Shown here in pieces: positions 1 to 64,000 of a DNA stretch of 64,000 nucleotides. The notes under the pieces were generated by a model, which was not told where the DNA came from, made no database searches, and saw only the letters and a list, made by a program, of their open reading frames with translations. Where the stretch lies: contig JAIQFX010000007.1 in NCBI GenBank assembly GCA_020073005.1, positions 51,712-115,711 of the forward strand, written 5' to 3'. This DNA comes from Terriglobia bacterium (GTDB taxonomy: Bacteria; Acidobacteriota; Vicinamibacteria; Vicinamibacterales; CAVVIG01). The translations under genes and the position numbers were made by a program. Every line of letters begins with the position of its first letter. Position 1 is the first letter of the stretch.

Positions 1-15
1 ACATCGCACCCTCTC

Positions 16-64
16 TTCTGCCTTCTGCCTTCTAACTTCTAACTTCTAACTTCTAACTTCTAAA
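16..64. repeat. Heptamer tandem array (TTCTGCC)x2-(TTCTAAC)x4-TTCTAAA
   Basis: Read directly: strict 7-nt period over 16-64; the hypF stop codon (cta at 60-62, minus strand TAG) lies inside the last units. Confidence 0.9.
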
Positions 65-2390
65 TTCCCGCTTGGGCATCGGCGATCAGGGCTTGCCCAA
101 GCGCGATCCCGCCGTCGCCGGGCGGCACCGACTGCTGCAACAGCACCGTGTGCTCGGGCGCGAGCGCCGCGCGCACGCCTTCAGCGAGCCGCGCGTTCTG
201 AAAACAGCCGCCCGACGCCACGATCGGCAGCGCGCCGACCCGCTTCACCGTCCGCCGGACGACGGCCGCCGTCGCTTCCGCGAGCGTGTTGTGAAACGCG
301 GCGGCGATCGTCGAGACCGGTTCGCCGTGCACGCGATCCAACAGCGCGTCGCGGACGGCCGGCCGCAGATCGACCTCGCAGCACCCGTCGCGCTCGTCGA
401 GCGCGAAGCGATAACTCCGTCCCATGCGCGGATCCGCGGCCTGATTCCACTCGAGCGCCACCTGCCCTTCGAAGCTCGCGCGCGTCCGGCCGAGGAACAG
501 CGCGCCGAAGCCGTCAAAGTACCGCCCGACACCGCGCGCCAGCGGCGCCGGGCCGCCCGCCCGCAGGAACTGGCAGATCAGATCGATCTCGCGCACCGGC
601 ACGTCGCCGAGCATCTCCAACGCTTCCGCGGGCAGATCGCCGCCGCAGGCGTCGAGCACGAGGGCGAGCGCCACGCGCCACGGCTCGCGAATCGCGTGAT
701 CGCCGCCCGCGAGGGCAATCGGCCGGAACGTCGCCGCGCGCTCGAAGCCGGCGGCGCTCGCGACGAGAACTTCCCCGCCCCACATCGTGCCGTCGGTGCC
801 GTAGCCGGTGCCGTCGTACGCGAGGCCGATGACCGGGCCGTCGAGGCCGTGCTCCGCCATCGCGCTGACGATGTGCGCGTGGTGGTGCTGCACGGCGATC
901 TTGATGCGCTCGGGCCGGCTCTTCGCATACGTCGTCGACAGATAGTCCGGATGCATGTCGTACGCGATCACGTCCGGATGGACCTGAAGGAACGTCTCCA
1001 TCCGCGCGATCGCGCTCGTGTAGGACTCGTAGGTCTCGAGATTCTCGAGGTCGCCGATGTGCGGCCCGAGCCAGGCGCTCGCGCCCGCGCCGACGCAGAA
1101 CGTGTTCTTGAGCAGCGCGCCGCACGCGAGCACCGGGCGCGCGAAGCCGCGCGCGAGCGTGACCGCCCGCGGCACGTAGCCGCGCGACCGCCGCAGGACC
1201 GTGCCTCGCCCGTCGACGATCGCGACGACCGAGTCGTCCGCGCGCGTGACGATCTCGCGGTCGTGCAGGAGGAACAGATCCGCGATCTCGCCGAGCCGCG
1301 TGACCGCATCGTCGTTCGTGAACGCAATCGGCTCGTCCGACAGGTTGCCCGACGTCATGACGAGCGGCCGGCCCGCGTCGGCCAGCAGTAGATGATGCAG
1401 CGGCGAGTACGGCAGGAGGACGCCGAGCAGGCGATTGCGCGGCGCAACACACTCCGAAACGTGCGCGTTTACAGAGCCTCGTTTCAGCAACAGCACGATC
1501 GGCCGCTCGACCGACGTCAGCAGCCGCCGCGCTTCATCGTCCACGTCGACCAGCGCGGCCGCCGCCCGGAGGTCCTTCACCATCACCGCGAGCGGCTTCT
1601 CGTCGCGATGCTTTCGCTGCCGCAGAATTCGGACGGCGCCGTCCGACGTCGCGTCGCAGGCCAGATGGAATCCGCCGATGCCTTTGATCGCGACGATCAA
1701 GCCATGGCTCAGCGCCTCGGCCGCCGACGCGATCGGATCGTCGACGTCGATGAGACCGCCGTCGTGCGCGTGCAGCGTCAGCCGCGGGCCGCACACGGGA
1801 CACGCGTTCGGCTGCGCGTGGAACCTCCGGTCGGCGACGTCCTCGTACTCGCGCCGGCACGCCGGACACATCTCGAACGGCGCCATCGTCGTCGTCGCGC
1901 GGTCGTAGGGAATGTCGCGCGCGATCGTGAAGCGCGGGCCGCAGTTCGTGCAGTTCGTGAACGGATACCGGTAGCGGCGATCGGCCGGATCGAAGATCTC
2001 GCCGACGCAGTCGTCGCAGGTCGCGAGTTCGGGGGGAATCGAGACGCGCCGCTCGACCACGACGTCGCTCGGCACGATGACGAAATCGGTCACCGGTTCG
2101 GGATCGATGACCGTGAAGTCGAACGCGAGAATGTGCGCGGCGGGCGGAGGGAAATGCAGCGCGTCCATGAAGCGGCTGAGGCGGGCATCGTCGGCAAACG
2201 CCTCGATGGTCACGCCGGCCGAATCGTTCCGCACGCGGCCCGCGACGCCCGTCTGGCGAGCCGTCCTGTAGACCCAGGGCCGGAATCCAACGCCCTGCAC
2301 CGTGCCCTGGATTCGAATGCGTCTGCCCTGGACATGCTCACGCCGCTCTGAGCCTGTCGAAGAGCGCCCCTCCACCTGCGCGGCAGCCAT
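60..2390 (-). CDS. hypF: [NiFe] hydrogenase maturation carbamoyltransferase HypF
   Basis: 776-aa ORF from ATG 2390. It has an acylphosphatase-like N-terminus (IRIQGTVQGVGFRPWV), two zinc-finger pairs (CDDC..CTNCGPR, CPAC..CPVCGPR), and YrdC-like and Kae1-like C-terminal regions. Confidence 0.93.
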   Translation of the reverse strand: MAAAQVEGRSSTGSERREHVQGRRIRIQGTVQGVGFRPWVYRTARQTGVAGRVRNDSAGVTIEAFADDARLSRFMDALHFPPPAAHILAFDFTVIDPEPVTDFVIVPSDVVVERRVSIPPELATCDDCVGEIFDPADRRYRYPFTNCTNCGPRFTIARDIPYDRATTTMAPFEMCPACRREYEDVADRRFHAQPNACPVCGPRLTLHAHDGGLIDVDDPIASAAEALSHGLIVAIKGIGGFHLACDATSDGAVRILRQRKHRDEKPLAVMVKDLRAAAALVDVDDEARRLLTSVERPIVLLLKRGSVNAHVSECVAPRNRLLGVLLPYSPLHHLLLADAGRPLVMTSGNLSDEPIAFTNDDAVTRLGEIADLFLLHDREIVTRADDSVVAIVDGRGTVLRRSRGYVPRAVTLARGFARPVLACGALLKNTFCVGAGASAWLGPHIGDLENLETYESYTSAIARMETFLQVHPDVIAYDMHPDYLSTTYAKSRPERIKIAVQHHHAHIVSAMAEHGLDGPVIGLAYDGTGYGTDGTMWGGEVLVASAAGFERAATFRPIALAGGDHAIREPWRVALALVLDACGGDLPAEALEMLGDVPVREIDLICQFLRAGGPAPLARGVGRYFDGFGALFLGRTRASFEGQVALEWNQAADPRMGRSYRFALDERDGCCEVDLRPAVRDALLDRVHGEPVSTIAAAFHNTLAEATAAVVRRTVKRVGALPIVASGGCFQNARLAEGVRAALAPEHTVLLQQSVPPGDGGIALGQALIADAQAGI

Positions 2391-2490
2391 AATCGTGCGC
2401 CAGTACCGAAGGCAAGAGAACTGCCAGCGAGATTCGTTCGAATTGTGTGGAATTCGAGAGGGCGTGCCGAAAATCCGGCAGGAGACGAAT

Positions 2491-2525
2491 AGTCGTTAGT
2501 CGTTGGTCGTTGGTCGTTGGTCGTT
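2491..2525. repeat. Heptamer tandem array (AGTCGTT)x2-(GGTCGTT)x3
   Basis: Read directly; the array ends on the permease stop codon (tta 2524-2526) and lies about 100 nt upstream of the hypF start. Confidence 0.9.
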
Positions 2526-4872
2526 ACTCGGACCGCAGGACCTCGATGGGGTCGACGCGGATCGCTCGCAGTGCCGGGCCGAGCGTCGCGAGCAGCACGG
2601 CGCCGGTGAGAACGACACCCACGCCTACCCACACCCGCACGTCGAGTGCGTTGAGCAACAGGAGATCGCGCCAGACGGCGGCCGTCACCCACACTGTTCC
2701 GACCACACCAACAGCGATGCCCGCGATGACCAGCGGCGCGTCGCGCGCGACGGCGGTCGCGACAAGGCGCCGCGGATCCGCGCCGAGGGCCAGCCGTATC
2801 CCGAGCTCGACGAGCCGCAGCGCACACGACTGGCTCATCGCCGCGTAGACGCCGGTGAACGCGAGCACAAGGGACAGCACCGCCACCGCGCCAAGCACAT
2901 CGATCACGAACCACACGCCATCGCTCGTGACGCGCGCCTCGAAGGTGCTCCAGGCGTCGGTCGCGATGCCTGGCACAGCACGAAGCGTGGGTCCTTCGAT
3001 AGGTAGGGCGGGTCCTTTCGGACCCGCCGCCGTGCGCGCGAGCAGATACACGCTCGCCGGCCACTCGCGCGCGCCCACGATCCACACGTACGCGGCGGCA
3101 TCAGCCGTCCCGGAGATCGTCGACGCGAACGGATCGGTCACGACTCCCGTCACGGGAATCCACTCCGTCATGCGCGCGTCGACGGTCGCGCGAACGTGAG
3201 CGTCGCCGGCCAGGTCGCCGCCGAGGCATCGTGCCGCGGCGCTTTCGCTCACGATCGCGACGATGCCGGGTGCCACCCGTCCGCGCTGAAAGGCCAATCC
3301 GAGCGCGCTGAAGAACGCCGGCGTCACAGAGGCGACTTTCACCCGGCACTTCGTCTCCCCGGCCGGTGTTGCGACGGCGACTTCCACTCGCTGCTGGCCG
3401 CCGAGTTGCGGAAGCGTGCTCGACAACGCCGCGGCGTCGATGCCGGCCGCGCCGCGCGCCTCGTCGAGCAGGCGCTCGAACGCGCCGGCGCGCGCGGCCG
3501 CGGCAAGCGTCTTGCCGGCGGTGATCTGCGAGACGATCGCGCGATCGCCGGACGGCGGACGGCTCACGCGGCCGATCTCGTCGCCCATGCGCACGATGAA
3601 CGCGCTCGTCAGCACGAGGGCGACGGCGAGCCCGACCTGCACGACGACGAGCACGTCACCCGCGCCGTACTGGAACCGCCTGAAGATCGGCCGGCGTGTC
3701 CGGCCTGTCAGCGCCGACAGGACGTCAGAACGCGCTGCGGAAAGCGCCGGCCACGGTCCGACGCCGAGAACGGTGACGATCGTCGCGACACCCGCGACGG
3801 CCACCACGAGCGCATCCACGCGCACGGCGCCCGCGAGCGCTGGAATGGCGGAGGCGAGGGCGACGCGCAGCGCGGCGATCGCCCACACGGCGAAGATCAA
3901 GCCCGCTGCGCCGGCGACGGCGATCAGCATCGACGCTTCGACGAACGAGAGCCGCGCCAGCCGGAGCGGCGTCGCGCCGAGCGCCGATCGGATAGCGAAT
4001 TCGCGCCGGCGCGCAACGAGACGCATCACCAGGAGATTGCCGACGTTCGCGCACGCGATGAGCAGCAGCACGATCGCCGGCGCGACGAAGCCCTGCAGGC
4101 CGGGCCGAAGCCTGATGAACCCTTCCTGCTGGAGCGACCGCACGAGCGTGCGCGACTGGGCGAGCACGTTGAACTCCGCCTGCGCGTCGCTCCACGATCG
4201 TCCGGGCCGCAGGCGGCCGACGACGTCGACCGTCGCGTGTCCGTCGAGGGCGAGCGGCAGCCACACATCCACGCCGCGCGACGGGAACCAGAAGTCGTCG
4301 GGCATGACGCCGGCGATCTCTCGCGGTTCGGCGTCGAGACGGACCGATTGGCCGACGATCGCCGGATCGCTGTTGAAACGCTCGCGCCACAAGCGGTCGC
4401 TGATGATGGCGACGGTCCGGCTGAAGCCGGACGCCACGAGCCCGCCACCGTGTGCGCTCGCATCGGTGAACGGCCGGCCCAGCCGTGGCGATCGGCCCGT
4501 CAGCCGGAAGTACTCAGACGTGACGAACTGAACGTTGACGGCGACGCCGTCGGAATCGCCGAGAATTGCCTGCTCGCGCGCGACCGCGGTCAGGTTCGCG
4601 AGCGTCTGCGTGGAATCCTGCCACGCGAGAAACTCCGCAACCGACGCGGATCGATGACCGGCGGGCATCGTCTCGTCGGCGAACCAGACGTGGCCCACCT
4701 CGTCCGGCGCAGTGATGGGCGGCACGTCGTGAACGACGGCCGCGAACAGCGCGCCGAGCACCGTGGCTGTCGCGATCGCCGACGCAAGAATCGCGACGAC
4801 GGCGAACGCCGCCGCCGGACGCTTCAGGAAGCTCCGCCAGCCGAAGCGGACGTCCCGCCAGAAGGAATTCAT
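2524..4872 (-). CDS. ADOP-type (duplicated FtsX/MacB-like) ABC transporter permease
   Basis: Start taken at internal ATG 4872 (MNSFWRDVRFGWRSFLKRP...), about 782 aa. Two FtsX-like 4-TM modules with large periplasmic loops; C-terminus RAIRVDPIEVLRSE. The Arg-rich 125-aa upstream ORF extension is rejected. The start overlaps the hybD stop by 1 nt (TGATG). Confidence 0.8.
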   Translation of the reverse strand: MNSFWRDVRFGWRSFLKRPAAAFAVVAILASAIATATVLGALFAAVVHDVPPITAPDEVGHVWFADETMPAGHRSASVAEFLAWQDSTQTLANLTAVAREQAILGDSDGVAVNVQFVTSEYFRLTGRSPRLGRPFTDASAHGGGLVASGFSRTVAIISDRLWRERFNSDPAIVGQSVRLDAEPREIAGVMPDDFWFPSRGVDVWLPLALDGHATVDVVGRLRPGRSWSDAQAEFNVLAQSRTLVRSLQQEGFIRLRPGLQGFVAPAIVLLLIACANVGNLLVMRLVARRREFAIRSALGATPLRLARLSFVEASMLIAVAGAAGLIFAVWAIAALRVALASAIPALAGAVRVDALVVAVAGVATIVTVLGVGPWPALSAARSDVLSALTGRTRRPIFRRFQYGAGDVLVVVQVGLAVALVLTSAFIVRMGDEIGRVSRPPSGDRAIVSQITAGKTLAAAARAGAFERLLDEARGAAGIDAAALSSTLPQLGGQQRVEVAVATPAGETKCRVKVASVTPAFFSALGLAFQRGRVAPGIVAIVSESAAARCLGGDLAGDAHVRATVDARMTEWIPVTGVVTDPFASTISGTADAAAYVWIVGAREWPASVYLLARTAAGPKGPALPIEGPTLRAVPGIATDAWSTFEARVTSDGVWFVIDVLGAVAVLSLVLAFTGVYAAMSQSCALRLVELGIRLALGADPRRLVATAVARDAPLVIAGIAVGVVGTVWVTAAVWRDLLLLNALDVRVWVGVGVVLTGAVLLATLGPALRAIRVDPIEVLRSE
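4415..4432. repeat. REP-like hairpin GTCCGGC-TGAA-GCCGGAC (copy 1 of 3), inside the permease CDS
   Basis: 18-nt palindromic hairpin followed by GCCAC. A near-identical copy is at 42665-42682 and an inverted variant at 18959-18976. Here it encodes VASGFSRTV on the minus strand. Confidence 0.75.
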
Positions 4873-5393
4873 CACACGTGGCGATCTTGCCACCAGGGAG
4901 CCGGTCCGGGCTCGGCGTGCACGTGCGCCACCGGGACGCCGAAGCGGCGCAGCGTGCCGGCGATGACTTCGACGGCCGCAGGCACGGCGTCGCGCACCGG
5001 GTCGGTGAGTTCGAGCGCCATCCCTACGTCGCCGGGAACGACGCCCACGAGCACGACGTCGCGAGGGCCGCGGCCGGCGAACTCGAGCGTCAGCAGCGCT
5101 TCCTTCACGCCGGGATCGTGGGGACCGACGCGGACGGAAGGCGCATGGTGGAGGATTTCCTTCTTGTCGTACACGCGCAACGTGCCGGGCCGCGCGTCGC
5201 TCTTGATCGTGTCGACGATGATCACGGCGTGGGCATCGTAGAGCCACGGCATCATGTCGAGGCCCGGCGTGCCGACATCGACGACCTCGACGTCGGCGCC
5301 GACAACGTGCGTGGCCGAGAACTCGCGCACGACCGTCGGCCCGAACCCATCGTCGCCCATCAGCACGTTGCCGAGGCCGAGCACGTAGATCAT
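4872..5393 (-). CDS. hybD: Hydrogenase maturation endopeptidase (HybD/HyaD family)
   Basis: 173 aa from MIYVLGLGNVLMGDDGFG (conserved GNxxxxDDG region). ATGA overlap with the large-subunit stop at 5393-5395. Confidence 0.85.
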   Translation of the reverse strand: MIYVLGLGNVLMGDDGFGPTVVREFSATHVVGADVEVVDVGTPGLDMMPWLYDAHAVIIVDTIKSDARPGTLRVYDKKEILHHAPSVRVGPHDPGVKEALLTLEFAGRGPRDVVLVGVVPGDVGMALELTDPVRDAVPAAVEVIAGTLRRFGVPVAHVHAEPGPAPWWQDRHV

Positions 5394-7093
5394 CAGAGCG
5401 CCTTCACGTTCGCGATTTCGTTCCCCTCGACGTCGAGCGTGTGGATCGCGCAGGCGATACACGGATCGAACGAGTGGATCGTGCGGAGGACCTCGAGCGG
5501 CTTCTCCGGATCCGCGATCGGGTTGCCGACGAGCGCCGCCTCGTACGGTCCCGCCTGGTTCTTCGCGTCGCGCGGTCCGGCGTTCCACGTCGACGGCACG
5601 ACCGCCTGGTAGTTCTTGATCTTGCCGTCCTCGATCACGATCCAGTGCGACAGCGTGCCGCGCGGCGCTTCGTGGAAGCCGAAGCCCTGCTGCTCGCCCT
5701 TCGGGAACACCGGCTCGTTGAAGATCCGCGTGTCGCCCTTGCCGATGTTCTCGGCGAGCAGGCCCCAGTGCTTGTCGGCGAGCTCGGAGATGACGCACGT
5801 GCGAATCATGCGCGCGGCGTGGCGGCCGAGCGTCGAGTGCAGGACCGCGGGCGTGAGCGTGACGCCGGCGACCTTGCCCGCCGTCTCGAGCGTCTTCTTC
5901 GCCCAGCGCACGGTCGGCTCGTGGCCCTGCGCGAAGCCGACGAGCACCTGCGCGAGCGGTCCGACCTGCATGACGTGGCCATCGAAGCGCGGCGACTTGA
6001 TCCACGAGTACTTGCCGTCGGCGCTGTAGGGCGAGTACTTCGGGACGGTGTCTTCCTCGTACGGGTGGCGCTGCCAGTCGCCGTCGTACCACGAGTGGGC
6101 GATCGACTCCGACACGTTCTTCTGGAAGTACGGATCTTCGAACGACGCGATCGGCGTCACCTTCGCGAGATCGCCGTTGAAGATCGTCCCGCCCGGCAAA
6201 TCAAATGTGGTCGCCTTCGCATCGGTCGGAAGATCCGGCACGGCGAGGTAGTTCGTCACACCGGCGCCGTGCCCCAGCCAGGGGGCGTACATCGCGCCGA
6301 TGGCGCAGACGTCCACGAAGTACACTTGCTGGATGAACTGCTTCGCCGAATCCAGCAGATCCTTCACCTGATAGAGCCGCGCCATGTTCAGCGTGGCGTC
6401 GTTGTCCAGATTGATCGCGTTGGCGACGCCGCCGACGGCGAGGTTCTGGATGTTCGGCGTCTTGCTGCCGAGGATCGCCACCACCTGATTCACCGTGCGC
6501 TGGTACTCGAGCGCCTGCAGGTAGTGCGACACGGCGAGCAGATTCACCTCCGGTGAAAGCTTCATCGCCGGGTGGCCCCAGTACCCGTTGGTGAAAATCC
6601 CGAGCTGGCCCTTGGCGACAAAGCCGGCCAGCCTGTCCTTCACTGCCTGGAACTGCTTGCTGCTGTTACCAGGCCAGTCCGACAGGCTGGCGGCGAGCGC
6701 GGCCGTCTTCGGCACGTCGGCCTTCAGCGCCGAGACGACATCCACCCAGTCGAGGGCGGAGAGTTGATAGAAGTGGACGATGTGATCGTGCATCGCGTGC
6801 GCGGCGACGATCAGGTTGCGGATGTACTGCGCGTTGGGCGGGATCTCGAGCTTCAGCGCGTTCTCGACCGCGCGCACCGACGTGATGGCGTGCACCGTCG
6901 TGCACACGCCGCAGAAGCGCTGCGTGAAGAGCCAGGCCTCGCGCGGGTCGCGGCCGACGAGAATCCGCTCGATGCCCCGGAACATCTGTCCCGACGACCA
7001 GGCTTTCTTCACGACACCGCCATCGACCTCGACGTCGATGCGCAGATGCCCCTCGATGCGCGTAATGGGATCGACGGTGATGTGAGTGGACAT
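5393..7093 (-). CDS. hybC: [NiFe] hydrogenase large subunit, group 1 (Hyb-like)
   Basis: 566 aa. Motifs: RIEGH, QRFCGVCTTVH (N-terminal CxxC Ni ligands) and C-terminal DPCIACAIH, followed by a 15-aa tail of the kind cleaved by the protease. Confidence 0.93.
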   Translation of the reverse strand: MSTHITVDPITRIEGHLRIDVEVDGGVVKKAWSSGQMFRGIERILVGRDPREAWLFTQRFCGVCTTVHAITSVRAVENALKLEIPPNAQYIRNLIVAAHAMHDHIVHFYQLSALDWVDVVSALKADVPKTAALAASLSDWPGNSSKQFQAVKDRLAGFVAKGQLGIFTNGYWGHPAMKLSPEVNLLAVSHYLQALEYQRTVNQVVAILGSKTPNIQNLAVGGVANAINLDNDATLNMARLYQVKDLLDSAKQFIQQVYFVDVCAIGAMYAPWLGHGAGVTNYLAVPDLPTDAKATTFDLPGGTIFNGDLAKVTPIASFEDPYFQKNVSESIAHSWYDGDWQRHPYEEDTVPKYSPYSADGKYSWIKSPRFDGHVMQVGPLAQVLVGFAQGHEPTVRWAKKTLETAGKVAGVTLTPAVLHSTLGRHAARMIRTCVISELADKHWGLLAENIGKGDTRIFNEPVFPKGEQQGFGFHEAPRGTLSHWIVIEDGKIKNYQAVVPSTWNAGPRDAKNQAGPYEAALVGNPIADPEKPLEVLRTIHSFDPCIACAIHTLDVEGNEIANVKAL

Positions 7094-7101
7094 AAGACGC
7101 T

Positions 7102-7158
7102 CTCAGCTATCGGCTAGCAGCCCTCAGCTATCAGCTCGCAGCCCTCAACCCTGAAACC
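7102..7158. repeat. 21-nt (3x7) unit CTCAGCTATCRGCTNGCAGCC x2 plus CTCAACCCTGAAACC
   Basis: Read directly. It overlaps the last ~9 codons and the stop (7131-7133) of hybB and fills most of the hybB-hybC spacer. It shares CTCAGCTATCAGCT with the 27212-27332 repeat. Confidence 0.85.
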
Positions 7159-8357
7159 AGTCCGGGCGGGCCGGCGGCCACCGGCGCGCCGCTCAGAATC
7201 GGGAATCGCTTGACGATCGCAAGATACGCGGCCACTTCGACCGCAATCAGGCCCAGCGTGACGAGCGTCTCGAACGCGGACGGGAAGTACGAGAACTGCG
7301 GGCCGGGATTGAATCCGACCAGGAAGACGTCGAACCGGTACAGCGTGCCGGCCACCATCATCATCAGCGCGCTCAGGAACTGAATGCCCGGATCGCGCCG
7401 CCAGTCCTTCGGCGCCAGGAGAATCGCCGGCGTGATGAACGCCGCCATTTCGAGCCAGAAGAACAGCGCGTACCGATCGGGAGTGAAGGCGAGGCCGATG
7501 CGCTGGCGCGAGATCAGGTCCACGAGCCGCATGCCGACCAGCGTCGTGAGCACGCCGACCATGACGCCCGAGAGCGACGTCAGCATCTTGTGCTCGTGCG
7601 GCCGCTTGAACAGCCGCGCCGACACGGTCGCCTCGAACACGACGACCGCGTAGCCCATCGCGATGCACGAGACGACGAACATCAGCGGCAGCAGCGGCGT
7701 GAACCAGAGCTGGTGCAGCTTGCTCACGCCGATCAGCATCAGCGCGCCGAGCGACGAATGGTGCATCGTCGGCAGGAGGATGCCGAGCGCCATGAACCAC
7801 AACAGCGTGCGGTTCAGGAACGGCGTCAGCCGCTCCGCGATGCCGCGCAGCAGCGGCGACGTGCTGTCGCGCCAGCGCTCGATGAACGCCGGCGAGATCT
7901 CGATCCAGAGCACGACCGTATACGCGCTGATGCACAGCGCGACCTCGAGGAGGATCGAGTTGCGGTTCCAGTTGAGGAGGAACGGCGCTTTCCAGATGTT
8001 CCAGTACCGCCCGAGGTCGAGCAGCACGGCGAAGCCGGCGAGCGAGTAGCCGAGCGCGCTGGTCAGCACCGCCGGCCGCACGAGACTGTGATACTGGCCC
8101 TTGTTCAGCACGTAGCACAGCAGCGCGACGGCGTAGCCGCCGCAGGCGAGCGCGGTGCCGGACACGACGTCGTACGCGATCCAGATTCCCCACGGGTAGC
8201 CGTCGTTCATCGCCGACACGGCGCCGAGGCCCCGAAACAGCCGCCAGACGATCACGAGCCCGCACGCGCCGACGATGGCGAGCAGGGCGTTGAATCCGGC
8301 CGTGAAGATCGGCCCGCCGACCGGACGCGCGTCACCGTTCAACTCCGCGGCTCTCAC
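7131..8357 (-). CDS. hybB: Hydrogenase membrane subunit, NrfD/HybB family
   Basis: 408 aa with about 10 predicted TM helices. Position between hybA and hybC as in E. coli hybOABCD. GTG start in a GTGA overlap with the hybA stop. Confidence 0.8.
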   Translation of the reverse strand: MRAAELNGDARPVGGPIFTAGFNALLAIVGACGLVIVWRLFRGLGAVSAMNDGYPWGIWIAYDVVSGTALACGGYAVALLCYVLNKGQYHSLVRPAVLTSALGYSLAGFAVLLDLGRYWNIWKAPFLLNWNRNSILLEVALCISAYTVVLWIEISPAFIERWRDSTSPLLRGIAERLTPFLNRTLLWFMALGILLPTMHHSSLGALMLIGVSKLHQLWFTPLLPLMFVVSCIAMGYAVVVFEATVSARLFKRPHEHKMLTSLSGVMVGVLTTLVGMRLVDLISRQRIGLAFTPDRYALFFWLEMAAFITPAILLAPKDWRRDPGIQFLSALMMMVAGTLYRFDVFLVGFNPGPQFSYFPSAFETLVTLGLIAVEVAAYLAIVKRFPILSGAPVAAGPPGLVSGLRAAS

Positions 8358-9238
8358 GGCTGGCCCTCCTGGCTCTCTTCGGTCAGCTTTCTGTTCCTGA
8401 ACATCACCACCGCCAGCGCGCCGTAGAGCACGACCGGCGCGATGAAACCCTGATAGATGGCGTGCTGCAGGTTCTCGGTGAAGTACGGAATGGCCTGGTC
8501 GCCGAGCGCCGGCAGTCCGAGCGCCGCAAACGAGACGCTCGAGAGATACAGCACCTGCGTCCCGCCGGCCTCGTGCTCGCCGTAGACCGTCGGGACGTAG
8601 CGATCGGGTGACGCGGCGATGCGGTGATGCGCTTCACGCAGCAGATCGCTCCGCTTGCCGAAGATCACGGCCTTGCGCGGGCACACCGCCGTGCACGCGG
8701 GTTCCTTGCCCTCGGCGAGGCGATCGCGGCACAGCTCGCACTTGACGATCTTGGGCGTCGCGCTCGCCCACTCGAACTTCGGCACGTCGAACGGGCAGGC
8801 GACCTGGCAGTAGCGGCAGCCGATGCACGCGTCCTTGTCGTACGCGACGATGCCGCCGGCGGTCTTGTGGAGCGCGCTGAACATGCAGACCGACACGCAC
8901 GCGGGATCGACGCAGTGCATGCACTGCGTCTTCACGTACCCGTGCGCGTCGCCCGTGTTCCACAGCTTGATGATGGTCTTGGTGTGCGCGTTGAGATCCG
9001 TCGGCGCGTCGTACGCGGCGCCGCGAAGCGACGTCGGCTGCGGCGCGAGGCCGTTCGCGTCTCGGCACGCGGTCACGCACGCGCGGCATCCGATGCACTG
9101 CGTGCTGTCGTAGAGAAGACCGACGGCCTCCGGGTCGGGGCGCTTGGGCGGCAGCGCGGCGCGCGCCGTGCCTCCCGTCGCGGCGACGGCGCCGGCGGTC
9201 AGGAGCCCTTTGAGCGCGGTGCGTCTACTGATCGACAT
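8354..9238 (-). CDS. hybA: Hydrogenase 4Fe-4S ferredoxin-type subunit (HybA-like), Tat-exported
   Basis: Tat motif SRRTALKG. Four Fe-S Cys clusters (CIGCRACVTAC, CMHCVDPACVSVC, CIGCRYCQVACP, CELC..CTAVCP). C-terminal TM helix. Confidence 0.87.
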   Translation of the reverse strand: MSISRRTALKGLLTAGAVAATGGTARAALPPKRPDPEAVGLLYDSTQCIGCRACVTACRDANGLAPQPTSLRGAAYDAPTDLNAHTKTIIKLWNTGDAHGYVKTQCMHCVDPACVSVCMFSALHKTAGGIVAYDKDACIGCRYCQVACPFDVPKFEWASATPKIVKCELCRDRLAEGKEPACTAVCPRKAVIFGKRSDLLREAHHRIAASPDRYVPTVYGEHEAGGTQVLYLSSVSFAALGLPALGDQAIPYFTENLQHAIYQGFIAPVVLYGALAVVMFRNRKLTEESQEGQP

Positions 9239-10364
9239 GGCGATCGTCCTTCGCGCCCGCGGACGGCGTCGGGATGAGATCGTCGGTCGTGCTCAGCTTG
9301 CGCGACGCGACGTACCCCGCTCCGGCGAGCGCGCCCAGCACCGCGCCGGCGACGCCGGTCGCGAGCGGGCTGATGTGGCTCTCCGGCGGCTGGACCGCCG
9401 GATACGTGTCGGGCGGCGCCGGCCGCTCGATCTCCACCGTCGTGTGCATCGGCACGCGGAACGCGATCTTCTGCTCCGTGCACCCGACGCACGGATGACC
9501 GATCCCGATGGGCCACGCGCCGACGACCTCGCTGAAATGCTGCACCGAGCAACTGGCGTGCGTCACCGGCCCCTTGCAGCCGAGCTTGTAGAGGCAGTAG
9601 CCGTTGCGGTGGCCTTCGTCGCCGTACTTCTCGGCGAAGCGTCCGGCGTCGAAGTGCGCGCGGCGCGAGCAGTGTTCGTGCACCGTCTGCCCGTACGCGA
9701 ACTTCGGCCGGTTCTGCGCATCGAGCGCGGGCAGCGTGCCGAACGTCGCGTACTGGAGAACCGTGCCGAGGAAGTTGTACGGGTTGGCCGGACAGCCGGG
9801 AATGTTGACGACCGTCTTCCCTTTCAAGATCTCGTGCGCACCGACCGCGCCGGTCGGATTGGGATCAGCCGAGGGGACGCCGCCCCACGACGCGCACGAT
9901 CCGATCGCGATCACCGCCCCTGCCTGCCCGGCCACGTCGTTGATGATCTCGATCGCCGTGCGGCCGCCGATCATGCAGTAGATGCCGTTTTCCTTCGTCG
10001 GGATCGCGCCTTCGACCACGCACACGTACTTGCCGGCGTTGGCTTTCATCGCCTGCTTCAGCGCGGCTTCCGCCTGATGGCCGGCCGCGGCGAAAAGCGT
10101 TTCGTGGTAGTCGAGCGAAATCAGATCGAGGATGAGGTCGTCCACCGCGGGATGCGTCGTGCGCAGCAGCGATTCCGTGCAGCCGGTGCATTCCTGGAAC
10201 TGGAGCCAGATCACGGAGGGCTTGGCGCCGCGCGCGGCCGCTTCGAGGAAGCGTTCCGCGGCGAGCGGTCCCAGGCCGACGGCGGCCGCCGCCAGCGTGC
10301 AGAGCCGCACGAAATCACGTCGCGATTGGGAAGCAGGCGAGTCGAATGAAACCGGGGCGAGCAT
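9225..10364 (-). CDS. hybO: [NiFe] hydrogenase small subunit, Tat signal
   Basis: 379 aa. Tat motif SRRDFVRL; cluster ligands ECTGC, GSCASWGG, PGCPANP, HPCVGCTE; C-terminal TM anchor. GGAGG lies ~9 nt upstream of ATG 10364. Confidence 0.92.
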   Translation of the reverse strand: MLAPVSFDSPASQSRRDFVRLCTLAAAAVGLGPLAAERFLEAAARGAKPSVIWLQFQECTGCTESLLRTTHPAVDDLILDLISLDYHETLFAAAGHQAEAALKQAMKANAGKYVCVVEGAIPTKENGIYCMIGGRTAIEIINDVAGQAGAVIAIGSCASWGGVPSADPNPTGAVGAHEILKGKTVVNIPGCPANPYNFLGTVLQYATFGTLPALDAQNRPKFAYGQTVHEHCSRRAHFDAGRFAEKYGDEGHRNGYCLYKLGCKGPVTHASCSVQHFSEVVGAWPIGIGHPCVGCTEQKIAFRVPMHTTVEIERPAPPDTYPAVQPPESHISPLATGVAGAVLGALAGAGYVASRKLSTTDDLIPTPSAGAKDDRHVDQ

Positions 10365-10501
10365 TGGGACGCACCTCCACGGCGGTTTGAACGGATCGTC
10401 AGCAACGGGAATGCCATCCTCGGAACGGGATTCCGGCGCGTTTTTCGACGGAAGCGAGCCGTTTTGCCGGATTGAGCAGTGCGGGTGCCGGAAAGACGAA
10501 A

Positions 10502-11356
10502 TCAGCGTGCCGGAGTCCGAGTCCCCCAGACGCCGGCGGTCGCATCGAGGCGCTGCCGGGCGGCCTCGAGCCGTTGCCGTAAGGCGGGCGCATCGAGGCG
10601 ATGCAGCGCGGCCATCGCCTCACTCAGGTCGTCCTTCGCGTCGTAGATCATGCCCGTCCGCTCGGCGCGGTTTTCGCGGTCGCCGATCGCGGCGACGATG
10701 GGACCGAACGCGTCGGCGCGCTCGCGCAACTGGTTCAGCGTCTCGACGGCGCGGCGCATCAGCGCCGGGTAATCCTCCCGCGCCGATCCGCGCACGTGAC
10801 ACGCGGCGCAGCGCGCCTCGAGCGCCGCGGGCGTCGGCACGCGGTCGCCCATCGATCCGTGGCACGTCACGCACGTCGGCGCGCGCCGATCGCCGGCCAC
10901 CACGAGCGACTGATGCAGGCTCTTGCCGAACGCGAACGCCTCCCGCCGATGACACGCGCCGCAGGTGTCGCTCAGGTTGGCGGGATTGATCGGACTCCGA
11001 AAATTGGCGGGCGCGAGCACGCCGCGATGCGCCTGAACCGGATCAGTGCTGGCCGGATCCCCGCCATGACACTTCTCACAACCCACACCATGCGCGGCGT
11101 GGACCGAATCCAGCCACTGTCCGGCTTTAACTTCCTCCATGGCGACTTCCGGCGACGTGCTCGCGATATGGCAGACGGCGCACGGCGAGGCTCCCGCTAG
11201 CTCGAGGCGATCGCGCTCAGACGCGAACGCGGATGTGCACAGGATCGACAGCGCCGTGGCAACCAGGGTGGTTCGCAGGGGCACCCCGCGCGTCGGTCGG
11301 CGGGATGTCCAGACGGCCTTCCATCTCTGGCAGATATGAAAGCCCTGCTGCGTCAT
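10502..11356 (-). CDS. Pentahaem c-type cytochrome (paralog A)
   Basis: Five CxxCH motifs (CAVCH, CEKCH, CGACH, CVTCH, CAACH) after a signal-like segment, and a helical C-terminal third. Start chosen at ATG 11356; the ORF extends to 11419. Confidence 0.8.
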   Translation of the reverse strand: MTQQGFHICQRWKAVWTSRRPTRGVPLRTTLVATALSILCTSAFASERDRLELAGASPCAVCHIASTSPEVAMEEVKAGQWLDSVHAAHGVGCEKCHGGDPASTDPVQAHRGVLAPANFRSPINPANLSDTCGACHRREAFAFGKSLHQSLVVAGDRRAPTCVTCHGSMGDRVPTPAALEARCAACHVRGSAREDYPALMRRAVETLNQLRERADAFGPIVAAIGDRENRAERTGMIYDAKDDLSEAMAALHRLDAPALRQRLEAARQRLDATAGVWGTRTPAR

Positions 11357-11636
11357 ACCAGAAATAGACACAGCAAACGGCCCGCCAAATCGACACACGC
11401 GCGGCGGGCGCAGTCGCAAGTCGCTTGCGATGGAGACAGTTAACGGTTCACGCGCCCCGGCGCCGCGAAAAAAGCACCACCGGGTCTGGATGATTTTTCG
11501 GCGGACACAATCGGACGTTTTTTCGTCGTCGCTGTTTTCAAGTCGCTGGGAACAACGAGATTAGCGCCGGAGTTCCATTCTGGAACGGCGTCGCTGCAGG
11601 ACCAACCACACCGGGCGACGCCGTATGCGCCGGACG

Positions 11637-12389
11637 TCAGCGGCCCGTGGGGACGACGGCCGCCGTGATCAGATCCAGACGTCGCTTGGCCGTATCGAGG
11701 CGTTCGGTGAGCGTGCGCAGATCGAAGGTGTGGACGCCGGCGATGGCTTCCTTGATCGCCGTGCGCGCGTCGTAGATCGACGCCAGCAGCTCCACGCGCC
11801 GGGTGCGATCCTGGATGCGCTCGATCGCCTCCTGCAACTCGTCGGCGCGCGCGCGCTGCGCGTTCAGGCGCTCGACGCCGTCGCGCATCAGGCTCGGGTA
11901 TTCGCCGCGGGCGGAGCCGGACGGATGACAGGCCGCGCAGCGGGCTTCGAGCGCCACGGGCGACGGCACGCGGGCGATCATCACGCCGTGGCACGTCGTG
12001 CACGTCGGCGCGCGCTGATCGTCGGCGCGCACGAGAATCTGGTGGAGGCTCTGCCCGAACGCGAGCGCGTTCCGTTCGTGGCAGGGCGCGCACGTCCGCA
12101 CGAGGTTCGCGCGATAGACCGGGCTCGCGGGATTGTCCGAGCTGAGCACGCCGCGGTGCGCTTCGGCCGGCTGGAACGTCATCGGATCGCCGCCGTGGCA
12201 CTTGTCGCAGCCGACGTCGCGCTTGCCGTGCGGCGACTGCTGCCAGTCGCCGAGGTGCTGCGGCGCCGGGACGCTGGACATGTTGGCGAAATGACATTCG
12301 GCGCAGCGGCTGGTGGTCGTCTGCGCGAACGCTGCAGAGGCCAGGAGCGTTACGCAAAGGGCGATGATGAACGAGGATGTCGCGCGCAT
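11637..12389 (-). CDS. Pentahaem c-type cytochrome (paralog B)
   Basis: Five CxxCH motifs (CAECH, CDKCH, CAPCH, CTTCH, CAACH). Signal peptide MRATSSFIIALCVTLLASAAFA from ATG 12389. Colinear with paralog A, including the helical tail. Confidence 0.82.
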   Translation of the reverse strand: MRATSSFIIALCVTLLASAAFAQTTTSRCAECHFANMSSVPAPQHLGDWQQSPHGKRDVGCDKCHGGDPMTFQPAEAHRGVLSSDNPASPVYRANLVRTCAPCHERNALAFGQSLHQILVRADDQRAPTCTTCHGVMIARVPSPVALEARCAACHPSGSARGEYPSLMRDGVERLNAQRARADELQEAIERIQDRTRRVELLASIYDARTAIKEAIAGVHTFDLRTLTERLDTAKRRLDLITAAVVPTGR

Positions 12390-12391
12390 AT

Positions 12392-12455
12392 GGGTGCCTC
12401 GTGCGAGGTGCTGAGTGCCGTGCCAGGTGCACTCCGCACCTCGCACCAGGCACCC
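12392..12455 (-). promoter_or_regulatory. 20-bp inverted repeat (1 mismatch) forming a leader hairpin over the cytochrome RBS
   Basis: GGGTGCCTCGTGCGAGGTGC (12392-12411) pairs with GCACCTCGCACCAGGCACCC (12436-12455) around a 24-nt loop. The right arm is itself a GCACCNN heptamer array. The element lies between the Hsp20 stop (12468) and the cytochrome ATG (12389). Confidence 0.6.
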
Positions 12456-12467
12456 AGCACCCTCGTG

Positions 12468-12914
12468 TCACGCAGCGATCTCGAGGCGCCGTTTGGTCTC
12501 TTCGATCTTGGCCATCGGCATCTTCACCTCGAGCACGCCGTCCTTCACGATCGCCTTCGCCTCTTTGGTCTTCACGCCCTCGGGCAGCGCGATCGTGCGG
12601 AAGAACGAGCCGTAGCTCCTCTCGGAGCGATAGAAGCCCTTCTCCTTTTCTTCCTTCTCCATCTTCCGCTCACCGCTGATGGTCAGCTCGTTGTCGGTGA
12701 GCTCGACTTTGATGTCTTCCCGCTTCATCCCGGGCACGTCGGCCTTGACGATGAACTCGTTGCCTTTCTCGAGCACCTCGAGGTCGGGCGTCCAGGCGAA
12801 TTCGCTGGACATCGTGATCGGCCGGTCGAACCCGAACCGATCGAAGAACGAGTCGATGTCCCGGCTCAGTCGCCTGAGCATCGGGAATTCCGGTTTTACC
12901 AGTGTGGTGTTCAT
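12468..12914 (-). CDS. Hsp20/alpha-crystallin family small heat-shock protein
   Basis: 148 aa. Alpha-crystallin domain pattern (WTPDLEVLEKGNEFIVKADVPGMKREDIKVEL...SYGSFFRTIALPEGV...GVLEVKMP). Confidence 0.9.
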   Translation of the reverse strand: MNTTLVKPEFPMLRRLSRDIDSFFDRFGFDRPITMSSEFAWTPDLEVLEKGNEFIVKADVPGMKREDIKVELTDNELTISGERKMEKEEKEKGFYRSERSYGSFFRTIALPEGVKTKEAKAIVKDGVLEVKMPMAKIEETKRRLEIAA

Positions 12915-12921
12915 GACTACC

Positions 12922-12956
12922 TTCCTTCTTCTGCCTTCTGCCTTCTGCCTTCAACA
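12922..12956. repeat. Heptamer array TTCCTTC-(TTCTGCC)x3-TTCAACA
   Basis: Read directly. It spans from the ADH stop (12951-12953) to 8 nt before the Hsp20 ATG. On the mRNA strand it reads (GGCAGAA)x3-GAAGGAAGG and provides the SD. Confidence 0.9.
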
Positions 12957-14066
12957 TTCCTGATCCACGCCCATTCCGACCAACGTCTCCGCGCGCGTCT
13001 TGTGGGCCGGGGCAGGATGCAGCGCCACCTTCAGCACGCCGTCGCGCTGGTGGCTGAACAGGTCGAACGCGGACTCGATGTCGTCGAGCGCGAAGTGATG
13101 GGTGATGAGCGGGGTGAGATCGACGCGGCGATGCTCGATCATCGCCATCAGCCGTCGCATCCGCTCTTTGCCCCCGGGACAGAGCGTCGTGACAATCGTT
13201 TGATCACCGAGGCCGGCGTAGAGCGCCTGGTAGGGCGCGACGAGCTTGCCCGAGTAGACGCCGAGGCTCGAGAGCGTGCCGCCGGGACGAATCGCGCGCA
13301 GCGCGCTCTCGAACGTGTCCTGCTGCCCGAGCGCCTCGATCGCCACGTCGACGCCGCGGCCCTGGGTCAGCCGTTTGATTTCCGCGACCGGATCGCCGTC
13401 GCGGGTGTTGAGCGTGACGGTGGCGCCGAAGCGGCGCGCGACCTCGAGTCGATCGGACATCGCGTCGATGCCGATGATGAGCGACGCGCCTTTCAGTTTC
13501 GCGCCGAGGGTCGCGCACAACCCGATCGGCCCCTGCGCGAAAACCGCGACGCTGTCGCCGACGCTGACGCGGCCGCGCTCGGCGCCGGACAGCCCGGTGG
13601 AAAAGATGTCGGGGCACAGCACGACGTCCTCGTCCGTGAGCCCGCGCGGAATGGGAGCGAGGTTCGCTTTCGCATCCGGCACGAGCAGGTACTCCGCCCA
13701 TGCGCCGTTGATGGTGTTGCCGAACCTCCAGCCGCCCAGCGCGCCGCCGCACTGCGAGTGCGATCCGTTCAGGCAGTAGAAGCACTGCCCGCACGGCGTG
13801 ATGGCCCCGACGATGACGCGCTCGCCCACGGTGTAGAGATCGACGAGCCCGTCACCGAGTTCCTCGATGACGCCGACGGGTTCGTGTCCGAGAACCAGAC
13901 CCGGCTTGACCGGATACTCGCCGCGCACGATGTGCACGTCGGTGCCGCAGATGGTCGTCGTCGTAATGCGGATGACGGCTTCGCCTGCGCGCGGTCTGGG
14001 TTTCGGCACTTCCTCGACGGCGAGGCGGTCCTTCCCCTTGAACAGAACCGCTTTCATCGTTTTCAT
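12951..14066 (-). CDS. Zinc-dependent alcohol dehydrogenase (MDR family)
   Basis: 371 aa from MKTMKAVLF. Motifs GHEPVGVIEELG and a structural Zn Cys cluster (CGQCFYCLNGSHSQC). GGAG lies upstream of ATG 14066. Confidence 0.88.
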   Translation of the reverse strand: MKTMKAVLFKGKDRLAVEEVPKPRPRAGEAVIRITTTTICGTDVHIVRGEYPVKPGLVLGHEPVGVIEELGDGLVDLYTVGERVIVGAITPCGQCFYCLNGSHSQCGGALGGWRFGNTINGAWAEYLLVPDAKANLAPIPRGLTDEDVVLCPDIFSTGLSGAERGRVSVGDSVAVFAQGPIGLCATLGAKLKGASLIIGIDAMSDRLEVARRFGATVTLNTRDGDPVAEIKRLTQGRGVDVAIEALGQQDTFESALRAIRPGGTLSSLGVYSGKLVAPYQALYAGLGDQTIVTTLCPGGKERMRRLMAMIEHRRVDLTPLITHHFALDDIESAFDLFSHQRDGVLKVALHPAPAHKTRAETLVGMGVDQEC

Positions 14067-14172
14067 GGAGGAACTCCATAGGGAAAGAAGCACGAAGCGC
14101 GCCGTCGTAACTGCTTGCCACTGCGAGCGAACGAGCGGAAAATGCCGACGATTCGTCACGAGAATTCGGCAG

Positions 14173-14649
14173 ATGCCGGTGCAGCGTTTCCTCTCCGCGC
14201 AGAACGATTCGTATTCCGGCTTCGACGCCGCGCTCGGCGAGATCCGCGCGGGCCGCAAGACCGGCCACTGGATTTGGTACGTCTTCCCGCAGCTGTCAGG
14301 ACTGGGCGGTTCCGCGATGGCGCAGCGTTACGGCGTGGACGGCGTGGAAGAAGCCGTCGAGTACCTTCGGCATCCGGAGTTATGCGAACGGTTGCTGACG
14401 ATCACGGCCGCTGTGGCCGACCAGCTGCGCGCGGGGACGTCTGTCGAGCGGCTGATGGGATCGTCGATCGACGCGCTGAAGCTCGTGTCGTCGATGACGC
14501 TGTTCGCGAACGTCGCGCGACGGCTGGCTGTTGCCGAAGCGCAGCCGGCGCACGGCGCGCTCGCGCGCGCGGCCGACGACGTGCTGGCCGCGGCCGCCGC
14601 CGAGGGCTACCCGCCCTGCCGCTTCACGATCGATCAGCTGAATCAGTAA
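14173..14649 (+). CDS. DUF1810 family protein
   Basis: 158 aa from ATG 14173. MPVQRFLSAQ...GRKTGHWIWYVFPQLSGLG is the family signature as I recall it. Confidence 0.7.
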   Translation: MPVQRFLSAQNDSYSGFDAALGEIRAGRKTGHWIWYVFPQLSGLGGSAMAQRYGVDGVEEAVEYLRHPELCERLLTITAAVADQLRAGTSVERLMGSSIDALKLVSSMTLFANVARRLAVAEAQPAHGALARAADDVLAAAAAEGYPPCRFTIDQLNQ

Positions 14650-14650
14650 C

Positions 14651-14965
14651 TCAGACGGCGCGGGCCAACGTCGCCTCGGCGTGCGTGGTCGACCGTCCGA
14701 ACAACCCGCGGCAGGAGCGCCGCTGGCAGTTCTTCCTCGCTGCTCGTCGCGACTCGCCGATCGAGTTCTTTGATGATCGCGAGTTGTGCCTTGGGCTTCG
14801 GCAGATGCCACCACGCAGGCAGATCCACGGGACCGATGCTGCGCTCTCATGAATGGCGGATGGCGGTGCCTTCTTCTTACAACTCGTCGCGAATACGAGT
14901 GTGGCCACAAGCGCGCACGGAGTCAGAAACAGGACCGGCGCACGGCGCTTCCAGCGCGATGTCAT
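14651..14965 (-). CDS. Possible small lipoprotein (uncertain frame)
   Basis: ATG 14965 gives MTSRWKRRAPVLFLTPCALVATLVFATSC (signal plus lipobox-like Cys). Downstream, a second overlapping frame (14643-14828) looks more protein-like, so a frameshift or a spurious ORF is possible. Confidence 0.3.
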   Translation of the reverse strand: MTSRWKRRAPVLFLTPCALVATLVFATSCKKKAPPSAIHESAASVPWICLRGGICRSPRHNSRSSKNSIGESRRAARKNCQRRSCRGLFGRSTTHAEATLARAV

Positions 14966-15014
14966 GAGAAGCAGTCGTAAAGGGCGGCGAAGCGAAGTCA
15001 ATCGCGGGATGTGC

Positions 15015-15048
15015 AGCACCAGCCACCAGCCACCAGCCACCAGCCACC
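15015..15048. repeat. Heptamer array CAGCAC-(CAGCCAC)x4
   Basis: Read directly; intergenic, ~50 nt upstream of the arsR-family gene. Confidence 0.9.
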
Positions 15049-15085
15049 TCAGCCGCGGCGGCCCCGTCTGGACAGCCGCGGTGCT

Positions 15086-15097
15086 TATTAGCTAATA
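15086..15097. promoter_or_regulatory. Perfect 12-bp AT-rich palindrome TATTAGCTAATA overlapping the regulator start codon
   Basis: Read directly. It is self-complementary and its last base is the A of ATG 15097. Candidate ArsR-family auto-operator. Confidence 0.5.
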
Positions 15098-15426
15098 TGC
15101 TAACTATGCAAGGACGCAAGCGGCCGCCCAACGCCGTCTTCCGCGCGCTCGCGGACGAGACGCGGCGGCAGATCCTCGATTACCTCCGCGCGGGCCCGCG
15201 CACCTCCGGCGAGATCGCCGACCAGTTCCACTCGAGCTGGCCCACCATCTCGCGCCACCTCGCGGTCCTGCGCGCGGGCGGCCTCGTCGTCGCCGAGCGC
15301 AAGGGCCAGGCGATCTACTACGAGCTCAACACGTCGGTCTTCCAGGATCTGGTGCAGCATCTCGTGGCGTGCATGAAACCGGCGCGGCGCAGCGCTCCGC
15401 TCAGACGCCGCGCGCAGGAGGCGTAG
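15097..15426 (+). CDS. ArsR/SmtB-family (SdpR-like) transcriptional regulator
   Basis: 109 aa. wHTH pattern FRALADETRRQILDYL...SGEIADQF..SWPTISRHLAVLRAGGLV. Confidence 0.88.
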   Translation: MLTMQGRKRPPNAVFRALADETRRQILDYLRAGPRTSGEIADQFHSSWPTISRHLAVLRAGGLVVAERKGQAIYYELNTSVFQDLVQHLVACMKPARRSAPLRRRAQEA

Positions 15427-15428
15427 CG

Positions 15429-16073
15429 ATGGCCCCGAGAACAACGACACACGACGTCGACGCGCGCGCGATTGCGGTACTCGTGACGGGCTACCTCGTC
15501 GGCCTCGTCGCCTACCCGTACCTTCCCGGTCCGTTCCTGCAGAACGCGCTCTCGGCGCGACTCATGGTGGCGTTCACCCTGCCGACCACCGCGCTCGTGA
15601 TCTACGCCGTCTTCACGAACCTGTGGAAGCACGACCGCGTGCGCAGCGGCAACGGCGCCTTCGCGTCCACCTACCGCGCCATCGTCCTGCGCGCGCTGCT
15701 GTTCGTCGTCGCGCTCCACGCGATCGTGATGATCGAGCTGACCGACCTGATGGATGCCGCCGGCATCCGCACCGTCGCGGGACGCATGGTCATCGTGATC
15801 CTCGGGCTGACTTTCATCGCGATCGGCAACCTCCTGCCCCGCACGCGGCCCAACGTCGCCGTGGGCGTCCGCACCGAGCGGACGCTGACCAACGCTCGGC
15901 TCTGGCGGCAGGTGCACCGCGTCGGCGGCTACGCGACGGTCGGCCTCGGCGTCGTCATCTTCATCATCGGCCTCGTGATGACGAAGAAGAGCGCCGGCGC
16001 CCTCGTCCTCGGGGCCGCGGGCGTCGCGGCGATGGTCGTGCTCGCCTCGTACCGCAAGCACGCGCGTGCCTGA
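15429..16073 (+). CDS. SdpI/YhfL-family membrane protein
   Basis: 214 aa from ATG 15429, 2 nt after the regulator stop. Multiple TM helices and LPRTRPNVAVGVRTERTLTNARLW..HR motif typical of the SdpI family. Confidence 0.7.
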   Translation: MAPRTTTHDVDARAIAVLVTGYLVGLVAYPYLPGPFLQNALSARLMVAFTLPTTALVIYAVFTNLWKHDRVRSGNGAFASTYRAIVLRALLFVVALHAIVMIELTDLMDAAGIRTVAGRMVIVILGLTFIAIGNLLPRTRPNVAVGVRTERTLTNARLWRQVHRVGGYATVGLGVVIFIIGLVMTKKSAGALVLGAAGVAAMVVLASYRKHARA

Positions 16074-16491
16074 ACGTGAAATCGATCCGCGCCGGCTCCT
16101 CTGGGTCGGGCCGCTGACGATTCTCTCCTCGATTGCCGCCGTGCTCGGCGTGCGCGCCGTCGCGTTGCGACTGCTCGTCAAGCCGCGGAAGTTCGAGCCG
16201 CTCGACGTCGGCCCGCCCATCTTCGATACGGCCGTTCTCGTCGCAGCCGCGCTGATCGTCTTCGCCTTCGTCGCGGGTGCGTCCGCCCGCCCGTTCCGGC
16301 TCTATCGGCGGATCGCGTTCGTCGCGCTCCTCGTCTCGTTCGTCCCCGATCTCCTGCTGCCGGGCCGATTCCCGAACGCGACGTGGCCGCTCGCCACCGT
16401 CCTGATGATGATGCACGTCGCCGCGTGGGCCGTGACCGTCACGATGCTGACGACGCTCACGGCCCGACGCGAGGACGCATCGGAGCGCTGA
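16066..16491 (+). CDS. Hypothetical 4-TM membrane protein
   Basis: 141-aa ORF with a GTG start overlapping the previous stop by 8 nt. Four hydrophobic segments; no motif recognised. Confidence 0.55.
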   Translation: MPEREIDPRRLLWVGPLTILSSIAAVLGVRAVALRLLVKPRKFEPLDVGPPIFDTAVLVAAALIVFAFVAGASARPFRLYRRIAFVALLVSFVPDLLLPGRFPNATWPLATVLMMMHVAAWAVTVTMLTTLTARREDASER

Positions 16492-16492
16492 A

Positions 16493-17257
16493 ATGCTCGA
16501 CGTGCGCGCGCTCACGAAGCGGTACCGCGGCCTGCTGGCCGTGGACAACGTCAGCTTCACCGTCAACCGCGGCGAGATCGTCGGCTATCTCGGTCCGAAC
16601 GGGTCCGGCAAGAGCACGACGGTCAACATGGTCGTCGGACTGCTCGAGCCGAGCGCCGGGACGCTGCTTCTGAACGGCTGCAGCCAGTCGGACGACCCGG
16701 TCGCCTACAAGCGGCGCATCGGCTACGTGCCTGAAGAGCCGTACCTCTACACGCACCTCACAGCCACCGAATACCTGACGCTGGTCGGACGCCTGCGCGG
16801 CATCGCTCAGGCGCGGCTGGATCATGCCGTCCCCGAACTGCTCCGGCTCTTCCTGCTCTGGGACAGCCGGTACAGCACGATGGCGGCGTACTCCAAAGGC
16901 ATGCGGCAGCGCGTGCTCCTCGCGGCGGCGCTGCTCCACAATCCCGATCTGCTCGTCCTCGACGAGCCGTTCTCCGGCCTCGACGTGAACGCGAGCCTGC
17001 TCTTCCGGTCGCTGATCGGCATGTTCGCGGCCGAGGGGCGCATGATTCTCTTCAGCACGCACCGCTTCGACATGGTCGAGAAGATGTGCTCGCGCGTCGT
17101 CATCCTGTCCGCGGGACGCCTCGCCGCCGAACATCGCGTGTCGCGCGGCCGCGCGGGCGAGTCGGATTCGCTGGAGGCGCTCTTCGTGCGCGTGACCGCG
17201 CAGGAGGACTACGCGCCGGTCGCGCGCCGGATTCTCGACGTGGTGCAGGACGCATGA
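16493..17257 (+). CDS. ABC transporter ATP-binding protein
   Basis: Walker A GPNGSGKST, signature-like YSKGMRQR, Walker B LLVLDEPFSGLD. Confidence 0.92.
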   Translation: MLDVRALTKRYRGLLAVDNVSFTVNRGEIVGYLGPNGSGKSTTVNMVVGLLEPSAGTLLLNGCSQSDDPVAYKRRIGYVPEEPYLYTHLTATEYLTLVGRLRGIAQARLDHAVPELLRLFLLWDSRYSTMAAYSKGMRQRVLLAAALLHNPDLLVLDEPFSGLDVNASLLFRSLIGMFAAEGRMILFSTHRFDMVEKMCSRVVILSAGRLAAEHRVSRGRAGESDSLEALFVRVTAQEDYAPVARRILDVVQDA

Positions 17258-18957
17258 TCGACGAGTGGCGCGACCGCCGGACGGGCCTGCTCACCCGTCA
17301 CTTCTTTCACGCGTTGTTCGACTTCGGCGTCTTCACGCAGGAAGGCGCCGACGCGTTCGTCCGCGTCATGCTCGGTCTGTTCAGTCTCCTCGTCTGCCTC
17401 GGGCTGCTGCTCATCCGCATGTACGCGAGGAAGTACGCCCTCCTGTTCCACGCGATCAGCGCCGAGCCGTACCTGCAGGCGGTGCTGGCGGACACGACGC
17501 TCGCGATCGCGTTCCCGATGTGGATCGTCGCGCTGGTGACCGTCCTCGTCAGCCAGTCGCTGTTTCCGGACGAAACCGATTTTCGCGTGCTGATGCCGCT
17601 GCCGATCGGCCGCGGTCTCGTCTTCGGCGCGAAACTGCTGGCGCTGGCGCTCTTCGCCGGCGTGTTCACGGTGACGAGTCACGTCGCGCTCACGCCGCTC
17701 GTCATGCTGATCTCGGGCGGGCCGTGGTCGACGGCCGCGCGGCCACTCGGCATCCTCGTGTACTGGATCGTCAGCGTTCCCGCCTCCGCGTTCGCGCTGC
17801 TCGCCGTCGTCGCGATGAACGGCGCGATCACCGTCTGCCTGCCGGGGCGCCACGTGCACGCGGCCACAGCCGCCATGCGGAGCGCGATGCTCGGCGCGCT
17901 CATGCTGGCGCTGTCATTCGTCATGGCGCTGCCGACGCAGAGCGTCCGCCTCGCGCAGCACTCGCGCCTGATGTTCCTCGCGCCGCCGGCGTGGTTCATG
18001 GGCGTCGCGCGGATTCTCCTGGGCTACGACGACCCGTACTTCTTCGCGCTGGCGCGCGCGGCCGCCGTCGCCTTCGTCTCCGTCGCCGCCATCGCACTCG
18101 GCAGCTACGTGATCCTCTACCGCCGCTTCGACCGCGTGATGCTGCACGCGCTCGAGGGATCGAGGCGGGACTCGGGACGCCGGCGTCACGTGACGAACCG
18201 TGCGCGTGCGGCCGTCCGCGATTTCACCGCCGCCACGCTGCGCCGCAGCGCGCTGCACCAGGGCGTCCTCGTCGGGCTGTCGGCGTGCGGCGTGGCGCTC
18301 GCGGTCAACAGTCTGCTCAGCAACGGCGTGTGCACGTGGCGTCTCGGGGATGGCGCGCCGCCGTCGGGAATCCTGAGCACCGTCGCGTGGATCCCCCTCC
18401 CGCTCATCATCGTGCTGGGCCTCGCGGCGAGGTCATCGCTCGCGCTGCCGATCGAGCCGAAAGCGAACTGGGTGTTCCGGATGACGGAGCGCGATGACAC
18501 GCGCGCCGACCAGCTGCACACGGCCGAGCGGATGCTGACGCTGTTCGCGGCGCTGATTCCGGTCGCGCTGACGCTGCCGATTCAGTGGACGGTCGCCGGC
18601 CCGCGCGCGCTGCTCGCCTCCGCGATGACCGGCGTCTTCGGCCTGCTCTGCGTCGAGACGCTGTTGCGCGACTGGCGGCGGATTCCGTTCACGTGTTCCT
18701 ACATGCCGGGCAAGCACTCGGTCCAGCAGTCCACGCTCGCCGCCGTGTTCCTGTACCTGGTTCCCGGCGCGATCGGCGGCGCGCTGGAAATGGGCGCGCT
18801 ACGCCAGCCCTCGCCGGCGCCCGGCGTCGTGATCGTGGCCGTCCTGTCGGCCGTCGCCTTTGCGTTGCGACGCTGGCGACGCGCGAAATGGCGTGACTTC
18901 CCGCTCGTCTTCGACGATGAGCTGCCGGCTGACGTGCAGGTCTTCCGGCTTTCGTAG
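17254..18957 (+). CDS. Putative ABC transporter permease (polytopic membrane protein)
   Basis: 567 aa from ATG 17254 (ATGA overlap with the ATPase stop). At least 10 hydrophobic helices. The upstream Arg-rich ORF extension is rejected. Confidence 0.7.
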   Translation: MIDEWRDRRTGLLTRHFFHALFDFGVFTQEGADAFVRVMLGLFSLLVCLGLLLIRMYARKYALLFHAISAEPYLQAVLADTTLAIAFPMWIVALVTVLVSQSLFPDETDFRVLMPLPIGRGLVFGAKLLALALFAGVFTVTSHVALTPLVMLISGGPWSTAARPLGILVYWIVSVPASAFALLAVVAMNGAITVCLPGRHVHAATAAMRSAMLGALMLALSFVMALPTQSVRLAQHSRLMFLAPPAWFMGVARILLGYDDPYFFALARAAAVAFVSVAAIALGSYVILYRRFDRVMLHALEGSRRDSGRRRHVTNRARAAVRDFTAATLRRSALHQGVLVGLSACGVALAVNSLLSNGVCTWRLGDGAPPSGILSTVAWIPLPLIIVLGLAARSSLALPIEPKANWVFRMTERDDTRADQLHTAERMLTLFAALIPVALTLPIQWTVAGPRALLASAMTGVFGLLCVETLLRDWRRIPFTCSYMPGKHSVQQSTLAAVFLYLVPGAIGGALEMGALRQPSPAPGVVIVAVLSAVAFALRRWRRAKWRDFPLVFDDELPADVQVFRLS

Positions 18958-18958
18958 C

Positions 18959-18976
18959 GTCCGGTTTCAGCCGGAC
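18959..18976. repeat. REP-like hairpin GTCCGG-TTTCAG-CCGGAC (copy 2, inverted variant)
   Basis: Lies 2 nt after the TAG of the permease, between two convergent genes. Its reverse complement is GTCCGGCTGAAACCGGAC, one base from copies 1 and 3. Confidence 0.7.
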
Positions 18977-19653
18977 TATGACGAATGCTCGTCCGCCCAC
19001 ACGAACGGCGTCTTCCTGTTGGATTGCAGCATGTCCCCCGGGGGCGCGCCGTCGATGTCGACGAAGCCGCTCAGGCTCCGGTGAATCGTCGGTTCGGCGC
19101 TGTGGATTCTGCCCTGCGGATCGAGCACCAGGCGCGCGACCGGATGATGTACGAGGAACAGGTTGCCGCCGGAGTTCATGGTGGCGACGCGAATGCCCAC
19201 GAAGGCGGCGCCGTACGACGACTGAACGGCCTGCTCGGCATCCTGCGCATCGAGTTTGGCCGACAACGTCACAAGTTCGACCCCGCCCGCTCTGACGACC
19301 GTCGGTGTCTTCGGCACCGTCACGGGAATGTCGGGATGCACTCTGTCGGTCAGGGGAATCCACTCCGGGTCTTTCTTGTCGCGCCGCCCCCACAGAGCGG
19401 GCTCCACGCGCAGGAGCGCGGCGTCGCGATTGCCGCCGTTGGCAAACGCCACGGTCATGTACAACTCGCCCTGATTCGTGACGTACGAGACTTCCGTGAC
19501 GGTGATATCGAGCTGCTGCTTCTCGTAGATGTAGCTGCGGTAGAAGTTGAGCCCGGACAGGCCCAGCGCGCAGAGGGCGACGATCGTCGTCACCTCGAGC
19601 CCCGCCCGCAAACCCCGGCTCAGCCCAGGTCCCTTGTCGCGTTCGTCAGCCAT
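18976..19653 (-). CDS. Hypothetical N-terminally anchored protein
   Basis: 225 aa from ATG 19653 (GAGGAG just upstream). One TM helix (VTTIVALCALGLSGLNFY), then a soluble beta-rich domain; no motif recognised. Confidence 0.6.
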   Translation of the reverse strand: MADERDKGPGLSRGLRAGLEVTTIVALCALGLSGLNFYRSYIYEKQQLDITVTEVSYVTNQGELYMTVAFANGGNRDAALLRVEPALWGRRDKKDPEWIPLTDRVHPDIPVTVPKTPTVVRAGGVELVTLSAKLDAQDAEQAVQSSYGAAFVGIRVATMNSGGNLFLVHHPVARLVLDPQGRIHSAEPTIHRSLSGFVDIDGAPPGDMLQSNRKTPFVWADEHSS

Positions 19654-19704
19654 CGGCTCCTCAGGCCCGAGTCTAGCATCCACGCCGAGGGCGAGCGATC
19701 GGGG

Positions 19705-20160
19705 CTACGACGCGGGCGCGACTTCCCGCTCCTTGATCGTGACGTTGACCGGGATGCCCTGCCGCACGCTTTGCGTGACGATGCAGAAATCCTCGAAGAG
19801 GTGCTCGCAGCGGTCGAACTTCGCCTGGTCGGCGGCATCGAACTCGGGCGCGAGCTCGACGTCGATTCCGCTGATCCGGAACTTCCCCTGCTCGTTCTTC
19901 GCGACGTGCGTGGTGACGTGCGCCGTGACGCCGTCGACGTCGACGCGCGACTTGCGGAGACAGAACGTCAGGCTCGCCGCCAGGCAGTTGCCGACCGCGG
20001 CGCCGAGCATCGCCGCGGCGTTCGGCGCGCGGCCGTCGCCGAGCGGCGCGGGTTCGTCGAACAGAATCGCGGCCGCTTCGGGCACGTCGGGAAACTCGGC
20101 GACGAACTCGTACTTGCGGGCCAGGCTGACGGTCACGTGATGCGCGCGCTCTTCCGACAT
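19705..20160 (-). CDS. OsmC/Ohr family peroxiredoxin-like protein
   Basis: 151 aa from ATG 20160 (GGAGG upstream). Two conserved Cys (GNCLAASL, FEDFCIVTQSV) in OsmC-fold spacing. Confidence 0.8.
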   Translation of the reverse strand: MSEERAHHVTVSLARKYEFVAEFPDVPEAAAILFDEPAPLGDGRAPNAAAMLGAAVGNCLAASLTFCLRKSRVDVDGVTAHVTTHVAKNEQGKFRISGIDVELAPEFDAADQAKFDRCEHLFEDFCIVTQSVRQGIPVNVTIKEREVAPAS

Positions 20161-20208
20161 GGGGCCTCCGAACCAGATCGCTCGCCTGAAAGGCTCGCGC
20201 CGCAACTC

Positions 20209-21423
20209 TTATTGCAGCGACATCGGGACGATCTTCGGGTGCGACGGGCCGCCCGCGCGCTCGCGCTTCGGCGCGGACTCGTCGAGATCGGGCCGATAGG
20301 TGCAGAACGGTTCCTCCGCGAGGAAGGAGCCGGTCGCGGCGAACGCGCGCGCGCGGCAGCCGCCGCAGATCGCCTCGTAGCGGCACTCGCCGCACTTGCC
20401 CTCGTATGCGTCCGGATCGCGCAGCTGCTTGAACACGGTCGAGTTGTCCCAGATGTCCTTGAAGCGCTGCACGCGCGTGTCGCCCGCCGAGACGGGCAGG
20501 TAGCCGCACGGGTACACCGCGCCCTCGTTCGAGACGAAGCAGACGCTCGTCCCCGCGAGGCAGCCGCGCGTCATCGCCGACAGATGCTGATGATGTCCCC
20601 CACCTGCCCCACCGGCCCCTCCATGTCCCATCACGACCGGCGCCGCTTTCGCGCGCGTGCCGGGGGCGATGAAGCTGGACGTCATGTCACCGCGACTCCG
20701 CTCCTCCTCGATCCGCTGCGCGCGGATCCGGTAGTAGTGCGGCGCGCACGTCGCCTTCAGATCGATCGGGCAGTCCTTCGACTGATCGTCGAACCAGCGC
20801 AGCACGCGCTCGTACTCGTCGGCCGGCAGCATCTCGGCCGGCGCGATCTCGAGTCCGCAGCCGACCGGCACGAGCATGAACAGATGCAGCGCGTCGGCGC
20901 CGATCTCGAGCGCGAGGTCGAGCAGTCCCGGCAGTTCGCTGACGTTGTGCTTCGCGATCGTCGAGTTGACCTGGACCGACACGCCCTCGTCCCGGAGATT
21001 GCGCAGCCCGCGCAGCGCGAGCGCGTGCGACCCGGGCAGCCCGCGGAAGCGGTCGTGCGTGTCGGGATTCGCGCCGTCGAGGCTGATCGCGACGCGCGAG
21101 AACCCGGTGTCCGCGATGTGCGCGGCCACGCGCTCGTTGACGAGCGTGCCGTTGGTCGCCAGCGCCATCCGGAAGCCCGACTCGACGCCGTACGCCCCGA
21201 TGTCGAACAGGTCCGGCCGGAACAGCGGCTCGCCGCCCGACAACACGAGCACCGGCCTGGTGACCTCGGCGATCTGGTCGATGAGATCGAACGCGCGGCT
21301 CGTTGTCAGCTCGGTCGGCCCGAGCGCTTTCTGCGGGACGGCGCGGCAGTGCTTGCAGGTCAGGTTGCACGCCTTCGTGGTCTCCCAGAAGACGAGGCGC
21401 AGCGGTGACGGCGTCTGAGTCAT
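20209..21423 (-). CDS. Radical SAM/SPASM protein of the AhbD/NirJ type
   Basis: CNLTCKHC (Cx3Cx2C) in LVFWETTKACNLTCKHCRA. Also GGEPLFRPD, HLFMLVPVGCG and C-terminal SPASM cysteines (CGECRYEAICGGCRARAF). Gly/His-rich insert GHGGAGGAGGGHHQH. ATGA overlap with the feoA stop. Confidence 0.8.
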   Translation of the reverse strand: MTQTPSPLRLVFWETTKACNLTCKHCRAVPQKALGPTELTTSRAFDLIDQIAEVTRPVLVLSGGEPLFRPDLFDIGAYGVESGFRMALATNGTLVNERVAAHIADTGFSRVAISLDGANPDTHDRFRGLPGSHALALRGLRNLRDEGVSVQVNSTIAKHNVSELPGLLDLALEIGADALHLFMLVPVGCGLEIAPAEMLPADEYERVLRWFDDQSKDCPIDLKATCAPHYYRIRAQRIEEERSRGDMTSSFIAPGTRAKAAPVVMGHGGAGGAGGGHHQHLSAMTRGCLAGTSVCFVSNEGAVYPCGYLPVSAGDTRVQRFKDIWDNSTVFKQLRDPDAYEGKCGECRYEAICGGCRARAFAATGSFLAEEPFCTYRPDLDESAPKRERAGGPSHPKIVPMSLQ

Positions 21424-21707
21424 GAAGGGTTCTCCCGCAGCCGCACGAGGACGGCGTCAGCCACGCCGCGCTCGACGGCCAGTTCCGTCTGGTCGCACAG
21501 AAACACGATGCCGGGGAATCGCTGCAGCAGCGTCACGCTCGCGCCGGGCGTCACGCCGAGCGACAGCAGCCGCTCGACGCTTGCCTCGCTCACGGGATGC
21601 GCGCCGCGCACCTGGCGCACTTCGACGATGACGCCCTGCGCGCCTTCGGCGAGCGACGACAGCGCGACGCCCGCGCTAGAACTGAACGCCAAGTGCACGG
21701 AGGACAT
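21420..21707 (-). CDS. feoA: FeoA-family protein
   Basis: 95 aa. SH3-like FeoA pattern (EGAQGVIVEV...RLLSLGVTPGASVTLLQRFPG..VFLCDQTELAVER). Overlaps the feoB 3' end by 32 nt. Confidence 0.8.
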   Translation of the reverse strand: MSSVHLAFSSSAGVALSSLAEGAQGVIVEVRQVRGAHPVSEASVERLLSLGVTPGASVTLLQRFPGIVFLCDQTELAVERGVADAVLVRLRENPS

Positions 21708-23403
21708 AGTTCAGCCCCGCTCCCGTGAAAATCGCGATCGGCGTGATGACGCCGATGATCGCCAGACCGGTTCTCAGCCCGCGCTCGCGGACCATCATCA
21801 GGAAATTCGCCACGCACGGCACGAAGAGCGTCATGACGGTGAGCGCCACGACGGCCTGCACGCCCGTGAGCTGCCCGCTGTGCGCGAGCTGGAACAGCCC
21901 GGCCGCGCCGTAATCGCGCCGCAGGAATCCCATCACGAGGATCTGCGCCGTCGCGGGCGGCAGACCGAGCAGGCCAGTGACGATCGGACGTCCGGCCGCC
22001 GACAGCCATACGAGCGCGCCCACGCGATCGAGGACGAATAGCAGCACGGTGCCGATCAGGAACAGCGGCACGGCCTCGCCGAGGTACCACCACACGCGCA
22101 GCCGCGTCTTCGTCAGCAGATTGCCGACGCGCGGCCACCGGATCGGCGGCAGCTCGAGGATGAATTCCGATCGCTCGCCCTTCAGCACGCGCGCCGCGAG
22201 CCAGCCCACGAGAATCATCTGGCCGATGACGACGCCGAAGAGCGTCGCCAGCGCGGCGAACGAAATGCCGCCGAGGATGCCGAGAATCGTCGCCAGCTGC
22301 GCCGAGCACGGGATGCCGAGCGCCAGCAGCAGGATCGCGATCAGGCGCTCCTTCGGCGTCCCGAGAATCCTCGTCGTCATCGTCGCCATCGTGTCGCAGC
22401 CGAGGCCGAGCACCATCGGGAGGACGGCCTTGCCGTTCAGCCCCATCGTGCGGAAGATGCGGTCGCAGAAGATCGCGAGGCGCGGAATGTAGCCGCTGTC
22501 CTCGAGGAAGCCGAACATCAGGAAGAATGTCGCGACGACCGGCAACACGATCGCGATCGAATACGTCACGCCCATCGTGATGAGCCCGTACTCGCCGACG
22601 AAGAAATCGCGCACGAGCGGAAACGGCACGAAGCTGAAGAGCCATGTCGAGGCGGGGTTGACGCCGCGGCCGAACACGCCGTCCTCGAGCAGCTTGACCA
22701 GCGTCTGCGCGCCGAAGACGCCGACGAACAGATACAGCGCGTAGAGGACGACGGCGAGAATCGGCAGGCCCGTCAGCGGCCGGCGCGTCGCCCACGCGAG
22801 CGCTTCCTGGACGCGGGCGAGCGACAGCGTGCTGACGTGGCGGACGCGCGTCGTCAGCGCGTGCGCCCACTCGGCGCGCGCGGCGGCGCTGGCGTGCGCC
22901 GCCGGCGGCAGCTGCGGCACGGCGGCCCGGACGAGCGCGTCGCGCAGCTCGGCCAGTCCGCGTCCTTCGACGGCGACCATCTCGACGACCGGAATCCCGA
23001 GCTCGGCCTCGAGCGCGCGCGCGTCGACGACGATGCCGCGCGCGAAGGCTTCGTCCACCATGTTGAGCGCGAGAATGGTCGGCTTGCGGAACGTCGCGAT
23101 CTGTCCGGTGAGCATCAGCGCGCGACGGAGATTGCGCGCGTCGGCGATCTGCACGACGAGATCGGCCCGGTCGGTTTCCAGCACGTCGCGGGTGATGCGC
23201 TCGTCTTCGCTGACCGTGCCCTCGAGCGCGTTGACGCCCGGCGTGTCGATGACGTCGCAGACCTCGGCGCCGACGAGCGCGCGGCCCTGGGTAATCGCAA
23301 CGGTCGTCCCGGGATAGTTCGAGACGGTGACGTACCGGCCCGTCAGGCGGCCGAAGACCACGCTCTTGCCGACGTTAGGCTGGCCCACGAGCGCGATCCG
23401 CAT
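21676..23403 (-). CDS. feoB: Ferrous iron transporter FeoB
   Basis: G-domain MRIALVGQPNVGKS..YPGTTV..DTPG from ATG 23403, then a polytopic membrane domain. An alternative start at ATG 23472 would add a His-rich MSCHIAHEH leader. Confidence 0.9.
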   Translation of the reverse strand: MRIALVGQPNVGKSVVFGRLTGRYVTVSNYPGTTVAITQGRALVGAEVCDVIDTPGVNALEGTVSEDERITRDVLETDRADLVVQIADARNLRRALMLTGQIATFRKPTILALNMVDEAFARGIVVDARALEAELGIPVVEMVAVEGRGLAELRDALVRAAVPQLPPAAHASAAARAEWAHALTTRVRHVSTLSLARVQEALAWATRRPLTGLPILAVVLYALYLFVGVFGAQTLVKLLEDGVFGRGVNPASTWLFSFVPFPLVRDFFVGEYGLITMGVTYSIAIVLPVVATFFLMFGFLEDSGYIPRLAIFCDRIFRTMGLNGKAVLPMVLGLGCDTMATMTTRILGTPKERLIAILLLALGIPCSAQLATILGILGGISFAALATLFGVVIGQMILVGWLAARVLKGERSEFILELPPIRWPRVGNLLTKTRLRVWWYLGEAVPLFLIGTVLLFVLDRVGALVWLSAAGRPIVTGLLGLPPATAQILVMGFLRRDYGAAGLFQLAHSGQLTGVQAVVALTVMTLFVPCVANFLMMVRERGLRTGLAIIGVITPIAIFTGAGLNYVLRALGVQF

Positions 23404-23563
23404 CGGGCGCGACCGAAGCGTGAGGGGCCGCGACGCGGCGGCAGCGTGCTCGTGGGCGATGTGGCAGGACATGGTCAGTTGGTCGGCAGTCGGAGTCAGT
23501 AGTCCGTAGGCAAGGGGGATGCCGGGAGGAATCGGGGTGTTTTCCTGTGGATCTGTCCAGGTC

Positions 23564-23591
23564 ACTGGTGGCTGGTGGCTGGTGGCTGGGG
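23564..23591. repeat. Heptamer array (CTGGTGG)x3-CTGGGG
   Basis: Read directly. It is the reverse complement of the CAGCCAC family at 15015-15048 and lies upstream of feoB. Confidence 0.88.
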
Positions 23592-23749
23592 AAAAACGCG
23601 CACCCGATCGGAAAAACCCAGTCACCAGCCACGAGTCACCGGACAACAAAAAAGGAACCTGACGAACGGTGCGGAGGGGGTACCGCCCGCCAGGCTCCTC
23701 GACGGCCCAGGGTCCAGCCTCGACGTCGCCGAACCCCGAGCCCCGACTT

Positions 23750-23791
23750 CAGCTGAGAGCTGACAGCTGTCAGCTTTCAGCTGTCAGCCCT
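23750..23791. repeat. Heptamer array CAGCTGA-GAGCTGA-CAGCTGT-CAGCTTT-CAGCTGT-CAGCCCT
   Basis: Read directly. It ends immediately before the stop codon (tta 23792-23794) of the barrel gene and is partly self-complementary. Confidence 0.88.
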
Positions 23792-26047
23792 TTACCAGAG
23801 ATACGTGAACCTCCCCCAGAACGTGTTCGCCGAGTACGGCCGGTAGTAGTTGCCCATCGTCATCAACGCCGGCGACGCCGTCGCCGGGAGCGCCAGGCTC
23901 GGCTGCGGTCCCAGCGCGAAGTCGGCCACGTCGTACTTGTCGTACCAGTAGACCACTCCGATCGCGACGTGCTGCGTGAGGAAGTACCGCGCGTCCACCG
24001 TGCCGCGCTGCAGCTTGTTGGTGATCGGCGCGAGTTGCGTCGGCGCCACCACCAGCGTCTGATTGGGCTGCACGGCGTAGACGTAGGTCGACTCGCCGTT
24101 GCTGAGGCTGTAGCTCGTCTTCACTTCCGTCTTCGGGATGAGCTTGATCAGATCGATCGAGGCGTCGAGCGTGTGCACCGTGTCGCCGCTGTTGTCTGTC
24201 CAGTCGCGCCGCGGATCGTTGAACGTCTGCGTCGGATCCGCGAGATAGGCCAGCGTGTTGGCCGGGAGCGGATTCGACGTCCGCGAGGCCTGCAGCGCCG
24301 TGTACTTCTCGTAGCCGTAGTTCACGCCCATCGACACCTTGTCGATCGGCTCGAAGTCGGCGCCCACCGAGTAGACGTGGTTGTCGTTGTTGCGGAGACC
24401 GAACGTCGTCCCCGGATAGTCTTCCTTGCCGATGCCGGCTGACGCGTTCACGGAGAACTGCGACACCGGCTGGACGAAGATGATGCCGCGGAAGCTGTCC
24501 TTGTCGCGGTCCGCGATGTCGAACTGCCGCAGCCCGGGCTGCTCGCCGAGGTCGAGCAGGGTCTGGAGATCGAACCCCGACCCGACGCGCTTGCTGTGTT
24601 CGTAGACCCCGCGCAGCGTGAGCCAGCCCACGCCGGTGAGATCCGCCGAGACGCGGCCGGTGTCCTCGACGCTCGAGTCGATCATGCGGCCGACTTCTCC
24701 GTTCGACGGGTTGGCGAAGTCCATGCCTTCCCGGGTGTAGCCCGCGCGGAACGCGACGAACTTGAACGGCGTCACCGACGCATCCGCGTCGAACGTGCGC
24801 TTGGTGAACCCGAGGAGCTCGGCGTTCTCGTTCAGCGCGACGATGGACGTGTCGTAGTTGACGCCGTTGCCGACGTGGAACGGATTGGACCGGTTGTCGT
24901 ACTCATGCTGCCGGTACCGGGCGTTGAACCACAGGTAGTTGGTCGGCCGCGACGTGAAGTTGTAGTTCATCGACGTCACGCGCGCGGTGAGATCCGCGTT
25001 CGTCCGGTCGAGCGTCGGCGACACGAGCGCCGTGTTGCTGGTGAACGGCAGGAGCGGCGTGTTGTTGGTGATGTTGCTGATCGAGAGATACCCGGTGGCG
25101 CGGCTGTGCGCCGGCAGGTTGATCGCGGCGAGCGCGCTGCCGGTGTTGACGTTGTTGTTGGGCGCGCCGGCCAGGCGACCGAACGCCGGGCCCGCGGTGG
25201 GCGAATCCGAGACGCGCAGCGGGTTGTCGACGCTGAGCGACGGGAGGTTGTTGCGGAAGAACGATCCGTCGTAGCCCAGCTTCGCGAGGCCGCGGTCGTT
25301 CGACCACTGCATCGACGCGCCGAACTCGGTGGTCCGCTGATCGAGCGGCGCCGCAAACTCGCTCGCGACCGCGCCGCTGATCCCGTAGCTGATGGCGTAC
25401 GGCTGCGCGCCCGTCCGGTCCGAGTTCCGGAAGAACACGCTGAAGTCGACGCTCTGCGTCGCGTTGTAGATCAGGTTGAAGGCCGCGTTGTTGCGCTTGG
25501 CCTGAAGATCGAACACCGATCCGGTGGTCACGGCGTTGACCAGCGACGTCGTCTTGTTCTGCAGCCCCGTTTGCAGGCTGTCAGGCAGCACGAGGACGCC
25601 GGGCGAGGTCGAGCTGTAGAGGGTCTGCGTGTCCTGGCTGTAGAACAACGGCACCTGGTTCCAGTCGAAGGTCGCCTTCACGTTGCCGTAGTTGTTGTAC
25701 GCCGCCGAGAAGCTCTGATCGCGGTAGCCGATGTGGTTCGCTTCGAACCTGAAGCGGTACTCGCTGGTGTCCTTCGAGAACTTCATCAGGTCGATCGTCC
25801 CGCCGTCGCGCATGTCGCGATAGCGCTGGAACCGCGCCTGATCCGAGTCGCTGCCGAAGGTCGTCGTGCGAAGCCCGAAGTCGATCTGGTTGACCAGCGG
25901 AATGTCCGGAATGCCGGTCGACACGGCCGTCTTCGGCACGTCTTTCTGTTCGTTCGGGTCGCCACCCGATGGTTCCTGCGCCCTCACTCCTGCAGCCGTC
26001 AGCAGGAGTGCGGCGGCCATGACGAGATGTCTGGTGCGCATGTTCAT
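23792..26047 (-). CDS. Outer-membrane beta-barrel, MtrB/PioB family-like (decahaem-associated porin)
   Basis: 751 aa. Signal peptide ...AAALLLTAAGVRAQE, alternating aromatic/polar beta-strand pattern throughout, C-terminal ...FWGRFTYLW. Lies 10 nt downstream of the decahaem gene. The second ATG (26041) has better GGAGG spacing. Confidence 0.8.
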   Translation of the reverse strand: MNMRTRHLVMAAALLLTAAGVRAQEPSGGDPNEQKDVPKTAVSTGIPDIPLVNQIDFGLRTTTFGSDSDQARFQRYRDMRDGGTIDLMKFSKDTSEYRFRFEANHIGYRDQSFSAAYNNYGNVKATFDWNQVPLFYSQDTQTLYSSTSPGVLVLPDSLQTGLQNKTTSLVNAVTTGSVFDLQAKRNNAAFNLIYNATQSVDFSVFFRNSDRTGAQPYAISYGISGAVASEFAAPLDQRTTEFGASMQWSNDRGLAKLGYDGSFFRNNLPSLSVDNPLRVSDSPTAGPAFGRLAGAPNNNVNTGSALAAINLPAHSRATGYLSISNITNNTPLLPFTSNTALVSPTLDRTNADLTARVTSMNYNFTSRPTNYLWFNARYRQHEYDNRSNPFHVGNGVNYDTSIVALNENAELLGFTKRTFDADASVTPFKFVAFRAGYTREGMDFANPSNGEVGRMIDSSVEDTGRVSADLTGVGWLTLRGVYEHSKRVGSGFDLQTLLDLGEQPGLRQFDIADRDKDSFRGIIFVQPVSQFSVNASAGIGKEDYPGTTFGLRNNDNHVYSVGADFEPIDKVSMGVNYGYEKYTALQASRTSNPLPANTLAYLADPTQTFNDPRRDWTDNSGDTVHTLDASIDLIKLIPKTEVKTSYSLSNGESTYVYAVQPNQTLVVAPTQLAPITNKLQRGTVDARYFLTQHVAIGVVYWYDKYDVADFALGPQPSLALPATASPALMTMGNYYRPYSANTFWGRFTYLW

Positions 26048-26057
26048 CCTCCTGCCG

Positions 26058-27053
26058 CTACCGAAGGAAAAAGTTGCCCGCGGGGCTGTTCGTCCCGTGG
26101 ATCTGTGAATGACAGTTGACGCAGCCGCGTCCCACGAGCCGGTTGCTCGCGCTGGTCAGCTGCACGCCGTCGTAGATGGTCGCCGGGTGCCGGCTGCTGA
26201 TGTGGCAGCGCTGGCAGAGCATCGGCGCCTTCGCGACGAGCATGCGGTCGTTGTTCGACCCGTGCGGATCGTGGCAGCTCGCGCAGTTCTCGCGGCCGGC
26301 CGAGTGCTCCCAGAGGAACGGGCCGCGCTTCTCGGCGTGGCAGCTGGTGCACGCTTCGTTGAGCGAATTGCCCGTCTTCAGCATCCGCACGTTGGTCGAT
26401 CCGTGCGGGCTGTGGCAGGACGTGCATTCCATCTTGCCTTCGCGCAGCGGCATGTGCCCCGACTTCTTGACCTTCATCGCTTCCTGTTTGTGGCAGGTCT
26501 CGCAGGTCTGCGTGGCGGACACGGTCTTGAGCTGCGCTTTCTCGGACTTGAAGCTGTGGACGCTGTGGCACGAGGTGCACGACACGTTGCGCGCGTCGTG
26601 CATGCTGCCCTGCCACTCGGCGTGCGCGCCCTTGCTGTGGCACGTCAAACACGTGGCGTTCACGTCGCGCGGTGACAGCGCGGCGAAGACCTTGATCTTG
26701 GACTTCTCGCCGCTGTCGACATGCGCCTGGCCCGGGCCGTGGCACGACTCGCAGGTCTGCCCGTTCTTCGCGGCCGGCGTGCGCGAATCCTGCGACTTGC
26801 CGTGCAGCGACTTGTGCATGCCTTCGCTTTGCGATTGGTGACAGTTGGCGCAGGTGTCGTCGCCCACGTAGCCCGTGGTTTGCGCGCCTGTCGAGGACGT
26901 GGTGGACGCTGCGTTCGCGCGTGCGGCCGCACCGTTCGGTTGCCCGGTGGCGGCGTGACCGCTGGCGGCGGCCACCCCGATCGCCATCGTGCACACAAGC
27001 GCGAATGCGGTCACCAGCCATCTCGCCGGGGAACCGTCATTTCGTCTGGACAT
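26058..27053 (-). CDS. Periplasmic decahaem c-type cytochrome, DmsE/MtrA/PioA/MtoA family
   Basis: 331 aa from ATG 27053 (signal MSRRNDGSPARWLVTAFALVCTMAIGVAAASGHA). Ten CxxCH motifs. C-terminus CVNCHSQIHGTNSPAGNFFLR is typical of the family. Confidence 0.88.
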   Translation of the reverse strand: MSRRNDGSPARWLVTAFALVCTMAIGVAAASGHAATGQPNGAAARANAASTTSSTGAQTTGYVGDDTCANCHQSQSEGMHKSLHGKSQDSRTPAAKNGQTCESCHGPGQAHVDSGEKSKIKVFAALSPRDVNATCLTCHSKGAHAEWQGSMHDARNVSCTSCHSVHSFKSEKAQLKTVSATQTCETCHKQEAMKVKKSGHMPLREGKMECTSCHSPHGSTNVRMLKTGNSLNEACTSCHAEKRGPFLWEHSAGRENCASCHDPHGSNNDRMLVAKAPMLCQRCHISSRHPATIYDGVQLTSASNRLVGRGCVNCHSQIHGTNSPAGNFFLR

Positions 27054-27211
27054 GATGAAAACGCTCCCGTGTTGAATGCCGTCGACTATCCGGCAAGATG
27101 GCCGGATGGTCAGACGGGAGTGCACGGGAGGTGCCAGCGCCGGGGCTGAACGCTGAGGAAATACGCGCAGGGAACAGAGCACTAAGAGCTTAACGCTCCA
27201 CTCTGTGGGGA

Positions 27212-27332
27212 GCTTTCAGCTCTCAGCTATCAGCTGACAGCTGTGACCCGCGTCGCGAAGGCGCTGGAGCCCACGAAGAAAATGCTTTCAGCTCTCAGCT
27301 ATCAGCTGACAGCTGTGACTGACAGCTGTCAT
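27212..27332. repeat. Two 36-nt direct repeats (GCTTTCAGCTCTCAGCTATCAGCTGACAGCTGTGAC) separated by 36 nt, each built of GCTNNCA heptamers
   Basis: Copies at 27212-27247 and 27284-27319 are identical. The second continues as TGACAGCTGTCAT to 27332. Located in the 284-nt spacer between the ImcH-like and decahaem genes. Confidence 0.9.
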
Positions 27333-27337
27333 CCGAC

Positions 27338-28708
27338 TCATTCGATCTTGTGGCAGGTCTCGCAGTCCTGACCGATCGTCTTCCCGTCCTTCGCCTTGTG
27401 ATTGTCGTCGTGGCAGCGGAAGCAGCCCGGGAAATCCATGTGGCCGATGTTGTTGGGGTAGGTCCCGAACTGCACGTGCATTTCGGGGAACACGTTGCGC
27501 CGGTACGCGCGATCCGTGGCGGCGACGGCTTTCTCCACATCCTGCCGCCGCGTCATGTACACATCCGAGAACTGCGTCCGGTAAAAATCCCGCAGCGCGC
27601 GGGAAATTCCCTCCGTCGCGGCGTCCTGCGTCGCGTACGAGGCCTTGAGCGCCTTGACGGTTTCGCGGCGCACGAACGGCAGCGTCTTGGGCACCTCGTC
27701 GCGCGACATCATCTCGTTGACGGCGCGCTCTGGCGTCGCGGCCATCGGATGGCTCGGCCGGTTGTGACAATCCATGCAGTCCATCCGCCGCCGCTCGCCC
27801 TTGGCGAGTTGATCGGGCGTCGTGCCCACGGCGGTGTACTCGCGGACGTTGCCGAAGCGATCCTTCACGCGCACCCACGGAATCACCTGGCGCTTGTCGT
27901 CGGTCGCGATGTACTCGACTTCGTTGGCGACGTTCATGTGCCAGTGGATGCCCTGCGCGATGCCCAGGCGCTCGCTGCCGCCGCCGACGTGCACTTGAAT
28001 CGTCGTCACCGACTCGGTGTTCTTCTCGTCCTCGCCGTACTCGAAGACGCGGCGGATCTTGTCGCCGTGGAATTTCTCCGGCCAGTGGCACTGCTCGCAG
28101 ACCTCGCGCGCCGGACGCAGGTTCTGCACGGGCGACGGAATCGGCCGCGAGTACGTGTTGAGCGTGACGGCGAACACCTGGCGCGTGCCGGACACTTTCG
28201 AGCGCGCGAACCACGACGCGCCGGGCCCGATGTGGCACTGCACGCACGTCACGCGCGAGTGCGGGCCGTCCTGATACGCGATGAACTCGGGCTGCATCAC
28301 GCCGTGGCAGACCTGCCCGCAGAACTGCACCGAGTCCATGTACTCGACGCCGCGGTACGCGGCGAGCGACACGATGACGATGTTGGCGAGCGTGAGCGCG
28401 AAGATCAGGATCGTCGCGCGCCGCTGCAGCGGATCGTTCAGATCGAGCCTCGGCCAATGGAGCTCGTTGGCGGGCCGGCCGCGGTGGCGCCGCCGGCGCT
28501 CGAGCCACACGCCGAGGGGAATGAGCGCGAGGCCGAAGAGGAACACGCCCGGCAGAATGAGAAAGAAGATGATGCCGCTGTACGGGTTCGTGTGCAGTCC
28601 GAAGAGATCGGCGAGGAAGACGACGAGGAACACGACGGCGCTGACGGTCGTCAGCACGATGCCAGCGACGGCAACGGGGCTTCGCAACGGACGCAGGTCT
28701 CGAGCCAT
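27338..28708 (-). CDS. Membrane-anchored multihaem cytochrome, NapC/NirT-related (ImcH-like architecture)
   Basis: 456 aa. Three N-terminal TM helices, then five CxxCH (CVQCH, CEQCH, CMDCH, CFRCH, CETCH) plus one CX3CH (CGQVCH). Confidence 0.8.
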   Translation of the reverse strand: MARDLRPLRSPVAVAGIVLTTVSAVVFLVVFLADLFGLHTNPYSGIIFFLILPGVFLFGLALIPLGVWLERRRRHRGRPANELHWPRLDLNDPLQRRATILIFALTLANIVIVSLAAYRGVEYMDSVQFCGQVCHGVMQPEFIAYQDGPHSRVTCVQCHIGPGASWFARSKVSGTRQVFAVTLNTYSRPIPSPVQNLRPAREVCEQCHWPEKFHGDKIRRVFEYGEDEKNTESVTTIQVHVGGGSERLGIAQGIHWHMNVANEVEYIATDDKRQVIPWVRVKDRFGNVREYTAVGTTPDQLAKGERRRMDCMDCHNRPSHPMAATPERAVNEMMSRDEVPKTLPFVRRETVKALKASYATQDAATEGISRALRDFYRTQFSDVYMTRRQDVEKAVAATDRAYRRNVFPEMHVQFGTYPNNIGHMDFPGCFRCHDDNHKAKDGKTIGQDCETCHKIE

Positions 28709-28745
28709 TCGGCGGTGTCTCCGCGGTGAAGGCTTCCGGGCGAGT

Positions 28746-29645
28746 TTACAGCAGGACCGCGTACAGGATGAGGCCGATCAGCCCGATGCCCAGCGTCAGG
28801 CCGATGGTCCCCACTACCCAGCCGCGCGTGACTGCCGCGGCCTCTGGTGCGGCCGCGCCGCACGAGGCCAGCGTTCCCGCCTGCAGCAACCGATCGTATT
28901 CCGCGGCGCGCTCGTGACGCAGGTCGTCCACGGGCATCGTGCCCGTGAAGATCACGAGGTCCATCGGAAATTTTTCAGGCCGTAGGTGTCCGTTGAAGAA
29001 GTGCACGACGAAGATGAAGCCGATCGCGAGCGACGCTTCGGCGCCGTGCACGAAGAGCGCGATGTTGAACATCCACCCCGGCAGAATCCGCGAAGCGGCG
29101 ACGGGGAACCAGAGGATGAGGCCCGCGGCGCCCATCAGCGCCGTGCCCCAGAGGACGGCCCAGTAGTCGAACTTCTCCCAGTACGTGAAGTGCTCGAACT
29201 TCGGCCGCGGGCCGAGGCCGGCGAACCATTTCATCATCCCGAAGAAGTCGACGACGTCCCGCGGCTGCGGCACCATCGAGTTCGGCCCCCAGAAGAGCCC
29301 CGTCTCGCCGCGGACGAAGGCGCGCCAGAATACGTCGCCCACGTGCCAGACGACGGCGCCGAGCAGCGCCGCGCCGAAGACGCGGTGCACGAGCCCCGCG
29401 CCGTGGAAGCCGCCGAACAGGCTCGCGAGCAGCTGCGCCCACGCGGCTTCGCTGAACAGCAGCGGCAGCCCGGTCGCCGCGAGGCCGAGGAACGTCGTCA
29501 TGATGACGACGTGCAGCCAGCGCGTGCGCGCGTCGAAGCGCCGCACGTGTGCGGGCGCGGGCGCCGGCGCGGGCCCCGCCGCGAATGGCGCTACGGGCGC
29601 GCGGCGATCCTGGAGCTCCGCCTGTTCCAGCGTCACGGTCGTCAT
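28746..29645 (-). CDS. b-type cytochrome, FdnI/HydC (Ni/Fe-hydrogenase b-type cytochrome) family
   Basis: 299 aa from ATG 29645 (ATGA overlap with the nonahaem gene stop). At least 5 TM helices with conserved His (RWLHVV, HRVFG, LFVHGAEA, VVHFFNGH). Confidence 0.78.
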   Translation of the reverse strand: MTTVTLEQAELQDRRAPVAPFAAGPAPAPAPAHVRRFDARTRWLHVVIMTTFLGLAATGLPLLFSEAAWAQLLASLFGGFHGAGLVHRVFGAALLGAVVWHVGDVFWRAFVRGETGLFWGPNSMVPQPRDVVDFFGMMKWFAGLGPRPKFEHFTYWEKFDYWAVLWGTALMGAAGLILWFPVAASRILPGWMFNIALFVHGAEASLAIGFIFVVHFFNGHLRPEKFPMDLVIFTGTMPVDDLRHERAAEYDRLLQAGTLASCGAAAPEAAAVTRGWVVGTIGLTLGIGLIGLILYAVLL

Positions 29646-30649
29646 CGCCCTCTCTCCTTGCCATTCCGCCTCGAGCGCCAGAACCACAGCAGGCTGTGCA
29701 GGCCGAAGAAGCCGAAGCAGCCCGGGATCAGCACCCAGTAGAACCGGTTCGCCCACCACAGGATCGCGCCGCGCTTGTAGTTCTGCGGGTCCGGATGCGG
29801 GTCGTACTTCACGAAGCGCTCGTTCGAGCCCGCGTGACACTTGCCGCACGTCGCGACCAGATGCCCGGACGAGATCGTCGACGCCGGGTTCGAGGCCGGC
29901 AGGATGTCGTGCGCGCCGTGGCAGTCGGCGCACGCGGCGACGCGCGTCGAGCCGAGCTGATTGACCTTCCCGTGGAACGTGCGCTCGAAGGAGGCGACGA
30001 CGCCCGCATGGCACGTGCCGCATTCAGCGGTGAGGCCGAGCCGCCAGGCGGTCGTGTCGGCGCGCTGAATCGTGTGGGCCGTGTGGCAGTCCGAACACAC
30101 GGGCGCGTTGGACTGGCCCTTCTTGAGCGCGACGGCGTGGATGCCGGCGTCGTACTTCTGCTTGATGCCCGCGTGGCACGAGCCGCACGTCGACGGGATG
30201 TTCGCGCGCGCGACGCGCGACGCGGCGTCGGTCTTCTTCAGGATGTCGTGGCGGCCGTGGCAGTCCGCGCACGCCGGCGCGGCGGCGGTCAGGCCGGCCT
30301 TCTCCTTCGCCCACGCGTGAATGCTGTCGTGGTACTTGGAGCCGATGTCGTCGTGGCAGCTCGCGCATGCGACCTTCGCGAGCGTGTCGGTGTGCGGAAA
30401 CTCGGTGAGCTTCGCGAGATCGGCGTGGCAGTCGACGCACGCCATCGGGCCGTGCGTCGATCCCTCGAAGCGCTTCGCGTCGACCGCGATCGTGCGGCCG
30501 TCGGCGCGTTTCGCGTCGGCGTCGCCGTGACAGGCGAGGCAATCTTCGTTCGCCGGAGGTTTGGGAGCGGCCTGGGGAGACTGTCCGGCAGCGGCGGCCG
30601 TGGAAATCAGGCCGACCGCTGCCACAGTGAGGGCGAACCGAGTCCACAT
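29642..30649 (-). CDS. Nonahaem c-type cytochrome with C-terminal TM helix (CbcL-like c domain)
   Basis: Nine CxxCH motifs (CLACH, CVDCH, CASCH, CADCH, CGSCH, CSDCH, CGTCH, CADCH, CGKCH). Signal MWTRFALTVAAVGLISTAAAAG from ATG 30649 (the ORF extends to GTG 30679). C-terminal hydrophobic helix WVLIPGCFGFFGLHSLLWFW. Confidence 0.82.
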   Translation of the reverse strand: MWTRFALTVAAVGLISTAAAAGQSPQAAPKPPANEDCLACHGDADAKRADGRTIAVDAKRFEGSTHGPMACVDCHADLAKLTEFPHTDTLAKVACASCHDDIGSKYHDSIHAWAKEKAGLTAAAPACADCHGRHDILKKTDAASRVARANIPSTCGSCHAGIKQKYDAGIHAVALKKGQSNAPVCSDCHTAHTIQRADTTAWRLGLTAECGTCHAGVVASFERTFHGKVNQLGSTRVAACADCHGAHDILPASNPASTISSGHLVATCGKCHAGSNERFVKYDPHPDPQNYKRGAILWWANRFYWVLIPGCFGFFGLHSLLWFWRSRRNGKERGR

Positions 30650-30690
30650 ACGTCGAGTCTCGGCGCTCGCGGCACGCACTGGCGACGCTG

Positions 30691-31014
30691 CTACTTCAGC
30701 GACGTCAGATACGCCACGAGCGCATCCACGTCATCTTTGGGCAACGCGTAGGCTTTCATGTCCGGCTTCCGCGTGGTCTTCATCTTCGCGGTCATGCCTT
30801 TCGCGTCGGTGATCCAGTTGCGGATCTCGTCGGCGGATCGCTTGCTGCCGACCGAATCCAACGCGCCCTTCGCATTGCCCTTCCCGGCGACGGAATGACA
30901 GAGCGAACATTTCTGATCCGCGTAGACCTTCTCGCCTTTCGCCTTGGCGTCTTCCGCCGACGCGAAAGAAGCCACTCCCGCACACAACATGACTGCCAGC
31001 ACGAGTGATCGCAT
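30691..31014 (-). CDS. Class I monohaem cytochrome c (MtoD-like position)
   Basis: 107 aa. Signal peptide, a single CSLCH, and a distal Met region (KPDMKAY). Confidence 0.82.
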   Translation of the reverse strand: MRSLVLAVMLCAGVASFASAEDAKAKGEKVYADQKCSLCHSVAGKGNAKGALDSVGSKRSADEIRNWITDAKGMTAKMKTTRKPDMKAYALPKDDVDALVAYLTSLK

Positions 31015-31226
31015 TGCTCGAACCCCCTGCCCGCTCGACTCAGCAAGGCGCTTGCCAGACCATTTGATGCCCAGAAAGGACAGTCCAGCTGTTCATCGCC
31101 GCATATCGACGCCGGGAATCCGGCAGCACAAACGCCCGCGCGCGAAGATCTGGAGAAGCCCTAACGGACGTGAGGGCTGAGGGCCGGGCTCCTACGGCCC
31201 CAAGCGGGCGCCGGCCGCCAACATCG

Positions 31227-32431
31227 TCATCTCGGCACGCGTCGACGGAGATCGGTGAACCAGTTCTCGACGAGCGCGATCTCGTGGAGCGACTCGGGTT
31301 CGGCTGGCAGAATCATCGCGAAGCGCCGACCGTCTGGAGCGACGTCGAAGTCGATGCCGGTTCCACCGCCCAGCCCGACCCCGCCCGTCATGTACGGACC
31401 TTTGAACAGGGGACGGCCGCGGGTGGCGGTCAGTTCTCTTCCAGTGCCGATCTGGATGGCCATCATTTGATCGGCGTTGCGATAGAACAGCGTCCGGCCG
31501 TCTCGTGACCAGATGACGGCGTCCCCACCGCCGGTGGAGATTTGCCGTTTCGCGCCCGCATCGGGAAATTGCCTCAGGTACACCTCATTCCGTCCTGATT
31601 CGCTGCTGACGTATGCGATCCATCGCGAATCGGGAGAGAGCTGCGGATGCGACTCATCGAACCGCGTCTGCAGAAACGGCTGCGCCGCCTGGCCTGATTC
31701 CCGGTTCAGCATCCAGACATCAAAGCCCGTACTGGGATCCCGTTGCGTGAACAACAGCAGGCGACCATCTCGAGACCACGAACCAGGCTGTTGTGCGAAG
31801 TTGCTCGTCGTCAGTCTGCGCACGTCGCCCGTGCCGTCGGCTGCCTGCAGGAAGAGACCAGGCTGACCGTCGCGGTTCGACCCGAACGTGACGTATGCGC
31901 CGTCGGGCGTCCAGATCGGATAATTGTTGTCCCATGCAAACGTCAGTCGCGTGAACGCGCACGCCGCCAGGTCGCAGGCCCACACATGATTCGTGGCTCC
32001 GTCTACTGCGACCGCAAGCCGACCCCCGTCAGGCGACAGGCGCACGTACACGTACCGGCGGCGCTCATCCGAAATGGCTTCTGCTCGTCCGTCGCGATCG
32101 ACCCACACGAGCTGCCGTTCGGGACTCGGCGCTCCGCCTGCCGCGTAGATCAGCGAGCCCTCATCCGACACGCTGAAATTCGCGGTTCCGGTCGCCGATA
32201 TCGTCGACACGTGCTCCACAACGGAGACCGGCGTCCCGTTGACACGCAGTGTCGCCAGATCGAACGGCCCGGCCAGCAGCGAGCCCGCGCGACCGTAGAT
32301 CAGCTGGCCGCTCGTCGCGTACCGCGCGTCGGTCGCGTGTCACGCGCTCGATAGACCTCGCCCATCCCTCCGGCGCCGAGCGGCGCAAGGATCTCATACG
32401 GGCCGAGATGAACGCCCACGGAGACCGGCAC
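31227..32431 (-). pseudogene. Remnant of a Ser/Thr protein kinase with a TolB-like beta-propeller (internal deletion plus frameshift)
   Basis: The GTG 32431 frame gives VPVSVGVHLGPYEILAPLGAGGMGEVYRARDTR (kinase Gly-loop), then stops after 10 more codons. A different frame, with no start codon, continues as TDARYATSGQLIYGRAGSLLAGPFDL... through a ~365-aa WD40-like/TolB-type C-terminus ending at 31227. Confidence 0.65.
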
Positions 32432-32465
32432 GAACTTGTCTTCGTTGTCTACTGCGCGGGTCCTC

Positions 32466-32507
32466 CGACCAACGACCAACGACTAACGACTAACGACTAA
32501 CGACCAT
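32466..32507. repeat. Heptamer array (CGACCAA)x2-(CGACTAA)x3-CGACCAT
   Basis: Read directly. It is the reverse complement of the 2491-2525 family and ends 3 nt before the stop codon of the FAD subunit gene (32511-32513). Confidence 0.9.
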
Positions 32508-32510
32508 CCA

Positions 32511-33503
32511 TCAGCCGCGAATCGCGCGCTGCACGAGGTTGCGCGTCAGCGCCACCTTGTACGTGTTGTGGCGCAGCGGTTGCGCGCCCTTGATGGCGAG
32601 TTCGCCGGCGAGCGTCGCCGTGGCCGCGTCGCGCGGCTTCCCGCGCACGGCGTTCTCAACCTCATGCAGCCGCCTCGGCCGCGCCGCGACGGCGTTCACG
32701 ACGAGCCGGATGTCGCGGATGATGCCGTTCGACATCTTCATCGCCGTGGCGATGTTGACGAGCGGAAAGTCCCACACCTTGCGATCCCGCACCTTCTCGA
32801 ATTGGAAGTGGGCGCCGGCCCACGTCGCCGGCACGCGAATCGCCGTCAGGAGGTCGCCCGCGTCCAGGATTGTCATCCGCGTGATGTCGATGTCGGGTCC
32901 GAGGAAGTAGTCCTCGGCCGCCACGACCCGTTCCCCGCGCGACGACCGCACGACCATCTGCGCGTCGAGCGCGACGAGCGCGGGCGCGGTGTCCGACGGG
33001 TTGACGGCCACGCAGCGATCGAGATCGAAGATCGCGTGCTCGCGGTTGACCGCCGTCGGGGTGTCCGCGAAGCAGGAATTGCCGCCCGCGCGGTAGCACG
33101 TCCACCCGCTGCGGTAATACCAGCAGCGCGTCGACTGCGAGACGTTGCCGCCGAGGGTGCCCTGATTGCGGATCTGCGGCGAGCCGACGGCGCCCGCCGC
33201 GCGGGCCAGGACGGCGAACTGCGACTGCACGATCGGATGGCGCGCGATCTCGGCGAGCGTCGTCATCGCGCCGATCTCGAGTCCGCCGCCCACCTCGCGG
33301 ATCCCCTGGAGCTCCGCGATGCCGCCGAGATCGACGAGCGCCGCCGGCTGGACGACGCGATCCTGGAGCGCGTCGAACGTGTCGAGGCCGCCGCCGAGGA
33401 TCCGCGCGGCCGCGCCGTGGCGACCGATGAGCGCGAGCGCCGCGTCCACGCTCGTCGGCTGGAACAACTCGAACGACGGCATCGAGCCGCGAATGACAGC
33501 CAT
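32511..33503 (-). CDS. XDH/CODH-family FAD-binding (medium) subunit
   Basis: 330 aa. FAD_binding_5 pattern (ILGGGLDTFD, GGLEIGAMTTL, IRNQGTLGGNV) and a CO-dehydrogenase flavoprotein C-terminal domain. Confidence 0.85.
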   Translation of the reverse strand: MAVIRGSMPSFELFQPTSVDAALALIGRHGAAARILGGGLDTFDALQDRVVQPAALVDLGGIAELQGIREVGGGLEIGAMTTLAEIARHPIVQSQFAVLARAAGAVGSPQIRNQGTLGGNVSQSTRCWYYRSGWTCYRAGGNSCFADTPTAVNREHAIFDLDRCVAVNPSDTAPALVALDAQMVVRSSRGERVVAAEDYFLGPDIDITRMTILDAGDLLTAIRVPATWAGAHFQFEKVRDRKVWDFPLVNIATAMKMSNGIIRDIRLVVNAVAARPRRLHEVENAVRGKPRDAATATLAGELAIKGAQPLRHNTYKVALTRNLVQRAIRG

Positions 33504-33536
33504 TCCTAATTCCTAATTCCTAATTCCTAATTCTGA
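33502..33536. repeat. Heptamer array (ATTCCTA)x4-ATTCTGA
   Basis: Read directly. It starts within the ATG (33501-33503) of the FAD subunit gene and fills most of the 46-nt spacer to the large-subunit stop. On the mRNA strand it reads (TTAGGAA)n, i.e. repeated AGGA. Confidence 0.9.
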
Positions 33537-33549
33537 TGACTGCGGGCAC

Positions 33550-36147
33550 CTACACGTGAAACGCAAGCGCCCCGCGCGCCGGCTTTCCGCCCGCTTCGAA
33601 CGACGCCAGCACGCTGTCCGCCATCACCGGCGTCCGCCGGAAGGCATCGTCGCCCAGCGCGTCGACGAGCGCGTTCACGACCGCGCCGTACGCGGCGCCG
33701 ACCGGCGGCTCGCCGACGCCCCGCACGCCGACCGGCGTCTCCGGATCCGGGAGATTCACCGCCGCCCACTGGAACCGCGGCGCGTCGAGCAGCGACGGCG
33801 GCTTGCTGTGATAGAAGCGCCGGGCGAGCGCCAGTCCGTAGTGCCTGTCGTACACCCACCGGTGGCCGATGGCGTGCGCCATGCCCAGCAGCGAACCGCC
33901 GTAGGTCTGCCCCTGACAATTGCGCGGGTGCAGCACCGTGCCGACATCGACCACTGCCGTGTAGTCGACGACGGCGAACTCGCCGGTCTCGACGTCGACT
34001 TCCACCTCGGCGAAGCCGGCGACGAACGACATCGTGTCGCCGTCGTGCTTGAACGTGTCCTTCGCCACGCCCATCAGGCCGCGGCCCGCGAGCGCGGTCG
34101 CCGACGCCTTCGTCATCGCGTTGATCTCCGAGGGCAGTTCGTGGCCGTCGTACGCGCCGCCGAGATCGATCGCGCGTTTCGCCGCCTGCGCGAACGTGAG
34201 GCCCCGGCCGGGTGCGCCGGTGCGGTAGACACGCTCCCCGCCGACCGTGTAGTCCTCGGCGCGGCCGCCGAGATCCTTGGCGGCGATCTCCTGCAGCTTG
34301 CGCTTCGCGTCCAGACCCGCCGCCCAGTTCGCGCGCGTGTGCGCGTGCGCGGTCTGACTGCCGCCCTGGCTGCAGCTCCACGGCAGGTTCCGCGTCGAGT
34401 CGCCCTGCGTGATCACGACCTTGTCCCACGGCATGTCGAGCGCTTCGGCCGCCGCGCGCGTCGTGTCGAAGACCGAATTGGTGCCGAGATGGCCGCAGCC
34501 GGACTGGATGTAGAGCTTGCCGTCCGGCTCGATCGTCAGCAGGCCGTCGTAGCCGACCGAGCCGGCCGAGTACGTGCCGACCGCCACGCCGACGCCGCGC
34601 ACCTTGCTGCCGTGGCGCGTGCCGCTCGCGGCCTTGCGCTCGTGCCAGCCGAACAGGTCGGCGCCTTTGTCGAGGGCTTCCTTGACGAACGCGCTGGTGA
34701 CGTACCGCCGGCTGCCGTCGCGCTGCGGCGGACCGACCGGCGCCTTGCCGGCCGGCGCGTTGATGCGGTGGATCGCCACCTGATCGATGCCGAGCGTGCG
34801 CGCGGCCTTGGAGATGACGAGCTCCATGGCCGGCGCGATCTGCATGCCCGGACCGCGCTGCGAACCGCGCGGTACCGTGTTGGTCAGGACGCCCACGCCG
34901 CGGAACCGCATCGCCTTCGGCTGGTAGAGCACGGACGCGAGCCGGGCGCCCGAGCCGTGATCCCCGCGTCCGTACGGCCCGCCGTCGGACACTACGAAGA
35001 GATCGATGGCCGTGATGCGGCCGTCCTTCGCGAATCCGACTTTCGCGCGGCCGATCATTCCGGGACGCGACCGGCCGATGTTCATCTCGTCGTCCCGCGT
35101 GATCTTCATCATCACGGGCTGCCCCGTCTTCTTCGCGAGCAGCGCCGGAATGGCGACGTGGAGGTACGCGGGATTCTTGCCGCCGAACGCGCCGCCGGTG
35201 TACGGGCTGATGAGCACGACCTGCGACGGGCTGATCCCGCAGTAGCGCGCGATCGCTGGAACGCTCTGCGCGAGGCTCTGCGTCGAGCAGTGCATGTAGA
35301 GTTTGCCGTTCTGCCAGTACGCCATGGCGCTGCGCGGCTCGAGCGGGATGTGGCTCGTCGTCGGGATGACGAACGACTCGTCGACGACGAGCGCGGCGTC
35401 CGTGAAGCCGGCGTCGACGTCGCCGAACGACCACGCGTCGCCGTCGGGCACGGCGCCCGCCGGCAACTGGCCGAGCGCCGCGGCGGCGAAATCCGCGTCG
35501 GTCCATTTCAGCTCGACGATCCGGTTGCCCTGCAGGAGCACGTTGCCTTCGCGGCGCGCGTTCGGGCTGCCCGGCCGCAGGCCCTCGAGCGGATCGACGA
35601 CGAAGGGCAGCGGCTCGAAGTCGATGGCGATGCGCTCGATGGCGGCGACCGCCGTGGGCTCGTCGACGGCGGCGATGGCGAGAATGGGCTCGCCCTCGTA
35701 GAGCGGCTCCATCGTGAGGGCGGCTTCGGCCTTCACCAATGTTCCCGCTGGAGCGGCCGCCGCCGGCGTCGGCGCGGCGCCGCCGATCGGCTGTCCGTGC
35801 TCATCGACCGCGATCGCGCGTTGTCCCCGGCGGCCGCCTTCGCCGGCCGCGCCGGACCGCGCCGCCGGCGCAGGCGAAGTCCCCGGAGCCGGAGGGGGGC
35901 TCGGGGCCGCTGCCACCGGCGGCACGGGAAGATCGTCGGCTGTCAGAATGGCGCGCACGCCGGGCATGGCGAGCGCCGCGCTCGCGTCGATGCGCCGCAC
36001 GCGCGCATGAGGCATGGGGCTGCCGAGCAGCCGGCACACGAGCATGCCGTCGGCCCGGACGTCCTCGGCGTACTTCGCCTGCCCCGTCACTTTTGCCACG
36101 AGATCGGGCGTGATGTAGTTGTGGCCAATCAGTTTGTAGTCGGACAC
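33550..36147 (-). CDS. XDH/aldehyde oxidase family molybdopterin-binding large subunit
   Basis: 865 aa. a/b-hammerhead N-terminus (VTGQAKYAEDV...GVRAILTADDL) and Mo-binding domains. Pro/Ala-rich ~60-aa insert at about aa 73-140. Confidence 0.88.
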   Translation of the reverse strand: MSDYKLIGHNYITPDLVAKVTGQAKYAEDVRADGMLVCRLLGSPMPHARVRRIDASAALAMPGVRAILTADDLPVPPVAAAPSPPPAPGTSPAPAARSGAAGEGGRRGQRAIAVDEHGQPIGGAAPTPAAAAPAGTLVKAEAALTMEPLYEGEPILAIAAVDEPTAVAAIERIAIDFEPLPFVVDPLEGLRPGSPNARREGNVLLQGNRIVELKWTDADFAAAALGQLPAGAVPDGDAWSFGDVDAGFTDAALVVDESFVIPTTSHIPLEPRSAMAYWQNGKLYMHCSTQSLAQSVPAIARYCGISPSQVVLISPYTGGAFGGKNPAYLHVAIPALLAKKTGQPVMMKITRDDEMNIGRSRPGMIGRAKVGFAKDGRITAIDLFVVSDGGPYGRGDHGSGARLASVLYQPKAMRFRGVGVLTNTVPRGSQRGPGMQIAPAMELVISKAARTLGIDQVAIHRINAPAGKAPVGPPQRDGSRRYVTSAFVKEALDKGADLFGWHERKAASGTRHGSKVRGVGVAVGTYSAGSVGYDGLLTIEPDGKLYIQSGCGHLGTNSVFDTTRAAAEALDMPWDKVVITQGDSTRNLPWSCSQGGSQTAHAHTRANWAAGLDAKRKLQEIAAKDLGGRAEDYTVGGERVYRTGAPGRGLTFAQAAKRAIDLGGAYDGHELPSEINAMTKASATALAGRGLMGVAKDTFKHDGDTMSFVAGFAEVEVDVETGEFAVVDYTAVVDVGTVLHPRNCQGQTYGGSLLGMAHAIGHRWVYDRHYGLALARRFYHSKPPSLLDAPRFQWAAVNLPDPETPVGVRGVGEPPVGAAYGAVVNALVDALGDDAFRRTPVMADSVLASFEAGGKPARGALAFHV

Positions 36148-36148
36148 G

Positions 36149-36745
36149 TCAGCTCCTCCGCGCGTGCTCTGCGGCGCTCATCATGGCCGTCAGGATCTTG
36201 TCGTAGTCCTGACAGCGGCACAGGTTGCCCGCGATGCCTTCGGCCAGCTCGTCGCGGGTCGGGCTCGGATTCGTCTTCAGAAAGCCGACCGTCGCCATGA
36301 TGAAACCGGGCGCGCAGAAGCCGCACTGGAAGCCCTGCTGATCGATCGCGGCCTGCTGCACCGGGTGCAGCGCGCCAGTGGGCGACGCGAGTCCCTCGAT
36401 CGTCGCGATCTGCCGGCTGCGCACCGAGTGCGTGAGGACCGAACACGAGTAATGTGGAACGGCGTCGATGAGGACCGTGCAGGATCCGCACTCGGCCCGC
36501 TGGCATCCGACTTTCGTGCCGGTCAGCCCCAGCCGGTTGCGCAGCGTGAGCGCCAGCGTTTCCTCTTTGGGTACGTCCACGTGCCGGAGCTGGCCGTTGA
36601 CGTTCAGGGCGAGCAGCCGCTCGGCCGCGCCGGGCGCCGGCGCCTGTCCGAGCGCCGCGCCGCTGTTGCGGAACAGGTAGCTGGCGGCGGAAACCGTGGC
36701 GCCGCCTGCGATGGCGCCCTTGATGAAACTGCGCCTCGAAACCAT
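36149..36745 (-). CDS. XDH-family [2Fe-2S] small subunit with Tat signal
   Basis: 198 aa from ATG 36745. Tat motif SRRSFIKGAIAGG; plant-type and second 2Fe-2S motifs (CQRAECGSCTV, QCGFCAPG, CRCQDY). Confidence 0.88.
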   Translation of the reverse strand: MVSRRSFIKGAIAGGATVSAASYLFRNSGAALGQAPAPGAAERLLALNVNGQLRHVDVPKEETLALTLRNRLGLTGTKVGCQRAECGSCTVLIDAVPHYSCSVLTHSVRSRQIATIEGLASPTGALHPVQQAAIDQQGFQCGFCAPGFIMATVGFLKTNPSPTRDELAEGIAGNLCRCQDYDKILTAMMSAAEHARRS

Positions 36746-37005
36746 TGGACGACCCCTCTCGTTCGGCAACGGCTGCCGGGCAACCGGCGAAATGACGCGG
36801 TGACTGGAGCGGTTGCGGAACTCGTGCAACTGCCGCACCAGCAGCGCACGCCGGAAAACACATCACGATTTTCCAACGTCGCTCGCGCGATCCACGCTCG
36901 TGCCGAGATCGCGGCACAGTCGTTGCGAGTCGCATTGGTGCGAGACCGGCAGGCACGCAGAGCAACACACTCTGCAACCTCCGCGTGCCCCGCAGTTGAC
37001 TGGCT

Positions 37006-38754
37006 ATGCGGAATCCCTTCGCCCGCGACCTCGTGCTTCTCCATCCGCCGGCCATCTATGACTTCCGGACGCGCGAGACGTTTCTCGGCCCCGTCGCCGA
37101 CGCGGTGCCGTCGACGACGATGTTCGAGATGTACCCGGTGGGGATGACGAGCATCGCCGCCTTCCTCGAGCGGAATCACTACAACGTCGAGATCGTGAAC
37201 CTCGCGTACCGCATGCTGCGCGATCCGGGCTTCGACGTCGACGCGCACATCCGCCGCCTGTCGGCGCCCGTCTTCGGGATCGATCTGCACTGGCTGCCGC
37301 ACGTGCAGGGCGCGCTGGGCGTCGCCGAGCTCGTCAAGCAGATCCATCCCGGCAGCCGCATCCTGCTCGGCGGATTGTCCGCCAGTTACTACGACCGCGA
37401 GCTGATGCGCTATCCGTTCGTCGACTTCGTGCTGCGCGGCGACTCGACCGAGGAGCCGGCGCGGCAGCTGCTGCAGGCGCTGCGCGAATCGCGTCCGCTC
37501 GAGAACGTGGCGAACCTGACGTGGCGGCGTCCCGGCGGCGAAGTCGTCACGAATCCGCTGACGTTCGTGCCCGCCGATCTGGACTACACGGACGTGCCCG
37601 CGTACGGCTACCTGCTGCGATCGATGTTCAAGTACCGCAGCCTGCGCAATCTCGTGCCGTGCATCGAATGGCTGCAGTATCCGATCACGCTGCTGCTGAG
37701 CGCGCGCGGCTGCACGGAGGACTGCGCCGTGTGCGGCGGCTCGCGATCGGCGTACCGCCGCATCTGCCGGCGCGAGCGGCCGGCGTTCCGGTCGCCCGAG
37801 CGGCTCGCGCAGGACGTCAAGACGATCGCCAGCTTCTCGCGCGCGCCGATCTTCATGGTGCACGACCCGCGCATGGGCGGCATGGGGCGCGCGCGCCGCT
37901 TCCTCGCCCGAATCGCGGCGATGCGGCCGCGCAACGAGATGATCTTCGAGCTGTACTATCCGGCCAACGACGCGTTCTTCGAGTTGCTCGAGCGCAGCGT
38001 GCCGGCGTGGAGTCTCGAGATCACGCTCGAGTCGCCAGACGAGCGCTTGCGGCGCGTCAACGGCAAGTTCCCCTGGCCGAACGCCGTCGTCGAAGCGACG
38101 ATCGCCCGCGCGCTCGCGCACGGCTGCCGGACGGTCGACGTCTTCTTCATGGTGGGCCTGCCCCACCAGCGCGCCGAGGACGCGCTCGCGACTCCGGCCT
38201 ACTGCGAGCACCTCATCGAGCGCTTCGGCCGCCGGCTGCGTCCCTTCGTCGCGCCGCTCGGGCCGTTTCTCGATCCCGGCAGCCGCGCGTTCGAGCAGCC
38301 GGAGTTCGGCTACCGCCACCTGTGCCCGACGCTCGAGGATCACCGGCGCGCGCTGCTCAACAGCGGCTGGCAGCACATCCTGTCGTACGAGACCGACGCG
38401 ATGACGCGCGACGAGATCGTCAGGACGACCTACGACGTCGCCGAACGGCTCAACGAGATCAAGTACCGGCATCACGTAATCGACGACGCGACGTTCAGCG
38501 GCGTCGAGATGCGGCTGCGCGCCGCGCGCGCGCTCCTGGCCAGCGGCGCCGGCGCCGATGCGCTCAGTCACGCCGCGTTCGCGCTCGCGAACCACGGCAC
38601 GATGTTCGGCGACGACGAGCTGAAGTGGCCGGTCCGCCACGGCTTCCGCGTGGGCACGACGCTGCTGAAGAGCCTCGCGGCGGGTCTGCTGAATGAAGTG
38701 GGAAACACCGCGGCGCGCCTGGCGGGACGATACGACATCGCGCCGGCACCATAG
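37006..38754 (+). CDS. B12-binding-domain radical SAM protein
   Basis: 582 aa. N-terminal Rossmann-like cobalamin-binding-type region (VFGIDLHWLPH..ILLGGLSASYY), then CTEDCAVC (Cx3Cx2C). Confidence 0.75.
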   Translation: MRNPFARDLVLLHPPAIYDFRTRETFLGPVADAVPSTTMFEMYPVGMTSIAAFLERNHYNVEIVNLAYRMLRDPGFDVDAHIRRLSAPVFGIDLHWLPHVQGALGVAELVKQIHPGSRILLGGLSASYYDRELMRYPFVDFVLRGDSTEEPARQLLQALRESRPLENVANLTWRRPGGEVVTNPLTFVPADLDYTDVPAYGYLLRSMFKYRSLRNLVPCIEWLQYPITLLLSARGCTEDCAVCGGSRSAYRRICRRERPAFRSPERLAQDVKTIASFSRAPIFMVHDPRMGGMGRARRFLARIAAMRPRNEMIFELYYPANDAFFELLERSVPAWSLEITLESPDERLRRVNGKFPWPNAVVEATIARALAHGCRTVDVFFMVGLPHQRAEDALATPAYCEHLIERFGRRLRPFVAPLGPFLDPGSRAFEQPEFGYRHLCPTLEDHRRALLNSGWQHILSYETDAMTRDEIVRTTYDVAERLNEIKYRHHVIDDATFSGVEMRLRAARALLASGAGADALSHAAFALANHGTMFGDDELKWPVRHGFRVGTTLLKSLAAGLLNEVGNTAARLAGRYDIAPAP

Positions 38755-38876
38755 AGTCCTGGCATCGCTCGAACAAAGCCCGACCTGGACTGACGGGAAT
38801 CCGGCAGCCTCGAACGCAAGGGTTTAGAGAGGGCAATGAACGTGCCGCGGACGCGGTTTTGCAAGGATCGCCGGAC

Positions 38877-39668
38877 ATGCCCCTGCCTCCCCTGGAACAC
38901 ATCACCTATGGACCAGTGCGCAGCCGCCGGCTGGGCGTGTCCCTGGGCGTGAACCTCCTGCCGCCCGGCGGGAAGGTCTGCAACATGAACTGCGCGTACT
39001 GCCAGTACGGGTGGACGCGGGGCGCGGCGCGGTACCGGGGTCAGGGCACGGGATGGCCGACGGCGCAGGCGGTCGAAACCGCCGTCTCCGAGCGGCTGCT
39101 GCGCGCGGCCGAACGCAACGAGATGATCGACAAGCTGACGGTCGCCGGCCACGGCGAGCCGACGCTGCACCCGGAGTTCGACGACGTCACCGCGCGGCTG
39201 TGCGCCGTGCGCGACCGGATCGCCCCGCGCCTGCCGATCGCGATCCTCTCCAATTCGACGACGGCCGGCTGGCCCGAAGTGCGGCGCGGGCTCGAGCGGT
39301 ACGACGAGCGCTACATGAAGCTGGACGCCGGCGACCCGATCACCTACGCGCGCGTCAACGGCGCGGCCGGCCCGGGATCATCGGTCGAGCAGGTCATCGA
39401 CGCGTTGCGGGCGCTGCCGCCGATCACGATCCAGGCGATGTTCGTCACCGACGCCAACGGCGAGATCGACAACTCGACCGAGGGCGCCGTCGAGGACTGG
39501 CTGCGGGCGCTCGAATGCGTGGGGGCCGGGCGCGTCCATATCTATACGCTGGATCGGGCGCCGGCGCTCTCCTCGCTGCGGCCGGTGTCGGCGCGGCGCC
39601 TGCGCGAGATTGCGGGGCACGTGCGCAGGGCCGGCATGATCGCGGAAGTGTTTGCGAAAAAGAAGTGA
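38877..39668 (+). CDS. Radical SAM protein (YGPVxSRRLG-type family)
   Basis: 263 aa from ATG 38877 (AAGGA 10 nt upstream). ITYGPVRSRRLGVSLGVNLLP..KVCNMNCAYCQ (Cx3Cx2C), GHGEPTLHP. Confidence 0.75.
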   Translation: MPLPPLEHITYGPVRSRRLGVSLGVNLLPPGGKVCNMNCAYCQYGWTRGAARYRGQGTGWPTAQAVETAVSERLLRAAERNEMIDKLTVAGHGEPTLHPEFDDVTARLCAVRDRIAPRLPIAILSNSTTAGWPEVRRGLERYDERYMKLDAGDPITYARVNGAAGPGSSVEQVIDALRALPPITIQAMFVTDANGEIDNSTEGAVEDWLRALECVGAGRVHIYTLDRAPALSSLRPVSARRLREIAGHVRRAGMIAEVFAKKK

Positions 39669-39799
39669 GAGGCGGGCGTGGGCCGACATCGCGTCGGCGT
39701 GCGGGACCCGGCCCGACATGACCGCTCGGCCGAAGCCTCGCGCTACATAGGAGGTGACACGTCCAGACGACGGGTCTATCATCTGGGCGAACAGGTTCC

Positions 39800-40694
39800 G
39801 TGCGCGCCACCTCCGCCCGCCGACCGTTAACCGCACTTCTGGTAGCCGTCACGCTGACGACCGCCGGGGCCACGTTCGCCGCGTACGCGCAGGGCCAGGA
39901 TCCGAACTGGCGCCCGCGCATCTGGGTCGGCGGCGGCGGCGGGTACGGCCGCTTCCGGCGCTCGCCGCCCGCCCAAATGGGGCGCGGCGGCCAACTTCGA
40001 CGGCTCGTTCAACTACTGCCGCGCGTATTACACCAGCAACCGGCCCGAGGCCGGCGGCAGCGGCTGGGACACGGACTTCCCCGGCGCCGACAACAACTTC
40101 TCCGTCCGCCTCGCGGAGTTGACGCACGTCCGCATCAAACTGCAGCCGGACGATCAGCCCGACTACGTCGTGCTCCGCATCACCGATCCGCTGATCGCGA
40201 AGTGCTCGGTGCTCCACTTCGAGGACGCGGGCACGGCGATCCTGAGCGACGAGGAAGTGCTCGCGCTGCGCGCGTATCTGCTGAAGGGCGGATTCGTGAC
40301 CGTCGACGACTACTGGGGAACCGCGGCGTGGAACCAGTGGGCCGAAGAGATCGGCCGCGTCCTGCCGCCGTCCGAGTATCCGATCTTCGACATCCCCGTC
40401 GACCATGCGATCATGCACACGCTCTACGACGTGAAGGAAGTCGAGCAGGTGTCGAACATCCGCTTCTGGATACAGACCAACGGCGGCGTGTCCGAGCGCG
40501 GCTCCGACAGCCCGCACGTCAACTTCCGCGGGATCGCCGATCAGAACGGCCGGCTGATGGTCGTCATGACGCACAATACCGACATCCCGGACACGTGGGA
40601 GCGCGAGGGCGAGAGCAAAGAGTACTTCGACAAGTTCTCGCCGAACGGCTACGCGATCGGCGTCAATACCGTGTTGTACGCGCTGACCCACTGA
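39800..40694 (+). pseudogene. DUF4159-family secreted protein, interrupted by a +1 frameshift (or sequencing error)
   Basis: The signal peptide (GTG 39800: MRATSARRPLTALLVAVTLTTAGATFAAYAQG) is in one frame. The conserved body (PKWGAAANFDGSFNYCRAYY..GSGWDTDFPGADNNFSVRLAELT...LKGGFVTVDDYWG) is in the +1 frame, which is open from 39858 but has no start codon before TTG 40119. The likely shift is in the C-run ccgcccgccc near 39966-39975. Confidence 0.6.
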
Positions 40695-40712
40695 CCGCCG
40701 GCGTCCCCCGCC

Positions 40713-40747
40713 TTGAACCCTGAACCCTGAACCCGGTACCCTGAACC
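40713..40747. repeat. Heptamer array (TGAACCC)x3-GGTACCC-TGAACCC
   Basis: Read directly. It ends 5 nt before ATG 40753 and is the reverse complement of the array at 41994-42028. Confidence 0.9.
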
Positions 40748-40752
40748 CGCGC

Positions 40753-41994
40753 ATGACTCCCTCACAGCCCGCTACCGAAGTCGTCGAGGCCGAAGGCCAC
40801 CTGATCGACTCGCAGTTGATGAACGCGATGTTCGACACGGTCGTCCGGCACGACGGCGCGTTCGAGGTCCTCGAATTCCGGATCGGCCGGACCAACGACG
40901 AGCCGTCGTTCGTGTCGATGCGCGTCACGGCGTCCGGCACGCCGGCGCTCGATTCGCTCCTCGCCGAGCTGGTGACGCTGGGCTGCCGCGTCGCGCGCGC
41001 GGAAAACGCGCACGTCGTACCCGCCGATCGCGACGGCTGCGCGCCGGAAGACTTCTATTCCACGACGAATCACCAGACGTCCGTCCGGCTGAACGGCCAG
41101 TGGGTGACGGTCGAGCGGCAGCGGATGGACGCGGTGATCGTCGTCGAGAAGGGCGCGGGCGGCACGGACCGTGCCGTCTGCCGCAAGCTGCGCGAGATTC
41201 GCAAGGGCGACGCCATCGTCTGCGGCGTCCACGGGATCAAGATCGTTCCCGAGTTCCAGGCGCGCGATCGCCTCGGCTTCGCGTTCATGAGCAACGAGGT
41301 CTCGTCGGAGCGCCGCGTCGAAGTCGGCGTCGCGCGGATCGCGGACATGATGCGCGCGGCGAAGAAGGCCGGCGATCGGATCGCGTTCGTCGCCGGGCCA
41401 GTCGTCGTGCACACGGGTGGCGGATCGTACTTCTGCGAGTTGATCCGCAATGGCTACGTGGACGTGCTGCTCGCGGGCAACGCGCTCGCCGTCCATGACG
41501 TCGAGCAGGCGCTCTACGGCACGTCGCTCGGCGTCGATCTCGAGACCGGCCGCGCGATCGAGGGCGGCCACCGCCACCACATGCGCGCCATCAACGCGAT
41601 CTATCGCGCAGGCGGCCTGCGAAAGGCGGTCGAGTCCGGCGTACTGAAGTCAGGCGTGATGTACGAGTGCGTCAAGCGCAACGTGGACTTCGTGCTGGCG
41701 GGAAGTATTCGAGACGATGGCCCGCTGCCGGACACGATCATGAATCTGGTCGAGGCGCAGGATCGCTACACGGCCGCGCTGCAGGGCGTGAAGCTGGTGC
41801 TGGTGCTGTCGACGATGCTGCACGGGATCGGCGTCGGGAACATGCTGCCGGCGTGGGTCCGGCTGGTGTGCGTGGATATCAATCCCGCCGTCGTCACGAA
41901 GCTCGCGGACCGCGGCTCGTCACAGACGATTGGCGTCGTCACCGACGTCGGAGGATTCTTGCACCATCTGGCTGGTGCGTTGAAGGAGAACTAG
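40753..41994 (+). CDS. TIGR00300-type protein with LOR/SDH N-terminal domain (ornithine cyclodeaminase-like candidate)
   Basis: 413 aa. N-terminus VEAEGHLIDSQLMNAMFDTVVRHDGAFEVLEFRIGRT matches my recollection of the LOR/SDH conserved region. The C-terminal part is Rossmann-like (AFVAGPVVVHTGG). Confidence 0.6.
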   Translation: MTPSQPATEVVEAEGHLIDSQLMNAMFDTVVRHDGAFEVLEFRIGRTNDEPSFVSMRVTASGTPALDSLLAELVTLGCRVARAENAHVVPADRDGCAPEDFYSTTNHQTSVRLNGQWVTVERQRMDAVIVVEKGAGGTDRAVCRKLREIRKGDAIVCGVHGIKIVPEFQARDRLGFAFMSNEVSSERRVEVGVARIADMMRAAKKAGDRIAFVAGPVVVHTGGGSYFCELIRNGYVDVLLAGNALAVHDVEQALYGTSLGVDLETGRAIEGGHRHHMRAINAIYRAGGLRKAVESGVLKSGVMYECVKRNVDFVLAGSIRDDGPLPDTIMNLVEAQDRYTAALQGVKLVLVLSTMLHGIGVGNMLPAWVRLVCVDINPAVVTKLADRGSSQTIGVVTDVGGFLHHLAGALKEN

Positions 41995-42028
41995 GGTTCA
42001 GGGTTTAGGGTTTAGGGTTCAGAGGGTC
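41994..42028. repeat. Heptamer array GGGTTCA-(GGGTTTA)x2-GGGTTCA-GAGGGTC
   Basis: Read directly; it starts on the last base of the TAG stop (41992-41994). Confidence 0.9.
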
Positions 42029-42052
42029 CGTGGGGACTATCAACATCAAAGT

Positions 42053-42475
42053 ATGCAGCGAGCAGCTTGGATTTTGGCCCTTTCGTTGGGATGCGCGACT
42101 CCGAACGGCATTCGGCATGCTGAGAAGCCCCTAGCAATGGCTTTGGAGGACACGACTACACTTCGAGTTGGTGACGTAGCGGTGCTGCACATTCCTTCAG
42201 GCAGGCGGTATTTGCGTTCGGCTAATGGTGCTTGGCGTGATGTACTCGCTCTGGTCAAACAATCGGGACGAGACGTGACGTTTCGCGCGGTACGCCCGGG
42301 ATTGGGCGTAATTGTTATCAGCCCCAATGTGCCGGACGGGGAATGCGTCAGCTGTGCAACCCTCCACTATTTCGTTAAGGTTGTTTCGCGGAATGACCCT
42401 ATCCCCTTTTTGAAGCAGCCCACTACCGGTTCAGAATTCGAAGCGACAGCGGTGTCACTCGCAAGCCGCCCCTGA
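42053..42475 (+). CDS. Small lipoprotein, hypothetical, in a low-GC islet
   Basis: 140 aa. MQRAAWILALSLGC is a signal plus lipobox Cys. Local GC is visibly lower (about 50-55% by eye) than the flanks. Confidence 0.6.
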   Translation: MQRAAWILALSLGCATPNGIRHAEKPLAMALEDTTTLRVGDVAVLHIPSGRRYLRSANGAWRDVLALVKQSGRDVTFRAVRPGLGVIVISPNVPDGECVSCATLHYFVKVVSRNDPIPFLKQPTTGSEFEATAVSLASRP

Positions 42476-42523
42476 GCGCGCCGACTGGAACCGTTGCCGG
42501 AAGGCGCGCGCGGACCGCGATCG

Positions 42524-42555
42524 CGATTACTCGATCACCCGATTACTCGATTACC
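42524..42555. repeat. Octamer tandem repeat CGATTACT-CGATCACC-CGATTACT-CGATTACC
   Basis: Read directly; non-coding region downstream of the lipoprotein gene. Confidence 0.85.
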
Positions 42556-42664
42556 CAATTCGGCGTTCTTCAGACTGGCTTCCCGGCGCGCGAATGGTGG
42601 CGCTGCGAGTGATTCCGCTGTCGCGGAGGATCGCTCGGCCAAGAGCCGCGCGCTGCGAATCATA

Positions 42665-42682
42665 GTCCGGCTGAAGCCGGAC
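42665..42682. repeat. REP-like hairpin GTCCGGC-TGAA-GCCGGAC (copy 3)
   Basis: Identical over 23 nt (GTCCGGCTGAAGCCGGACGCCAC) to the copy at 4415-4437. Confidence 0.8.
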
Positions 42683-42704
42683 GCCACTGATCAAGATCGG
42701 AGAT

Positions 42705-42725
42705 CGCGGCCCTGAAAGGGCCGCG
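42705..42725 (-). terminator. GC-rich hairpin CGCGGCCC-TGAAA-GGGCCGCG downstream of the ACIII-like operon
   Basis: Perfect 8-bp stem with a 5-nt loop, ~23 nt past the ActD-like stop. The trailing sequence is only weakly U-rich, so the terminator role is tentative. Confidence 0.35.
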
Positions 42726-42731
42726 CTACGA

Positions 42732-42766
42732 GACTCCCGACTCCCGACTACCGACTAACGACTCGT
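42732..42766. repeat. Heptamer array (GACTCCC)x2-GACTACC-GACTAAC-GACTCGT
   Basis: Read directly; it overlaps the stop (42748-42750) and last codons of the ActD-like gene. Confidence 0.88.
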
Positions 42767-43242
42767 CCGGCGCCGAGTGCGTTCTGGATCCCGGCGCGCA
42801 GCCCTTCAGTCGGACTCTCGACGCCGACGAGAATCTTTCCGTCGCTCACCGCGACGTCGTACAACGCGTTCTCGCGCGTCGGGATCTTCGCCGTGATGAA
42901 CAGCGTGACGACCGTCGCGAGGATGCCGCCGAGCATCGTCAGCTCGAACATGACGATCAGGTTCGGCCACCACGACACGATCGGCATGCCGCCGGTCTGC
43001 AGCGGCCACGCCAGCTCAGTCATCCGTGTCAGCCAGGTCCCGAATGCCAGCCCGAGCGCCCCGCCGCCGCCGGCGATCCAGTAGAGCCACGTCGCCTTGT
43101 CGCGGTGGCTGAACTCGTACTCCTCGATCGGCTCGGACGAGATGACGACGATCTCCTTCTCGGGCACACCCGCCTTGCGCAGGCTGTCCACCGCCTTCTG
43201 CACCTCGTCCGGTTCGCTGTAGAGCGCGTAGAGAACGCTCAC
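42748..43242 (-). CDS. ActD-like (DUF3341) membrane subunit of an alternative-complex-III-type module
   Basis: 164 aa from GTG 43242 (GTGA overlap with the ActC-like stop, GAGGA upstream). YALYSEPDEVQKAVDSLRKAGV...EIVVISSEPIEE, then two TM helices. Confidence 0.72.
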   Translation of the reverse strand: MSVLYALYSEPDEVQKAVDSLRKAGVPEKEIVVISSEPIEEYEFSHRDKATWLYWIAGGGGALGLAFGTWLTRMTELAWPLQTGGMPIVSWWPNLIVMFELTMLGGILATVVTLFITAKIPTRENALYDVAVSDGKILVGVESPTEGLRAGIQNALGAGRVVSR

Positions 43243-44594
43243 GGATTGGTCCTCAGGATCGCGTGTTCTTTGACCTGCGCCGCGGTCTCGATCGGGAACG
43301 GATGCTCGCCGACCTTCAGCTCCCAGATCGAAATGATCGGCACGAGCTTCGAGAAGATCGTGTAGAGCAGCCCCATCGCCGCGAACGTGGAGATCATGAT
43401 CATGATCTCCGGTGGGCCCGGACGATAGCTCCCCCACGAGTACGTGAGGTACTTGTGGCTGAGCGTCGGCACGATGATGAGGAACCGCTCCAGCCACATG
43501 CCGACGACGACGGAGCAGGACGCGATGACGCAGCCGGTGACCGTGCGCAGCTTCCTCAAGGAGAGGATCGGGAACGGAATGACGAAGTTGCAGACGACCA
43601 TCAGCCAGTAGAGCGGCGAGTAACCGCCATCCTGCGTGGCCCAGAAGACGTTCATCTCGCTCGTGCCGTTGCCGTACCAGGTCGTGAGCCGCTCGGCGAA
43701 GACGAAGTACGCCCACAGCAGGCTCATCATCAGGAGCAGCTTGCCGAGATTCTCGAAGTGCACCGGATGGAGGTAGTCCTCGAGGTGCAGGAACTTGCGC
43801 AGCGCCGCCATCGCGATGATCAGCGCCGCGATGCCGCTGAAGATCGCGCCGGCCACGAAGTACGGCCCGAAGATCGTCGAGTGCCAGCCGGGCACGGGCG
43901 CCATCGAGAAGTCGAACGAGACGATCGTGTGGACGGAGACGGCGACGGGGATGATGGCGATCGCCATGATCTGCATCGCCGATTCGAGGCGATGCCACTG
44001 CTTCGTCGTCCCCTGCCATCCGAGCGCGAGCGCGCCGTAGAACTTCCTCCGAAAGCCCGTCGTCTTGTCGCGAACCAGCGCGAAGTCCGGAATCATCGGC
44101 AGCAGGAGGAACAGCACGCTGCCCGTCAGGTACGTGCTGATCGCGAAGAAGTCCCAGACCAGCGGCGACCGGAAGTTCGGCCAGATGAGCCGCTGATTCG
44201 GGTACGGCACCAGCCAGAAGAAGAGCCATGGCCGCCCGAGATGGATGATCGGAAACATGGCGCCGATCATCAGCGCGAACGCCGTGATCACTTCGGCGCA
44301 CCGCGTCACGGGACGCCGCCAGCCGGCGTTGACGAGACGCAGGATCGCGGAGATCAGCGTGCCGGCATGGCTGATGCCGATCCAGAACACGAAGTTCGTG
44401 ATGTAGAAGCCCCAGAAGACGGGCCACCGCTTGCCGCTCTCGCCGAAGCCGTTCCAGATCTGGTACATCCACGCGATTCCGCCCATGAGCACGATGCCGC
44501 CGAGGACGGCGACGAGCAGGAAGAATCGCCAGGACGTGTGGAGCAGCGGCCTGAGCAGATCGTCGGTGATCCGCTTCGCGGTGGCTTCCTTCAT
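43239..44594 (-). CDS. NrfD/PsrC-family integral membrane quinone-interacting subunit (ActC-like)
   Basis: 451 aa, ~10 TM helices, NrfD-type pattern (FWGFYITNFVFWIGISHAGTLISA). ATGA overlap with the upstream Fe-S gene. Confidence 0.82.
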   Translation of the reverse strand: MKEATAKRITDDLLRPLLHTSWRFFLLVAVLGGIVLMGGIAWMYQIWNGFGESGKRWPVFWGFYITNFVFWIGISHAGTLISAILRLVNAGWRRPVTRCAEVITAFALMIGAMFPIIHLGRPWLFFWLVPYPNQRLIWPNFRSPLVWDFFAISTYLTGSVLFLLLPMIPDFALVRDKTTGFRRKFYGALALGWQGTTKQWHRLESAMQIMAIAIIPVAVSVHTIVSFDFSMAPVPGWHSTIFGPYFVAGAIFSGIAALIIAMAALRKFLHLEDYLHPVHFENLGKLLLMMSLLWAYFVFAERLTTWYGNGTSEMNVFWATQDGGYSPLYWLMVVCNFVIPFPILSLRKLRTVTGCVIASCSVVVGMWLERFLIIVPTLSHKYLTYSWGSYRPGPPEIMIMISTFAAMGLLYTIFSKLVPIISIWELKVGEHPFPIETAAQVKEHAILRTNP

Positions 44595-45283
44595 ACCTGG
44601 GTCTGCCGCGCGAGATAGGTGACCTTGGGCAGCGTGCCGAGCTCCTCGAGCAGTTTCGCGCCGCGCGTGGACCGCGAGAGGCGCGACACTTCACTTTCGG
44701 GATCGTTGAGATCGCCGAACACGAGCGCCTTCGCCGAGCAGGACTGCACGCACGCCGGCTCGATCTCGCCGTCCTTCAGCTCGCGCTTCTCCGCTTTCGC
44801 GTCGATCTCGGCCGCGCTGATCCGCTGCACGCAGAACGTGCACTTCTCCATCACGCCGACTTCGCGCACCGAGACGTCGGGATTCAGCTGCAGGTGCAGC
44901 GGCCTGGGCCACTTCGGGTTGTAGAAGTCGAAGAAGCGCACGTTGTACGGGCAGGCGTTCGCGCAGTAGCGCGTGCCGATGCAGCGGTTGTAGACCTGCG
45001 CGTTCAGCCCCTCGTCGGTGTGATGGCTCGCATAGGTCGGACAGACGGGCTCGCACGGCGCCGCGTCGCACTGCTGGCACATGACGGGACGGAACTTCAG
45101 GCGCACGTCCGGGAAGTCGCCTTCCCAGTAGCGCTCGACGCGAATCCAGTGCATCGCCCGGCTCTTCGCCGCCTGCACGTCGCCGACGACGGCGATGTTG
45201 TTTTCCGCATGACACGCGGTCACACACGCGCCGCATCCGGTGCAGCGATCGAGATCGACGGTCATTCCCCAGCGATGTGGCAT
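44591..45283 (-). CDS. 4Fe-4S dicluster subunit (ActB2/PsrB-like)
   Basis: 230 aa. CTGCGACVTAC, CQQCDAAPCEPVCP, CIGTRYCANACP, CTFC..C..CP cluster motifs. Confidence 0.87.
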   Translation of the reverse strand: MPHRWGMTVDLDRCTGCGACVTACHAENNIAVVGDVQAAKSRAMHWIRVERYWEGDFPDVRLKFRPVMCQQCDAAPCEPVCPTYASHHTDEGLNAQVYNRCIGTRYCANACPYNVRFFDFYNPKWPRPLHLQLNPDVSVREVGVMEKCTFCVQRISAAEIDAKAEKRELKDGEIEPACVQSCSAKALVFGDLNDPESEVSRLSRSTRGAKLLEELGTLPKVTYLARQTQV

Positions 45284-45306
45284 CGGTACCCTCAGGTATT
45301 GACCAC

Positions 45307-45384
45307 TGAGGACACGGAGGAAGAAACCCGGTTGGGTACGTACACCAGATTCCTACTTCCGTGTCCCCCGTGTCCTCCGTGGTT
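45307..45384. repeat. Intercistronic inverted repeat (GAGGACACGG / CCGTGTCCTC) with 9-nt direct repeats TTCCGTGTC-CCCCGTGTC-CTCCGTGGT
   Basis: Read directly in the 109-nt spacer between the MopB and Fe-S genes. 10-bp arms at 45308-45317 and 45368-45377. Confidence 0.7.
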
Positions 45385-45392
45385 TGTCTTCG

Positions 45393-47567
45393 TCATCGTT
45401 CCTGCCGCCGCCCCTCGAACGGGTTCTCTCGCATTTCGCCGGCGAACAGAATCAGCCGTCCGTCGTTGCCGCCCGCGCGGGTGATCTTCACGCGCGTCGC
45501 GGCCCAGGCGAGCGCGCCCGTCTCGGATTCCGTCAGCGGCGCCAGAATCCCGATCGGGTTCACGCCGCGCTTGCTCGCGTAGCGCGTGAAATTCTCATGC
45601 CCCTGCCCGACCGGCATCGCGACGACGTCCTCGGCGATGCCCGGGAAGACCACGACCGGCGCCTGCAGCGTGCCTTGCGACGACGTGATGTCGACGATGT
45701 CGCCGAGCGCGACGCCGAGCCGCTCGGCGGTGCGCGGGTTGATCTCGATCCAGCTGCTCCACATGCCCGACGTCAGCGGGTCCGGCATTTCCTGCAGCCA
45801 CGGCAGGTGCGCCGTCGAACCGTCGAGGAACGCCTGCGACGCGTACGGCAGGAAGTGGAACGGGAATCCCGCCGCGTCGCCGTCGAAGCGCGGCGGTTGA
45901 TACTTGACTGCGGTGGCTGGTGGCTGGTGGCTGGCGGCGGACTCCCGACTCCCGACTGGAGCCTTCAACATCTCTTCGTAGCTCTTCCACGGGAGCGCGA
46001 CCGGCGACTTCAGCTTCCCCGCGATCTCGATCACGACATCCGGCGTCGAGCGCGTATTGTGCAGCGGCTTCATCGCCGGCCCCGCGACGGTCGACACCGC
46101 GTCGAGCGCGCCGGACTCCGGCTGGCTGTCCACCCACGTCTCGAGGAACGAATGGTCCGGCAGGATCAGGTCCGCGTAGAGGCTCGTCTCATCGAGGAAG
46201 CTGCCGAAGCTCGCGATGAACGGCACCGTGTCCAGCGCTTCACGGACCTTCCACGCCTTCGGCGATGCGAAGACCGAATTGGCGTCGTCGATGAGCATGA
46301 CCTTCACCGCCAGACCCGCATCGGCACCTGACTGCGGCGCGGTGGCTGGGGGCCGATGAGGGGTCGCCGGGGACCGGCCCACCCCAGGCGTGAAGAACAC
46401 ACCGCCCGGCTGGTCGACCGCGCCGAGCAGTCCATTCAGAGCGTTCACGGCGAGCGCGTTGAACAGGCCGTTCGTGTGCGCGAGCGGCGCGCCGCCGATC
46501 ATCGCGACCGACGGCCGGAACTCGACGAGCTCGTGCGCGAGCCGCTCGATGCGCAGCGCGCTGACGCCGGTGATCTTCTCGACGTTCTCCGGCTTGAAGT
46601 CCTGCAGACCGCCCGACCAGCCGTCGATCGCCGCGCCCGCGCGTCCGGCCGCGTCTGCCGGCCGCAGTTTGTTTCGCAGAATGATGTGCGCGAGGCCGAG
46701 TGCGAGGACGCCTTCCGTGCCCGGCTTCACGGGAACGAACTCGTCGGCGCTCGCGGCCGTCAGCGACATGCGCGGCTCGACGTGCACGAACCTGGCGCGC
46801 GTGCCCCCGGAAGCCTGTCGTCCTTGTCTCATGACGCCGTAGCCCGCGTTCTGCGAGACCGGCGAGTTCCAGGTGCCCAGAAAATCCGCGCCGAACGCGA
46901 GGACGTAATGCGCGCGCGCCAGATCGAACGTCGGCAGCTGCTCGTGGCCGAAGCTCACCGCGTTGGCGCGGCGGAGGACGTCTTCGGCGAACAGCTCGAA
47001 ACCGATCGGCGCCGGCGCGCCGAAGCGCGACAGAAATTCGGCGAACAGCTCGAGCCGGCGGCTGCGCCGCGGCCGCGCGAGCAGCACGAGCGACTTCTGA
47101 TCCTTCGCGTCTGCGAGCGCGTTGAGCTGACCGGTCAGCTCCGCGATCGCCTCGTCCCACGTGACCTCTTTGTACTCGCCCGTGCCCCGCGCGCCCGTGC
47201 GCTTCATCGGATGCGTCAGGCGATCGGGGTGATACGTGATCTGGATCGCGGCCTGACCGCGCGGACACAACCCGCCCCGGCTGATAGGGTTCTTCGGATC
47301 GCCTTCCAGCTTCTTGGCGACCATCATCTTCACGACGCCGGCCTGCCCGTTGCGCACGGTCTCGACGTCGGCGTCCATCACGCGGACGCTGAGGCCGCAG
47401 CCCGCGCGGCACAGCGGGCACACGCTCGGCTTGAACTCCGCGATGCCCGGCACGATGTCATCGTCCGGGACGAAGCGGATCAGCTGATGCTCGGGGTTGC
47501 CACAGCTCGCGAGCGTGGCGCCCGCCCCGGTCACCGCCGTCAGCTTGATGAAGTCGCGTCGGTCCAT
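45393..47567 (-). CDS. Tat-exported molybdopterin oxidoreductase-family subunit (ActB1/PsrA-like)
   Basis: 724 aa. Tat signal MDRRDFIKLTAVTGAGATLASC and N-terminal 4Fe-4S motif CPLCRAGCG...CPRG. Contains the in-frame repeat insert at 45912-45960. Confidence 0.85.
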   Translation of the reverse strand: MDRRDFIKLTAVTGAGATLASCGNPEHQLIRFVPDDDIVPGIAEFKPSVCPLCRAGCGLSVRVMDADVETVRNGQAGVVKMMVAKKLEGDPKNPISRGGLCPRGQAAIQITYHPDRLTHPMKRTGARGTGEYKEVTWDEAIAELTGQLNALADAKDQKSLVLLARPRRSRRLELFAEFLSRFGAPAPIGFELFAEDVLRRANAVSFGHEQLPTFDLARAHYVLAFGADFLGTWNSPVSQNAGYGVMRQGRQASGGTRARFVHVEPRMSLTAASADEFVPVKPGTEGVLALGLAHIILRNKLRPADAAGRAGAAIDGWSGGLQDFKPENVEKITGVSALRIERLAHELVEFRPSVAMIGGAPLAHTNGLFNALAVNALNGLLGAVDQPGGVFFTPGVGRSPATPHRPPATAPQSGADAGLAVKVMLIDDANSVFASPKAWKVREALDTVPFIASFGSFLDETSLYADLILPDHSFLETWVDSQPESGALDAVSTVAGPAMKPLHNTRSTPDVVIEIAGKLKSPVALPWKSYEEMLKAPVGSRESAASHQPPATAVKYQPPRFDGDAAGFPFHFLPYASQAFLDGSTAHLPWLQEMPDPLTSGMWSSWIEINPRTAERLGVALGDIVDITSSQGTLQAPVVVFPGIAEDVVAMPVGQGHENFTRYASKRGVNPIGILAPLTESETGALAWAATRVKITRAGGNDGRLILFAGEMRENPFEGRRQER
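45912..45960. repeat. In-frame heptamer arrays inside the MopB CDS: (GGTGGCT)x3-GGCGGCG-(GACTCCC)x2-GACTGGA
   Basis: Read directly. The same two unit families occur in intergenic arrays at 23564-23591 and 42732-42766. On the minus strand it encodes ...PVGSRESAASHQPPATAV... Confidence 0.85.
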
Positions 47568-47604
47568 GAATGTGTAGCGCGAGCCTTTCAGGCGAGCGTC
47601 ACCG

Positions 47605-48183
47605 TTAGTAATGACACGTCAAACAGTCATTCGGCGCCTTCTTGGCCGCATGACAGTTCACGCAGAAGCCCATCGTGTGATTGACCGATCGCTCGGCGAC
47701 CGTCTGCTGCGCCAGATCGCCGTGGCACGTCGCGCAGTCGACGCTCGCCCGGATATGCGGCGCGTGATTGAAGCGCACGTGCGACTCGTGCGTGAAGCCG
47801 TACACGCGCTGCCATGGAATCTCGATGCCCTTGTCCGCGTACGCCGTGACCTGCTTGATGAGCGGCTTGTCCGTCGCGATCTGGCTGTGGCAGATCATGC
47901 ACGTCTTCACGCTCGGGATGCCGGCGATCGGCCCCTTCTCGACGCTCTCGTGGCAATCCGTGCACAACGCCTTCTTCGCGATGTGCGTCTTGTGCGGAAA
48001 CGGGATCGGTTGCTCGGGCTTCGACCGGATCGTGAAGAACTCGCGCGCCGCGTCTGCCGCCGTCCGGTGCGCGGGCGAGTACACCGCCGGCGACACCTGC
48101 TGCGTGGGATCGGTGATGCTGCACGCGCCCGCGAGGAGCGCGCACACCACGACCGCAGACGCCCGCCGGACGGCCCGGATCAT
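47605..48183 (-). CDS. Pentahaem cytochrome c, ActA-like (c7/c3-type)
   Basis: 192 aa. Lipoprotein-type signal (VVCALLAGAC), FPHKTH, and five CxxCH (CTDCH, CMICH, CATCH, CVNCH, CLTCH). The start overlaps the upstream stop by 1 nt (TAATG). Confidence 0.85.
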   Translation of the reverse strand: MIRAVRRASAVVVCALLAGACSITDPTQQVSPAVYSPAHRTAADAAREFFTIRSKPEQPIPFPHKTHIAKKALCTDCHESVEKGPIAGIPSVKTCMICHSQIATDKPLIKQVTAYADKGIEIPWQRVYGFTHESHVRFNHAPHIRASVDCATCHGDLAQQTVAERSVNHTMGFCVNCHAAKKAPNDCLTCHY

Positions 48184-48590
48184 TACTTGGCCTGGAGGCT
48201 CCGGAGATAGTTGACGACGTTCCAGATGTCGTTTTCCGACATCTTGCTCTTGTAGCCCTTCATGTCGAACTTCGGGCCGGCGCCGTCACGAATGACGAGA
48301 AAGATCTCGCCGTCGGTGGACCCGCGGTCCCACTTGTCGTCGGTCAGATTCGAAGGATGCGTGCCTTCGGGCGCCATCGGGCCGTTGCCCTTCGCATCCG
48401 TGCCGTGGCAGAAACGGCAGTTCTTCTGGAACGTCGCCTGGCCGGCCTTGATGGACTCGGCGTTCGCGGCGACGGGGTTCTTCATCTTCTTGCCGTCCGG
48501 GCTGCCGCCCGGGTTCTGCGCCGCGACGGCGACGGTCATGACGACGGCGCACGCGAGCGCGGGAATGAGGACATTCGAGATGCGACGCAT
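48183..48590 (-). CDS. Monohaem class I cytochrome c
   Basis: 135 aa from ATG 48590 (AAGGAG upstream). Signal MRRISNVLIPALACAVVMTVAVAA and a single CRFCH. The longer ORF start (48674) translates the repeat region and is rejected. Confidence 0.82.
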   Translation of the reverse strand: MRRISNVLIPALACAVVMTVAVAAQNPGGSPDGKKMKNPVAANAESIKAGQATFQKNCRFCHGTDAKGNGPMAPEGTHPSNLTDDKWDRGSTDGEIFLVIRDGAGPKFDMKGYKSKMSENDIWNVVNYLRSLQAK

Positions 48591-48637
48591 GGAATAGGAC
48601 TCCTTATGAACTGGCCGGGAGATTCTACAACGAAAAA

Positions 48638-48698
48638 CGCAGAGACCGCAGAGACCGCAGATCACACACCTCACTCTGCGTGCTCAGCGAACTCTGCG
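48638..48698. repeat. 9-nt direct repeats (CGCAGAGAC)x2-CGCAGATCA followed by two inverted CTCTGCG copies
   Basis: Read directly in the spacer between 48729.. and the monohaem cytochrome gene; can fold into alternative hairpins. Confidence 0.75.
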
Positions 48699-48728
48699 TT
48701 CATTGCCGTGAGCCCGGCGCGATCGGGA

Positions 48729-49688
48729 CTACTTGACGACGGTGATCGTCACTTCCTCGTCGGCGTACAGCGCGCCGTCGTCGGCGCGGCAGCGCAGCAC
48801 GTAGGTCCCGGGCTCGCTGAACGTCACATGGACGTCCTGCGTGCCGTCGTCGGGAAGCTTGGGCGGCGTCCAGAGCGGGGCCCACGGCGAGTTGGCGCCG
48901 GCACGCGTGTCTTCCCAGGGCTTCACCTGCGGCGGATCGAACGTCACCTTCGCGCCGACGGGCTGGCGGTAGACGAACCACGACGTGTGGAGTCCGGTCA
49001 CCTTGCCAACCGTGATGCGCGAGGGCGGCGACATCGACGGATTCCGGATCGCCGTCGCCAGTTCCGGATTGGCCGCGGCGGCCTGCTGCGCGCGCGCGAG
49101 CGCGGCGAGCGACGGCGCGCGTCGCTTCGGAATGCCGTCGTCCTTTACGTCATCGACGAACGTGACCGGTTCACCGGCCTTGATCGTGCGGGACCGCAGT
49201 TCTTCGATGTGGACGGTCGGCGGCTTGTTGCCGCGCACTTCCGGGCTGCTCGTGCCCGCGCCGAGCGCGCCGGTCTCCGACGCCTTCACGACGTCGTCGA
49301 CGATGTAGTCGGGGCGCAGCGTGGCGTAGGCCTTCTCGGTCTTGCCGTGCGACGTGAGCGTCCAGATCAGCTCGTCTTTCTCGCCGAAGTTGGCGGGCAC
49401 GCGGACTTTGAAGATGAAGCGGTTCCGTCGCGGGAGGAAGTGCGTCGGCTGACCCTGATCGACGCCGCCCGCGTTGAACCCGTTCTCGGGTCCGACCGGC
49501 ACGTCGACCTCTTCCTCCCAGTTGCGGTTCATGTACCCGAAGAGGAAGTACTTCGTTCCGTCAGGCGCCTTCTCCCATCCCTCGTACGCCGGCGCGACGT
49601 TCTGTCCCCAGGTGTACGAGAGCGACTGGGCGTTGGTGCGAGCGATCCCCGCGCACGCCAGGACGATCGCGATGGCGCATCTCTTCAC
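48729..49688 (-). CDS. Secreted hypothetical protein with C-terminal Ig/PKD-like beta-sandwich
   Basis: 319 aa from GTG 49688 (GTGA overlap, AGGA upstream). Signal VKRCAIAIVLACAGIARTNA. The C-terminus HVTFSEPGTYVLRCRADDGALYADEEVTITVV resembles PKD-type strands. Confidence 0.6.
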   Translation of the reverse strand: MKRCAIAIVLACAGIARTNAQSLSYTWGQNVAPAYEGWEKAPDGTKYFLFGYMNRNWEEEVDVPVGPENGFNAGGVDQGQPTHFLPRRNRFIFKVRVPANFGEKDELIWTLTSHGKTEKAYATLRPDYIVDDVVKASETGALGAGTSSPEVRGNKPPTVHIEELRSRTIKAGEPVTFVDDVKDDGIPKRRAPSLAALARAQQAAAANPELATAIRNPSMSPPSRITVGKVTGLHTSWFVYRQPVGAKVTFDPPQVKPWEDTRAGANSPWAPLWTPPKLPDDGTQDVHVTFSEPGTYVLRCRADDGALYADEEVTITVVK

Positions 49689-51166
49689 TGCGGATTTCCT
49701 CCGGTCGCCCGCGGCGCCGGCGGCATCACCAGGCACAGCGGGCAGCCAATGACGTAGTCGTTCTTGGTGAGATGCAGGCGCTCGCGGCGCTGGGCCATCT
49801 CTTCCTTGAACTGATCGTCGGTCAGCGCGACGCGCATCCCGAGGTCGATGAACATGTTGGCCACCGAGCGGTTGCCCGATCCCTGCCAGTTGCGCGGATC
49901 GGGAACGTTCTTGTTCGTCGGCGAGTTGTCCATGTAGCCGATGATGTGCAGGATCGTGCCCTTCGGGAGCAGCGGCGCCGAGTCGTCCGTGTAGTCGTAG
50001 CCGCGCACCCAGTTGTGGTCGTAGCCGACGCAGTTCAGCGTCTGGATGTTGAAGCCCCAGATCGCTTCGAGGCACATCCGCTGGCCGGGCGCGTGCAGGT
50101 GCGGCTCGAAGGAGATGATCTTCGTGTGCTGCTGCAGCACCGTGTACGCGTGCAGCTGCTGGCCGGGCTCCATCGCCTTGATGTCGATGTCGACGCCGTT
50201 GCCGAGGCCGAAGACCGCGCGCTTGTAGGTCGGCTTGTAGTCCTTCGGCATCAGCTTGAAGCCGATCTCGAGGTGCGCCTTCGTGTCGCGGCCGTTCGAG
50301 TGCAGGTGGACCGAATCCGAGACGATGCTCGAGCCGGCCTTCAGCAGGCGCGCCGACTTCGGATCGAAGAAGTCCGCGTTGCGCCCGACTTCGTGCACCG
50401 GCCAGTTGACCGTCTCTTCATCGAGAATGAACGACAGCGGGTCCTGCGACTGATCCTTGGCCGGGTCGAGCACCTGCGTGCGCCAGATCATGTGGTGGAA
50501 CACGAAGCGTCCGCCGACCGTGGCGCGATTGCCGGCCGCCTTGGACGTGTCGACGTCGTTCACTTCCTTGATTTCGAGCGCGGCGACGTAGCGATCTTCG
50601 GTCAGACCGGTCGGCACGCTCGGAATCTCGCCCCACCAGTCGGGCGCGTCGCCCTTCACGGTGAGCTCGTTCGTCTTGACGATCAGGTCCGGCGTCCCGA
50701 TGGCCCACGCGTTGCGGTCGGCGTAGACCTTGGGCGGCGGCATGTCGGCCGGATTGCCGCGGGGCGCGCCGGTGTCCGCCCACTTCGCGATCGTCGCGAT
50801 CTCGGTGTCGGTCAGCGACGGATCGTTGTGGAACTGCTGGATGCCGATGTTCTTCTCGACGTACCACGGCGGCATCACGCCGGCTCTCGGTCCGATGCTG
50901 GTGCGCTGCTTCATGGCGCGCGCCCAGGGCCGCGCGTCCTCGTACGTCGCCAGCGACATGGGCGCCACGCCGTCGGGACGATGGCAGTTCTCGCAGCTTC
51001 GCTGCACGATCGGCGCGATGTCCTTGGTGAAGGTCGGCGCGTCGGGGACACCGGCGGCGGCCGGCGCGGCCTGGAGCGCGTACTGCGCGCCCGAGCTCAT
51101 GACCGCGGCGGCGAACAGCGCGGTCCCGATGCGGAATCTCCAGCCGGCCGTGAATCCAGCCTCCAT
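49685..51166 (-). CDS. Secreted CxxCH-motif protein with DBH/copper-monooxygenase-like body (function unknown)
   Basis: 493 aa from ATG 51166. Signal, then FTKDIAPIVQRSCENCHRPDGVAPMSLATYEDARPWA...MPPW (haem-binding-type motif). Paralogous N-terminal region to 59172-60428. Confidence 0.65.
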   Translation of the reverse strand: MEAGFTAGWRFRIGTALFAAAVMSSGAQYALQAAPAAAGVPDAPTFTKDIAPIVQRSCENCHRPDGVAPMSLATYEDARPWARAMKQRTSIGPRAGVMPPWYVEKNIGIQQFHNDPSLTDTEIATIAKWADTGAPRGNPADMPPPKVYADRNAWAIGTPDLIVKTNELTVKGDAPDWWGEIPSVPTGLTEDRYVAALEIKEVNDVDTSKAAGNRATVGGRFVFHHMIWRTQVLDPAKDQSQDPLSFILDEETVNWPVHEVGRNADFFDPKSARLLKAGSSIVSDSVHLHSNGRDTKAHLEIGFKLMPKDYKPTYKRAVFGLGNGVDIDIKAMEPGQQLHAYTVLQQHTKIISFEPHLHAPGQRMCLEAIWGFNIQTLNCVGYDHNWVRGYDYTDDSAPLLPKGTILHIIGYMDNSPTNKNVPDPRNWQGSGNRSVANMFIDLGMRVALTDDQFKEEMAQRRERLHLTKNDYVIGCPLCLVMPPAPRATGGNPQ

Positions 51167-51216
51167 TGCACGCTCCTTCAAAAGGGTCGGTCCACGGGCC
51201 ACGACGGCGTCCGCAT

Positions 51217-51230
51217 CCTTATATATAAGG
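51217..51230. promoter_or_regulatory. Perfect 14-bp palindrome CCTTATATATAAGG centred in a divergent intergenic region
   Basis: Self-complementary. It is 51 nt from ATG 51166 (minus gene) and 52 nt from ATG 51282 (plus gene). The only AT-rich stretch in the spacer. Confidence 0.55.
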
Positions 51231-51281
51231 AGGGGCCGGGCCGCGGGTGACAGGAACAGATTTTAGCAATAATAGCAGCCT

Positions 51282-52166
51282 ATGCGTACCCGCATTCTCG
51301 CCTTCCTCCTCGCCCTGGCCGCTTTCCTCGGATCCGGGGCGCCCGGGACCCTGGCGCAGACCCCGGCCCGGAAGAAGCTGCTCTTTCTGACCCACCCGGC
51401 CCTGTATAAACACACGAGCCTCGGACCGGCGGAGAAAGCGGTCATCGAGCTCGGGGCCAGGGGTGGCTACGACGTCACGACGCTCGAAGGCTACAAGCAG
51501 GACGTCGACAAGATCGATCTGACGATGATCTCCTCCTCGTACCTGGCCCAGTTCGACGGTCTGATGCTGATGACGAACGGCAACCTGCCGCTCACGCTCG
51601 ACCAGAAGAAGGCGATCGTCGACTACGTGCGCGCCGGGCACGCGCTCGTCGGCGTCCACTGCGCGACGCTCACGCTGTACGACTACCCCGAGTTCGGCGA
51701 GGTGATCGGCGGCTACTACCGCCGGTCGATCGTGCCGACGACGCGCATCGGGCAGTCGAACATCGGCGTGCTCAAGGTCGAGGATCCGAACAATCCCGCA
51801 ACGAAATTCCTCGGTGGCAACTGGCCGCTCGCGGAAGAGTTCTATCAGTTCGGCACCGCGGTGTGGGACGCGAGCAAGCCGACGGAGAACATCAGCCAGG
51901 TCGGGCGGCTGCACATCCCGATGGCGTTCACGCGCGATCGCGTGCACGTGCTGCTGAGCCTCGACACGGAAAAGATGGATCTGACCGGCCTCGGGCCCGA
52001 GATCGTGAAGGGCGGCGACTACCCGCAGGCGTGGACGAGATCATTCGGCACGGGCCGCGTCTTCTACACGACGCTCGGCCATCGCGACGACATCTGGTCG
52101 AACGACCCCGTCTTCCGCGCGCACGTCAACGGCGGCATCCGCTGGGCGCTCGGACTGGAGAACTAA
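51282..52166 (+). CDS. ThuA-domain protein (secreted)
   Basis: 294 aa. Signal peptide; ThuA-like pattern (LLFLTH..., GHALVGVHCAT, FYTTLGHRDDIW). Confidence 0.75.
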   Translation: MRTRILAFLLALAAFLGSGAPGTLAQTPARKKLLFLTHPALYKHTSLGPAEKAVIELGARGGYDVTTLEGYKQDVDKIDLTMISSSYLAQFDGLMLMTNGNLPLTLDQKKAIVDYVRAGHALVGVHCATLTLYDYPEFGEVIGGYYRRSIVPTTRIGQSNIGVLKVEDPNNPATKFLGGNWPLAEEFYQFGTAVWDASKPTENISQVGRLHIPMAFTRDRVHVLLSLDTEKMDLTGLGPEIVKGGDYPQAWTRSFGTGRVFYTTLGHRDDIWSNDPVFRAHVNGGIRWALGLEN

Positions 52167-54034
52167 CCGTGACCCAGCAGGCCGAGTAGTCCGGTTGTCA
52201 GCCACGGGATGTAGGTAATCACCAGCACGCCGATGCCGAGAATCGCCATCATCGGCAGCGCGGCCGCGCACACTTCGAGCACGGGACGCTTGAAGCGGTA
52301 CGACGCCAGGAAGATGTTCAACCCCACGAGCGGCGTCAGGAAGCCCAGCTCCAGATTCGCGATGAAGATGATCCCGAGATGCACGGGGTTGATCCCGAAG
52401 GCGGCACCCAGGGGAACGATCAACGGCACGACGACGACGATCGCCGCGTAGATCTCCATCAGCCAGCCGACCGCGAGCAGAAACAGATTCAGCACGAGCA
52501 GGAACATCAAGCGCGACGTGATGTGCGTGCTCGCCCACTCCAGCAGCTTCGCGGGCACCTGCGCGCCGACCAGATAGTTCGTCAGCCCGACGGCGACGCC
52601 GAGAATGATCAGGACGCCGCCGATGACGGTCACGCACTCGCCGAACGCGCGCAGCAGATCGCGCAGCTTCAGATCACGGTGGATGAACGCCTGCACGACC
52701 AGCGCGTACAGCGCGGTCAGCGCCGAGGCTTCGACCGCCGTCGCCAACCCGCTGAACATCGCGACGAGCACGAGCGCCGGCATCGCGAGCTCCCACTTCG
52801 CCGCCCACGCGGAGGCGAGCGCTTCCGGCGCGCGGAACGGATGGCGTCCGGCGCGCGAGACCGTCCCTTCCCGCACGCCCCACGCCGACACCATCGCCGT
52901 GAGCAGGATGCCCGGCAGAATGCCGCCGATGAAGATGTCCTCGATCGGAATCTGCGCGACGACGGCGTAGAGGATCAGCGGCAGCGACGGCGGCAGCAGC
53001 AGGCCGAGCGATCCGGACGCCGTCAGCAGCCCGAGCGAGAAACGCTCGCGATATCCGTCCTTGAGCAGCGCCGGGAACAGCACGCCGCCGAGCGCGAGAA
53101 TCGTCACGCCCGATCCGCCCGTGAACACGGTGAAGAACGAGCACAGCACGGCGCAGACGACGGCCGTGCCGCCGGGAATCCAGCCGAAGAAGGCGCGGAA
53201 CACGCGCAGCAGCCGCTCCGACGCGCGCCCCTCGGCGAGCAGGAATCCCGCGAGCGTGAAGAGCGGAATCGCCGGCAGCGTCGGCGACACGCTGAGCGAG
53301 TAGGTCTCGATCAGGATCGTCGCCGGCGTCGTACCGTCGTGCATGAAGAGCAGCGCCGCGGTCCCGCCGAGAATCGCGAAGAGCGGCGTGCCGACGATCG
53401 CCGCCGCGACGACGATCGCGAAGGCGGGCCACAGGCTGTGCGCTTCGAGGATCGACGGGACGCGCAGGAAGAGGACGCCCGCGAGCAGGCCGACCGACGC
53501 GAGCGCGCGATCGAGCCATCGCTCGGCTGAACGCCTCGCGCTCCGAAGATCGCCAGGCACGCTCGCGCTACTGGAATCGAGATGCCCGGAGATGCTGCCC
53601 ACGCGCCAGACGACGCGCAGCGCGATCGCGGCAAACGCGATCGGCAGCACCATCTGCGCCATCCACGACTGGATGCCCGCGCCGATGTTCGTGCCCGCTT
53701 CGCGCTCGGCCATCGCCATCTGCCAGCCGCCAGAGGCCAGCACGATCGCCGCGCACGCGCCGAACGCCGACGCCAGGATGTCCGCCGCGCGGCGCCACAC
53801 GCCTTTCGGGATGAACGAGCCCGTCGCCAGCGCGAGCAGCTTGCCGTCGCGCGCCGCAATCGCGGCGCCGAGGAAGCCGACCCAGAGCGTGAGGTGCTGG
53901 ACGATGGGTTGCGATGCGGGAATGCCGCGGCCGAACGTGCGGCGGAACACGATTTCCGCGAGCGGCAGGAGGACCATCACCAGCAGCGCCAGCGACGCGG
54001 TGGCGTCCTCGACGAGCGCGAGGACGCGTTTCAC
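52163..54034 (-). CDS. TRAP transporter fused DctQ-DctM permease
   Basis: 623 aa from GTG 54034 (GTGA overlap with the dctP stop). N-terminal 4-TM DctQ-like part, a linker, then a ~12-TM DctM-like part. Confidence 0.82.
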   Translation of the reverse strand: MKRVLALVEDATASLALLVMVLLPLAEIVFRRTFGRGIPASQPIVQHLTLWVGFLGAAIAARDGKLLALATGSFIPKGVWRRAADILASAFGACAAIVLASGGWQMAMAEREAGTNIGAGIQSWMAQMVLPIAFAAIALRVVWRVGSISGHLDSSSASVPGDLRSARRSAERWLDRALASVGLLAGVLFLRVPSILEAHSLWPAFAIVVAAAIVGTPLFAILGGTAALLFMHDGTTPATILIETYSLSVSPTLPAIPLFTLAGFLLAEGRASERLLRVFRAFFGWIPGGTAVVCAVLCSFFTVFTGGSGVTILALGGVLFPALLKDGYRERFSLGLLTASGSLGLLLPPSLPLILYAVVAQIPIEDIFIGGILPGILLTAMVSAWGVREGTVSRAGRHPFRAPEALASAWAAKWELAMPALVLVAMFSGLATAVEASALTALYALVVQAFIHRDLKLRDLLRAFGECVTVIGGVLIILGVAVGLTNYLVGAQVPAKLLEWASTHITSRLMFLLVLNLFLLAVGWLMEIYAAIVVVVPLIVPLGAAFGINPVHLGIIFIANLELGFLTPLVGLNIFLASYRFKRPVLEVCAAALPMMAILGIGVLVITYIPWLTTGLLGLLGHG

Positions 54035-55062
54035 TTCGGCGGCGGCGCGGCGGGATGCTGCTTGCGGTACTCGGTGCGGGCTTTCAGCGCGAGGTCGAAA
54101 ATATCCGGCGGCACGCTCTCGCCGCGCATCGTCTTCGCGAGATCGTCGAGCTGCGTGCGCCACTCAGGGCCGGTGGCTTTCGTCACGGTCAGGCCGCGCT
54201 TCGTCATCTGCTCGACGGCGTTGGCGTCCAGCTTCGGCACTTCGACGCGCAGGCGCTGCTCGACGCCGTTCGCCGCCGCCAGCAGCTTCGGCTTGTCGGC
54301 GGCGGGAATCGCGTTCCACGCCTTGGTCGTAATCACGCCGGCGCCGACGACGGGCGCAAGGCCGAGCTCGAGCATGTACGGCGTCTGCTTGTCCCACTGG
54401 AACAGCGACGCCGCGAGCGGCGTGGTCGGCAGACCTTCGAGCATCCCGGTCGTGAGGCCGGTGAGGATGTCGGTCATCGCCATCGGCCGCGGCTGGAAGC
54501 CGTTGGCCTTGAACCACTGCACCTGTTTGTCGTTGCCGGCCGACGTCCACAGCTTGATGTGCCGGAGATCGTCGACGGTCTGCACGGGCTTCTTCGTGAA
54601 GATCTGCGTCCACCCGCCGTGGCCCCAGTTGAGCAGCATGAAGCCTTTCGGCTCGATGCGCTTGCGGAGAACGGGCGTCAGCTCGTCGGTGACGTAGTTG
54701 AGCTCGTCGTAGGAATCGAAGAAGAACGGGATGTCGAAGACGTTGAAGGCCCAGTCGATCTGGCCGAGGCCGACGACGGTGAACGCCGCGGCCTGGAGCG
54801 CGTCGAGACGCATCTTGCGCAGCGCCGTCGACTCGTCGCCCTGCGAGCCGCCGCTGTAAACGGTCACGGTGATGCGACCGCCGGTCGCGTCCTTCCACTC
54901 GTCGCCCATCTGTTTGAGGTTCTTGTCCCAGATGGAGCCCTGCGGCACGACGGTCGCCAGCTTGATCGCGCTGGGTGGCGCCTGCGCGACCAGCGCAGGC
55001 GCCAACACCGCAATCGCCAGCAGGGCGACCGCCGCTACTGCTTGGAGCGCTTGGCGGTCCAT
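54031..55062 (-). CDS. dctP: TRAP transporter substrate-binding protein (DctP family)
   Basis: 343 aa. Signal peptide; DctP-type pattern (IKLATVVPQGSIWDKNLKQMGDEW...GGSQGDESTALRKMRLDALQ). Confidence 0.82.
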   Translation of the reverse strand: MDRQALQAVAAVALLAIAVLAPALVAQAPPSAIKLATVVPQGSIWDKNLKQMGDEWKDATGGRITVTVYSGGSQGDESTALRKMRLDALQAAAFTVVGLGQIDWAFNVFDIPFFFDSYDELNYVTDELTPVLRKRIEPKGFMLLNWGHGGWTQIFTKKPVQTVDDLRHIKLWTSAGNDKQVQWFKANGFQPRPMAMTDILTGLTTGMLEGLPTTPLAASLFQWDKQTPYMLELGLAPVVGAGVITTKAWNAIPAADKPKLLAAANGVEQRLRVEVPKLDANAVEQMTKRGLTVTKATGPEWRTQLDDLAKTMRGESVPPDIFDLALKARTEYRKQHPAAPPPK

Positions 55063-55793
55063 GCCAGTTGCCCGAGGCCGCTGATGTCCGCCTTGCCGTT
55101 GACGATCGAGTCGCCGTCGAGCTCGCCCGTCATGGCGACGGTCATGTCACCCTGAGGCGTCTGCGCGGTCATCGTGAACTTGAGCTGATTGCCCTCGACC
55201 GTCCCGTTGAGCGGCACTTCGCCCATCTGGCTGCCGAACGTGCCGGACAGCTTGCCGGCGTCGACGTTCAGCGTCGCGCTGGCCGGGAAATCGCCCTGGG
55301 GCGTCTGGAGCATCACGTCCCACTTGCCGGCGGCGCCGCCGGCCGACGACAGTGCTGACGGGGAGGCCGGCGCGGCAGCCGCTGGCGCTGCGGCCGCGGC
55401 AGGAGCCGCTGCCGTCGCGGCGCCGGCGCGCTTCGCGGTCCAGTCGCCGTCTGCGAATCCGCCGAAGTTCGCGGTGCCCTTGATCGAATCGCCCTCGACC
55501 TTGCCCGCCATCGAGATCTCGAGGGACTGTCCCTGGATGTCGATCGTGAACGAGAACTTCAGGTCGTTGCCGGAGATCGTGCCGCCTTTGAACGGCAGCT
55601 CGCCCATCGGCGACTTGAACAGGCCGGAGATGCTCTCGCCGTCCTGCTTGAAGGTCACCTGCGAGGTGTTGGGTCCCTGGGGACTGGTAATCGTGATCTC
55701 CCAGTCGCCGTTGATGTTGGTCTGGGCGAACGTCGACCCCGCCACCAGAAAAAACGCCGCCGCCAACGCCAACGTGAGTCGTGCACCTTTCAT
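55035..55793 (-). CDS. Secreted protein with two copies of a ~105-aa GDW...TAKR domain joined by an Ala/Pro linker
   Basis: 252 aa. Signal MKGARLTLALAAAFFLVAGSTFA. Internal duplication (INGDWEITITSPQGP...GDWTAKR / AGKWDVMLQTPQGD...LAWTAKR). Overlaps the dctP start by 28 nt. Confidence 0.7.
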   Translation of the reverse strand: MKGARLTLALAAAFFLVAGSTFAQTNINGDWEITITSPQGPNTSQVTFKQDGESISGLFKSPMGELPFKGGTISGNDLKFSFTIDIQGQSLEISMAGKVEGDSIKGTANFGGFADGDWTAKRAGAATAAAPAAAAAPAAAAPASPSALSSAGGAAGKWDVMLQTPQGDFPASATLNVDAGKLSGTFGSQMGEVPLNGTVEGNQLKFTMTAQTPQGDMTVAMTGELDGDSIVNGKADISGLGQLAWTAKRSKQ

Positions 55794-55857
55794 GTTCGGC
55801 TCCTGAAACGAGATTAGAGTGTGCGGTTGCAGTGCTCGTTAGGGTATCACGCGCGCG

Positions 55858-56247
55858 TCAGTAGCTGGACGTCCGGTCGGCCTGGAACGGGCCCTGGCCG
55901 ACCGTCCCCAGCTTCGCGGTTCCGGTCATGGAATCGCCCTTCACGGTCCCGGCCAGAGAAATGTCGATCGTCTTGCCGCCTTCCGCCTGCGACCACGCGA
56001 GCGTGATCGCATCCCCGTTCAGCGTGACCTTGACCGGCGTCTCGCCGTACTCGGACGTGAGGTGGCCGGTCACGCGCGGGCCTTCCTGATTGAGATACAG
56101 CGTGTATTCGACGTGGCCGTTGGGCGTCGTGACTTCGAGCGCCCATTCGCCCGTGACATTGACCTGCGCGGCGCGCGCGGCCTGCGGGAACACCGCCGCC
56201 GCCACCAGCAGAAACAGCGCGCCGGCCGCCAGGTTCGATCGGGTCAT
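55858..56247 (-). CDS. Secreted single-domain paralog of the GDW...R domain family
   Basis: 129 aa. Signal, then VTGEWALEVTTPNGHVEYTLYLNQEGPRVTGHLTSEYGETPV..., colinear with each half of 55035-55793. Confidence 0.7.
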   Translation of the reverse strand: MTRSNLAAGALFLLVAAAVFPQAARAAQVNVTGEWALEVTTPNGHVEYTLYLNQEGPRVTGHLTSEYGETPVKVTLNGDAITLAWSQAEGGKTIDISLAGTVKGDSMTGTAKLGTVGQGPFQADRTSSY

Positions 56248-56256
56248 GACTCCGGA

Positions 56257-57861
56257 TTATCGCATTTCTCGCGTCAGATCGATCGGCAGCTCCGCGCCAA
56301 AGAGCATCGTCCGATCGTTGTCGGCGGCGGCGTATTTCAGCAGGGTCCGGACGTTCTTCTGGACGCGGCCGTCGAACACGGTCCGGCCGTTGGCCACGAC
56401 TTTGACCGGCTTGCTGAAGTCGAATTGATCCGGCGACAGCAGCAGCGTGAACGCCGCGACGCCGCGCGTCGTCGCCTGCACGGTATTGCCGCTGCGCGTG
56501 ACGTCGACGCGGCCCGACGGCCGGCCCCGCGAGAACAGCACCCGCGGCGGCGCGGGAATCGTCTGCGGGGCGTAGGTCCCGCTCAGTTCGACCGGCGCGT
56601 TGTCGCGCGCGACGAGCAGCTCGAGCGTCGTCCCCGGCTTGACGTCGCTCAGCGCGTCGCCGACGTCGACGCTCGACGGCACCGTCTCCTCGTTCACGTG
56701 CATCAGCACGTCGCCGGGCTTCAATCCGATCTTCTCCGCGTTCGATCCGGGCACGATGCGGTTGATGCGCGTGCCGATCGAGCGCGTGCCGAAGTCCGGC
56801 CGCGGCGCGACCGGCATCAGATTCAGATCGGGCAAGTCCGGCGCCGCCGCCTGGCCGCGCGCCTCGCCGAACTTGTCGATGATCAGCCAGTGCGCGCGGT
56901 TGCCGTGCGTCGCGCTCGCGGTCTCCCACGTGATCGTGTCGGGCAGCGGATTGCGAGGATGCGCGCGGACGAACGCCTCGTAGACGCCTTTGACCTCCGG
57001 CCACCACTGCGTGTTGTGGCCGGCGTTCGGCTGCGGATGATATTCGAGCGCGACGCCGCCGTTCTTCATGTGCGCGATGTGCGGATCGACCTCCATCGTC
57101 GGGTACAGCGGATCGCGTCCGCCGTTGACGATGAAGAACGGCTTGTTGCGGATGTTGGTCGGAAAGAGCGATCCATCGTCGATGTCGGCGGCGGCGAGCA
57201 CCATCCAGAAGCCGTTGAGCGGAAGAAACGCGGCGAACGGCGTCGTGTCGCGCATCGCGACGTAGTAGGCGCCGGTCCCGCCGTCGGACACGCCCGACAG
57301 CACGACGCGGTTTTCGTCCACGTTGTAGCGGCGCTTGGCCGCGTCCACGATCGCGTGCAGATTGAGGACCTGGTCGTCGTCCCACCACGGCGCGGCGGCC
57401 CACGCATAAGGAATGATGTAGATCTGACCGTCGTCTCCAGGGTCGCCGGCCAGCGCGCCGATCGTGCCGGCGCCGACCGGCTGGTTGTCGCGCCGCCCGC
57501 CGATACCGCCGTGCAGCTGGATCCGGACCTGATATTTTCTTGACGGGTTGTAGCCGTCGGGAATGTTGAGGACGAAGTTGTGTTCGACGCCGTCGGACGT
57601 GCGGTTGCTCATCCGCACCTGGCCGGTCGGCTGCGCGCCGTACGTCCGGCCCTGCTGCAGGCGGCGATGAATCTCGTCGAACGTCGCGCCGGTCTCAATA
57701 ATGTTGTCGACGAGCGCGGCGGCATCCGTCGGCGAGCCTGCGGCCCAGAAGGCGTCGAACGCCGCGTCGATCGTTCCGGGCGTCTGCGCGATAGGGCGCG
57801 CGGCCGCGAAGGCCAGCAATCCCGTTGCGGCAACCGTGACGAGGAATGACCGTCGTTCCAT
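56257..57861 (-). CDS. Secreted alpha/beta-hydrolase (esterase/depolymerase-like) with PDZ domain
   Basis: 534 aa from ATG 57861. Signal/Tat-like MERRSFLVTVAATGLLAFAAA, nucleophile elbow GVSDGG, PDZ-like segment (IVPGSNAEKIGLKPGDVLMHVNEETV). Confidence 0.75.
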   Translation of the reverse strand: MERRSFLVTVAATGLLAFAAARPIAQTPGTIDAAFDAFWAAGSPTDAAALVDNIIETGATFDEIHRRLQQGRTYGAQPTGQVRMSNRTSDGVEHNFVLNIPDGYNPSRKYQVRIQLHGGIGGRRDNQPVGAGTIGALAGDPGDDGQIYIIPYAWAAAPWWDDDQVLNLHAIVDAAKRRYNVDENRVVLSGVSDGGTGAYYVAMRDTTPFAAFLPLNGFWMVLAAADIDDGSLFPTNIRNKPFFIVNGGRDPLYPTMEVDPHIAHMKNGGVALEYHPQPNAGHNTQWWPEVKGVYEAFVRAHPRNPLPDTITWETASATHGNRAHWLIIDKFGEARGQAAAPDLPDLNLMPVAPRPDFGTRSIGTRINRIVPGSNAEKIGLKPGDVLMHVNEETVPSSVDVGDALSDVKPGTTLELLVARDNAPVELSGTYAPQTIPAPPRVLFSRGRPSGRVDVTRSGNTVQATTRGVAAFTLLLSPDQFDFSKPVKVVANGRTVFDGRVQKNVRTLLKYAAADNDRTMLFGAELPIDLTREMR

Positions 57862-57889
57862 AGCGCGCAGGTATAACATAATTAGCGTG

Positions 57890-59170
57890 ATGAGACCGGC
57901 TGTTCTCGTGTTCGTCGTCGCGCTGAGCGTCACCGCCGGCGCGCAGCGAGCCGCCGCACCGAAGCCCGCGCAGACGCCGGCGCCCAAACCGCCCGCCGCG
58001 GAGCCACTCGAACCGCTGTCGTACGTCTGCACGATGCCTGGCGACGAGAACGTCCTCGAAGACAAGCCGGGCGTGTGTCCAAACCCCAAGTGCGGCATGA
58101 AGCTCGTGCCCGTCCGGCTCGTCTCCAAGTGGAGCTGCGCGACGAACACCGCGTTCATCAAAGACGGCCCGGGCAAGTGTCCGACCGATGGCAGCGATCT
58201 CGTCCGCGTGACTGTCGAGATGACGTTCGGGTGTCCGGGGACCAAGGATCTCGACACGCTCGAGCCCGGAAAATGTCCGGACGGCGCGCCGAAGCAGCGG
58301 AAGTACGCGGCACGCGCGCACGGCAATCACAATCCGCAGCACGGCGGCCAGTTCTTCATGGCGCCCGACAGCTGGCATCACATCGAGGGCGTGTATCTGC
58401 CGTCGGGCGCGTTCCGGCTCTACCTCTACGACGATTTCACGAAGCCGCTGAAGGCGGTCGACGCGCGGCCGATCGCGGCGCGGCTCGTGACGAAGCAGGT
58501 CTACGATCCATCGACGGGCAAGGAGAACGAGATCGAGAAGTACGCGCTGGTTCGCAAGGGCAGCTACCTCGAAGCGTCGATCGGCCAGCGGTCGCTTCCC
58601 GCGCGCATGAGCGCGAAGGTCACGTTCAAGGCCGGCGACAAAGAGAACCTGTTCGACTTCACGTTCGATGCGTTCTCGAAGGATCCCGCGGCCCCGAAGG
58701 CGACGGCCGCTCCCGTGAAGACGACGGCTGCGGCAGCGAAGCCGGGGACGACGACCGCGGCGAAGCCCGCGCCGGGCGCGCCCGCCGCGACGCCCGATCC
58801 GAATCTCGTCGAGCTGGGCGTCAATCCCGCGCTCATCGCCGTCCCGATTCCGGAGACGGTGCCGGAGATGCTCGCGCAACTGCGCACGCGCTCGGATCAG
58901 ATTCGCCAGTTCATCGACAAGGGTGAGTTCGCCGCCGTCTACGTGCCGGCGTTCCAGGCGAAGGATCTCGCGCTCGCGCTCGACGAACACCGGCGCGAGC
59001 TGTCCGTTGACAAGCAGAGGGTCGTGGAGCCGGCGGTGCAGAAGGTCGTCCGCAGCGCGTACATGCTCGATGCGTTCGGCGATCTCGGCAACAAGCAGCA
59101 GATTCTCGAGGCGTACGCCATCTTCACGGCCGCCGTGAAGGACATTCAGTCGGCGTTTCCGGAGAAATAA
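57890..59170 (+). CDS. Secreted protein with heavy-metal-binding (HMBD-type, CxxxxxxPGxCPxCGM) motifs
   Basis: 426 aa from ATG 57890. SYVCTMPGDENVLEDKPGVCPNPKCGMKLVPV plus two degenerate repeats, then HGNHNPQHGGQFFMAPDSWHHIEG. Confidence 0.65.
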   Translation: MRPAVLVFVVALSVTAGAQRAAAPKPAQTPAPKPPAAEPLEPLSYVCTMPGDENVLEDKPGVCPNPKCGMKLVPVRLVSKWSCATNTAFIKDGPGKCPTDGSDLVRVTVEMTFGCPGTKDLDTLEPGKCPDGAPKQRKYAARAHGNHNPQHGGQFFMAPDSWHHIEGVYLPSGAFRLYLYDDFTKPLKAVDARPIAARLVTKQVYDPSTGKENEIEKYALVRKGSYLEASIGQRSLPARMSAKVTFKAGDKENLFDFTFDAFSKDPAAPKATAAPVKTTAAAAKPGTTTAAKPAPGAPAATPDPNLVELGVNPALIAVPIPETVPEMLAQLRTRSDQIRQFIDKGEFAAVYVPAFQAKDLALALDEHRRELSVDKQRVVEPAVQKVVRSAYMLDAFGDLGNKQQILEAYAIFTAAVKDIQSAFPEK

Positions 59171-59171
59171 A

Positions 59172-60428
59172 ATGATCGCTCGCCTGAAAGGCTCGCGCCA
59201 CAACCGCTACGTCTCGCGGATCGTCTTCTGCGTGCTCGTCGTCGCCGGCGCGTTGCTGGCGACGCGGCATGGTCAAGCGCACAAGGCCGTCACGTCGAAG
59301 TACACGTACAACGACGACGTGTTTCCGATCCTGCGCGACAGGTGTTCGCGCTGTCACGTGCAGGGCGGTGTCGCGCCGATGTCGCTGATGACGTACGACG
59401 AGGCGTTTCCGTGGGGCGAGTCGATTCGCGCGGAGCTGATCGCCGCGCACATGCCGCCGTGGAACGCCGACGGCGGGTTCGGCGAGCTGAAGCACGCGCA
59501 CGCGCTGTCGCCGAACGAGCTGGACGTGATCCTCACGTGGGTGACGGGCGGCAACCCGCGCGGGTCGCTCGACCAGAAGCTCCCCGCGGTCACGCTCGTG
59601 AACGACTGGACGATGGGCAAGCCGGATCTCGCGCTGCCGCTGCCGTCCGAGTACGCGATGCCGGCCGACTCGATGGAAGAAACGAAGGAATTCACGATTG
59701 CCACCGGCACGACAGAGGCGCGCTGGGTGCGCGCCGTCGATCTGCTGCCGGGCACGCCCGCGATCGTCCGCAGCGCCGTCATCTTCGTGAAGACCGCTGG
59801 CGCCTCGACGGCGGGCGGACCGGCGCCGGAACAGGTACTTGCGCGCTGGGTGCCGGGGCTGGACGCGGAGCCGCTCGAGGGCGGCGCGGCGTACCGCCTG
59901 CCTGCGGGCGCCGAGCTCGGCGTCCGCATCCACTACAGGAAGACGTGGTCGTACGAGAGCAAGCCGATGGCGGATCGCAGCACTGTCGGCGTGTACTTCG
60001 CGCAGGCGAGCGCGGCGCAGGAAGTGTACGCGCTGCCGCTGACGTCGCCGGCGCTGCCCGCGGCCGATGCGACCAACAAATCGATCACGTTTACGCAGGC
60101 GATCGACAGCGACCTGCAGGCGATCGCGCTCAGTCCCGAGCAGGTGCCGGCCAACATCACGCTGCAGGTGCAGGCCGTGCTGCCCAACGGCACGCGCGCG
60201 CCGATGATTCGTCTGAACACGCGCGCCGACTGGGCGCGGCGCTACTGGTTCGAGCATCCGATGGCGCTGCCGCGCGGATCGAAGATCGAGGTCACCGCGA
60301 ACCTCGTCGATCCGGATCTGATGTCAGCCGCATTCGGATCGCCGGCCGCGCCGAAAGCGACCGGGCCGTCGACGCTGCGCCTCGCGCTCGATGTCCTTCC
60401 CGCCGGCGCGAAACCTGTCGCGCCGTAG
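59172..60428 (+). CDS. Secreted/anchored CxxCH-motif protein, paralog of 49685-51166
   Basis: 418 aa; ATG 1 nt after the previous stop. YNDDVFPILRDRCSRCHVQGGVAPMSLMTYDEAFPW...MPPW aligns with the other copy. Confidence 0.65.
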   Translation: MIARLKGSRHNRYVSRIVFCVLVVAGALLATRHGQAHKAVTSKYTYNDDVFPILRDRCSRCHVQGGVAPMSLMTYDEAFPWGESIRAELIAAHMPPWNADGGFGELKHAHALSPNELDVILTWVTGGNPRGSLDQKLPAVTLVNDWTMGKPDLALPLPSEYAMPADSMEETKEFTIATGTTEARWVRAVDLLPGTPAIVRSAVIFVKTAGASTAGGPAPEQVLARWVPGLDAEPLEGGAAYRLPAGAELGVRIHYRKTWSYESKPMADRSTVGVYFAQASAAQEVYALPLTSPALPAADATNKSITFTQAIDSDLQAIALSPEQVPANITLQVQAVLPNGTRAPMIRLNTRADWARRYWFEHPMALPRGSKIEVTANLVDPDLMSAAFGSPAAPKATGPSTLRLALDVLPAGAKPVAP

Positions 60429-60480
60429 AAACTCTTCCGCCCGCAACATCGGCTTTAGCCTGACCCGCCCTCGCCGTTCG

Positions 60481-60496
60481 TGCCATAAATATGGCA
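60481..60496. promoter_or_regulatory. Inverted repeat TGCCATA-AA-TATGGCA upstream of vapB (candidate TA operator/promoter)
   Basis: Perfect 7-bp arms, ending 10 nt before ATG 60507, in an AT-rich patch. Confidence 0.5.
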
Positions 60497-60506
60497 TACT
60501 GAACGT

Positions 60507-60737
60507 ATGCGGACCACGGTCGATATTCCCGATACTGTTTATCGCCGCCTCAAGACGCGCGCGGCCGGAGAGGGCACGTCCGTCCGGGTATTGATTCTGC
60601 GCGGCGTCGAACACGTCGTGCAGGGCAAGGCCCCGGCAGCAACGCGGCGCGTGACGCCACCGCTTCTGAAGTCCAAACAGCCGGGCTCCCTGCGCATCGA
60701 CAATGCCAGAATCTACGACATCATCGGTTTTCCCTGA
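60507..60737 (+). CDS. vapB: Type II antitoxin (VapB-like)
   Basis: 76 aa. MRTTVDIPDTVYRRLKTRAAGEGTSV is typical of antitoxins paired with this PIN family; immediately precedes and overlaps the PIN gene. Confidence 0.75.
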   Translation: MRTTVDIPDTVYRRLKTRAAGEGTSVRVLILRGVEHVVQGKAPAATRRVTPPLLKSKQPGSLRIDNARIYDIIGFP

Positions 60738-61149
60738 CGTCAACGTCTGGCTGGCCCTCACCTCGGCGCGACACGTTCACTACGTCGTCGCGAGCGACTG
60801 GTTTTCCGATGTCGCGGACACGTCTCGTTTCTACTTCTGCCGCCACACGCAGCTGGCCTTGCTGCGGCTCCTGACCTCTGAGACCGTCATGGGCGTGGAC
60901 GTGATGAGTCAGGCGCAGGCGTGGGACGCGTACGACGGTTGGATTCAGGACGATCGCGTGGATTTCCTTGATGAACCCGCCGCGCTCGAGGGCCGCTTTC
61001 GCGGCGCGACCAGGTCGCGACGGCCGGCGACGAAAGACTGGTCGGACGCCTACCTCGCCGCCTTCGCCGGCGCGGCACATCTCACGCTCGTGACCTTCGA
61101 CCGCGCGATGCGGACCAAGGCGAGGCCGGTCATTCTGTTGGGCGGATGA
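60703..61149 (+). CDS. vapC: PIN-domain toxin (VapC family)
   Basis: 148-aa ORF. FPDVNVWLAL (first acidic residue), ..LTSE.., DAYLAAFA..HLTLVTFDR. The exact start is uncertain (ATG 60703 overlaps vapB by 35 nt). Confidence 0.75.
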   Translation: MPESTTSSVFPDVNVWLALTSARHVHYVVASDWFSDVADTSRFYFCRHTQLALLRLLTSETVMGVDVMSQAQAWDAYDGWIQDDRVDFLDEPAALEGRFRGATRSRRPATKDWSDAYLAAFAGAAHLTLVTFDRAMRTKARPVILLGG

Positions 61150-63367
61150 TCGCCGCCGCGCCGACAGCCGCCAACGTCAGCCAGCTCAGACACACCAGCC
61201 ACGGAAACCCGAACGCGTCGAACTGAAAGTCGACGACGTTCGTGCCCGCATCCACGGGGACTGCGCGGAAGATGAAGTTTCCGCCCGAGAGCGGCGTCGC
61301 GCGGCCGTTGACGCTCGCGTTCCATCCGTACGACCAGCTGTCGGTGACCAGCAGCCAGCCTGACGTCGGCACATCAACCTGCAGCGTCAGCCGTCGCGGC
61401 TCGTACGCGACGACGCGCACCGTTCTCGAGTCGAGGCGTTCCGCCGCAGGCGCGGCGTCGAGCGTGGCGTCGCACGGAACGGAAGCACGCGTGGCCGCTC
61501 GAGGCTGATTGGGAGGTCTGTAGGGGAATTTGTAGGATTGGCGCATGACCTCCGGCGAGTGAATCACCAGCGGCGGCGCGCCGAGTTGCGCCGCCCGGGC
61601 CTCGAACGCCTCGAAACATCCGAGGGAGCGGCCGAGACGCGTGACCGCTGCCGAAAACCAGATCCGCCTCTCGCCCGTGGCTGACGCCAGCAGCACCGGA
61701 TCTTCCGCGTAGTCGTCGAACAGCACACCCGCCAGCGGGCTGTATCCGTGCATCGCCGGCGTCTTGGAGACGAACGTGAAATTGCCGCCGTTGTCCGGTA
61801 GTCGCATCAATCCGGCTTGACTCAGCGCCGCGAGCGGCCGATGCTCGCCCGCGACGGCGCGCCAGGCGGCGGACTGGCCGTACATCAGCGGACGGACGAT
61901 TACCGCGGTCCCCAGCGCGTCGACGACGGCGAGTCCCACGAGCGCGAGCGGCATGATGTCCGCTCTACGCTGCCAACCCGCGACCGAGGCAACGGCGACA
62001 AGGGCAGCGGGCGCCAGCCACGTCGCCCACGCATGCGCGCGCGCGATCGTCCGCACCGCCTCACCGTTCACACCCACGAGACCCAGCGTGACGGCGAAGA
62101 CGGTGAGCGCGGCCAGGACGCTGCATGCCGCGATCGCCACGAACCGACGCCATTCGCGGCGCGACTGCGTCTGCAGCGTCGCCGCCAGATCGCGGGCGCC
62201 GAACACGCTCAGCAGGCTGACGCCGAGAATGAAGTAGTTGCGGAAGAGCGCGGGGGCTCTGAAGTAGCGCGTGGGCGGAAACCAGTCGTACAACCAGCCG
62301 CGGAACGGGAGCGCCCTGCCCATCGCGGTGAGCAGAAACCCGATCGCCAGCGCCAGCAGCCACCATCGCAGTCCGCGCCGGCGGCCGATCACCGCCACCG
62401 CGGCCAGGATCGGCACCAGCGTGCCGAGGTACACGCTGCGCATTGCGATGTCCGTGTACTCGAACATGTCGACGAACGCGAAAGCGGGGCTCGCGAGCGT
62501 GAGCAGCGTGGCTGGATGCAGGGCGATTTGCCCGATGACCACCTCGCGCGGAAGCGTGTCCGTCCGCTGGGAATAGCCCGGACCCTCGACGAAGAACGCC
62601 CCATAGGTCGGCGAGAGCACGACCAAGCCAATCAGAAGCACGACGCCGTGCATCACGATCAGGCGCCGGAGCGATGAAGAGAACGACATGCGAGGCGTGG
62701 TGTCCTCCCACAAGACCCGGCCCACGCTCCACAAGAACGCGAAGCACCAATTCAGAAGGACGAGACCCGGATAGCCGGCGAGAGCCGAGAGTCCCCACAA
62801 CGCGCCGGCCTCGGCCGCGGCCCGGTAGCTGCCCGCGCGCATCGCCACGTCGAGGCGCCACAGCACGAGCGGCAGAAACGATATCGTCGCGAAGTGTGGC
62901 GTGTGTTCGGCTTGTCCGGTGTACAGGCCGGAGAACGCGAAGCCCAGCGCCGCGACCACGCCTCCCCACGCCGGCGCGCCGAGACGCCGCGCGAGGATCA
63001 ACACGCCGACGGGACCGAGCACCCAGACCGCAAGCCAGTACAGACCGAATCCAAGACGGCTGCCGCCGGAGACGAACGCCATCAGCATCACGAGCGGAGA
63101 GAACGCGCCCAGCTGAGGCTCGATGTAGTCGGGAGAGCCGCCGTTGATGAAGGGATTCCACAGGAGGAATTCCCCGTGGCGAACGTAGTCGCCGATGAGC
63201 ATGAAGTACGGGCCGAAGCCGTTCAGCGCGTCCCACACCGGCGACACGCGGCCGAGCAGGAGAGGCAGATGTGGAATCAGCGGGACCAGCGCGACCGTGA
63301 CCGCGGCGGCGCGCCACGAATCCATGAGCCGGCCTAGCAGACTGCTCATGCGTTCGTTCACGTCCAT
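61130..63367 (-). CDS. Large polytopic membrane protein (YfhO/GT-C-like)
   Basis: 745 aa, at least 12 TM helices, then a soluble C-terminal domain and a final TM. The family call is tentative. Confidence 0.6.
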   Translation of the reverse strand: MDVNERMSSLLGRLMDSWRAAAVTVALVPLIPHLPLLLGRVSPVWDALNGFGPYFMLIGDYVRHGEFLLWNPFINGGSPDYIEPQLGAFSPLVMLMAFVSGGSRLGFGLYWLAVWVLGPVGVLILARRLGAPAWGGVVAALGFAFSGLYTGQAEHTPHFATISFLPLVLWRLDVAMRAGSYRAAAEAGALWGLSALAGYPGLVLLNWCFAFLWSVGRVLWEDTTPRMSFSSSLRRLIVMHGVVLLIGLVVLSPTYGAFFVEGPGYSQRTDTLPREVVIGQIALHPATLLTLASPAFAFVDMFEYTDIAMRSVYLGTLVPILAAVAVIGRRRGLRWWLLALAIGFLLTAMGRALPFRGWLYDWFPPTRYFRAPALFRNYFILGVSLLSVFGARDLAATLQTQSRREWRRFVAIAACSVLAALTVFAVTLGLVGVNGEAVRTIARAHAWATWLAPAALVAVASVAGWQRRADIMPLALVGLAVVDALGTAVIVRPLMYGQSAAWRAVAGEHRPLAALSQAGLMRLPDNGGNFTFVSKTPAMHGYSPLAGVLFDDYAEDPVLLASATGERRIWFSAAVTRLGRSLGCFEAFEARAAQLGAPPLVIHSPEVMRQSYKFPYRPPNQPRAATRASVPCDATLDAAPAAERLDSRTVRVVAYEPRRLTLQVDVPTSGWLLVTDSWSYGWNASVNGRATPLSGGNFIFRAVPVDAGTNVVDFQFDAFGFPWLVCLSWLTLAAVGAAAIIRPTE

Positions 63368-63407
63368 CTGCCTTTTGCCTTCTGCCTTCTGCCTTCGAAC
63401 TTCACAC
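63366..63407. repeat. Heptamer array ATCTGCC-TTTTGCC-(TTCTGCC)x2-TTCGAAC-TTCACAC
   Basis: Read directly. It occupies the whole 34-nt spacer between the ALDH stop (63402-63404) and the YfhO-like ATG (63365-63367), overlapping both. Confidence 0.9.
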
Positions 63408-64000
63408 TTTCATGACGAAGGGATCCTGTATCTCGTCGCCGAGCTCGCACCAGACGCTCTTGGTCTGTAAATACTGATAGACCGCCTCGATCCCGTTCTG
63501 ACGGCCGATGCCGCTGGCTTTGTAGCCGCCGAACGGCGAATTGAACGTCAGTGCCCGGTACGTGTTCACCCAGACGGTCCCGGCTTCGAGCGCGCGCGCC
63601 ATCTTGTGCGCGCGGCGGACGTCGCGCGTCCAGACGCCGGCCGCGAGACCGAACTCGGTGTCGTTGGCGAGCGCGAGGACGTCCGCTTCGTCCTTGAACG
63701 GCGTGACGGCGAGCACCGGACCGAAGACTTCGTTGCGCATCAGGAAGTTGTCCTTCCCCGCTTGATGCACGATCGTCGGCTCGAAGAAATAGCCGTCGGG
63801 GAATCCGGCGATCGACGGCCGGCCGCCGCCGCACAACAGCGCCGCGCCCTCGGCGACCGCGCGCTTCACCATTGACTCGTCTTTCTCGAGCTGGCCCTTC
63901 GTCGCGACCGGACCCATATGCGTCCCGGCCTTGAGCGGATCGCCGATGACGATCTTCTTCGCGCGCCGCACGATCCGCTCGACGAACGCGTCGTAGATCG
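63402..64000 (-). CDS. NAD(P)-dependent aldehyde dehydrogenase, C-terminal part (runs off the window)
   Basis: IGDPL, FFEPTI, NEVFGPVL, TEFGLAAGVWT, PFGGYKASGIGR motifs. The frame stays open to base 64000. Confidence 0.88.
   Translation of the reverse strand, partial: IYDAFVERIVRRAKKIVIGDPLKAGTHMGPVATKGQLEKDESMVKRAVAEGAALLCGGGRPSIAGFPDGYFFEPTIVHQAGKDNFLMRNEVFGPVLAVTPFKDEADVLALANDTEFGLAAGVWTRDVRRAHKMARALEAGTVWVNTYRALTFNSPFGGYKASGIGRQNGIEAVYQYLQTKSVWCELGDEIQDPFVMKV

Follow-up and report, generated by a model that had tools for sequence, protein, structure and literature searches.

Heptanucleotide arrays in the window

The window, by which we mean the whole 64,000-nt stretch of DNA analysed, carries genes for a HypF protein, a [NiFe]-hydrogenase large subunit, a multihaem cytochrome, CoxL- and CoxM-like proteins and a molybdopterin oxidoreductase, among others, and in it we identified 15-16 arrays of period 7 with 3-8 units each (Table 1). 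Arrays were called with Tandem Repeats Finder (TRF) and a separate period scan, which recovered heptamer arrays at every locus named in the original prediction and bore out its view of several unit families sharing one period, in the window and in related loci alike. Its assignment of ATTCCTA to the same family as TTCTGCC/TTCTAAC (family a) was loose, and the degenerate GCACCNN periodicity that it had set apart as family f (12436-12463) is present but corresponds to a single arm of a hairpin of 27 bp. The proposed contacts with stop codons (60-62, 2524-2526, 7131-7133, 23792-23794, 41992-41994, 42748-42750 and 63402-63404) and start codons (33503 and 63367) match the ORF tables. As called, some arrays are slightly shorter than listed in Table 1: 12928-12952, 15017-15048, 23750-23788, 33502-33533, 41993-42024, 42732-42764, 45912-45957 and 63364-63396.

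Table 1. Period-7 arrays of the window, with their gene context and predicted RNA structure
Position	Strand	Repeat	Called by	Gene context	Structure and other assemblies
15..67	-	Composite; sense strand (AGAAGTT)~5 then (AGAAGGC)~2.7; forward strand CTTCTGC x2.7 then CTTCTAA x5.6	TRF, period scan	Occupies 55-nt spacer, HypF (Pfam assignment) stop (60-62) to next gene's ATG (2-4)	RNA unstructured, z = +0.9
2490..2530	-	Sense strand (AACGACC/AACGACT) x5.9	TRF, period scan	First unit includes AA of TAA stop (2524-2526), MacB/FtsX-like gene; next start 130-220 nt on	RNA unstructured, z = +0.25
7102..7158	-	Degenerate CAGCYNN periodicity, ~8 units; also 21-nt period	TRF	Overlaps NrfD-like gene stop (7131-7133); 8 nt from its end to ATG (7093), [NiFe]-hydrogenase large subunit	No differences across three independent assemblies
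12390..12466	-	Hairpin, both arms degenerate heptamers (GGGTGCC TGGTGCG AGGTGCG GAGTGCA / complement)		Occupies spacer, Hsp20 stop (12468-12470) to next ATG	27 bp, -64.2 kcal/mol, z = -6.85; 3' arm is family f
12922..12956	-	(GAAGGCA) x3.6	TRF, period scan	Begins on TGA stop (12951-12953), alcohol-dehydrogenase-like gene; 13 nt from its end to Hsp20 ATG (12914)	RNA unstructured
15015..15048	+	(CACCAGC) x4.6, perfect	TRF, period scan	+ strand gene at 15106 starts 57 nt downstream; ~50 nt upstream of probable small lipoprotein gene on - strand (ORF read from sequence); promoter-like match beside it at 15069-15098	
23564..23640	-	Inverted pair: (CTGGTGG) x3.6 at 23565-23591, degenerate complement at 23618-23640		MtrB/PioB-to-FeoB spacer	Long predicted hairpin, -46.2 kcal/mol, z = -3.5
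23750..23791	-	(CAGCTGN) x5.6, self-complementary because of its CAGCTG core	TRF	Starts 3 nt past TAA stop (23792-23794), MtrB/PioB-like porin gene	z = -3.9
27211..27332	-	Two direct copies of ~36-nt CAGCTNN heptamer block (27211-27242; 27284-27331), 73 nt apart		Directly follow stop (27338-27340), multihaem cytochrome gene	Blocks pair into one long predicted stem, -68 kcal/mol, z = -3.75
32466..32516	-	Sense strand (GTCGTTA) x4 then (GTCGTTG) x2	TRF	Begins 6 nt past TGA stop (32511-32513), CoxM-like flavoprotein gene	Copy number unchanged in other assemblies where readable; two short-read contigs stop inside
33502..33536	-	Sense strand (TAGGAAT) x4.6	TRF	Reaches into CoxM-like ATG (33503); CoxL-like stop (33550-33552) 16 nt before	
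40711..40748	+	(TGAACCC) x5		Between DUF4159 stop (40694) and ArgZ-like ATG (40753)	RNA unstructured; identical in L001
41993..42028	+	(AGGGTTY) x4.3, four G3 tracts	TRF	Begins on TAG stop (41992-41994), ArgZ-like gene	
42732..42766	-	Sense-strand gradient GTCGTTA > GTCGGTA > GTCGGGA	TRF	Contains ActD final codons and TAG stop (42748-42750)	
45912..45960	-	Abutting (GTCGGGA) x2.6 and (CCAGCCA) x3		Within molybdopterin oxidoreductase gene (45393-47567), in frame; encode variable linker, residues 536-551	L002 ortholog retains SHQPP, linker 9 residues longer
63364..63407	-	Sense strand (AAGGCAG) x4.3	TRF	Occupies 34-nt spacer, aldehyde dehydrogenase stop (63402-63404) to YfhO-like ATG (63367)	RNA unstructured

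Excess of period 7 in Vicinamibacterales

As a comparison set we used 80 related Vicinamibacterales loci (1.3 Mb), with first-order Markov simulations as the chance baseline. These loci contain 123 arrays of period 7, 13 of period 8, 19 of period 9 and none of periods 10-11; when the window is included, period 7 accounts for 138 arrays and period 5 for 6. Perfect repeats of at least three copies in the window and the 80 loci number 51 at period 7 versus 0 in the simulations; period 5 has 3 of them, period 8 has 4, and periods 10 and 11 have none. The period-7 excess is a property of the lineage and not of the window only. The distribution of copy number is geometric (73, 42, 14 and 4 arrays with 3, 4, 5 and 6 copies, respectively), a fall-off predicted by a birth-death process of slippage, and no preferred copy number (e.g. 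four) was found among the arrays of the window and the 80 loci.

Placement relative to genes

Gene calls were crude, with only 76% of the sequence called coding, which makes start positions and the "intergenic" class noisy; by these calls, 117 of the 138 arrays lie outside genes, at a density of ~0.32/kb versus 0.019/kb inside (~17-fold; window and 80 loci). Per kb of spacer, densities are 0.55 between same-direction genes, 0.49 between convergent genes and 0.155 between divergent genes, where arrays are ~3 times rarer. Moreover, of the 55 arrays in same-direction spacers no shorter than 100 nt, 14 sit 6 nt or less from the upstream stop, compared with 1 at that distance from the downstream start. 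A total of 46 arrays begin no more than 10 nt from a stop, with starts at 0-8 nt being common, and the commonest array boundary falls 2 nt inside the stop codon. For the same gene, the 3'-flanking arrays of different genomes have unrelated units. Their location inside operons suggests that the arrays here are likely transcribed, and transcription of the heptamer arrays of Xanthomonas has been seen by RNA-seq.

The original prediction had placed the arrays exactly on gene boundaries, and this stands for contact with stop codons, which is non-random across the lineage, but not for all loci. Specifically, 45912-45960 lies in frame within a gene, and 15015-15048 probably sits between divergent genes. 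Contact with start codons does occur at 33503 and 63367, but such contact mostly reflects how short the spacers within operons are. The proposal that the units place a stop in every reading frame fails as a general rule: on the sense strand of arrays in same-direction spacers, three-frame stops are found in 22 of 82 (27%) and no stop at all in 40 of 82.

Variation between relatives and sharing of units

Slipped-strand length variation had been anticipated, along with a comparison of units and copy number between relatives, and this comparison revealed both one-unit steps and the gain or loss of whole arrays. Among near-identical strains, array 33502..33536 is longer by one unit (+7 nt) in L084, with one substitution and an identical flanking protein, while array 42732..42766 is shorter by one unit (-7 nt) in L090 and L091, with flanks that are 100% identical. 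A relative ~87% identical in DNA has ~11 units in its ortholog of array 40711..40748, versus 5 here, and lacks the next array downstream; this array, 41993..42028, is missing from L002, in which REP-like hairpins occupy that site. L072 and L076 are ~96% identical, yet entire array hairpins of 80 nt occur in only one of the two; their L2-S19 spacers measure 84 nt and 2 nt, respectively, with AGCT microhomology at the junction. Within arrays, units form gradients (CTTCTGC > CTTCTAA; GTCGTTA > GTCGGTA > GTCGGGA). Array turnover is far faster than gene turnover.

Identical units make up 12% of same-locus pairs, 0.97% of different-locus pairs and 0.14% of random pairs, and sharing of units is 6-12 times higher within a genome than between genomes. 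Unit families also recur across genomes, at ~7 times the random rate, and across phyla, and both the AAGGCAG family and the composite CTTCTGC plus CTTCTAA family are found in contigs of 35-69% GC. At least six unrelated unit families occur per 64 kb, most of them lacking G tracts. Around family members we found no conserved flanks, termini or target duplications; similarity ends at the tandem units.

Origin of the arrays

On balance, we lean towards reading the arrays as heptanucleotide simple-sequence repeats of the STRR / Xanthomonas-Nostoc type, hypermutable and largely non-adaptive, that are generated by slippage and ectopic template switching. Arrays would arise and change in length through slipped-strand mispairing, adding or losing whole 7-nt units, as the one-unit steps between strains support. 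Unit families would then be dispersed within a genome by short-range ectopic copying, in the form of microhomology-primed template switching between arrays, and inverted partner arrays would come from quasi-palindrome templating. Because a 7-nt unit shifts the reading frame, arrays would be purged from genes, except for in-frame linker blocks, and the in-gene array of the window, an in-frame block in a variable linker, counts in favour of this explanation. Purging would extend to the promoter regions between divergent genes. Near start codons, an array would persist only if it is purine-rich, unstructured and does not hinder ribosome binding. Near stop codons, arrays would be drawn flush to the stop, as no transcribed DNA is under less constraint than the 3' flank, where deletions between an array and the purine microhomology of the stop codon (AA, AG and GA) would be cost-free. 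The template-switching and deletion-ratchet steps are ones that we infer and did not observe, and the period of 7 itself lies outside the scope of this explanation. Certain arrays may since have acquired a role, either as hairpins between cistrons or as unstructured leaders.

The recurrence of unit families across genomes and phyla weighs against slippage, as does the occupation by arrays of most spacers of the ribosomal-protein operon, where junk should be costly. Moreover, the sense strand is in most cases the one rich in G or purines, which a purely DNA-symmetric mutational process does not predict. In stop-adjacent arrays G exceeds C on the sense strand in 25 cases versus 10 for the opposite (p = 9e-5), and this bias was replicated without gene calls in metagenome contigs (29 versus 10; also 69 versus 40). 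Of 81 occurrences of (AAGGCAG)n, 44 follow an ORF end in the sense orientation versus 14 in the opposite one (contigs of 35-69% GC), and the sense strand of start-proximal arrays is purine-rich in 16 of 18. Inverted partner arrays, which form long predicted hairpins and likewise weigh against slippage, accompany 42 of the 138 arrays (~30%, with ~1 expected); most spacers of the ribosomal-protein operon in L072 and L076 have the form stop-(AGCTTCC)n-loop-(GGAAGCT)n-start, with z down to -6.2.

The sense-strand bias at both stops and starts, the very stable predicted hairpins ordered between stop and start, and their presence in most spacers of that operon all favour an RNA-level punctuation, in which the arrays are transcribed cis-elements that act after the stop or between cistrons. 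Unstructured G-rich or purine-rich tracts would hold or re-recruit ribosomes, or exclude Rho, while paired arrays would be intercistronic hairpins that set mRNA stability, processing and translational coupling, for which a precedent has been proposed in the TAACTGA repeats (PMC4679880). We consider this possible but unlikely, given that hairpin polarity varies between genomes (L072 and L076 have the purine arm on the 3' side, but at 12390-12466, as in other genomes, G-rich units form the 5' arm) and that hairpins come and go between genomes 96% identical. In addition, single arrays without structure make up half of those in the window, family b is found in either orientation (2490 versus 32466), the shortage of C-rich relative to G-rich single arrays is not significant (21 versus 36; p = 0.06), and no U-tract terminators were found at the arrays. 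We give a distinctly small chance to the more specific proposal that the arrays are the product of a mechanism acting where translation ends and transcription continues (e.g. R-loop-driven or enzyme-templated synthesis on the G-rich sense strand) and serve as RNA punctuation across phyla through post-stop purine tracts and intercistronic array hairpins, those of ribosomal-protein operons included; if true, this would explain why period 7 is favoured in bacteria.

The higher sharing of units within genomes, the gain and loss of whole modules between close relatives and the spread of the AAGGCAG and CTTCTGC plus CTTCTAA families over contigs of such different GC could also point to a dedicated system of dispersal or synthesis, an enzyme or mobile system encoded by the lineage that adds or extends heptamer families at gene 3' ends. 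Candidates would be a RAYT-like transposase, a templated polymerase or a reverse transcriptase, any of which would account for genome-specific repertoires and a single fixed period, and both the REP-like distribution over 3' flanks and the presence of REP-like GTAG-headed hairpins in the lineage agree with this. Such a system is nonetheless improbable: nothing conserved surrounds the family members (flanks, termini or target duplications), no gene emerged as a candidate, in-frame arrays occur within genes too, and slippage suffices for the one-unit steps and the geometric decay in length.

It is very improbable that the arrays act through DNA structure or protein binding, whether as G-quadruplexes or i-motifs, as sites for nucleoid proteins or by helical phasing (three units being 21 bp, or two helical turns). 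G3 tracts in at least four copies are present in AGGGTTY at 41993, on the complementary strand in TGAACCC at 40711, and in GGGATTY, AGGGCTC and GGGGCTT of relatives, quadruplex formation has been shown for Xanthomonas and Nostoc heptamers (PMC4692102), and Tandem Repeats Finder gives 21-nt periods for two window arrays. However, most families are without G tracts (GAAGGCA, GTCGTTA, CCAGCCA and CAGCTGN), no copy number such as four is favoured, and the bias follows the direction of transcription. Although some short-read contigs terminate inside arrays, an assembly or polishing artefact or chance is almost certainly not the explanation, as identical arrays are found in independent assemblies from at least four samples (L001, L083-L091) and in long-read as well as short-read MAGs, and simulations give no arrays of three or more perfect copies.

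Comparison with known repeat systems

Several known classes were set beside the slippage and template-switching explanation that we favour. No match in the window reached the Rfam gathering score, and no heptamer array matched a promoter. We rejected phase-variable contingency loci, in which a unit change in a promoter spacer or in 5' coding sequence turns a gene on or off, as the arrays follow stops or occupy stop-to-start spacers with no promoter match, polymorphic arrays leave the flanking proteins identical, and the in-gene array encodes a mid-protein linker. Intrinsic terminators (a GC-rich hairpin plus a U tract) were also rejected: none of the heptamer arrays falls on a terminator-like site, and such sites are no more numerous than in shuffles. 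A period-9 array at 48638-48661 is the only array that coincides with a terminator-like site.

In REP elements, a single conserved imperfect palindrome of 20-40 nt with a GTAG-type head is found in dispersed copies that RAYT transposases mobilise. The arrays resemble REP/BIME elements in their small genome-specific families, their occurrence at gene 3' ends and within operons, their rarity between divergent genes and their frequent hairpins, but have a tandem 7-nt unit without a conserved element body in place of the conserved palindrome. With nothing similar beyond the tandem units and 70% of arrays without an inverted partner, this class was rejected.

Arrays of the STRR1-3 units, which we take to be CCCCAGT, TTGGTCA and CAACAGT, are absent from the window and the Vicinamibacterales loci, and the host, identified as a soil or groundwater acidobacterium of the order Vicinamibacterales, is not a cyanobacterium, so that the arrays are not STRR in the strict sense. 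STRR were described as three tandemly repetitive heptanucleotides of Calothrix PCC 7601 (Mazel et al. 1990, as cited in PMC4692102). They share with the arrays several heptamer families per genome that are tandem, non-coding and dispersed, whereas the present host is a high-GC non-cyanobacterium with other unit sequences, and their designation as the closest analogue is a fair one. More broadly, the arrays display the features of the STRR / Xanthomonas-Nostoc type, namely at least three tandem 7-nt units, a period-7 excess, a non-coding bias, recurring unit families, proximity to the upstream ORF end, a G-rich sense strand, depletion between divergent genes and copy-number variation.

The GGGAATC heptamers of Xanthomonas and GGGGAYT heptamers of Nostoc (Rehm et al. 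2015; PMC4692102) are ~90% intergenic, mostly between same-direction genes and seldom between divergent ones, and lie on average 28 nt from the upstream ORF end, much nearer than to the next start. Downstream of an ORF their coding strand is the G-rich one, some form inverted pairs, and close relatives differ in length and sequence (PMC4692102). The present arrays are alike in 7-nt units, placement bias, G-rich sense strand, inverted pairs and variability, but those systems have one dominant G-tract family with a preference for four units, in contrast to the many families, no preferred copy number and other phylum here.

TAACTGA direct repeats occur in marine Beggiatoaceae, cyanobacteria and Bacteroidetes (MacGregor 2015; PMC4679880) as 2-6 or more intergenic copies, many immediately upstream of starts in a fixed orientation, and lie within ribosomal-protein operons (upstream of fusA and L3), with the unit shared by distant phyla. 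Intergenic heptamers, ribosomal-protein operons and units common to distant phyla are shared with the arrays here, but TAACTGA is a single, mainly start-proximal family, nearly absent from the window and related loci, in contrast to the many, mainly stop-proximal families that we identified.

Over-representation of heptamers in prokaryotes has been reported (Mrazek, Guo and Shah 2007, as cited in PMC4692102), and the 7n3 pattern has positive medians in the most phyla of any SSR class (Huang and Mrazek 2014; PMC4060949), including Planctomycetes (2.0), Chloroflexi (1.0) and Deferribacteres (1.0). Acidobacteria were normal (0.00) in that survey, based on four genera, none from Vicinamibacterales (PMC4060949). 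As in those prokaryotic SSRs, period 7 is prominent here among non-triplet periods and lies mainly outside genes, and Vicinamibacterales are a new case of 7n3 over-representation within the Acidobacteriota phylum. The supposition that such arrays are undescribed in this type of genome stands for Acidobacteriota, for which we found no description of heptamer arrays and no paper joining Vicinamibacter with tandem repeats, but the phenomenon itself is published (PMC4692102, PMC4060949 and PMC4679880).

Heptanucleotide repeats have been on record in cyanobacteria since 1990 and more widely among genomes since 2007. Vicinamibacterales, which are abundant in soil and groundwater and represented by hundreds of MAGs, several of them closed long-read assemblies, offer a natural experiment, with many families per genome, both single arrays and hairpin pairs, arrays in the ribosomal-protein operon and unit polymorphism among co-occurring strains. 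In practical terms, the arrays are ready markers for strain typing, and they also break contigs in short-read assemblies. More generally, the anchoring to stops and the sense-strand G bias hold for Vicinamibacterales as well as for metagenome contigs of 35-69% GC, and a similar bias is published for Xanthomonas and Nostoc, which makes them a general rule for any explanation to meet.

Heptamer arrays in the window and across the lineage

The excess of heptamer arrays is real, statistically strong and lineage-wide. Using TRF together with our own period scan, we recovered period-7 arrays at all of the loci named in the original prediction, with 2.6-5.9 copies and identities mostly of 85-100%, and the contacts with stop and start codons that had been claimed for them are consistent with the ORF tables. 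For one family, GCACCNN at 12436-12463, the 7-nt periodicity stands but is degenerate, and the array forms the 3' arm of a 27-bp hairpin, both arms of which are 7-nt periodic (-64 kcal/mol, z = -6.9). When periods 2-15 were scanned uniformly, requiring three or more copies and a length of 20 nt or more, the window was found to hold 15 arrays of period 7, one of period 6 and none of any other period. The same scan of 80 Vicinamibacterales loci (1.3 Mb), fetched around ArgZ homologues, gave 123 arrays at period 7, with periods 5, 8 and 9 accounting for 6, 13 and 19, respectively, and periods 10-13 for none. When TRF was applied to these loci, the window and L001, a contig of the same lineage from another sample, arrays of at least 3.5 copies numbered 105 at period 7, 12 at period 8 and 15 at period 9.

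Perfect repeats of at least three copies in the 80 loci and the window were counted against first-order Markov simulations: 51 were observed at period 7 vs 0 simulated, 4 vs 0 at period 8, and 3 vs 11 at period 5. Copy number falls geometrically, with 73, 42, 14 and 4 arrays having 3, 4, 5 and 6 units, respectively. In spacers from which detected arrays were masked, the lag-7 autocorrelation is still 0.285 vs a baseline of ~0.27, and decayed arrays therefore also exist. An unstructured period-8 array (CGATTACY x4.6) lies between convergent genes of the window, and its unit also occurs at the orthologous site of L002, a relative syntenic with the window at a DNA identity of about 85-88%.

Genomic setting

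The window has a GC content of 64-72% along its whole length and encodes respiratory and redox operons, as assigned with Pfam. The nearest homologues of its ArgZ-like protein belong to MAGs that carry the label Vicinamibacterales or Acidobacteria subdivision 6; a groundwater MAG provides the best match (94% amino-acid identity). Two segments match k141_452856 and k141_238217, which are separate contigs of ENA assembly ERZ27247940, so that the window and this assembly represent one population, the window being taken from another or a more contiguous assembly.

Genes were called with a codon log-odds caller, self-trained on long ORFs of high GC3, which misses genes (76% coding) and whose stop codons are reliable, its start codons less so. 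The caller overlooked a small ORF that encodes a lipoprotein-type signal peptide (…LVFATSC…); if it is real, the neighbouring array lies between divergent genes. Relative to L001, which is 99.75% identical, a 4-nt insertion (CCGC) breaks a DUF4159 gene, encoding 296 aa in L001 vs a 191-aa ORF in the window; the cause is either a genuine frameshift or a faulty assembly. Directly downstream of the array at 32466, and upstream of a Tricorn/PD40-like ORF, a motif resembling the glycine loop of protein kinases (GPYEILAPLGAGGMGEVYRARD) is encoded, and this region may represent a kinase gene that is truncated or mis-started.

Coordinates and assignments of features (window positions unless a locus is named)
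Feature	Position	Strand	Remark
Array region	12390-12466		structured
Array region	23550-23660		structured
Array region	23735-23800		structured
Array region	27196-27345		structured
Array region	32450-32525		structured
Array region	1-75		unstructured, single
Array region	2470-2540		unstructured, single
Array region	12905-12965		unstructured, single
Array region	33495-33560		unstructured, single
Array region	40690-40760		unstructured, single
Array region	41985-42050		unstructured, single
Array region	42715-42775		unstructured, single
Array region	63355-63415		unstructured, single
(TGAACCC)n	40711-40748		upstream of ArgZ-like gene
ArgZ-like gene	40753-41994		
(GGGTTYA)n	41993-42028		downstream of ArgZ-like gene
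In-gene array	45912-45960		molybdopterin subunit
Period-8 array	42524-42560		
Period-9 array	48638-48661	-	
Array beside lipoprotein ORF	15017-15048		
Lipoprotein-type ORF	14650-14964	-	
CCGC insertion	39965-39968		
DUF4159 ORF	40119-40694		
Kinase-like motif	32330-32400	-	
Tricorn/PD40-like ORF	31227-32219		
Match to k141_452856	3893-8593		
Match to k141_238217	29511-36503		
REP-like hairpins	L002:11220-11310		
str/S10 operon	L076:12060-20952		
str/S10 operon	L072:12065-19760		
HypF, [NiFe]-hydrogenase large subunit, NrfD-like and Fe-S subunits			Pfam
MtrB/PioB-like porin and multihaem cytochromes			Pfam
FeoB			Pfam
CoxL/CoxM-like molybdenum hydroxylase			Pfam
Alternative-complex-III-like cluster (molybdopterin subunit, NrfD, ActD)			Pfam

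Copy number and turnover

As heptanucleotide SSRs, the arrays change length by whole units, both gained and lost, and their turnover is much faster than that of genes. They are not assembly artefacts, a concern raised at the outset, as independent assemblies from other samples have arrays at the identical loci, and length variation of the slipped-strand type that had been anticipated is found as differences of whole units. Comparison with contigs sharing at least 99.3% identity with the window revealed length changes at two arrays: L084 carries an additional unit and one substitution in the (TAGGAAT)n array at 33502, and the array at 42732 is one unit shorter in L090 and L091, two further contigs of the lineage, with flanks that are 100% identical. 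Five other window arrays do not differ among these contigs. L002 has ~11 units, vs 5 in the window, in the (TGAACCC)n array that precedes the ArgZ-like gene; the (AGGGTTY)n array downstream of the gene is missing there, being replaced by REP-like hairpins. These hairpins are repeated and carry a GTAG head (GTAGGGCGGGTCCTTTCGGACCCGCC), and small palindromes resembling them lie 3' of the ArgZ-like gene in many loci. Several contigs from short-read data terminate inside arrays.

The two arrays that bracket the ArgZ-like gene in the window are mutually reverse-complementary and separated by 1.25 kb. That the downstream array matches TTTAGGG, the telomere unit of plants, is probably a coincidence. 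Unrelated heptamer or octamer arrays occupy the 3' flank of this gene in about 15 of 80 genomes.

Position and strand

Arrays are filtered out of coding DNA and divergent-promoter DNA. Among the 138 arrays of the window and the 80 loci, 82 lie between same-direction genes (0.55 per kb of spacer), 22 between convergent genes (0.49 per kb) and 12 between divergent genes (0.155 per kb), with 16 within called genes and 6 at a locus edge. The sole in-gene array of the window is in-frame and encodes a variable linker. Stop codons lie within 6 nt of 24 of the 82 same-direction arrays, vs 11 expected for random placement in the same spacers (maximum 21 in 2,000 trials). For same-direction spacers that are 100 nt or longer, the upstream stop is within 6 nt of the array in 14/55 and the called downstream start in 1/55. 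Forty-six arrays, of diverse units, begin at most 10 nt from a stop; most often, the boundary lies 2 nt within the stop codon, meaning that the last two purines of the codon belong to the first unit.

The original prediction had noted that heptamer units containing a stop codon would place a stop in every reading frame. While the arithmetic is right, this holds for only 22 of the 82 arrays between same-direction genes (27%); as a general rule, such a purpose is rejected, since 40 of the 82 have no sense-frame stop at all. Moreover, stop-adjacent arrays are not richer in stops than the remaining arrays. The ArgZ-like protein has the same terminal residue with or without a following array; arrays thus do not truncate genes. 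Stop-codon usage beside arrays shows no difference from background once L072 and L076, two loci with array-rich ribosomal-protein operons, are left out (p = 0.36), and a role as a source of stop codons is not supported.

Stop-adjacent arrays are strand-biased with respect to the gene that ends at them. With L072 and L076 left out, the sense strand has more G than C in 25 vs 10 arrays (Wilcoxon p = 9e-5) and is purine-rich in 29 vs 7. This key result was re-tested independently of gene calls: where a long ORF ends at most 30 nt upstream, the G-rich orientation prevails by 69 vs 40 in the Vicinamibacterales set and by 29 vs 10 on metagenome contigs. Within 20 nt of a start, the sense strand is purine-rich in 16/18 arrays. 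Avoidance of Rho, whereby C-rich arrays would be tolerated only if paired, was discarded because the difference was not significant.

Hairpins and the ribosomal-protein operon

An inverted partner array lies within 200 nt of 42/138 arrays, vs ~1 by chance, and folding predicts long hairpins for such pairs. Folded against shuffled controls, window arrays separate into a structured class (z of -2.9 to -6.9) and unstructured single arrays (z above -0.8). No heptamer array of the window overlaps a terminator-like or sigma-70-like site, which disposes of intrinsic terminators and sigma-70 promoters, and none matches an Rfam family. The only tandem array of the window that resembles an intrinsic terminator has period 9 (CGCAGAGAC x2.7) and supplies one arm of a stable hairpin (z = -3.6) that precedes a U run.

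In the str/S10 operons of L076 and L072, most spacers are ~90 nt long and read stop-(AGCTTCC)n-loop-(GGAAGCT)n-start, with hairpins (z down to -6.2) in the S7-fusA, S10-L3, L3-L4, L4-L23, L23-L2 and S3-L16 spacers. The two loci are ~96% identical, yet whole array modules have been gained or lost: the S10-L3 spacer has a hairpin in L076 only, the L23-L2 spacer has both arms in L072 only, and the L2-S19 spacer measures 84 nt in L072 vs 2 nt in L076, where the pre-insertion sequence TAGCT|ATG has AGCT in common with the unit. Translational coupling through these hairpins fails as a general model, as the polarity of the arms is inconsistent beyond these two loci and even genomes that are 96% identical differ by the loss of hairpins.

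Unit families

Among pairs of arrays that lie in the same locus at a distance of over 500 nt, 12% have an identical unit in common (5.9% with L072 and L076 left out), compared with 0.97% of different-locus pairs and 0.14% of random heptamers. Family members have only the tandem units in common, and the lack of flank similarity within families speaks against a mobile element with conserved ends. Along arrays, units drift in gradients.

A metagenome scan with (AAGGCAG)3 matched at least 120 contigs, of which 80 were analysed. Among the matches listed, these 80 span 35-69% GC and contain 211 arrays of period 7 vs 9 of period 8 and 6 of period 9. In 44/81 cases, the end of an ORF lies at most 45 nt upstream of (AAGGCAG)n in the sense orientation, vs 14 in the opposite one, again among the matches listed; a start follows within 45 nt in only 11/81, which argues against an SD-seeded origin of this family. 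One contig of 46% GC, L143, carries a composite of CTTCTGC and CTTCTAA, as does the window at 15-67.

Origin of the arrays

We infer that the arrays originate by slippage and that families may spread through microhomology-primed template switching between arrays, which would fit the AGCT junction, the local concentration of a single family within one operon and the lack of flanks in common. Inverted partners could stem from quasi-palindrome templating, an established mutational mechanism. Arrays would come to lie directly at stop codons, the 3' flank being presumably the least constrained transcribed DNA, where deletions via purine microhomology in the stop codon could proceed at no cost; beside starts, only purine-rich unstructured arrays would survive.

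Slippage and template switching do not fully account for the size of the sense-strand G bias, for the recurrence of particular units across phyla or for the period of 7. For these reasons we retain two other readings: that the arrays have a function at the RNA level, which we consider possible though rather unlikely, and that a dedicated mechanism produces them, which seems improbable.

Comparison with known heptamer repeats

The original prediction knew of no description of such arrays for this type of genome, and our literature search accords with this, having found no paper that ties Vicinamibacterales or Acidobacteria to such repeats. The kind of repeat is already known; the host here is a new phylum-level lineage. 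An excess of heptamer SSRs was reported by Mrazek et al. 2007, as relayed in PMC4692102. Huang and Mrazek 2014 (PMC4060949) obtained positive medians of the 7n3 pattern in Planctomycetes, Chloroflexi, Deferribacteres, Bacteroidetes and Verrucomicrobia; for Acidobacteria, represented by four genera at the time, the median was 0.00. MacGregor 2015 (PMC4679880) described TAACTGA repeats that precede start codons, also within ribosomal-protein operons, and that occur in distant phyla. In Xanthomonas and Nostoc, one G-rich heptamer family, the function of which was stated as remaining to be elucidated (Rehm et al. 2015, PMC4692102), displays the same syndrome of position and strand as the Vicinamibacterales arrays. 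What distinguishes the Vicinamibacterales case is the many unit families per genome and the frequent array hairpins.

Follow-up and report, generated by a model that had tools for sequence, protein, structure and literature searches.

Six adjacent genes for cytochromes and a porin in the genome of a soil Acidobacteria (Vicinamibacterales-type) bacterium raise the question of what electron path they encode, and which way electrons would travel along it. The genes, g1 to g6 in order of transcription, lie on the minus strand at 23792-31014 of the window (the whole 64,000-nt stretch of DNA analysed), and they encode a complete electron path spanning the envelope, from the quinone pool to across the outer membrane (Table 1).

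Organization of the cluster

A preliminary description of this DNA reported six co-directional minus-strand genes with 25-26 c-haem sites; the genes are present at those coordinates, and a recount gives 25 CxxCH motifs and one CX3CH. Intergenic distances from g1 to g6 are 11 (or 41), -4, 37, 284, and 10 nt, with the 41-nt value arising if g2 starts at an alternative ATG at 30649. The g2/g3 overlap is an ATGA at 29642-29645, indicative of translational coupling; gaps, overlap, and C-termini are all as first described. All six frames are intact, and their GC3 values of 0.80-0.91 mark them as coding. A kinase/PD40 pseudogene-like remnant lies immediately upstream of the cluster.

Table 1. Features of the cluster and its downstream region (window coordinates)
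Feature	Position	Strand	Description
g1	30691-31014	-	periplasmic class I monohaem cytochrome c; 107 aa, signal peptide, one CSLCH
g2	29642-30679	-	nonahaem cytochrome c with C-terminal hydrophobic membrane helix; 345 aa, 9 CxxCH
g3	28746-29645	-	dihaem b-type membrane subunit, FdnI/HydC fold; 299 aa
g4	27338-28708	-	six-haem short-form ImcH-family inner-membrane cytochrome; 456 aa
g4-g5 spacer	27054-27337	-	284 nt; two exact 36-nt copies of (AGCTGNN)n heptamer array
g5	26058-27053	-	periplasmic decahaem cytochrome, DmsE/MtrA/MtoA/PioA family; 331 aa, 10 CxxCH
g6	23792-26047	-	MtrB/PioB-type outer-membrane beta-barrel, 26 strands; 751 aa
(CAGCTGA)n heptamer array	23750-23788		directly past g6 stop codon; family D1, inverted pairs I2-I3
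feoB	21676-23471	-	Fe(II) uptake; TIGR00437 358.7 bits
feoA	21420-21707	-	Fe(II) uptake
AhbD/NirJ-like radical SAM/SPASM gene (rSAM)	20209-21423	-	ATGA-coupled to feoA

The outer-membrane conduit

The g5 protein, which ends in ...CVNCHSQIHGTNSPAGNFFLR, scores 253.7 bits against the TIGR03508 HMM (cut-off 192.2), and its residues 60-329 match the MtrA chain of the solved Mtr complex (6r2q_A, E 5.1e-62), bearing out its earlier assignment as a DmsE/MtrA-type decahaem cytochrome. The C-terminal residues of g6 are FTYLW, and in HMM searches it scores 289.9 bits against PF11854 and 231.6 bits against TIGR03509, the latter under the cut-off of 240.05; its sequence also matches 6r2q_B (E 5.9e-10). 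An AF2 model of g6 (pLDDT 71.5) has 26 long strands, and Foldseek places 6r2q_B (MtrB) at the top (E 1.3e-28, TM 0.71/0.81), with the second match at TM 0.39; the proposed MtrB/PioB-like barrel is thus supported both by sequence and by the structural model. Together g5 and g6 make up a two-component conduit through the outer membrane, of the MtoAB/PioAB type (MtrAB without the MtrC cap), in which g5 is the wire threading the porin. All 48 contigs with room have the decahaem gene upstream of the porin gene, and no MtrC-type surface cytochrome adjoins the conduit in ~100 loci, in agreement with the initial observation that no MtrC/OmcA-type protein is encoded.

The inner-membrane modules and the monohaem cytochrome

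The g4 protein is an NrfH-like, quinol/quinone-interacting, six-haem ImcH-family cytochrome. It has three transmembrane helices (14-32, 45-63, and 98-116), a CX3CH motif (CGQVCH at 130) following the third, and CxxCH motifs at 155, 204, 311, 429, and 449. These positions agree with those tabulated for Geobacter sulfurreducens GSU3259 (Table S3, PMC6295460), the comparison being one of published motif and helix positions. The protein is 63% identical to the locus of a catalogued ImcH homologue (OFW24447.1; L011) and 44-50% identical to further ImcH homologues, and has an NrfH-like region (TIGR03153, 48 bits; PDB 2j7a_C, E 1.4e-4). K171 and Q177 are invariant and Y186 almost so, and homologues 77-94% identical occur in hundreds of contigs. 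The ImcH likeness first proposed is therefore upheld, with the refinement that g4 is a short form without Geobacter's seventh haem.

The g2 and g3 genes encode a two-subunit complex, a nonahaem cytochrome c with one helix and a dihaem cytochrome b with five. Residues 44-345 of g2 align with the N-terminal region of 86 fused proteins (28-43% identity), and the whole of g3 matches the last ~270 aa of multihaem fusions 540-1126 aa long (38-48% identity, 2222 matches). The g2 protein corresponds to the N-terminal half (haem domain and TM1) of CbcL/MtoC/MtrH-type proteins and g3 to their TM2-TM6. Since the pair is collinear end to end with the 86 fused proteins, it is a split member of this family, as had been suggested. 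The g3 protein scores 31.5 bits against the PF01292 HMM, and its H45, H87, H200, and H215 are 98-100% conserved among 90 homologues. Geobacter CbcL (GSU0274), the model first put forward, holds as to family and the nine haems, but the haem spacing of g2 (34,24,32,28,30,25,30,28, versus 37,23,53,31,31,25,30,28 in MtoC) is nearer to MtoC/MtrH of Gallionella, Dechloromonas, and Rhodoferax and differs from that of CbcL; the comparison with GSU0274 uses haem spacing and fused homologues.

The g1 protein matches PF00034 (HMM, 44.8 bits) and has one CxxCH, as expected of the ordinary class I cytochrome c it was taken for, and because it has a single His, His/Met ligation is expected. It is not detectably MtoD, since a comparison with the solved MtoD structure gave no match at thresholds up to E<=10. 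In most relatives the cluster is preceded by a homologue of g1.

Conservation of the gene order

The order g1-g2-g3-g4-g5-g6-feoB-feoA-rSAM recurs in relatives (L002/L003, L089, L093, L095, L111, L126, and L147), the segment from g1 or g2 to g6 is also found on shorter contigs (L090, L094, L098, and L103), and the exact layout is present in at least 10 soil contigs. This is no chance juxtaposition: numerous independent MAGs and contigs from soil metagenomes keep the same gene order. Transcription units could be divided by the 284-nt spacer with its repeats and by a 320-nt gap after g6, and the pseudogene-like remnant upstream might suggest decay; however, with all six frames intact and coding-type in GC3, g2 coupled to g3 by the ATGA overlap, close g4 homologues on hundreds of contigs, and a conserved order, we consider it highly improbable that these are chance neighbours or decaying remnants with no joint action. 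The cluster is common in soil Vicinamibacterales and soil metagenomes, not rare, although this combination of known families is not described in the searched literature.

ImcH is the commonest inner-membrane partner: of 31 contigs, 18 have it beside the conduit and 4 more have it in convergent orientation, and in some layouts it is the sole inner-membrane module. ImcH and MtrAB are also linked in one MAG of Nitrospirota (L045) and one of Acidobacteriaceae (L065), where ImcH has seven haems in each case; a 2018 survey reported no mtrAB beside imcH. In L001 and L004/L005, uptake hydrogenase genes are inserted into the cluster between g3 and g4; in L045 they come immediately behind g4, and in L026 behind g6. 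The hydrogenase of the window is ~13 kb from the cluster.

A CbcL-type gene, fused or split, is directly beside imcH in 44 of 80 genome loci (Acidobacteriota, Nitrospirota, and Binatia), suggesting that the pair work together. One such arrangement would be a redox loop in place of two parallel quinol oxidases: g2/g3 would take periplasmic electrons from hydrogenase-linked cytochromes and reduce menaquinone on the cytoplasmic side, and ImcH would re-oxidise menaquinol on the periplasmic side and pass the electrons to the conduit, generating proton-motive force. The four-His FdnI-like ligand set retained in g3, the pentahaem cytochromes encoded upstream of hydrogenase genes, and the description of ImcH as electroneutral with proton release to the periplasm are consistent with this scheme. 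We nonetheless think the loop, which is inferred throughout, quite improbable: genetics in Geobacter shows CbcL acting as a quinol oxidase that serves low-potential acceptors, the nested hydrogenases have their own b subunit, and ImcH-alone layouts exist.

Spacers and the link to Fe(II) uptake

The g4-g5 spacer contains a 36-nt exact direct repeat (27212-27247 and 27284-27319; chance expectation 0) and is strongly structured as RNA (z = -6.5); an Rfam search of it returned no family, and no terminator-like site was found in it. Its length varies in relatives (~32-235 nt). The array past g6 is related to those past the g4 stop codon, so that g5-g6 is bracketed by arrays. Beyond a 320-nt gap with hairpins come feoB and feoA (PF02421, PF07670, PF07664, and PF04023) and the radical SAM gene (TIGR04545, 438.9 bits, cut-off 500; TIGR04053, 347.5 bits, cut-off 395). 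Of 46 metagenome contigs with room, 23 have feoB after g6, as do L002-L005, L008, and L021. In L006 the radical SAM gene directly follows g4, without g5-g6 or feoBA, as in many Terriglobia loci; because L006 lacks both, the conduit and Feo appear to be gained and lost together, as a single block.

This linkage raises reductive iron acquisition as the main role, with low-flux reduction of extracellular Fe(III) (mineral or chelate) and import of Fe(II) by FeoAB, for example to supply a haem- and FeS-rich metabolism. The fixed order g6-feoB-feoA-rSAM in those 23 of 46 contigs, the translational coupling of feoB, feoA, and the AhbD-like, haem-related radical SAM gene, and the behaviour of g5-g6-feoBA as a single insert between imcH and the radical SAM gene (L006 versus the window) all fit, as do a parallel arrangement in Shewanella and Geobacterales operons of MtrAB-like genes with ABC transporters, interpreted as metal uptake (PMC11492766). 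Nevertheless, this role seems unlikely: feoBA is not beside half of the conduits, g6 and feoB are 320 nt apart with hairpins between, a search for a Fur-box-like site found none, and two quinone-pool modules plus hydrogenase linkage resemble a respiratory investment.

Direction of electron flow

As a whole, the cluster is best explained as an envelope-spanning conduit for respiratory outward electron transfer, a reading we hold to be somewhat probable; sequence alone does not give direction, and we lean outward for four reasons. In Geobacter, ImcH oxidises menaquinol on behalf of extracellular acceptors, and the 2018 survey found its family only in Fe(III) reducers; genes for electron-donor uptake hydrogenases are nested or adjacent in relatives; half of the contigs have feoBA after the porin, and it appears to move with the conduit as a block; and Shewanella mtrCAB likewise adjoins feoAB (PMC8805035). 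The absence of feoBA from the other half of contigs counts against this reading.

Menaquinol would come from dehydrogenases, among them the uptake [NiFe] hydrogenases encoded in or beside the cluster in relatives, and would be oxidised at the periplasmic face by ImcH and perhaps also by the g2/g3 complex; by analogy with ImcH and CbcL in Geobacter, the two may cover different potential windows. Electrons would then travel along periplasmic haems, enter the decahaem within the porin and leave the cell for an acceptor (Fe(III), Mn(IV), or humic material), and the Fe(II) produced could enter through FeoAB, encoded immediately downstream. The whole system may also operate in reverse.

Mto-like electron uptake, as Fe(II)/mineral oxidation, is a possible but doubtful alternative, in which the decahaem in the porin oxidises extracellular Fe(II), and electrons pass downhill via g1 to a terminal oxidase, and uphill via MtoC-like g2/g3 and/or ImcH to the quinone pool. 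Monohaem c, MtoC-like, MtoA-like, and MtoB-like components constitute the mtoDABC content of strains ES-2 and RCB; it is from Fe(II) oxidisers that MtrAB-type conduits without MtrC are known (MtoAB, PioAB); and the g2 haem spacing is closest to MtoC/MtrH, MtoC being a proposed quinone reductase in Fe(II) oxidisers. Uptake is also favoured by the kind of b subunit, since those of the FdnI/HydC type ordinarily reduce quinone. His/Met class I cytochromes c are usually high-potential, and g1 so ligated would suit uptake towards an oxidase over a low-potential multihaem relay; Geobacter ImcH did not interact with the high-potential monohaem PccH. These features weaken the outward reading, which also leaves contact with insoluble minerals without explanation, given no adjacent surface cytochrome. 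Against uptake, ImcH, the most constant inner-membrane partner, is known solely as a quinol oxidase and was found only in reducers, nested hydrogenases and feoBA linkage better suit electron output and local Fe(II) production, and g1 is not detectably related to MtoD.

Comparison with known systems

Mtr-type conduits are known in Acidobacteriota from Acidobacteriia/Bryobacterales clusters (Group 5, PMC8805035; EET2, bioRxiv 10.64898/2026.05.27.727921), but these include MtrC-like surface cytochromes, and Group 5 is reported to have no inner-membrane quinone oxidoreductase nearby (PMC8805035); the present cluster reverses this, with no MtrC and two inner-membrane modules. MtrA and MtrB of Shewanella MtrCAB (6R2Q) are homologous to g5 and g6 (E 5e-62; TM 0.81; 26 strands), and adjacency to feoAB is a further likeness. 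Shewanella differs in having an MtrC/OmcA surface decahaem and, as quinol-side partner, the one-helix tetrahaem CymA, whereas here there is a three-helix six-haem ImcH type and an additional b/c complex. The pioABC conduit of Rhodopseudomonas palustris TIE-1 is likewise decahaem plus porin without a surface cytochrome, although its HiPIP (PioC) is absent here and g5 is without PioA's long N-terminal extension.

Geobacter ImcH (GSU3259) shares with g4 three helices, a CX3CH past the third, collinear haem motifs, and K/Q/Y residues around haem 1. CbcL has nine haems and a six-helix dihaem b in common with g2+g3, and CbcBA has the same two-gene design (multihaem c with C-terminal helix plus separate b) at the level of architecture. 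However, these Geobacter genes are scattered, and they supply Pcc/Ext-type conduits and nanowires instead of an MtrAB-type porin.

The layout was first likened to mtoDAB-cymA of Sideroxydans lithotrophicus ES-1, which does combine decahaem and porin, no surface cytochrome, and a NapC/NirT-superfamily partner, but that partner is CymA instead of ImcH. Because of this, and the MtoC/MtrH-like spacing of g2, the best published layout match is mtoDABC of Gallionella capsiferriformans ES-2 and Dechloromonas aromatica RCB (Shi et al. 2012; PMC6295460, PMC5566968), which shares the monohaem c, a nonahaem inner-membrane CbcL homologue (MtoC) with close haem spacing, the decahaem MtoA, the porin MtoB, and the lack of MtrC. 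Here, in contrast, g1 has no detectable likeness to MtoD, the MtoC equivalent is split in two and separated from the conduit by an ImcH-family gene, and the cluster is linked to feoBA and hydrogenase genes. The hosts differ as well: a soil acidobacterium of heterotroph type here, betaproteobacterial Fe(II) oxidisers there.

Organization of the cluster

The preliminary description placed six close-set minus-strand genes in this region (g1 to g6, in transcription order), and its coordinates, its gaps, and the C-termini of g5 and g6 are all reproduced here; the cluster is real and conserved, and its first interpretation is correct. From g1 to g6, the intergenic distances are 11 (or 41), −4, 37, 284, and 10 nt, and GC3 is 0.80–0.91 in all six frames in a window of ~67% GC. 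A promoter scan returned no promoter-like sites, and terminator-like sites are no commoner than in shuffled sequences; both scans are uninformative on co-transcription. The 284-nt spacer between g4 and g5 carries two copies of a 36-nt exact repeat. Predicted folding of its RNA is much stronger than in shuffled controls (z = −6.5). An Rfam scan of the whole window matched no family, which means that this structured spacer corresponds to no known RNA. Short tandem arrays with a 7-nt unit, in four to six copies, lie at many gene junctions, typically directly 3′ of stop codons, with a different unit at each site; related (AGCTGNN)n arrays flank g5-g6 on both sides, and the arrays look like a genome-wide intergenic feature.

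Features of the cluster and its surroundings (1-based window coordinates)
Feature	Position	Strand	Description
g1, monohaem cytochrome c	30691-31014	-	107 aa, one CSLCH
g2, nonahaem cytochrome c	29642-30679, or start at ATG 30649	-	345 aa, nine CxxCH, aromatic-rich C-terminal helix
g3, dihaem cytochrome b	28746-29645	-	299 aa, ATGA overlap with g2
g4, ImcH-family	27338-28708	-	456 aa, CGQVCH 130; CxxCH 155, 204, 311, 429, 449
g5, decahaem cytochrome	26058-27053	-	331 aa, ten CxxCH
g6, porin	23792-26047	-	751 aa, C-terminus FTYLW
feoB	21676-23471
Radical SAM/SPASM gene	20209-21423		AhbD/NirJ-like
OsmC-like gene	19705-20205
Hyb-type (hydrogenase 2-like) operon with its pentahaem genes and HypF	5393-12467 and 60-2495		small, FeS, NrfD-like membrane, and large subunits
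Pentahaem cytochrome c genes	10505-11560 and 11640-12467		precede the Hyb-type operon
Broken-looking Ser/Thr kinase gene	31227-32440		directly upstream of g1; PD40/TolB-like beta-propeller; kinase N-terminal motif ~32420-32340, frames interrupted
Xanthine dehydrogenase/CO dehydrogenase-family enzyme	32511-36862	-	upstream of the cluster; three subunits: FAD, molybdopterin, 2Fe-2S (TAT signal on last)
Alternative-complex-III-like or molybdopterin oxidoreductase set	43239-48683	-	monohaem c, pentahaem c, TAT-signal molybdopterin, 4Fe-4S, and NrfD-like membrane subunits
7-nt arrays, first sites	29-67, 2490-2530, 7102-7147, 12928-12952, 15017-15048, 23565-23589, 23750-23788
7-nt arrays, further sites	27211-27331, 32466-32506, 33502-33533, 40714-40748, 41993-42022, 42732-42764, 63367-63396

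A two-component outer-membrane conduit

The proposed MtrB/PioB-like porin, g6, passes the PF11854 (MtrB_PioB) profile with 289.9 bits (cut-off 23), protein residues 67–751 aligning to positions 3–635 of the 635-position profile, and scores 231.6 bits against NCBIfam TIGR03509, 8 below the naming cut-off of 240.05. Its homologues carry the JGI annotation MtrB/PioB family, and a sequence search with g6 itself retrieves the MtrB chain of the solved Mtr complex (6r2q_B; E 5.9e-10). An AlphaFold2 model built from 36 homologues (pLDDT 71.5) has 26 long strands, and its best Foldseek match is also 6r2q_B (E 1.3e-28, TM 0.71/0.81), followed by 22-strand TonB receptors at TM ≤0.42. With 26 strands and this match, the modelled barrel would not be too small for a cytochrome. 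Directly 5′ of g6, the predicted DmsE/MtrA/PioA/MtoA-type decahaem g5 proves to be one, with ten CxxCH motifs, 253.7 bits against TIGR03508 (cut-off 192.2), and a match to MtrA (6r2q_A) at E 5.1e-62.

The preliminary description also saw no MtrC/OmcA-type surface cytochrome, and this extends to relatives: the window contains no such gene and no other cytochrome with more than five haems, and none adjoins g5-g6 in ~100 related loci. Because no MtrC/OmcA-type gene was found, the conduit is of the two-component MtoAB/PioAB form, in contrast to MtrCAB with its surface decahaem MtrC/OmcA. The two pentahaem genes near the hydrogenase were considered as surface cytochromes and rejected, as they encode small proteins (five haems in ~270–350 aa) and go with the hydrogenase rather than with the conduit.

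At the other end of the cluster, g1 belongs to the class I c-type cytochromes (PF00034) and has a single His. MtoD has bis-His ligation, which g1 cannot have with its single His. We rejected g1 as a MtoD relative, there being no detectable similarity to solved MtoD (no PDB chain so named matched even at E ≤10), and the analogy is one of position and role only.

g4 is a short-form ImcH-family protein

ImcH homologues have been defined by three N-terminal helices, an adjoining atypical CX3CH, and 5–9 CX2CH motifs (Zhong & Shi, PMC6295460). In g4, hydropathy peaks place helices at 14–32, 45–63, and 98–116, and the CGQVCH motif directly follows the third, with five CxxCH motifs after it; the helices of GSU3259, the Geobacter sulfurreducens ImcH, are at 13–35, 45–67, and 100–122 (Table S3, PMC6295460). 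We calibrated the numbering of that table on OFW24447.1 (455 aa), for which the CX2CH entries are 1 residue low, and after this correction the GSU3259 motifs lie at 132, 157, 206, 312, 429, 449, and 487. As its helix and motif positions match the corrected ones, g4 is collinear with ImcH, except that its 456 residues stop short of where the seventh motif would be, and it is without the seventh haem of Geobacter-type ImcH. Such six-motif short forms are catalogued as ImcH homologues in Anaeromyxobacter, Geothrix, Gemmatimonas, and Rifle Acidobacteria (PMC6295460).

Similarity to catalogued homologues is substantial, with 63% identity to the OFW24447.1 gene over residues 1–456 and 49% to the Zixibacteria RBG-1 homologue (EQB63199.1), and g4 is 44–48% identical to seven-motif forms at four related loci (L039, L045, L059, and L065) over residues ~8–455. 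Four residues singled out near haem 1 in Geobacter ImcH (E127, K173, Q179, and Y188) correspond, by the −2 offset of haem motifs 1–3 in published numbering rather than by alignment to the GSU3259 sequence, to D125 (an E-to-D change), K171, Q177, and Y186; across 30 g4 homologues the first three never vary and Y186 is kept in ≥90%. An NrfH-like region, as reported for ImcH, can also be recognized in g4 (TIGR03153, 48 bits; 2j7a_C, E 1.4e-4). The predicted structure has a pLDDT of 52 with the haem domain unfolded. The earlier suggestion that g4 is ImcH-like is thus borne out by helices, CX3CH, motif positions, and homology, and we assign it on sequence grounds to the ImcH family as a six-haem short form.

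g2 and g3 encode a split CbcL/MtoC/MtrH-type protein

A search with g3 of 1.8 billion representative proteins gave 2222 matches, among them stand-alone proteins of ~280–360 aa. The whole of g3 also aligns to the last ~270 aa of proteins of 540–1126 aa with 3–22 N-terminal CxxCH motifs (E down to 1e-72, 38–48% identity). In 86 such fused proteins, g2 (residues ~44–345, helix included) and g3 (~34–299) match consecutive segments, and the break point between them is the loop after the first helix. The one-polypeptide form is absent from the window: the haems and TM1 are in g2 and TM2–6 in g3, in different frames joined by the ATGA overlap. A PDB sequence search with g3 gave no match. Residues H45, H87, H200, and H215 of g3 are 98–100% conserved in 90 homologues, and this four-His set has the FdnI-like dihaem pattern, in which two helices contribute a single His apiece and a third helix supplies the other two.

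Cluster names for the fused homologues are generic (e.g., "cytochrome b subunit of formate dehydrogenase"), so we classed them by published lengths and haem positions; they include proteins with CbcL-like spacing (P0278 and P0326) and MtoC-like spacing (P0371 and P0294), and a cluster look-up found no Geobacter or Gallionella accession among them. The last five of the eight haem spacings in g2 are 28, 30, 25, 30, and 28, almost equal to those of MtoC/MtrH (31, 31, 25, 30, and 28) but unlike those of Geobacter CbcL (24, 29, 28, 43, and 28; GSU0274). Geobacter CbcBA, by its description, has the same two-gene architecture of a multihaem c with a C-terminal helix and a separate b subunit, although CbcA has seven haems and CbcB four helices, compared with nine haems in g2 and TM2–6 in g3. 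The products of g2 and g3 are predicted to form a split CbcL/MtoC/MtrH-type complex; the idea of a split CbcL-like protein stands, collinear with the 86 fused proteins, with a spacing nearer MtoC/MtrH than CbcL.

Distribution and conservation of the cluster

Homologues of g4 are very abundant in soil metagenomes, with 7999 of 8000 scored candidates matching (E ≤ 0.001); the best 120 are 77–94% identical, and the named sources are Acidobacteria or Vicinamibacterales. Homologues of g6 are 55–68% identical, and the porin evolves faster than g4. A look-up of g6 by exact sequence found no record, so the window itself is absent from the collection searched. We scanned one genome per species for loci centred on imcH and analyzed the 80 best, all in MAGs, separating fused from split CbcL-type genes by a same-frame, no-stop test. 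In 44 of them the gene immediately flanking imcH is of CbcL type, fused in 33 (Terriglobia, Blastocatellia, Binatia, and Nitrospirota) and split in 11, the split form occurring in every Vicinamibacterales-type locus (L005 to L021). A redox-loop arrangement of these two inner-membrane modules seems improbable to us.

The imcH and CbcL-type pair is joined by g5-g6 only in a subset of loci (L005, L008, L020, L021, L026, L045, and L065), including one in Nitrospirota (L045) and one in Acidobacteriaceae (L065), where g5-g6 are Pfam-confirmed. In L011, the Rifle genome that encodes OFW24447.1, g1 to g4 are present and the conduit is not nearby, which may explain why the 2018 survey that used this genome saw no mtrAB beside imcH (PMC6295460). 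A porin-centred scan of 80 metagenome contigs placed g5 upstream of the porin in 48 of 48, imcH upstream of the conduit in 18 of 31 (with four more convergent), and feoB downstream of the porin in 23 of 46; the complete g2-g3-g4-g5 set is present in 7 of the 18 with enough room. The exact order in the window, including feoB, feoA, and the radical SAM gene, was seen again in at least 10 contigs, and alternative layouts are g1-imcH-g5-g6 and g1-g5-g6.

Tandem g5-g6 duplicates occur in L087 and L124, and in an 857-kb contig (L001, 11468-18107) two decahaem-porin pairs follow imcH in tandem; both L001 porins are called in several fragments, through frameshifts or assembly errors.

Genes adjoining the cluster

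The feoB, feoA, and AhbD/NirJ-like radical SAM/SPASM genes overlap one another. In L006 the radical SAM gene directly follows imcH, and both g5-g6 and feoBA are absent, so the conduit and Feo look like one insert. We regard an assimilatory emphasis, which would put the weight on Fe(II) uptake, as rather unlikely. A Fur-box search gave one weak match far from feoB, at chance level. The radical SAM protein scores 439 bits against TIGR04545, below the cut-off of 500, and in many Terriglobia and Vicinamibacterales genomes its gene is conserved right next to imcH (L006, L025, L030 to L032, L034 to L036, L040, and others). This pattern points to a function in haem-related maturation that goes with ImcH and not with Feo. 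A gene for a MamS/MamX (magnetochrome-type) domain protein follows it in L002 (18268-18717) and L003 (14419-14868); the OsmC-like gene occupies the corresponding position in the window.

The position of uptake [NiFe] hydrogenase genes differs among loci: L001 and L004/L005 have them between g3 and imcH, L045 has them behind imcH, and L026 behind g6. In the close relatives L001 (5362-9560) and L004/L005 (~5450-9650), the inserted set consists of four genes, for small and large subunits, a cytochrome b, and a HycI-type protease. In the window, the Hyb-type hydrogenase and its two preceding pentahaem cytochromes are 13–18 kb downstream of the cluster; HypF lies further on, and L089 and L126 also carry the pentahaem genes. 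On the upstream side, the interrupted kinase gene is probably a pseudogene.

Electron flow and comparison with known systems

As a set, the products of g1 to g6 cover the route between quinone pool and outer membrane. We infer that electrons would pass from the quinone pool out through the MtrC-less conduit, and this outward, possibly reversible, transfer is somewhat the likelier direction, favoured by the known role of ImcH and by the hydrogenase and Feo linkages; Feo linkage is also seen with Shewanella mtrCAB (PMC8805035). Electron uptake, with flow inward, would be consistent with the MtrC-less, MtoAB-like form of the conduit, the MtoC-like haem spacing of g2, and the His/Met-ligated, probably high-potential g1, but we give it roughly one chance in four. 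These two readings overlap with the redox-loop and assimilatory ones, and the four probabilities do not sum to one.

Vicinamibacterales are among the most abundant soil lineages and are regarded as aerobic heterotrophs, and the abundance of its hosts gives the cluster ecological interest. We speculate, as a long shot, that soil Vicinamibacterales carry a self-contained and possibly H2-fuelled module for extracellular electron transfer in which a split CbcL/MtoC entry and an ImcH exit of a menaquinone loop feed the MtrC-less conduit, with FeoAB capturing Fe(II). If so, this would be a previously unrecognised, widespread route of iron/humic redox cycling in ordinary soils. In bulk-soil Acidobacteria, the cluster is a specific candidate, open to testing, for redox activity on extracellular iron or humic substances. 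It is also a natural system in which to ask if ImcH-type and CbcL-type modules substitute for each other or work together.

Parts of this arrangement have been described elsewhere. Genes for mtoC/mtrH adjoin mtoAB/mtrAB and mtoD (PMC6295460, PMC5566968), and the consecutive accession numbers of Desulfuromonas acetexigens ImcH and CbcL hint that the two genes are adjacent there too. The only systematic ImcH survey, which associated ImcH with reducers of the Geobacter type, reported no mtrAB/mtoAB beside imcH (PMC6295460), a survey of MtrCAB reported no inner-membrane oxidoreductase near acidobacterial clusters (PMC8805035), and the acidobacterial clusters of a 2026 preprint on peat are different ones, with MtrC-like proteins (bioRxiv 10.64898/2026.05.27.727921). 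No paper in the searched literature combines Vicinamibacter* with MtrA, MtoA, decahaem, or ImcH. Every component comes from a family already on record, and annotation pipelines recognize the porin and the decahaem by name, so the machine is of a known kind; what had not been described is the wiring, in which ImcH is a regular partner of an MtrAB-type conduit and is associated with genes for Fe(II) uptake and uptake hydrogenases.
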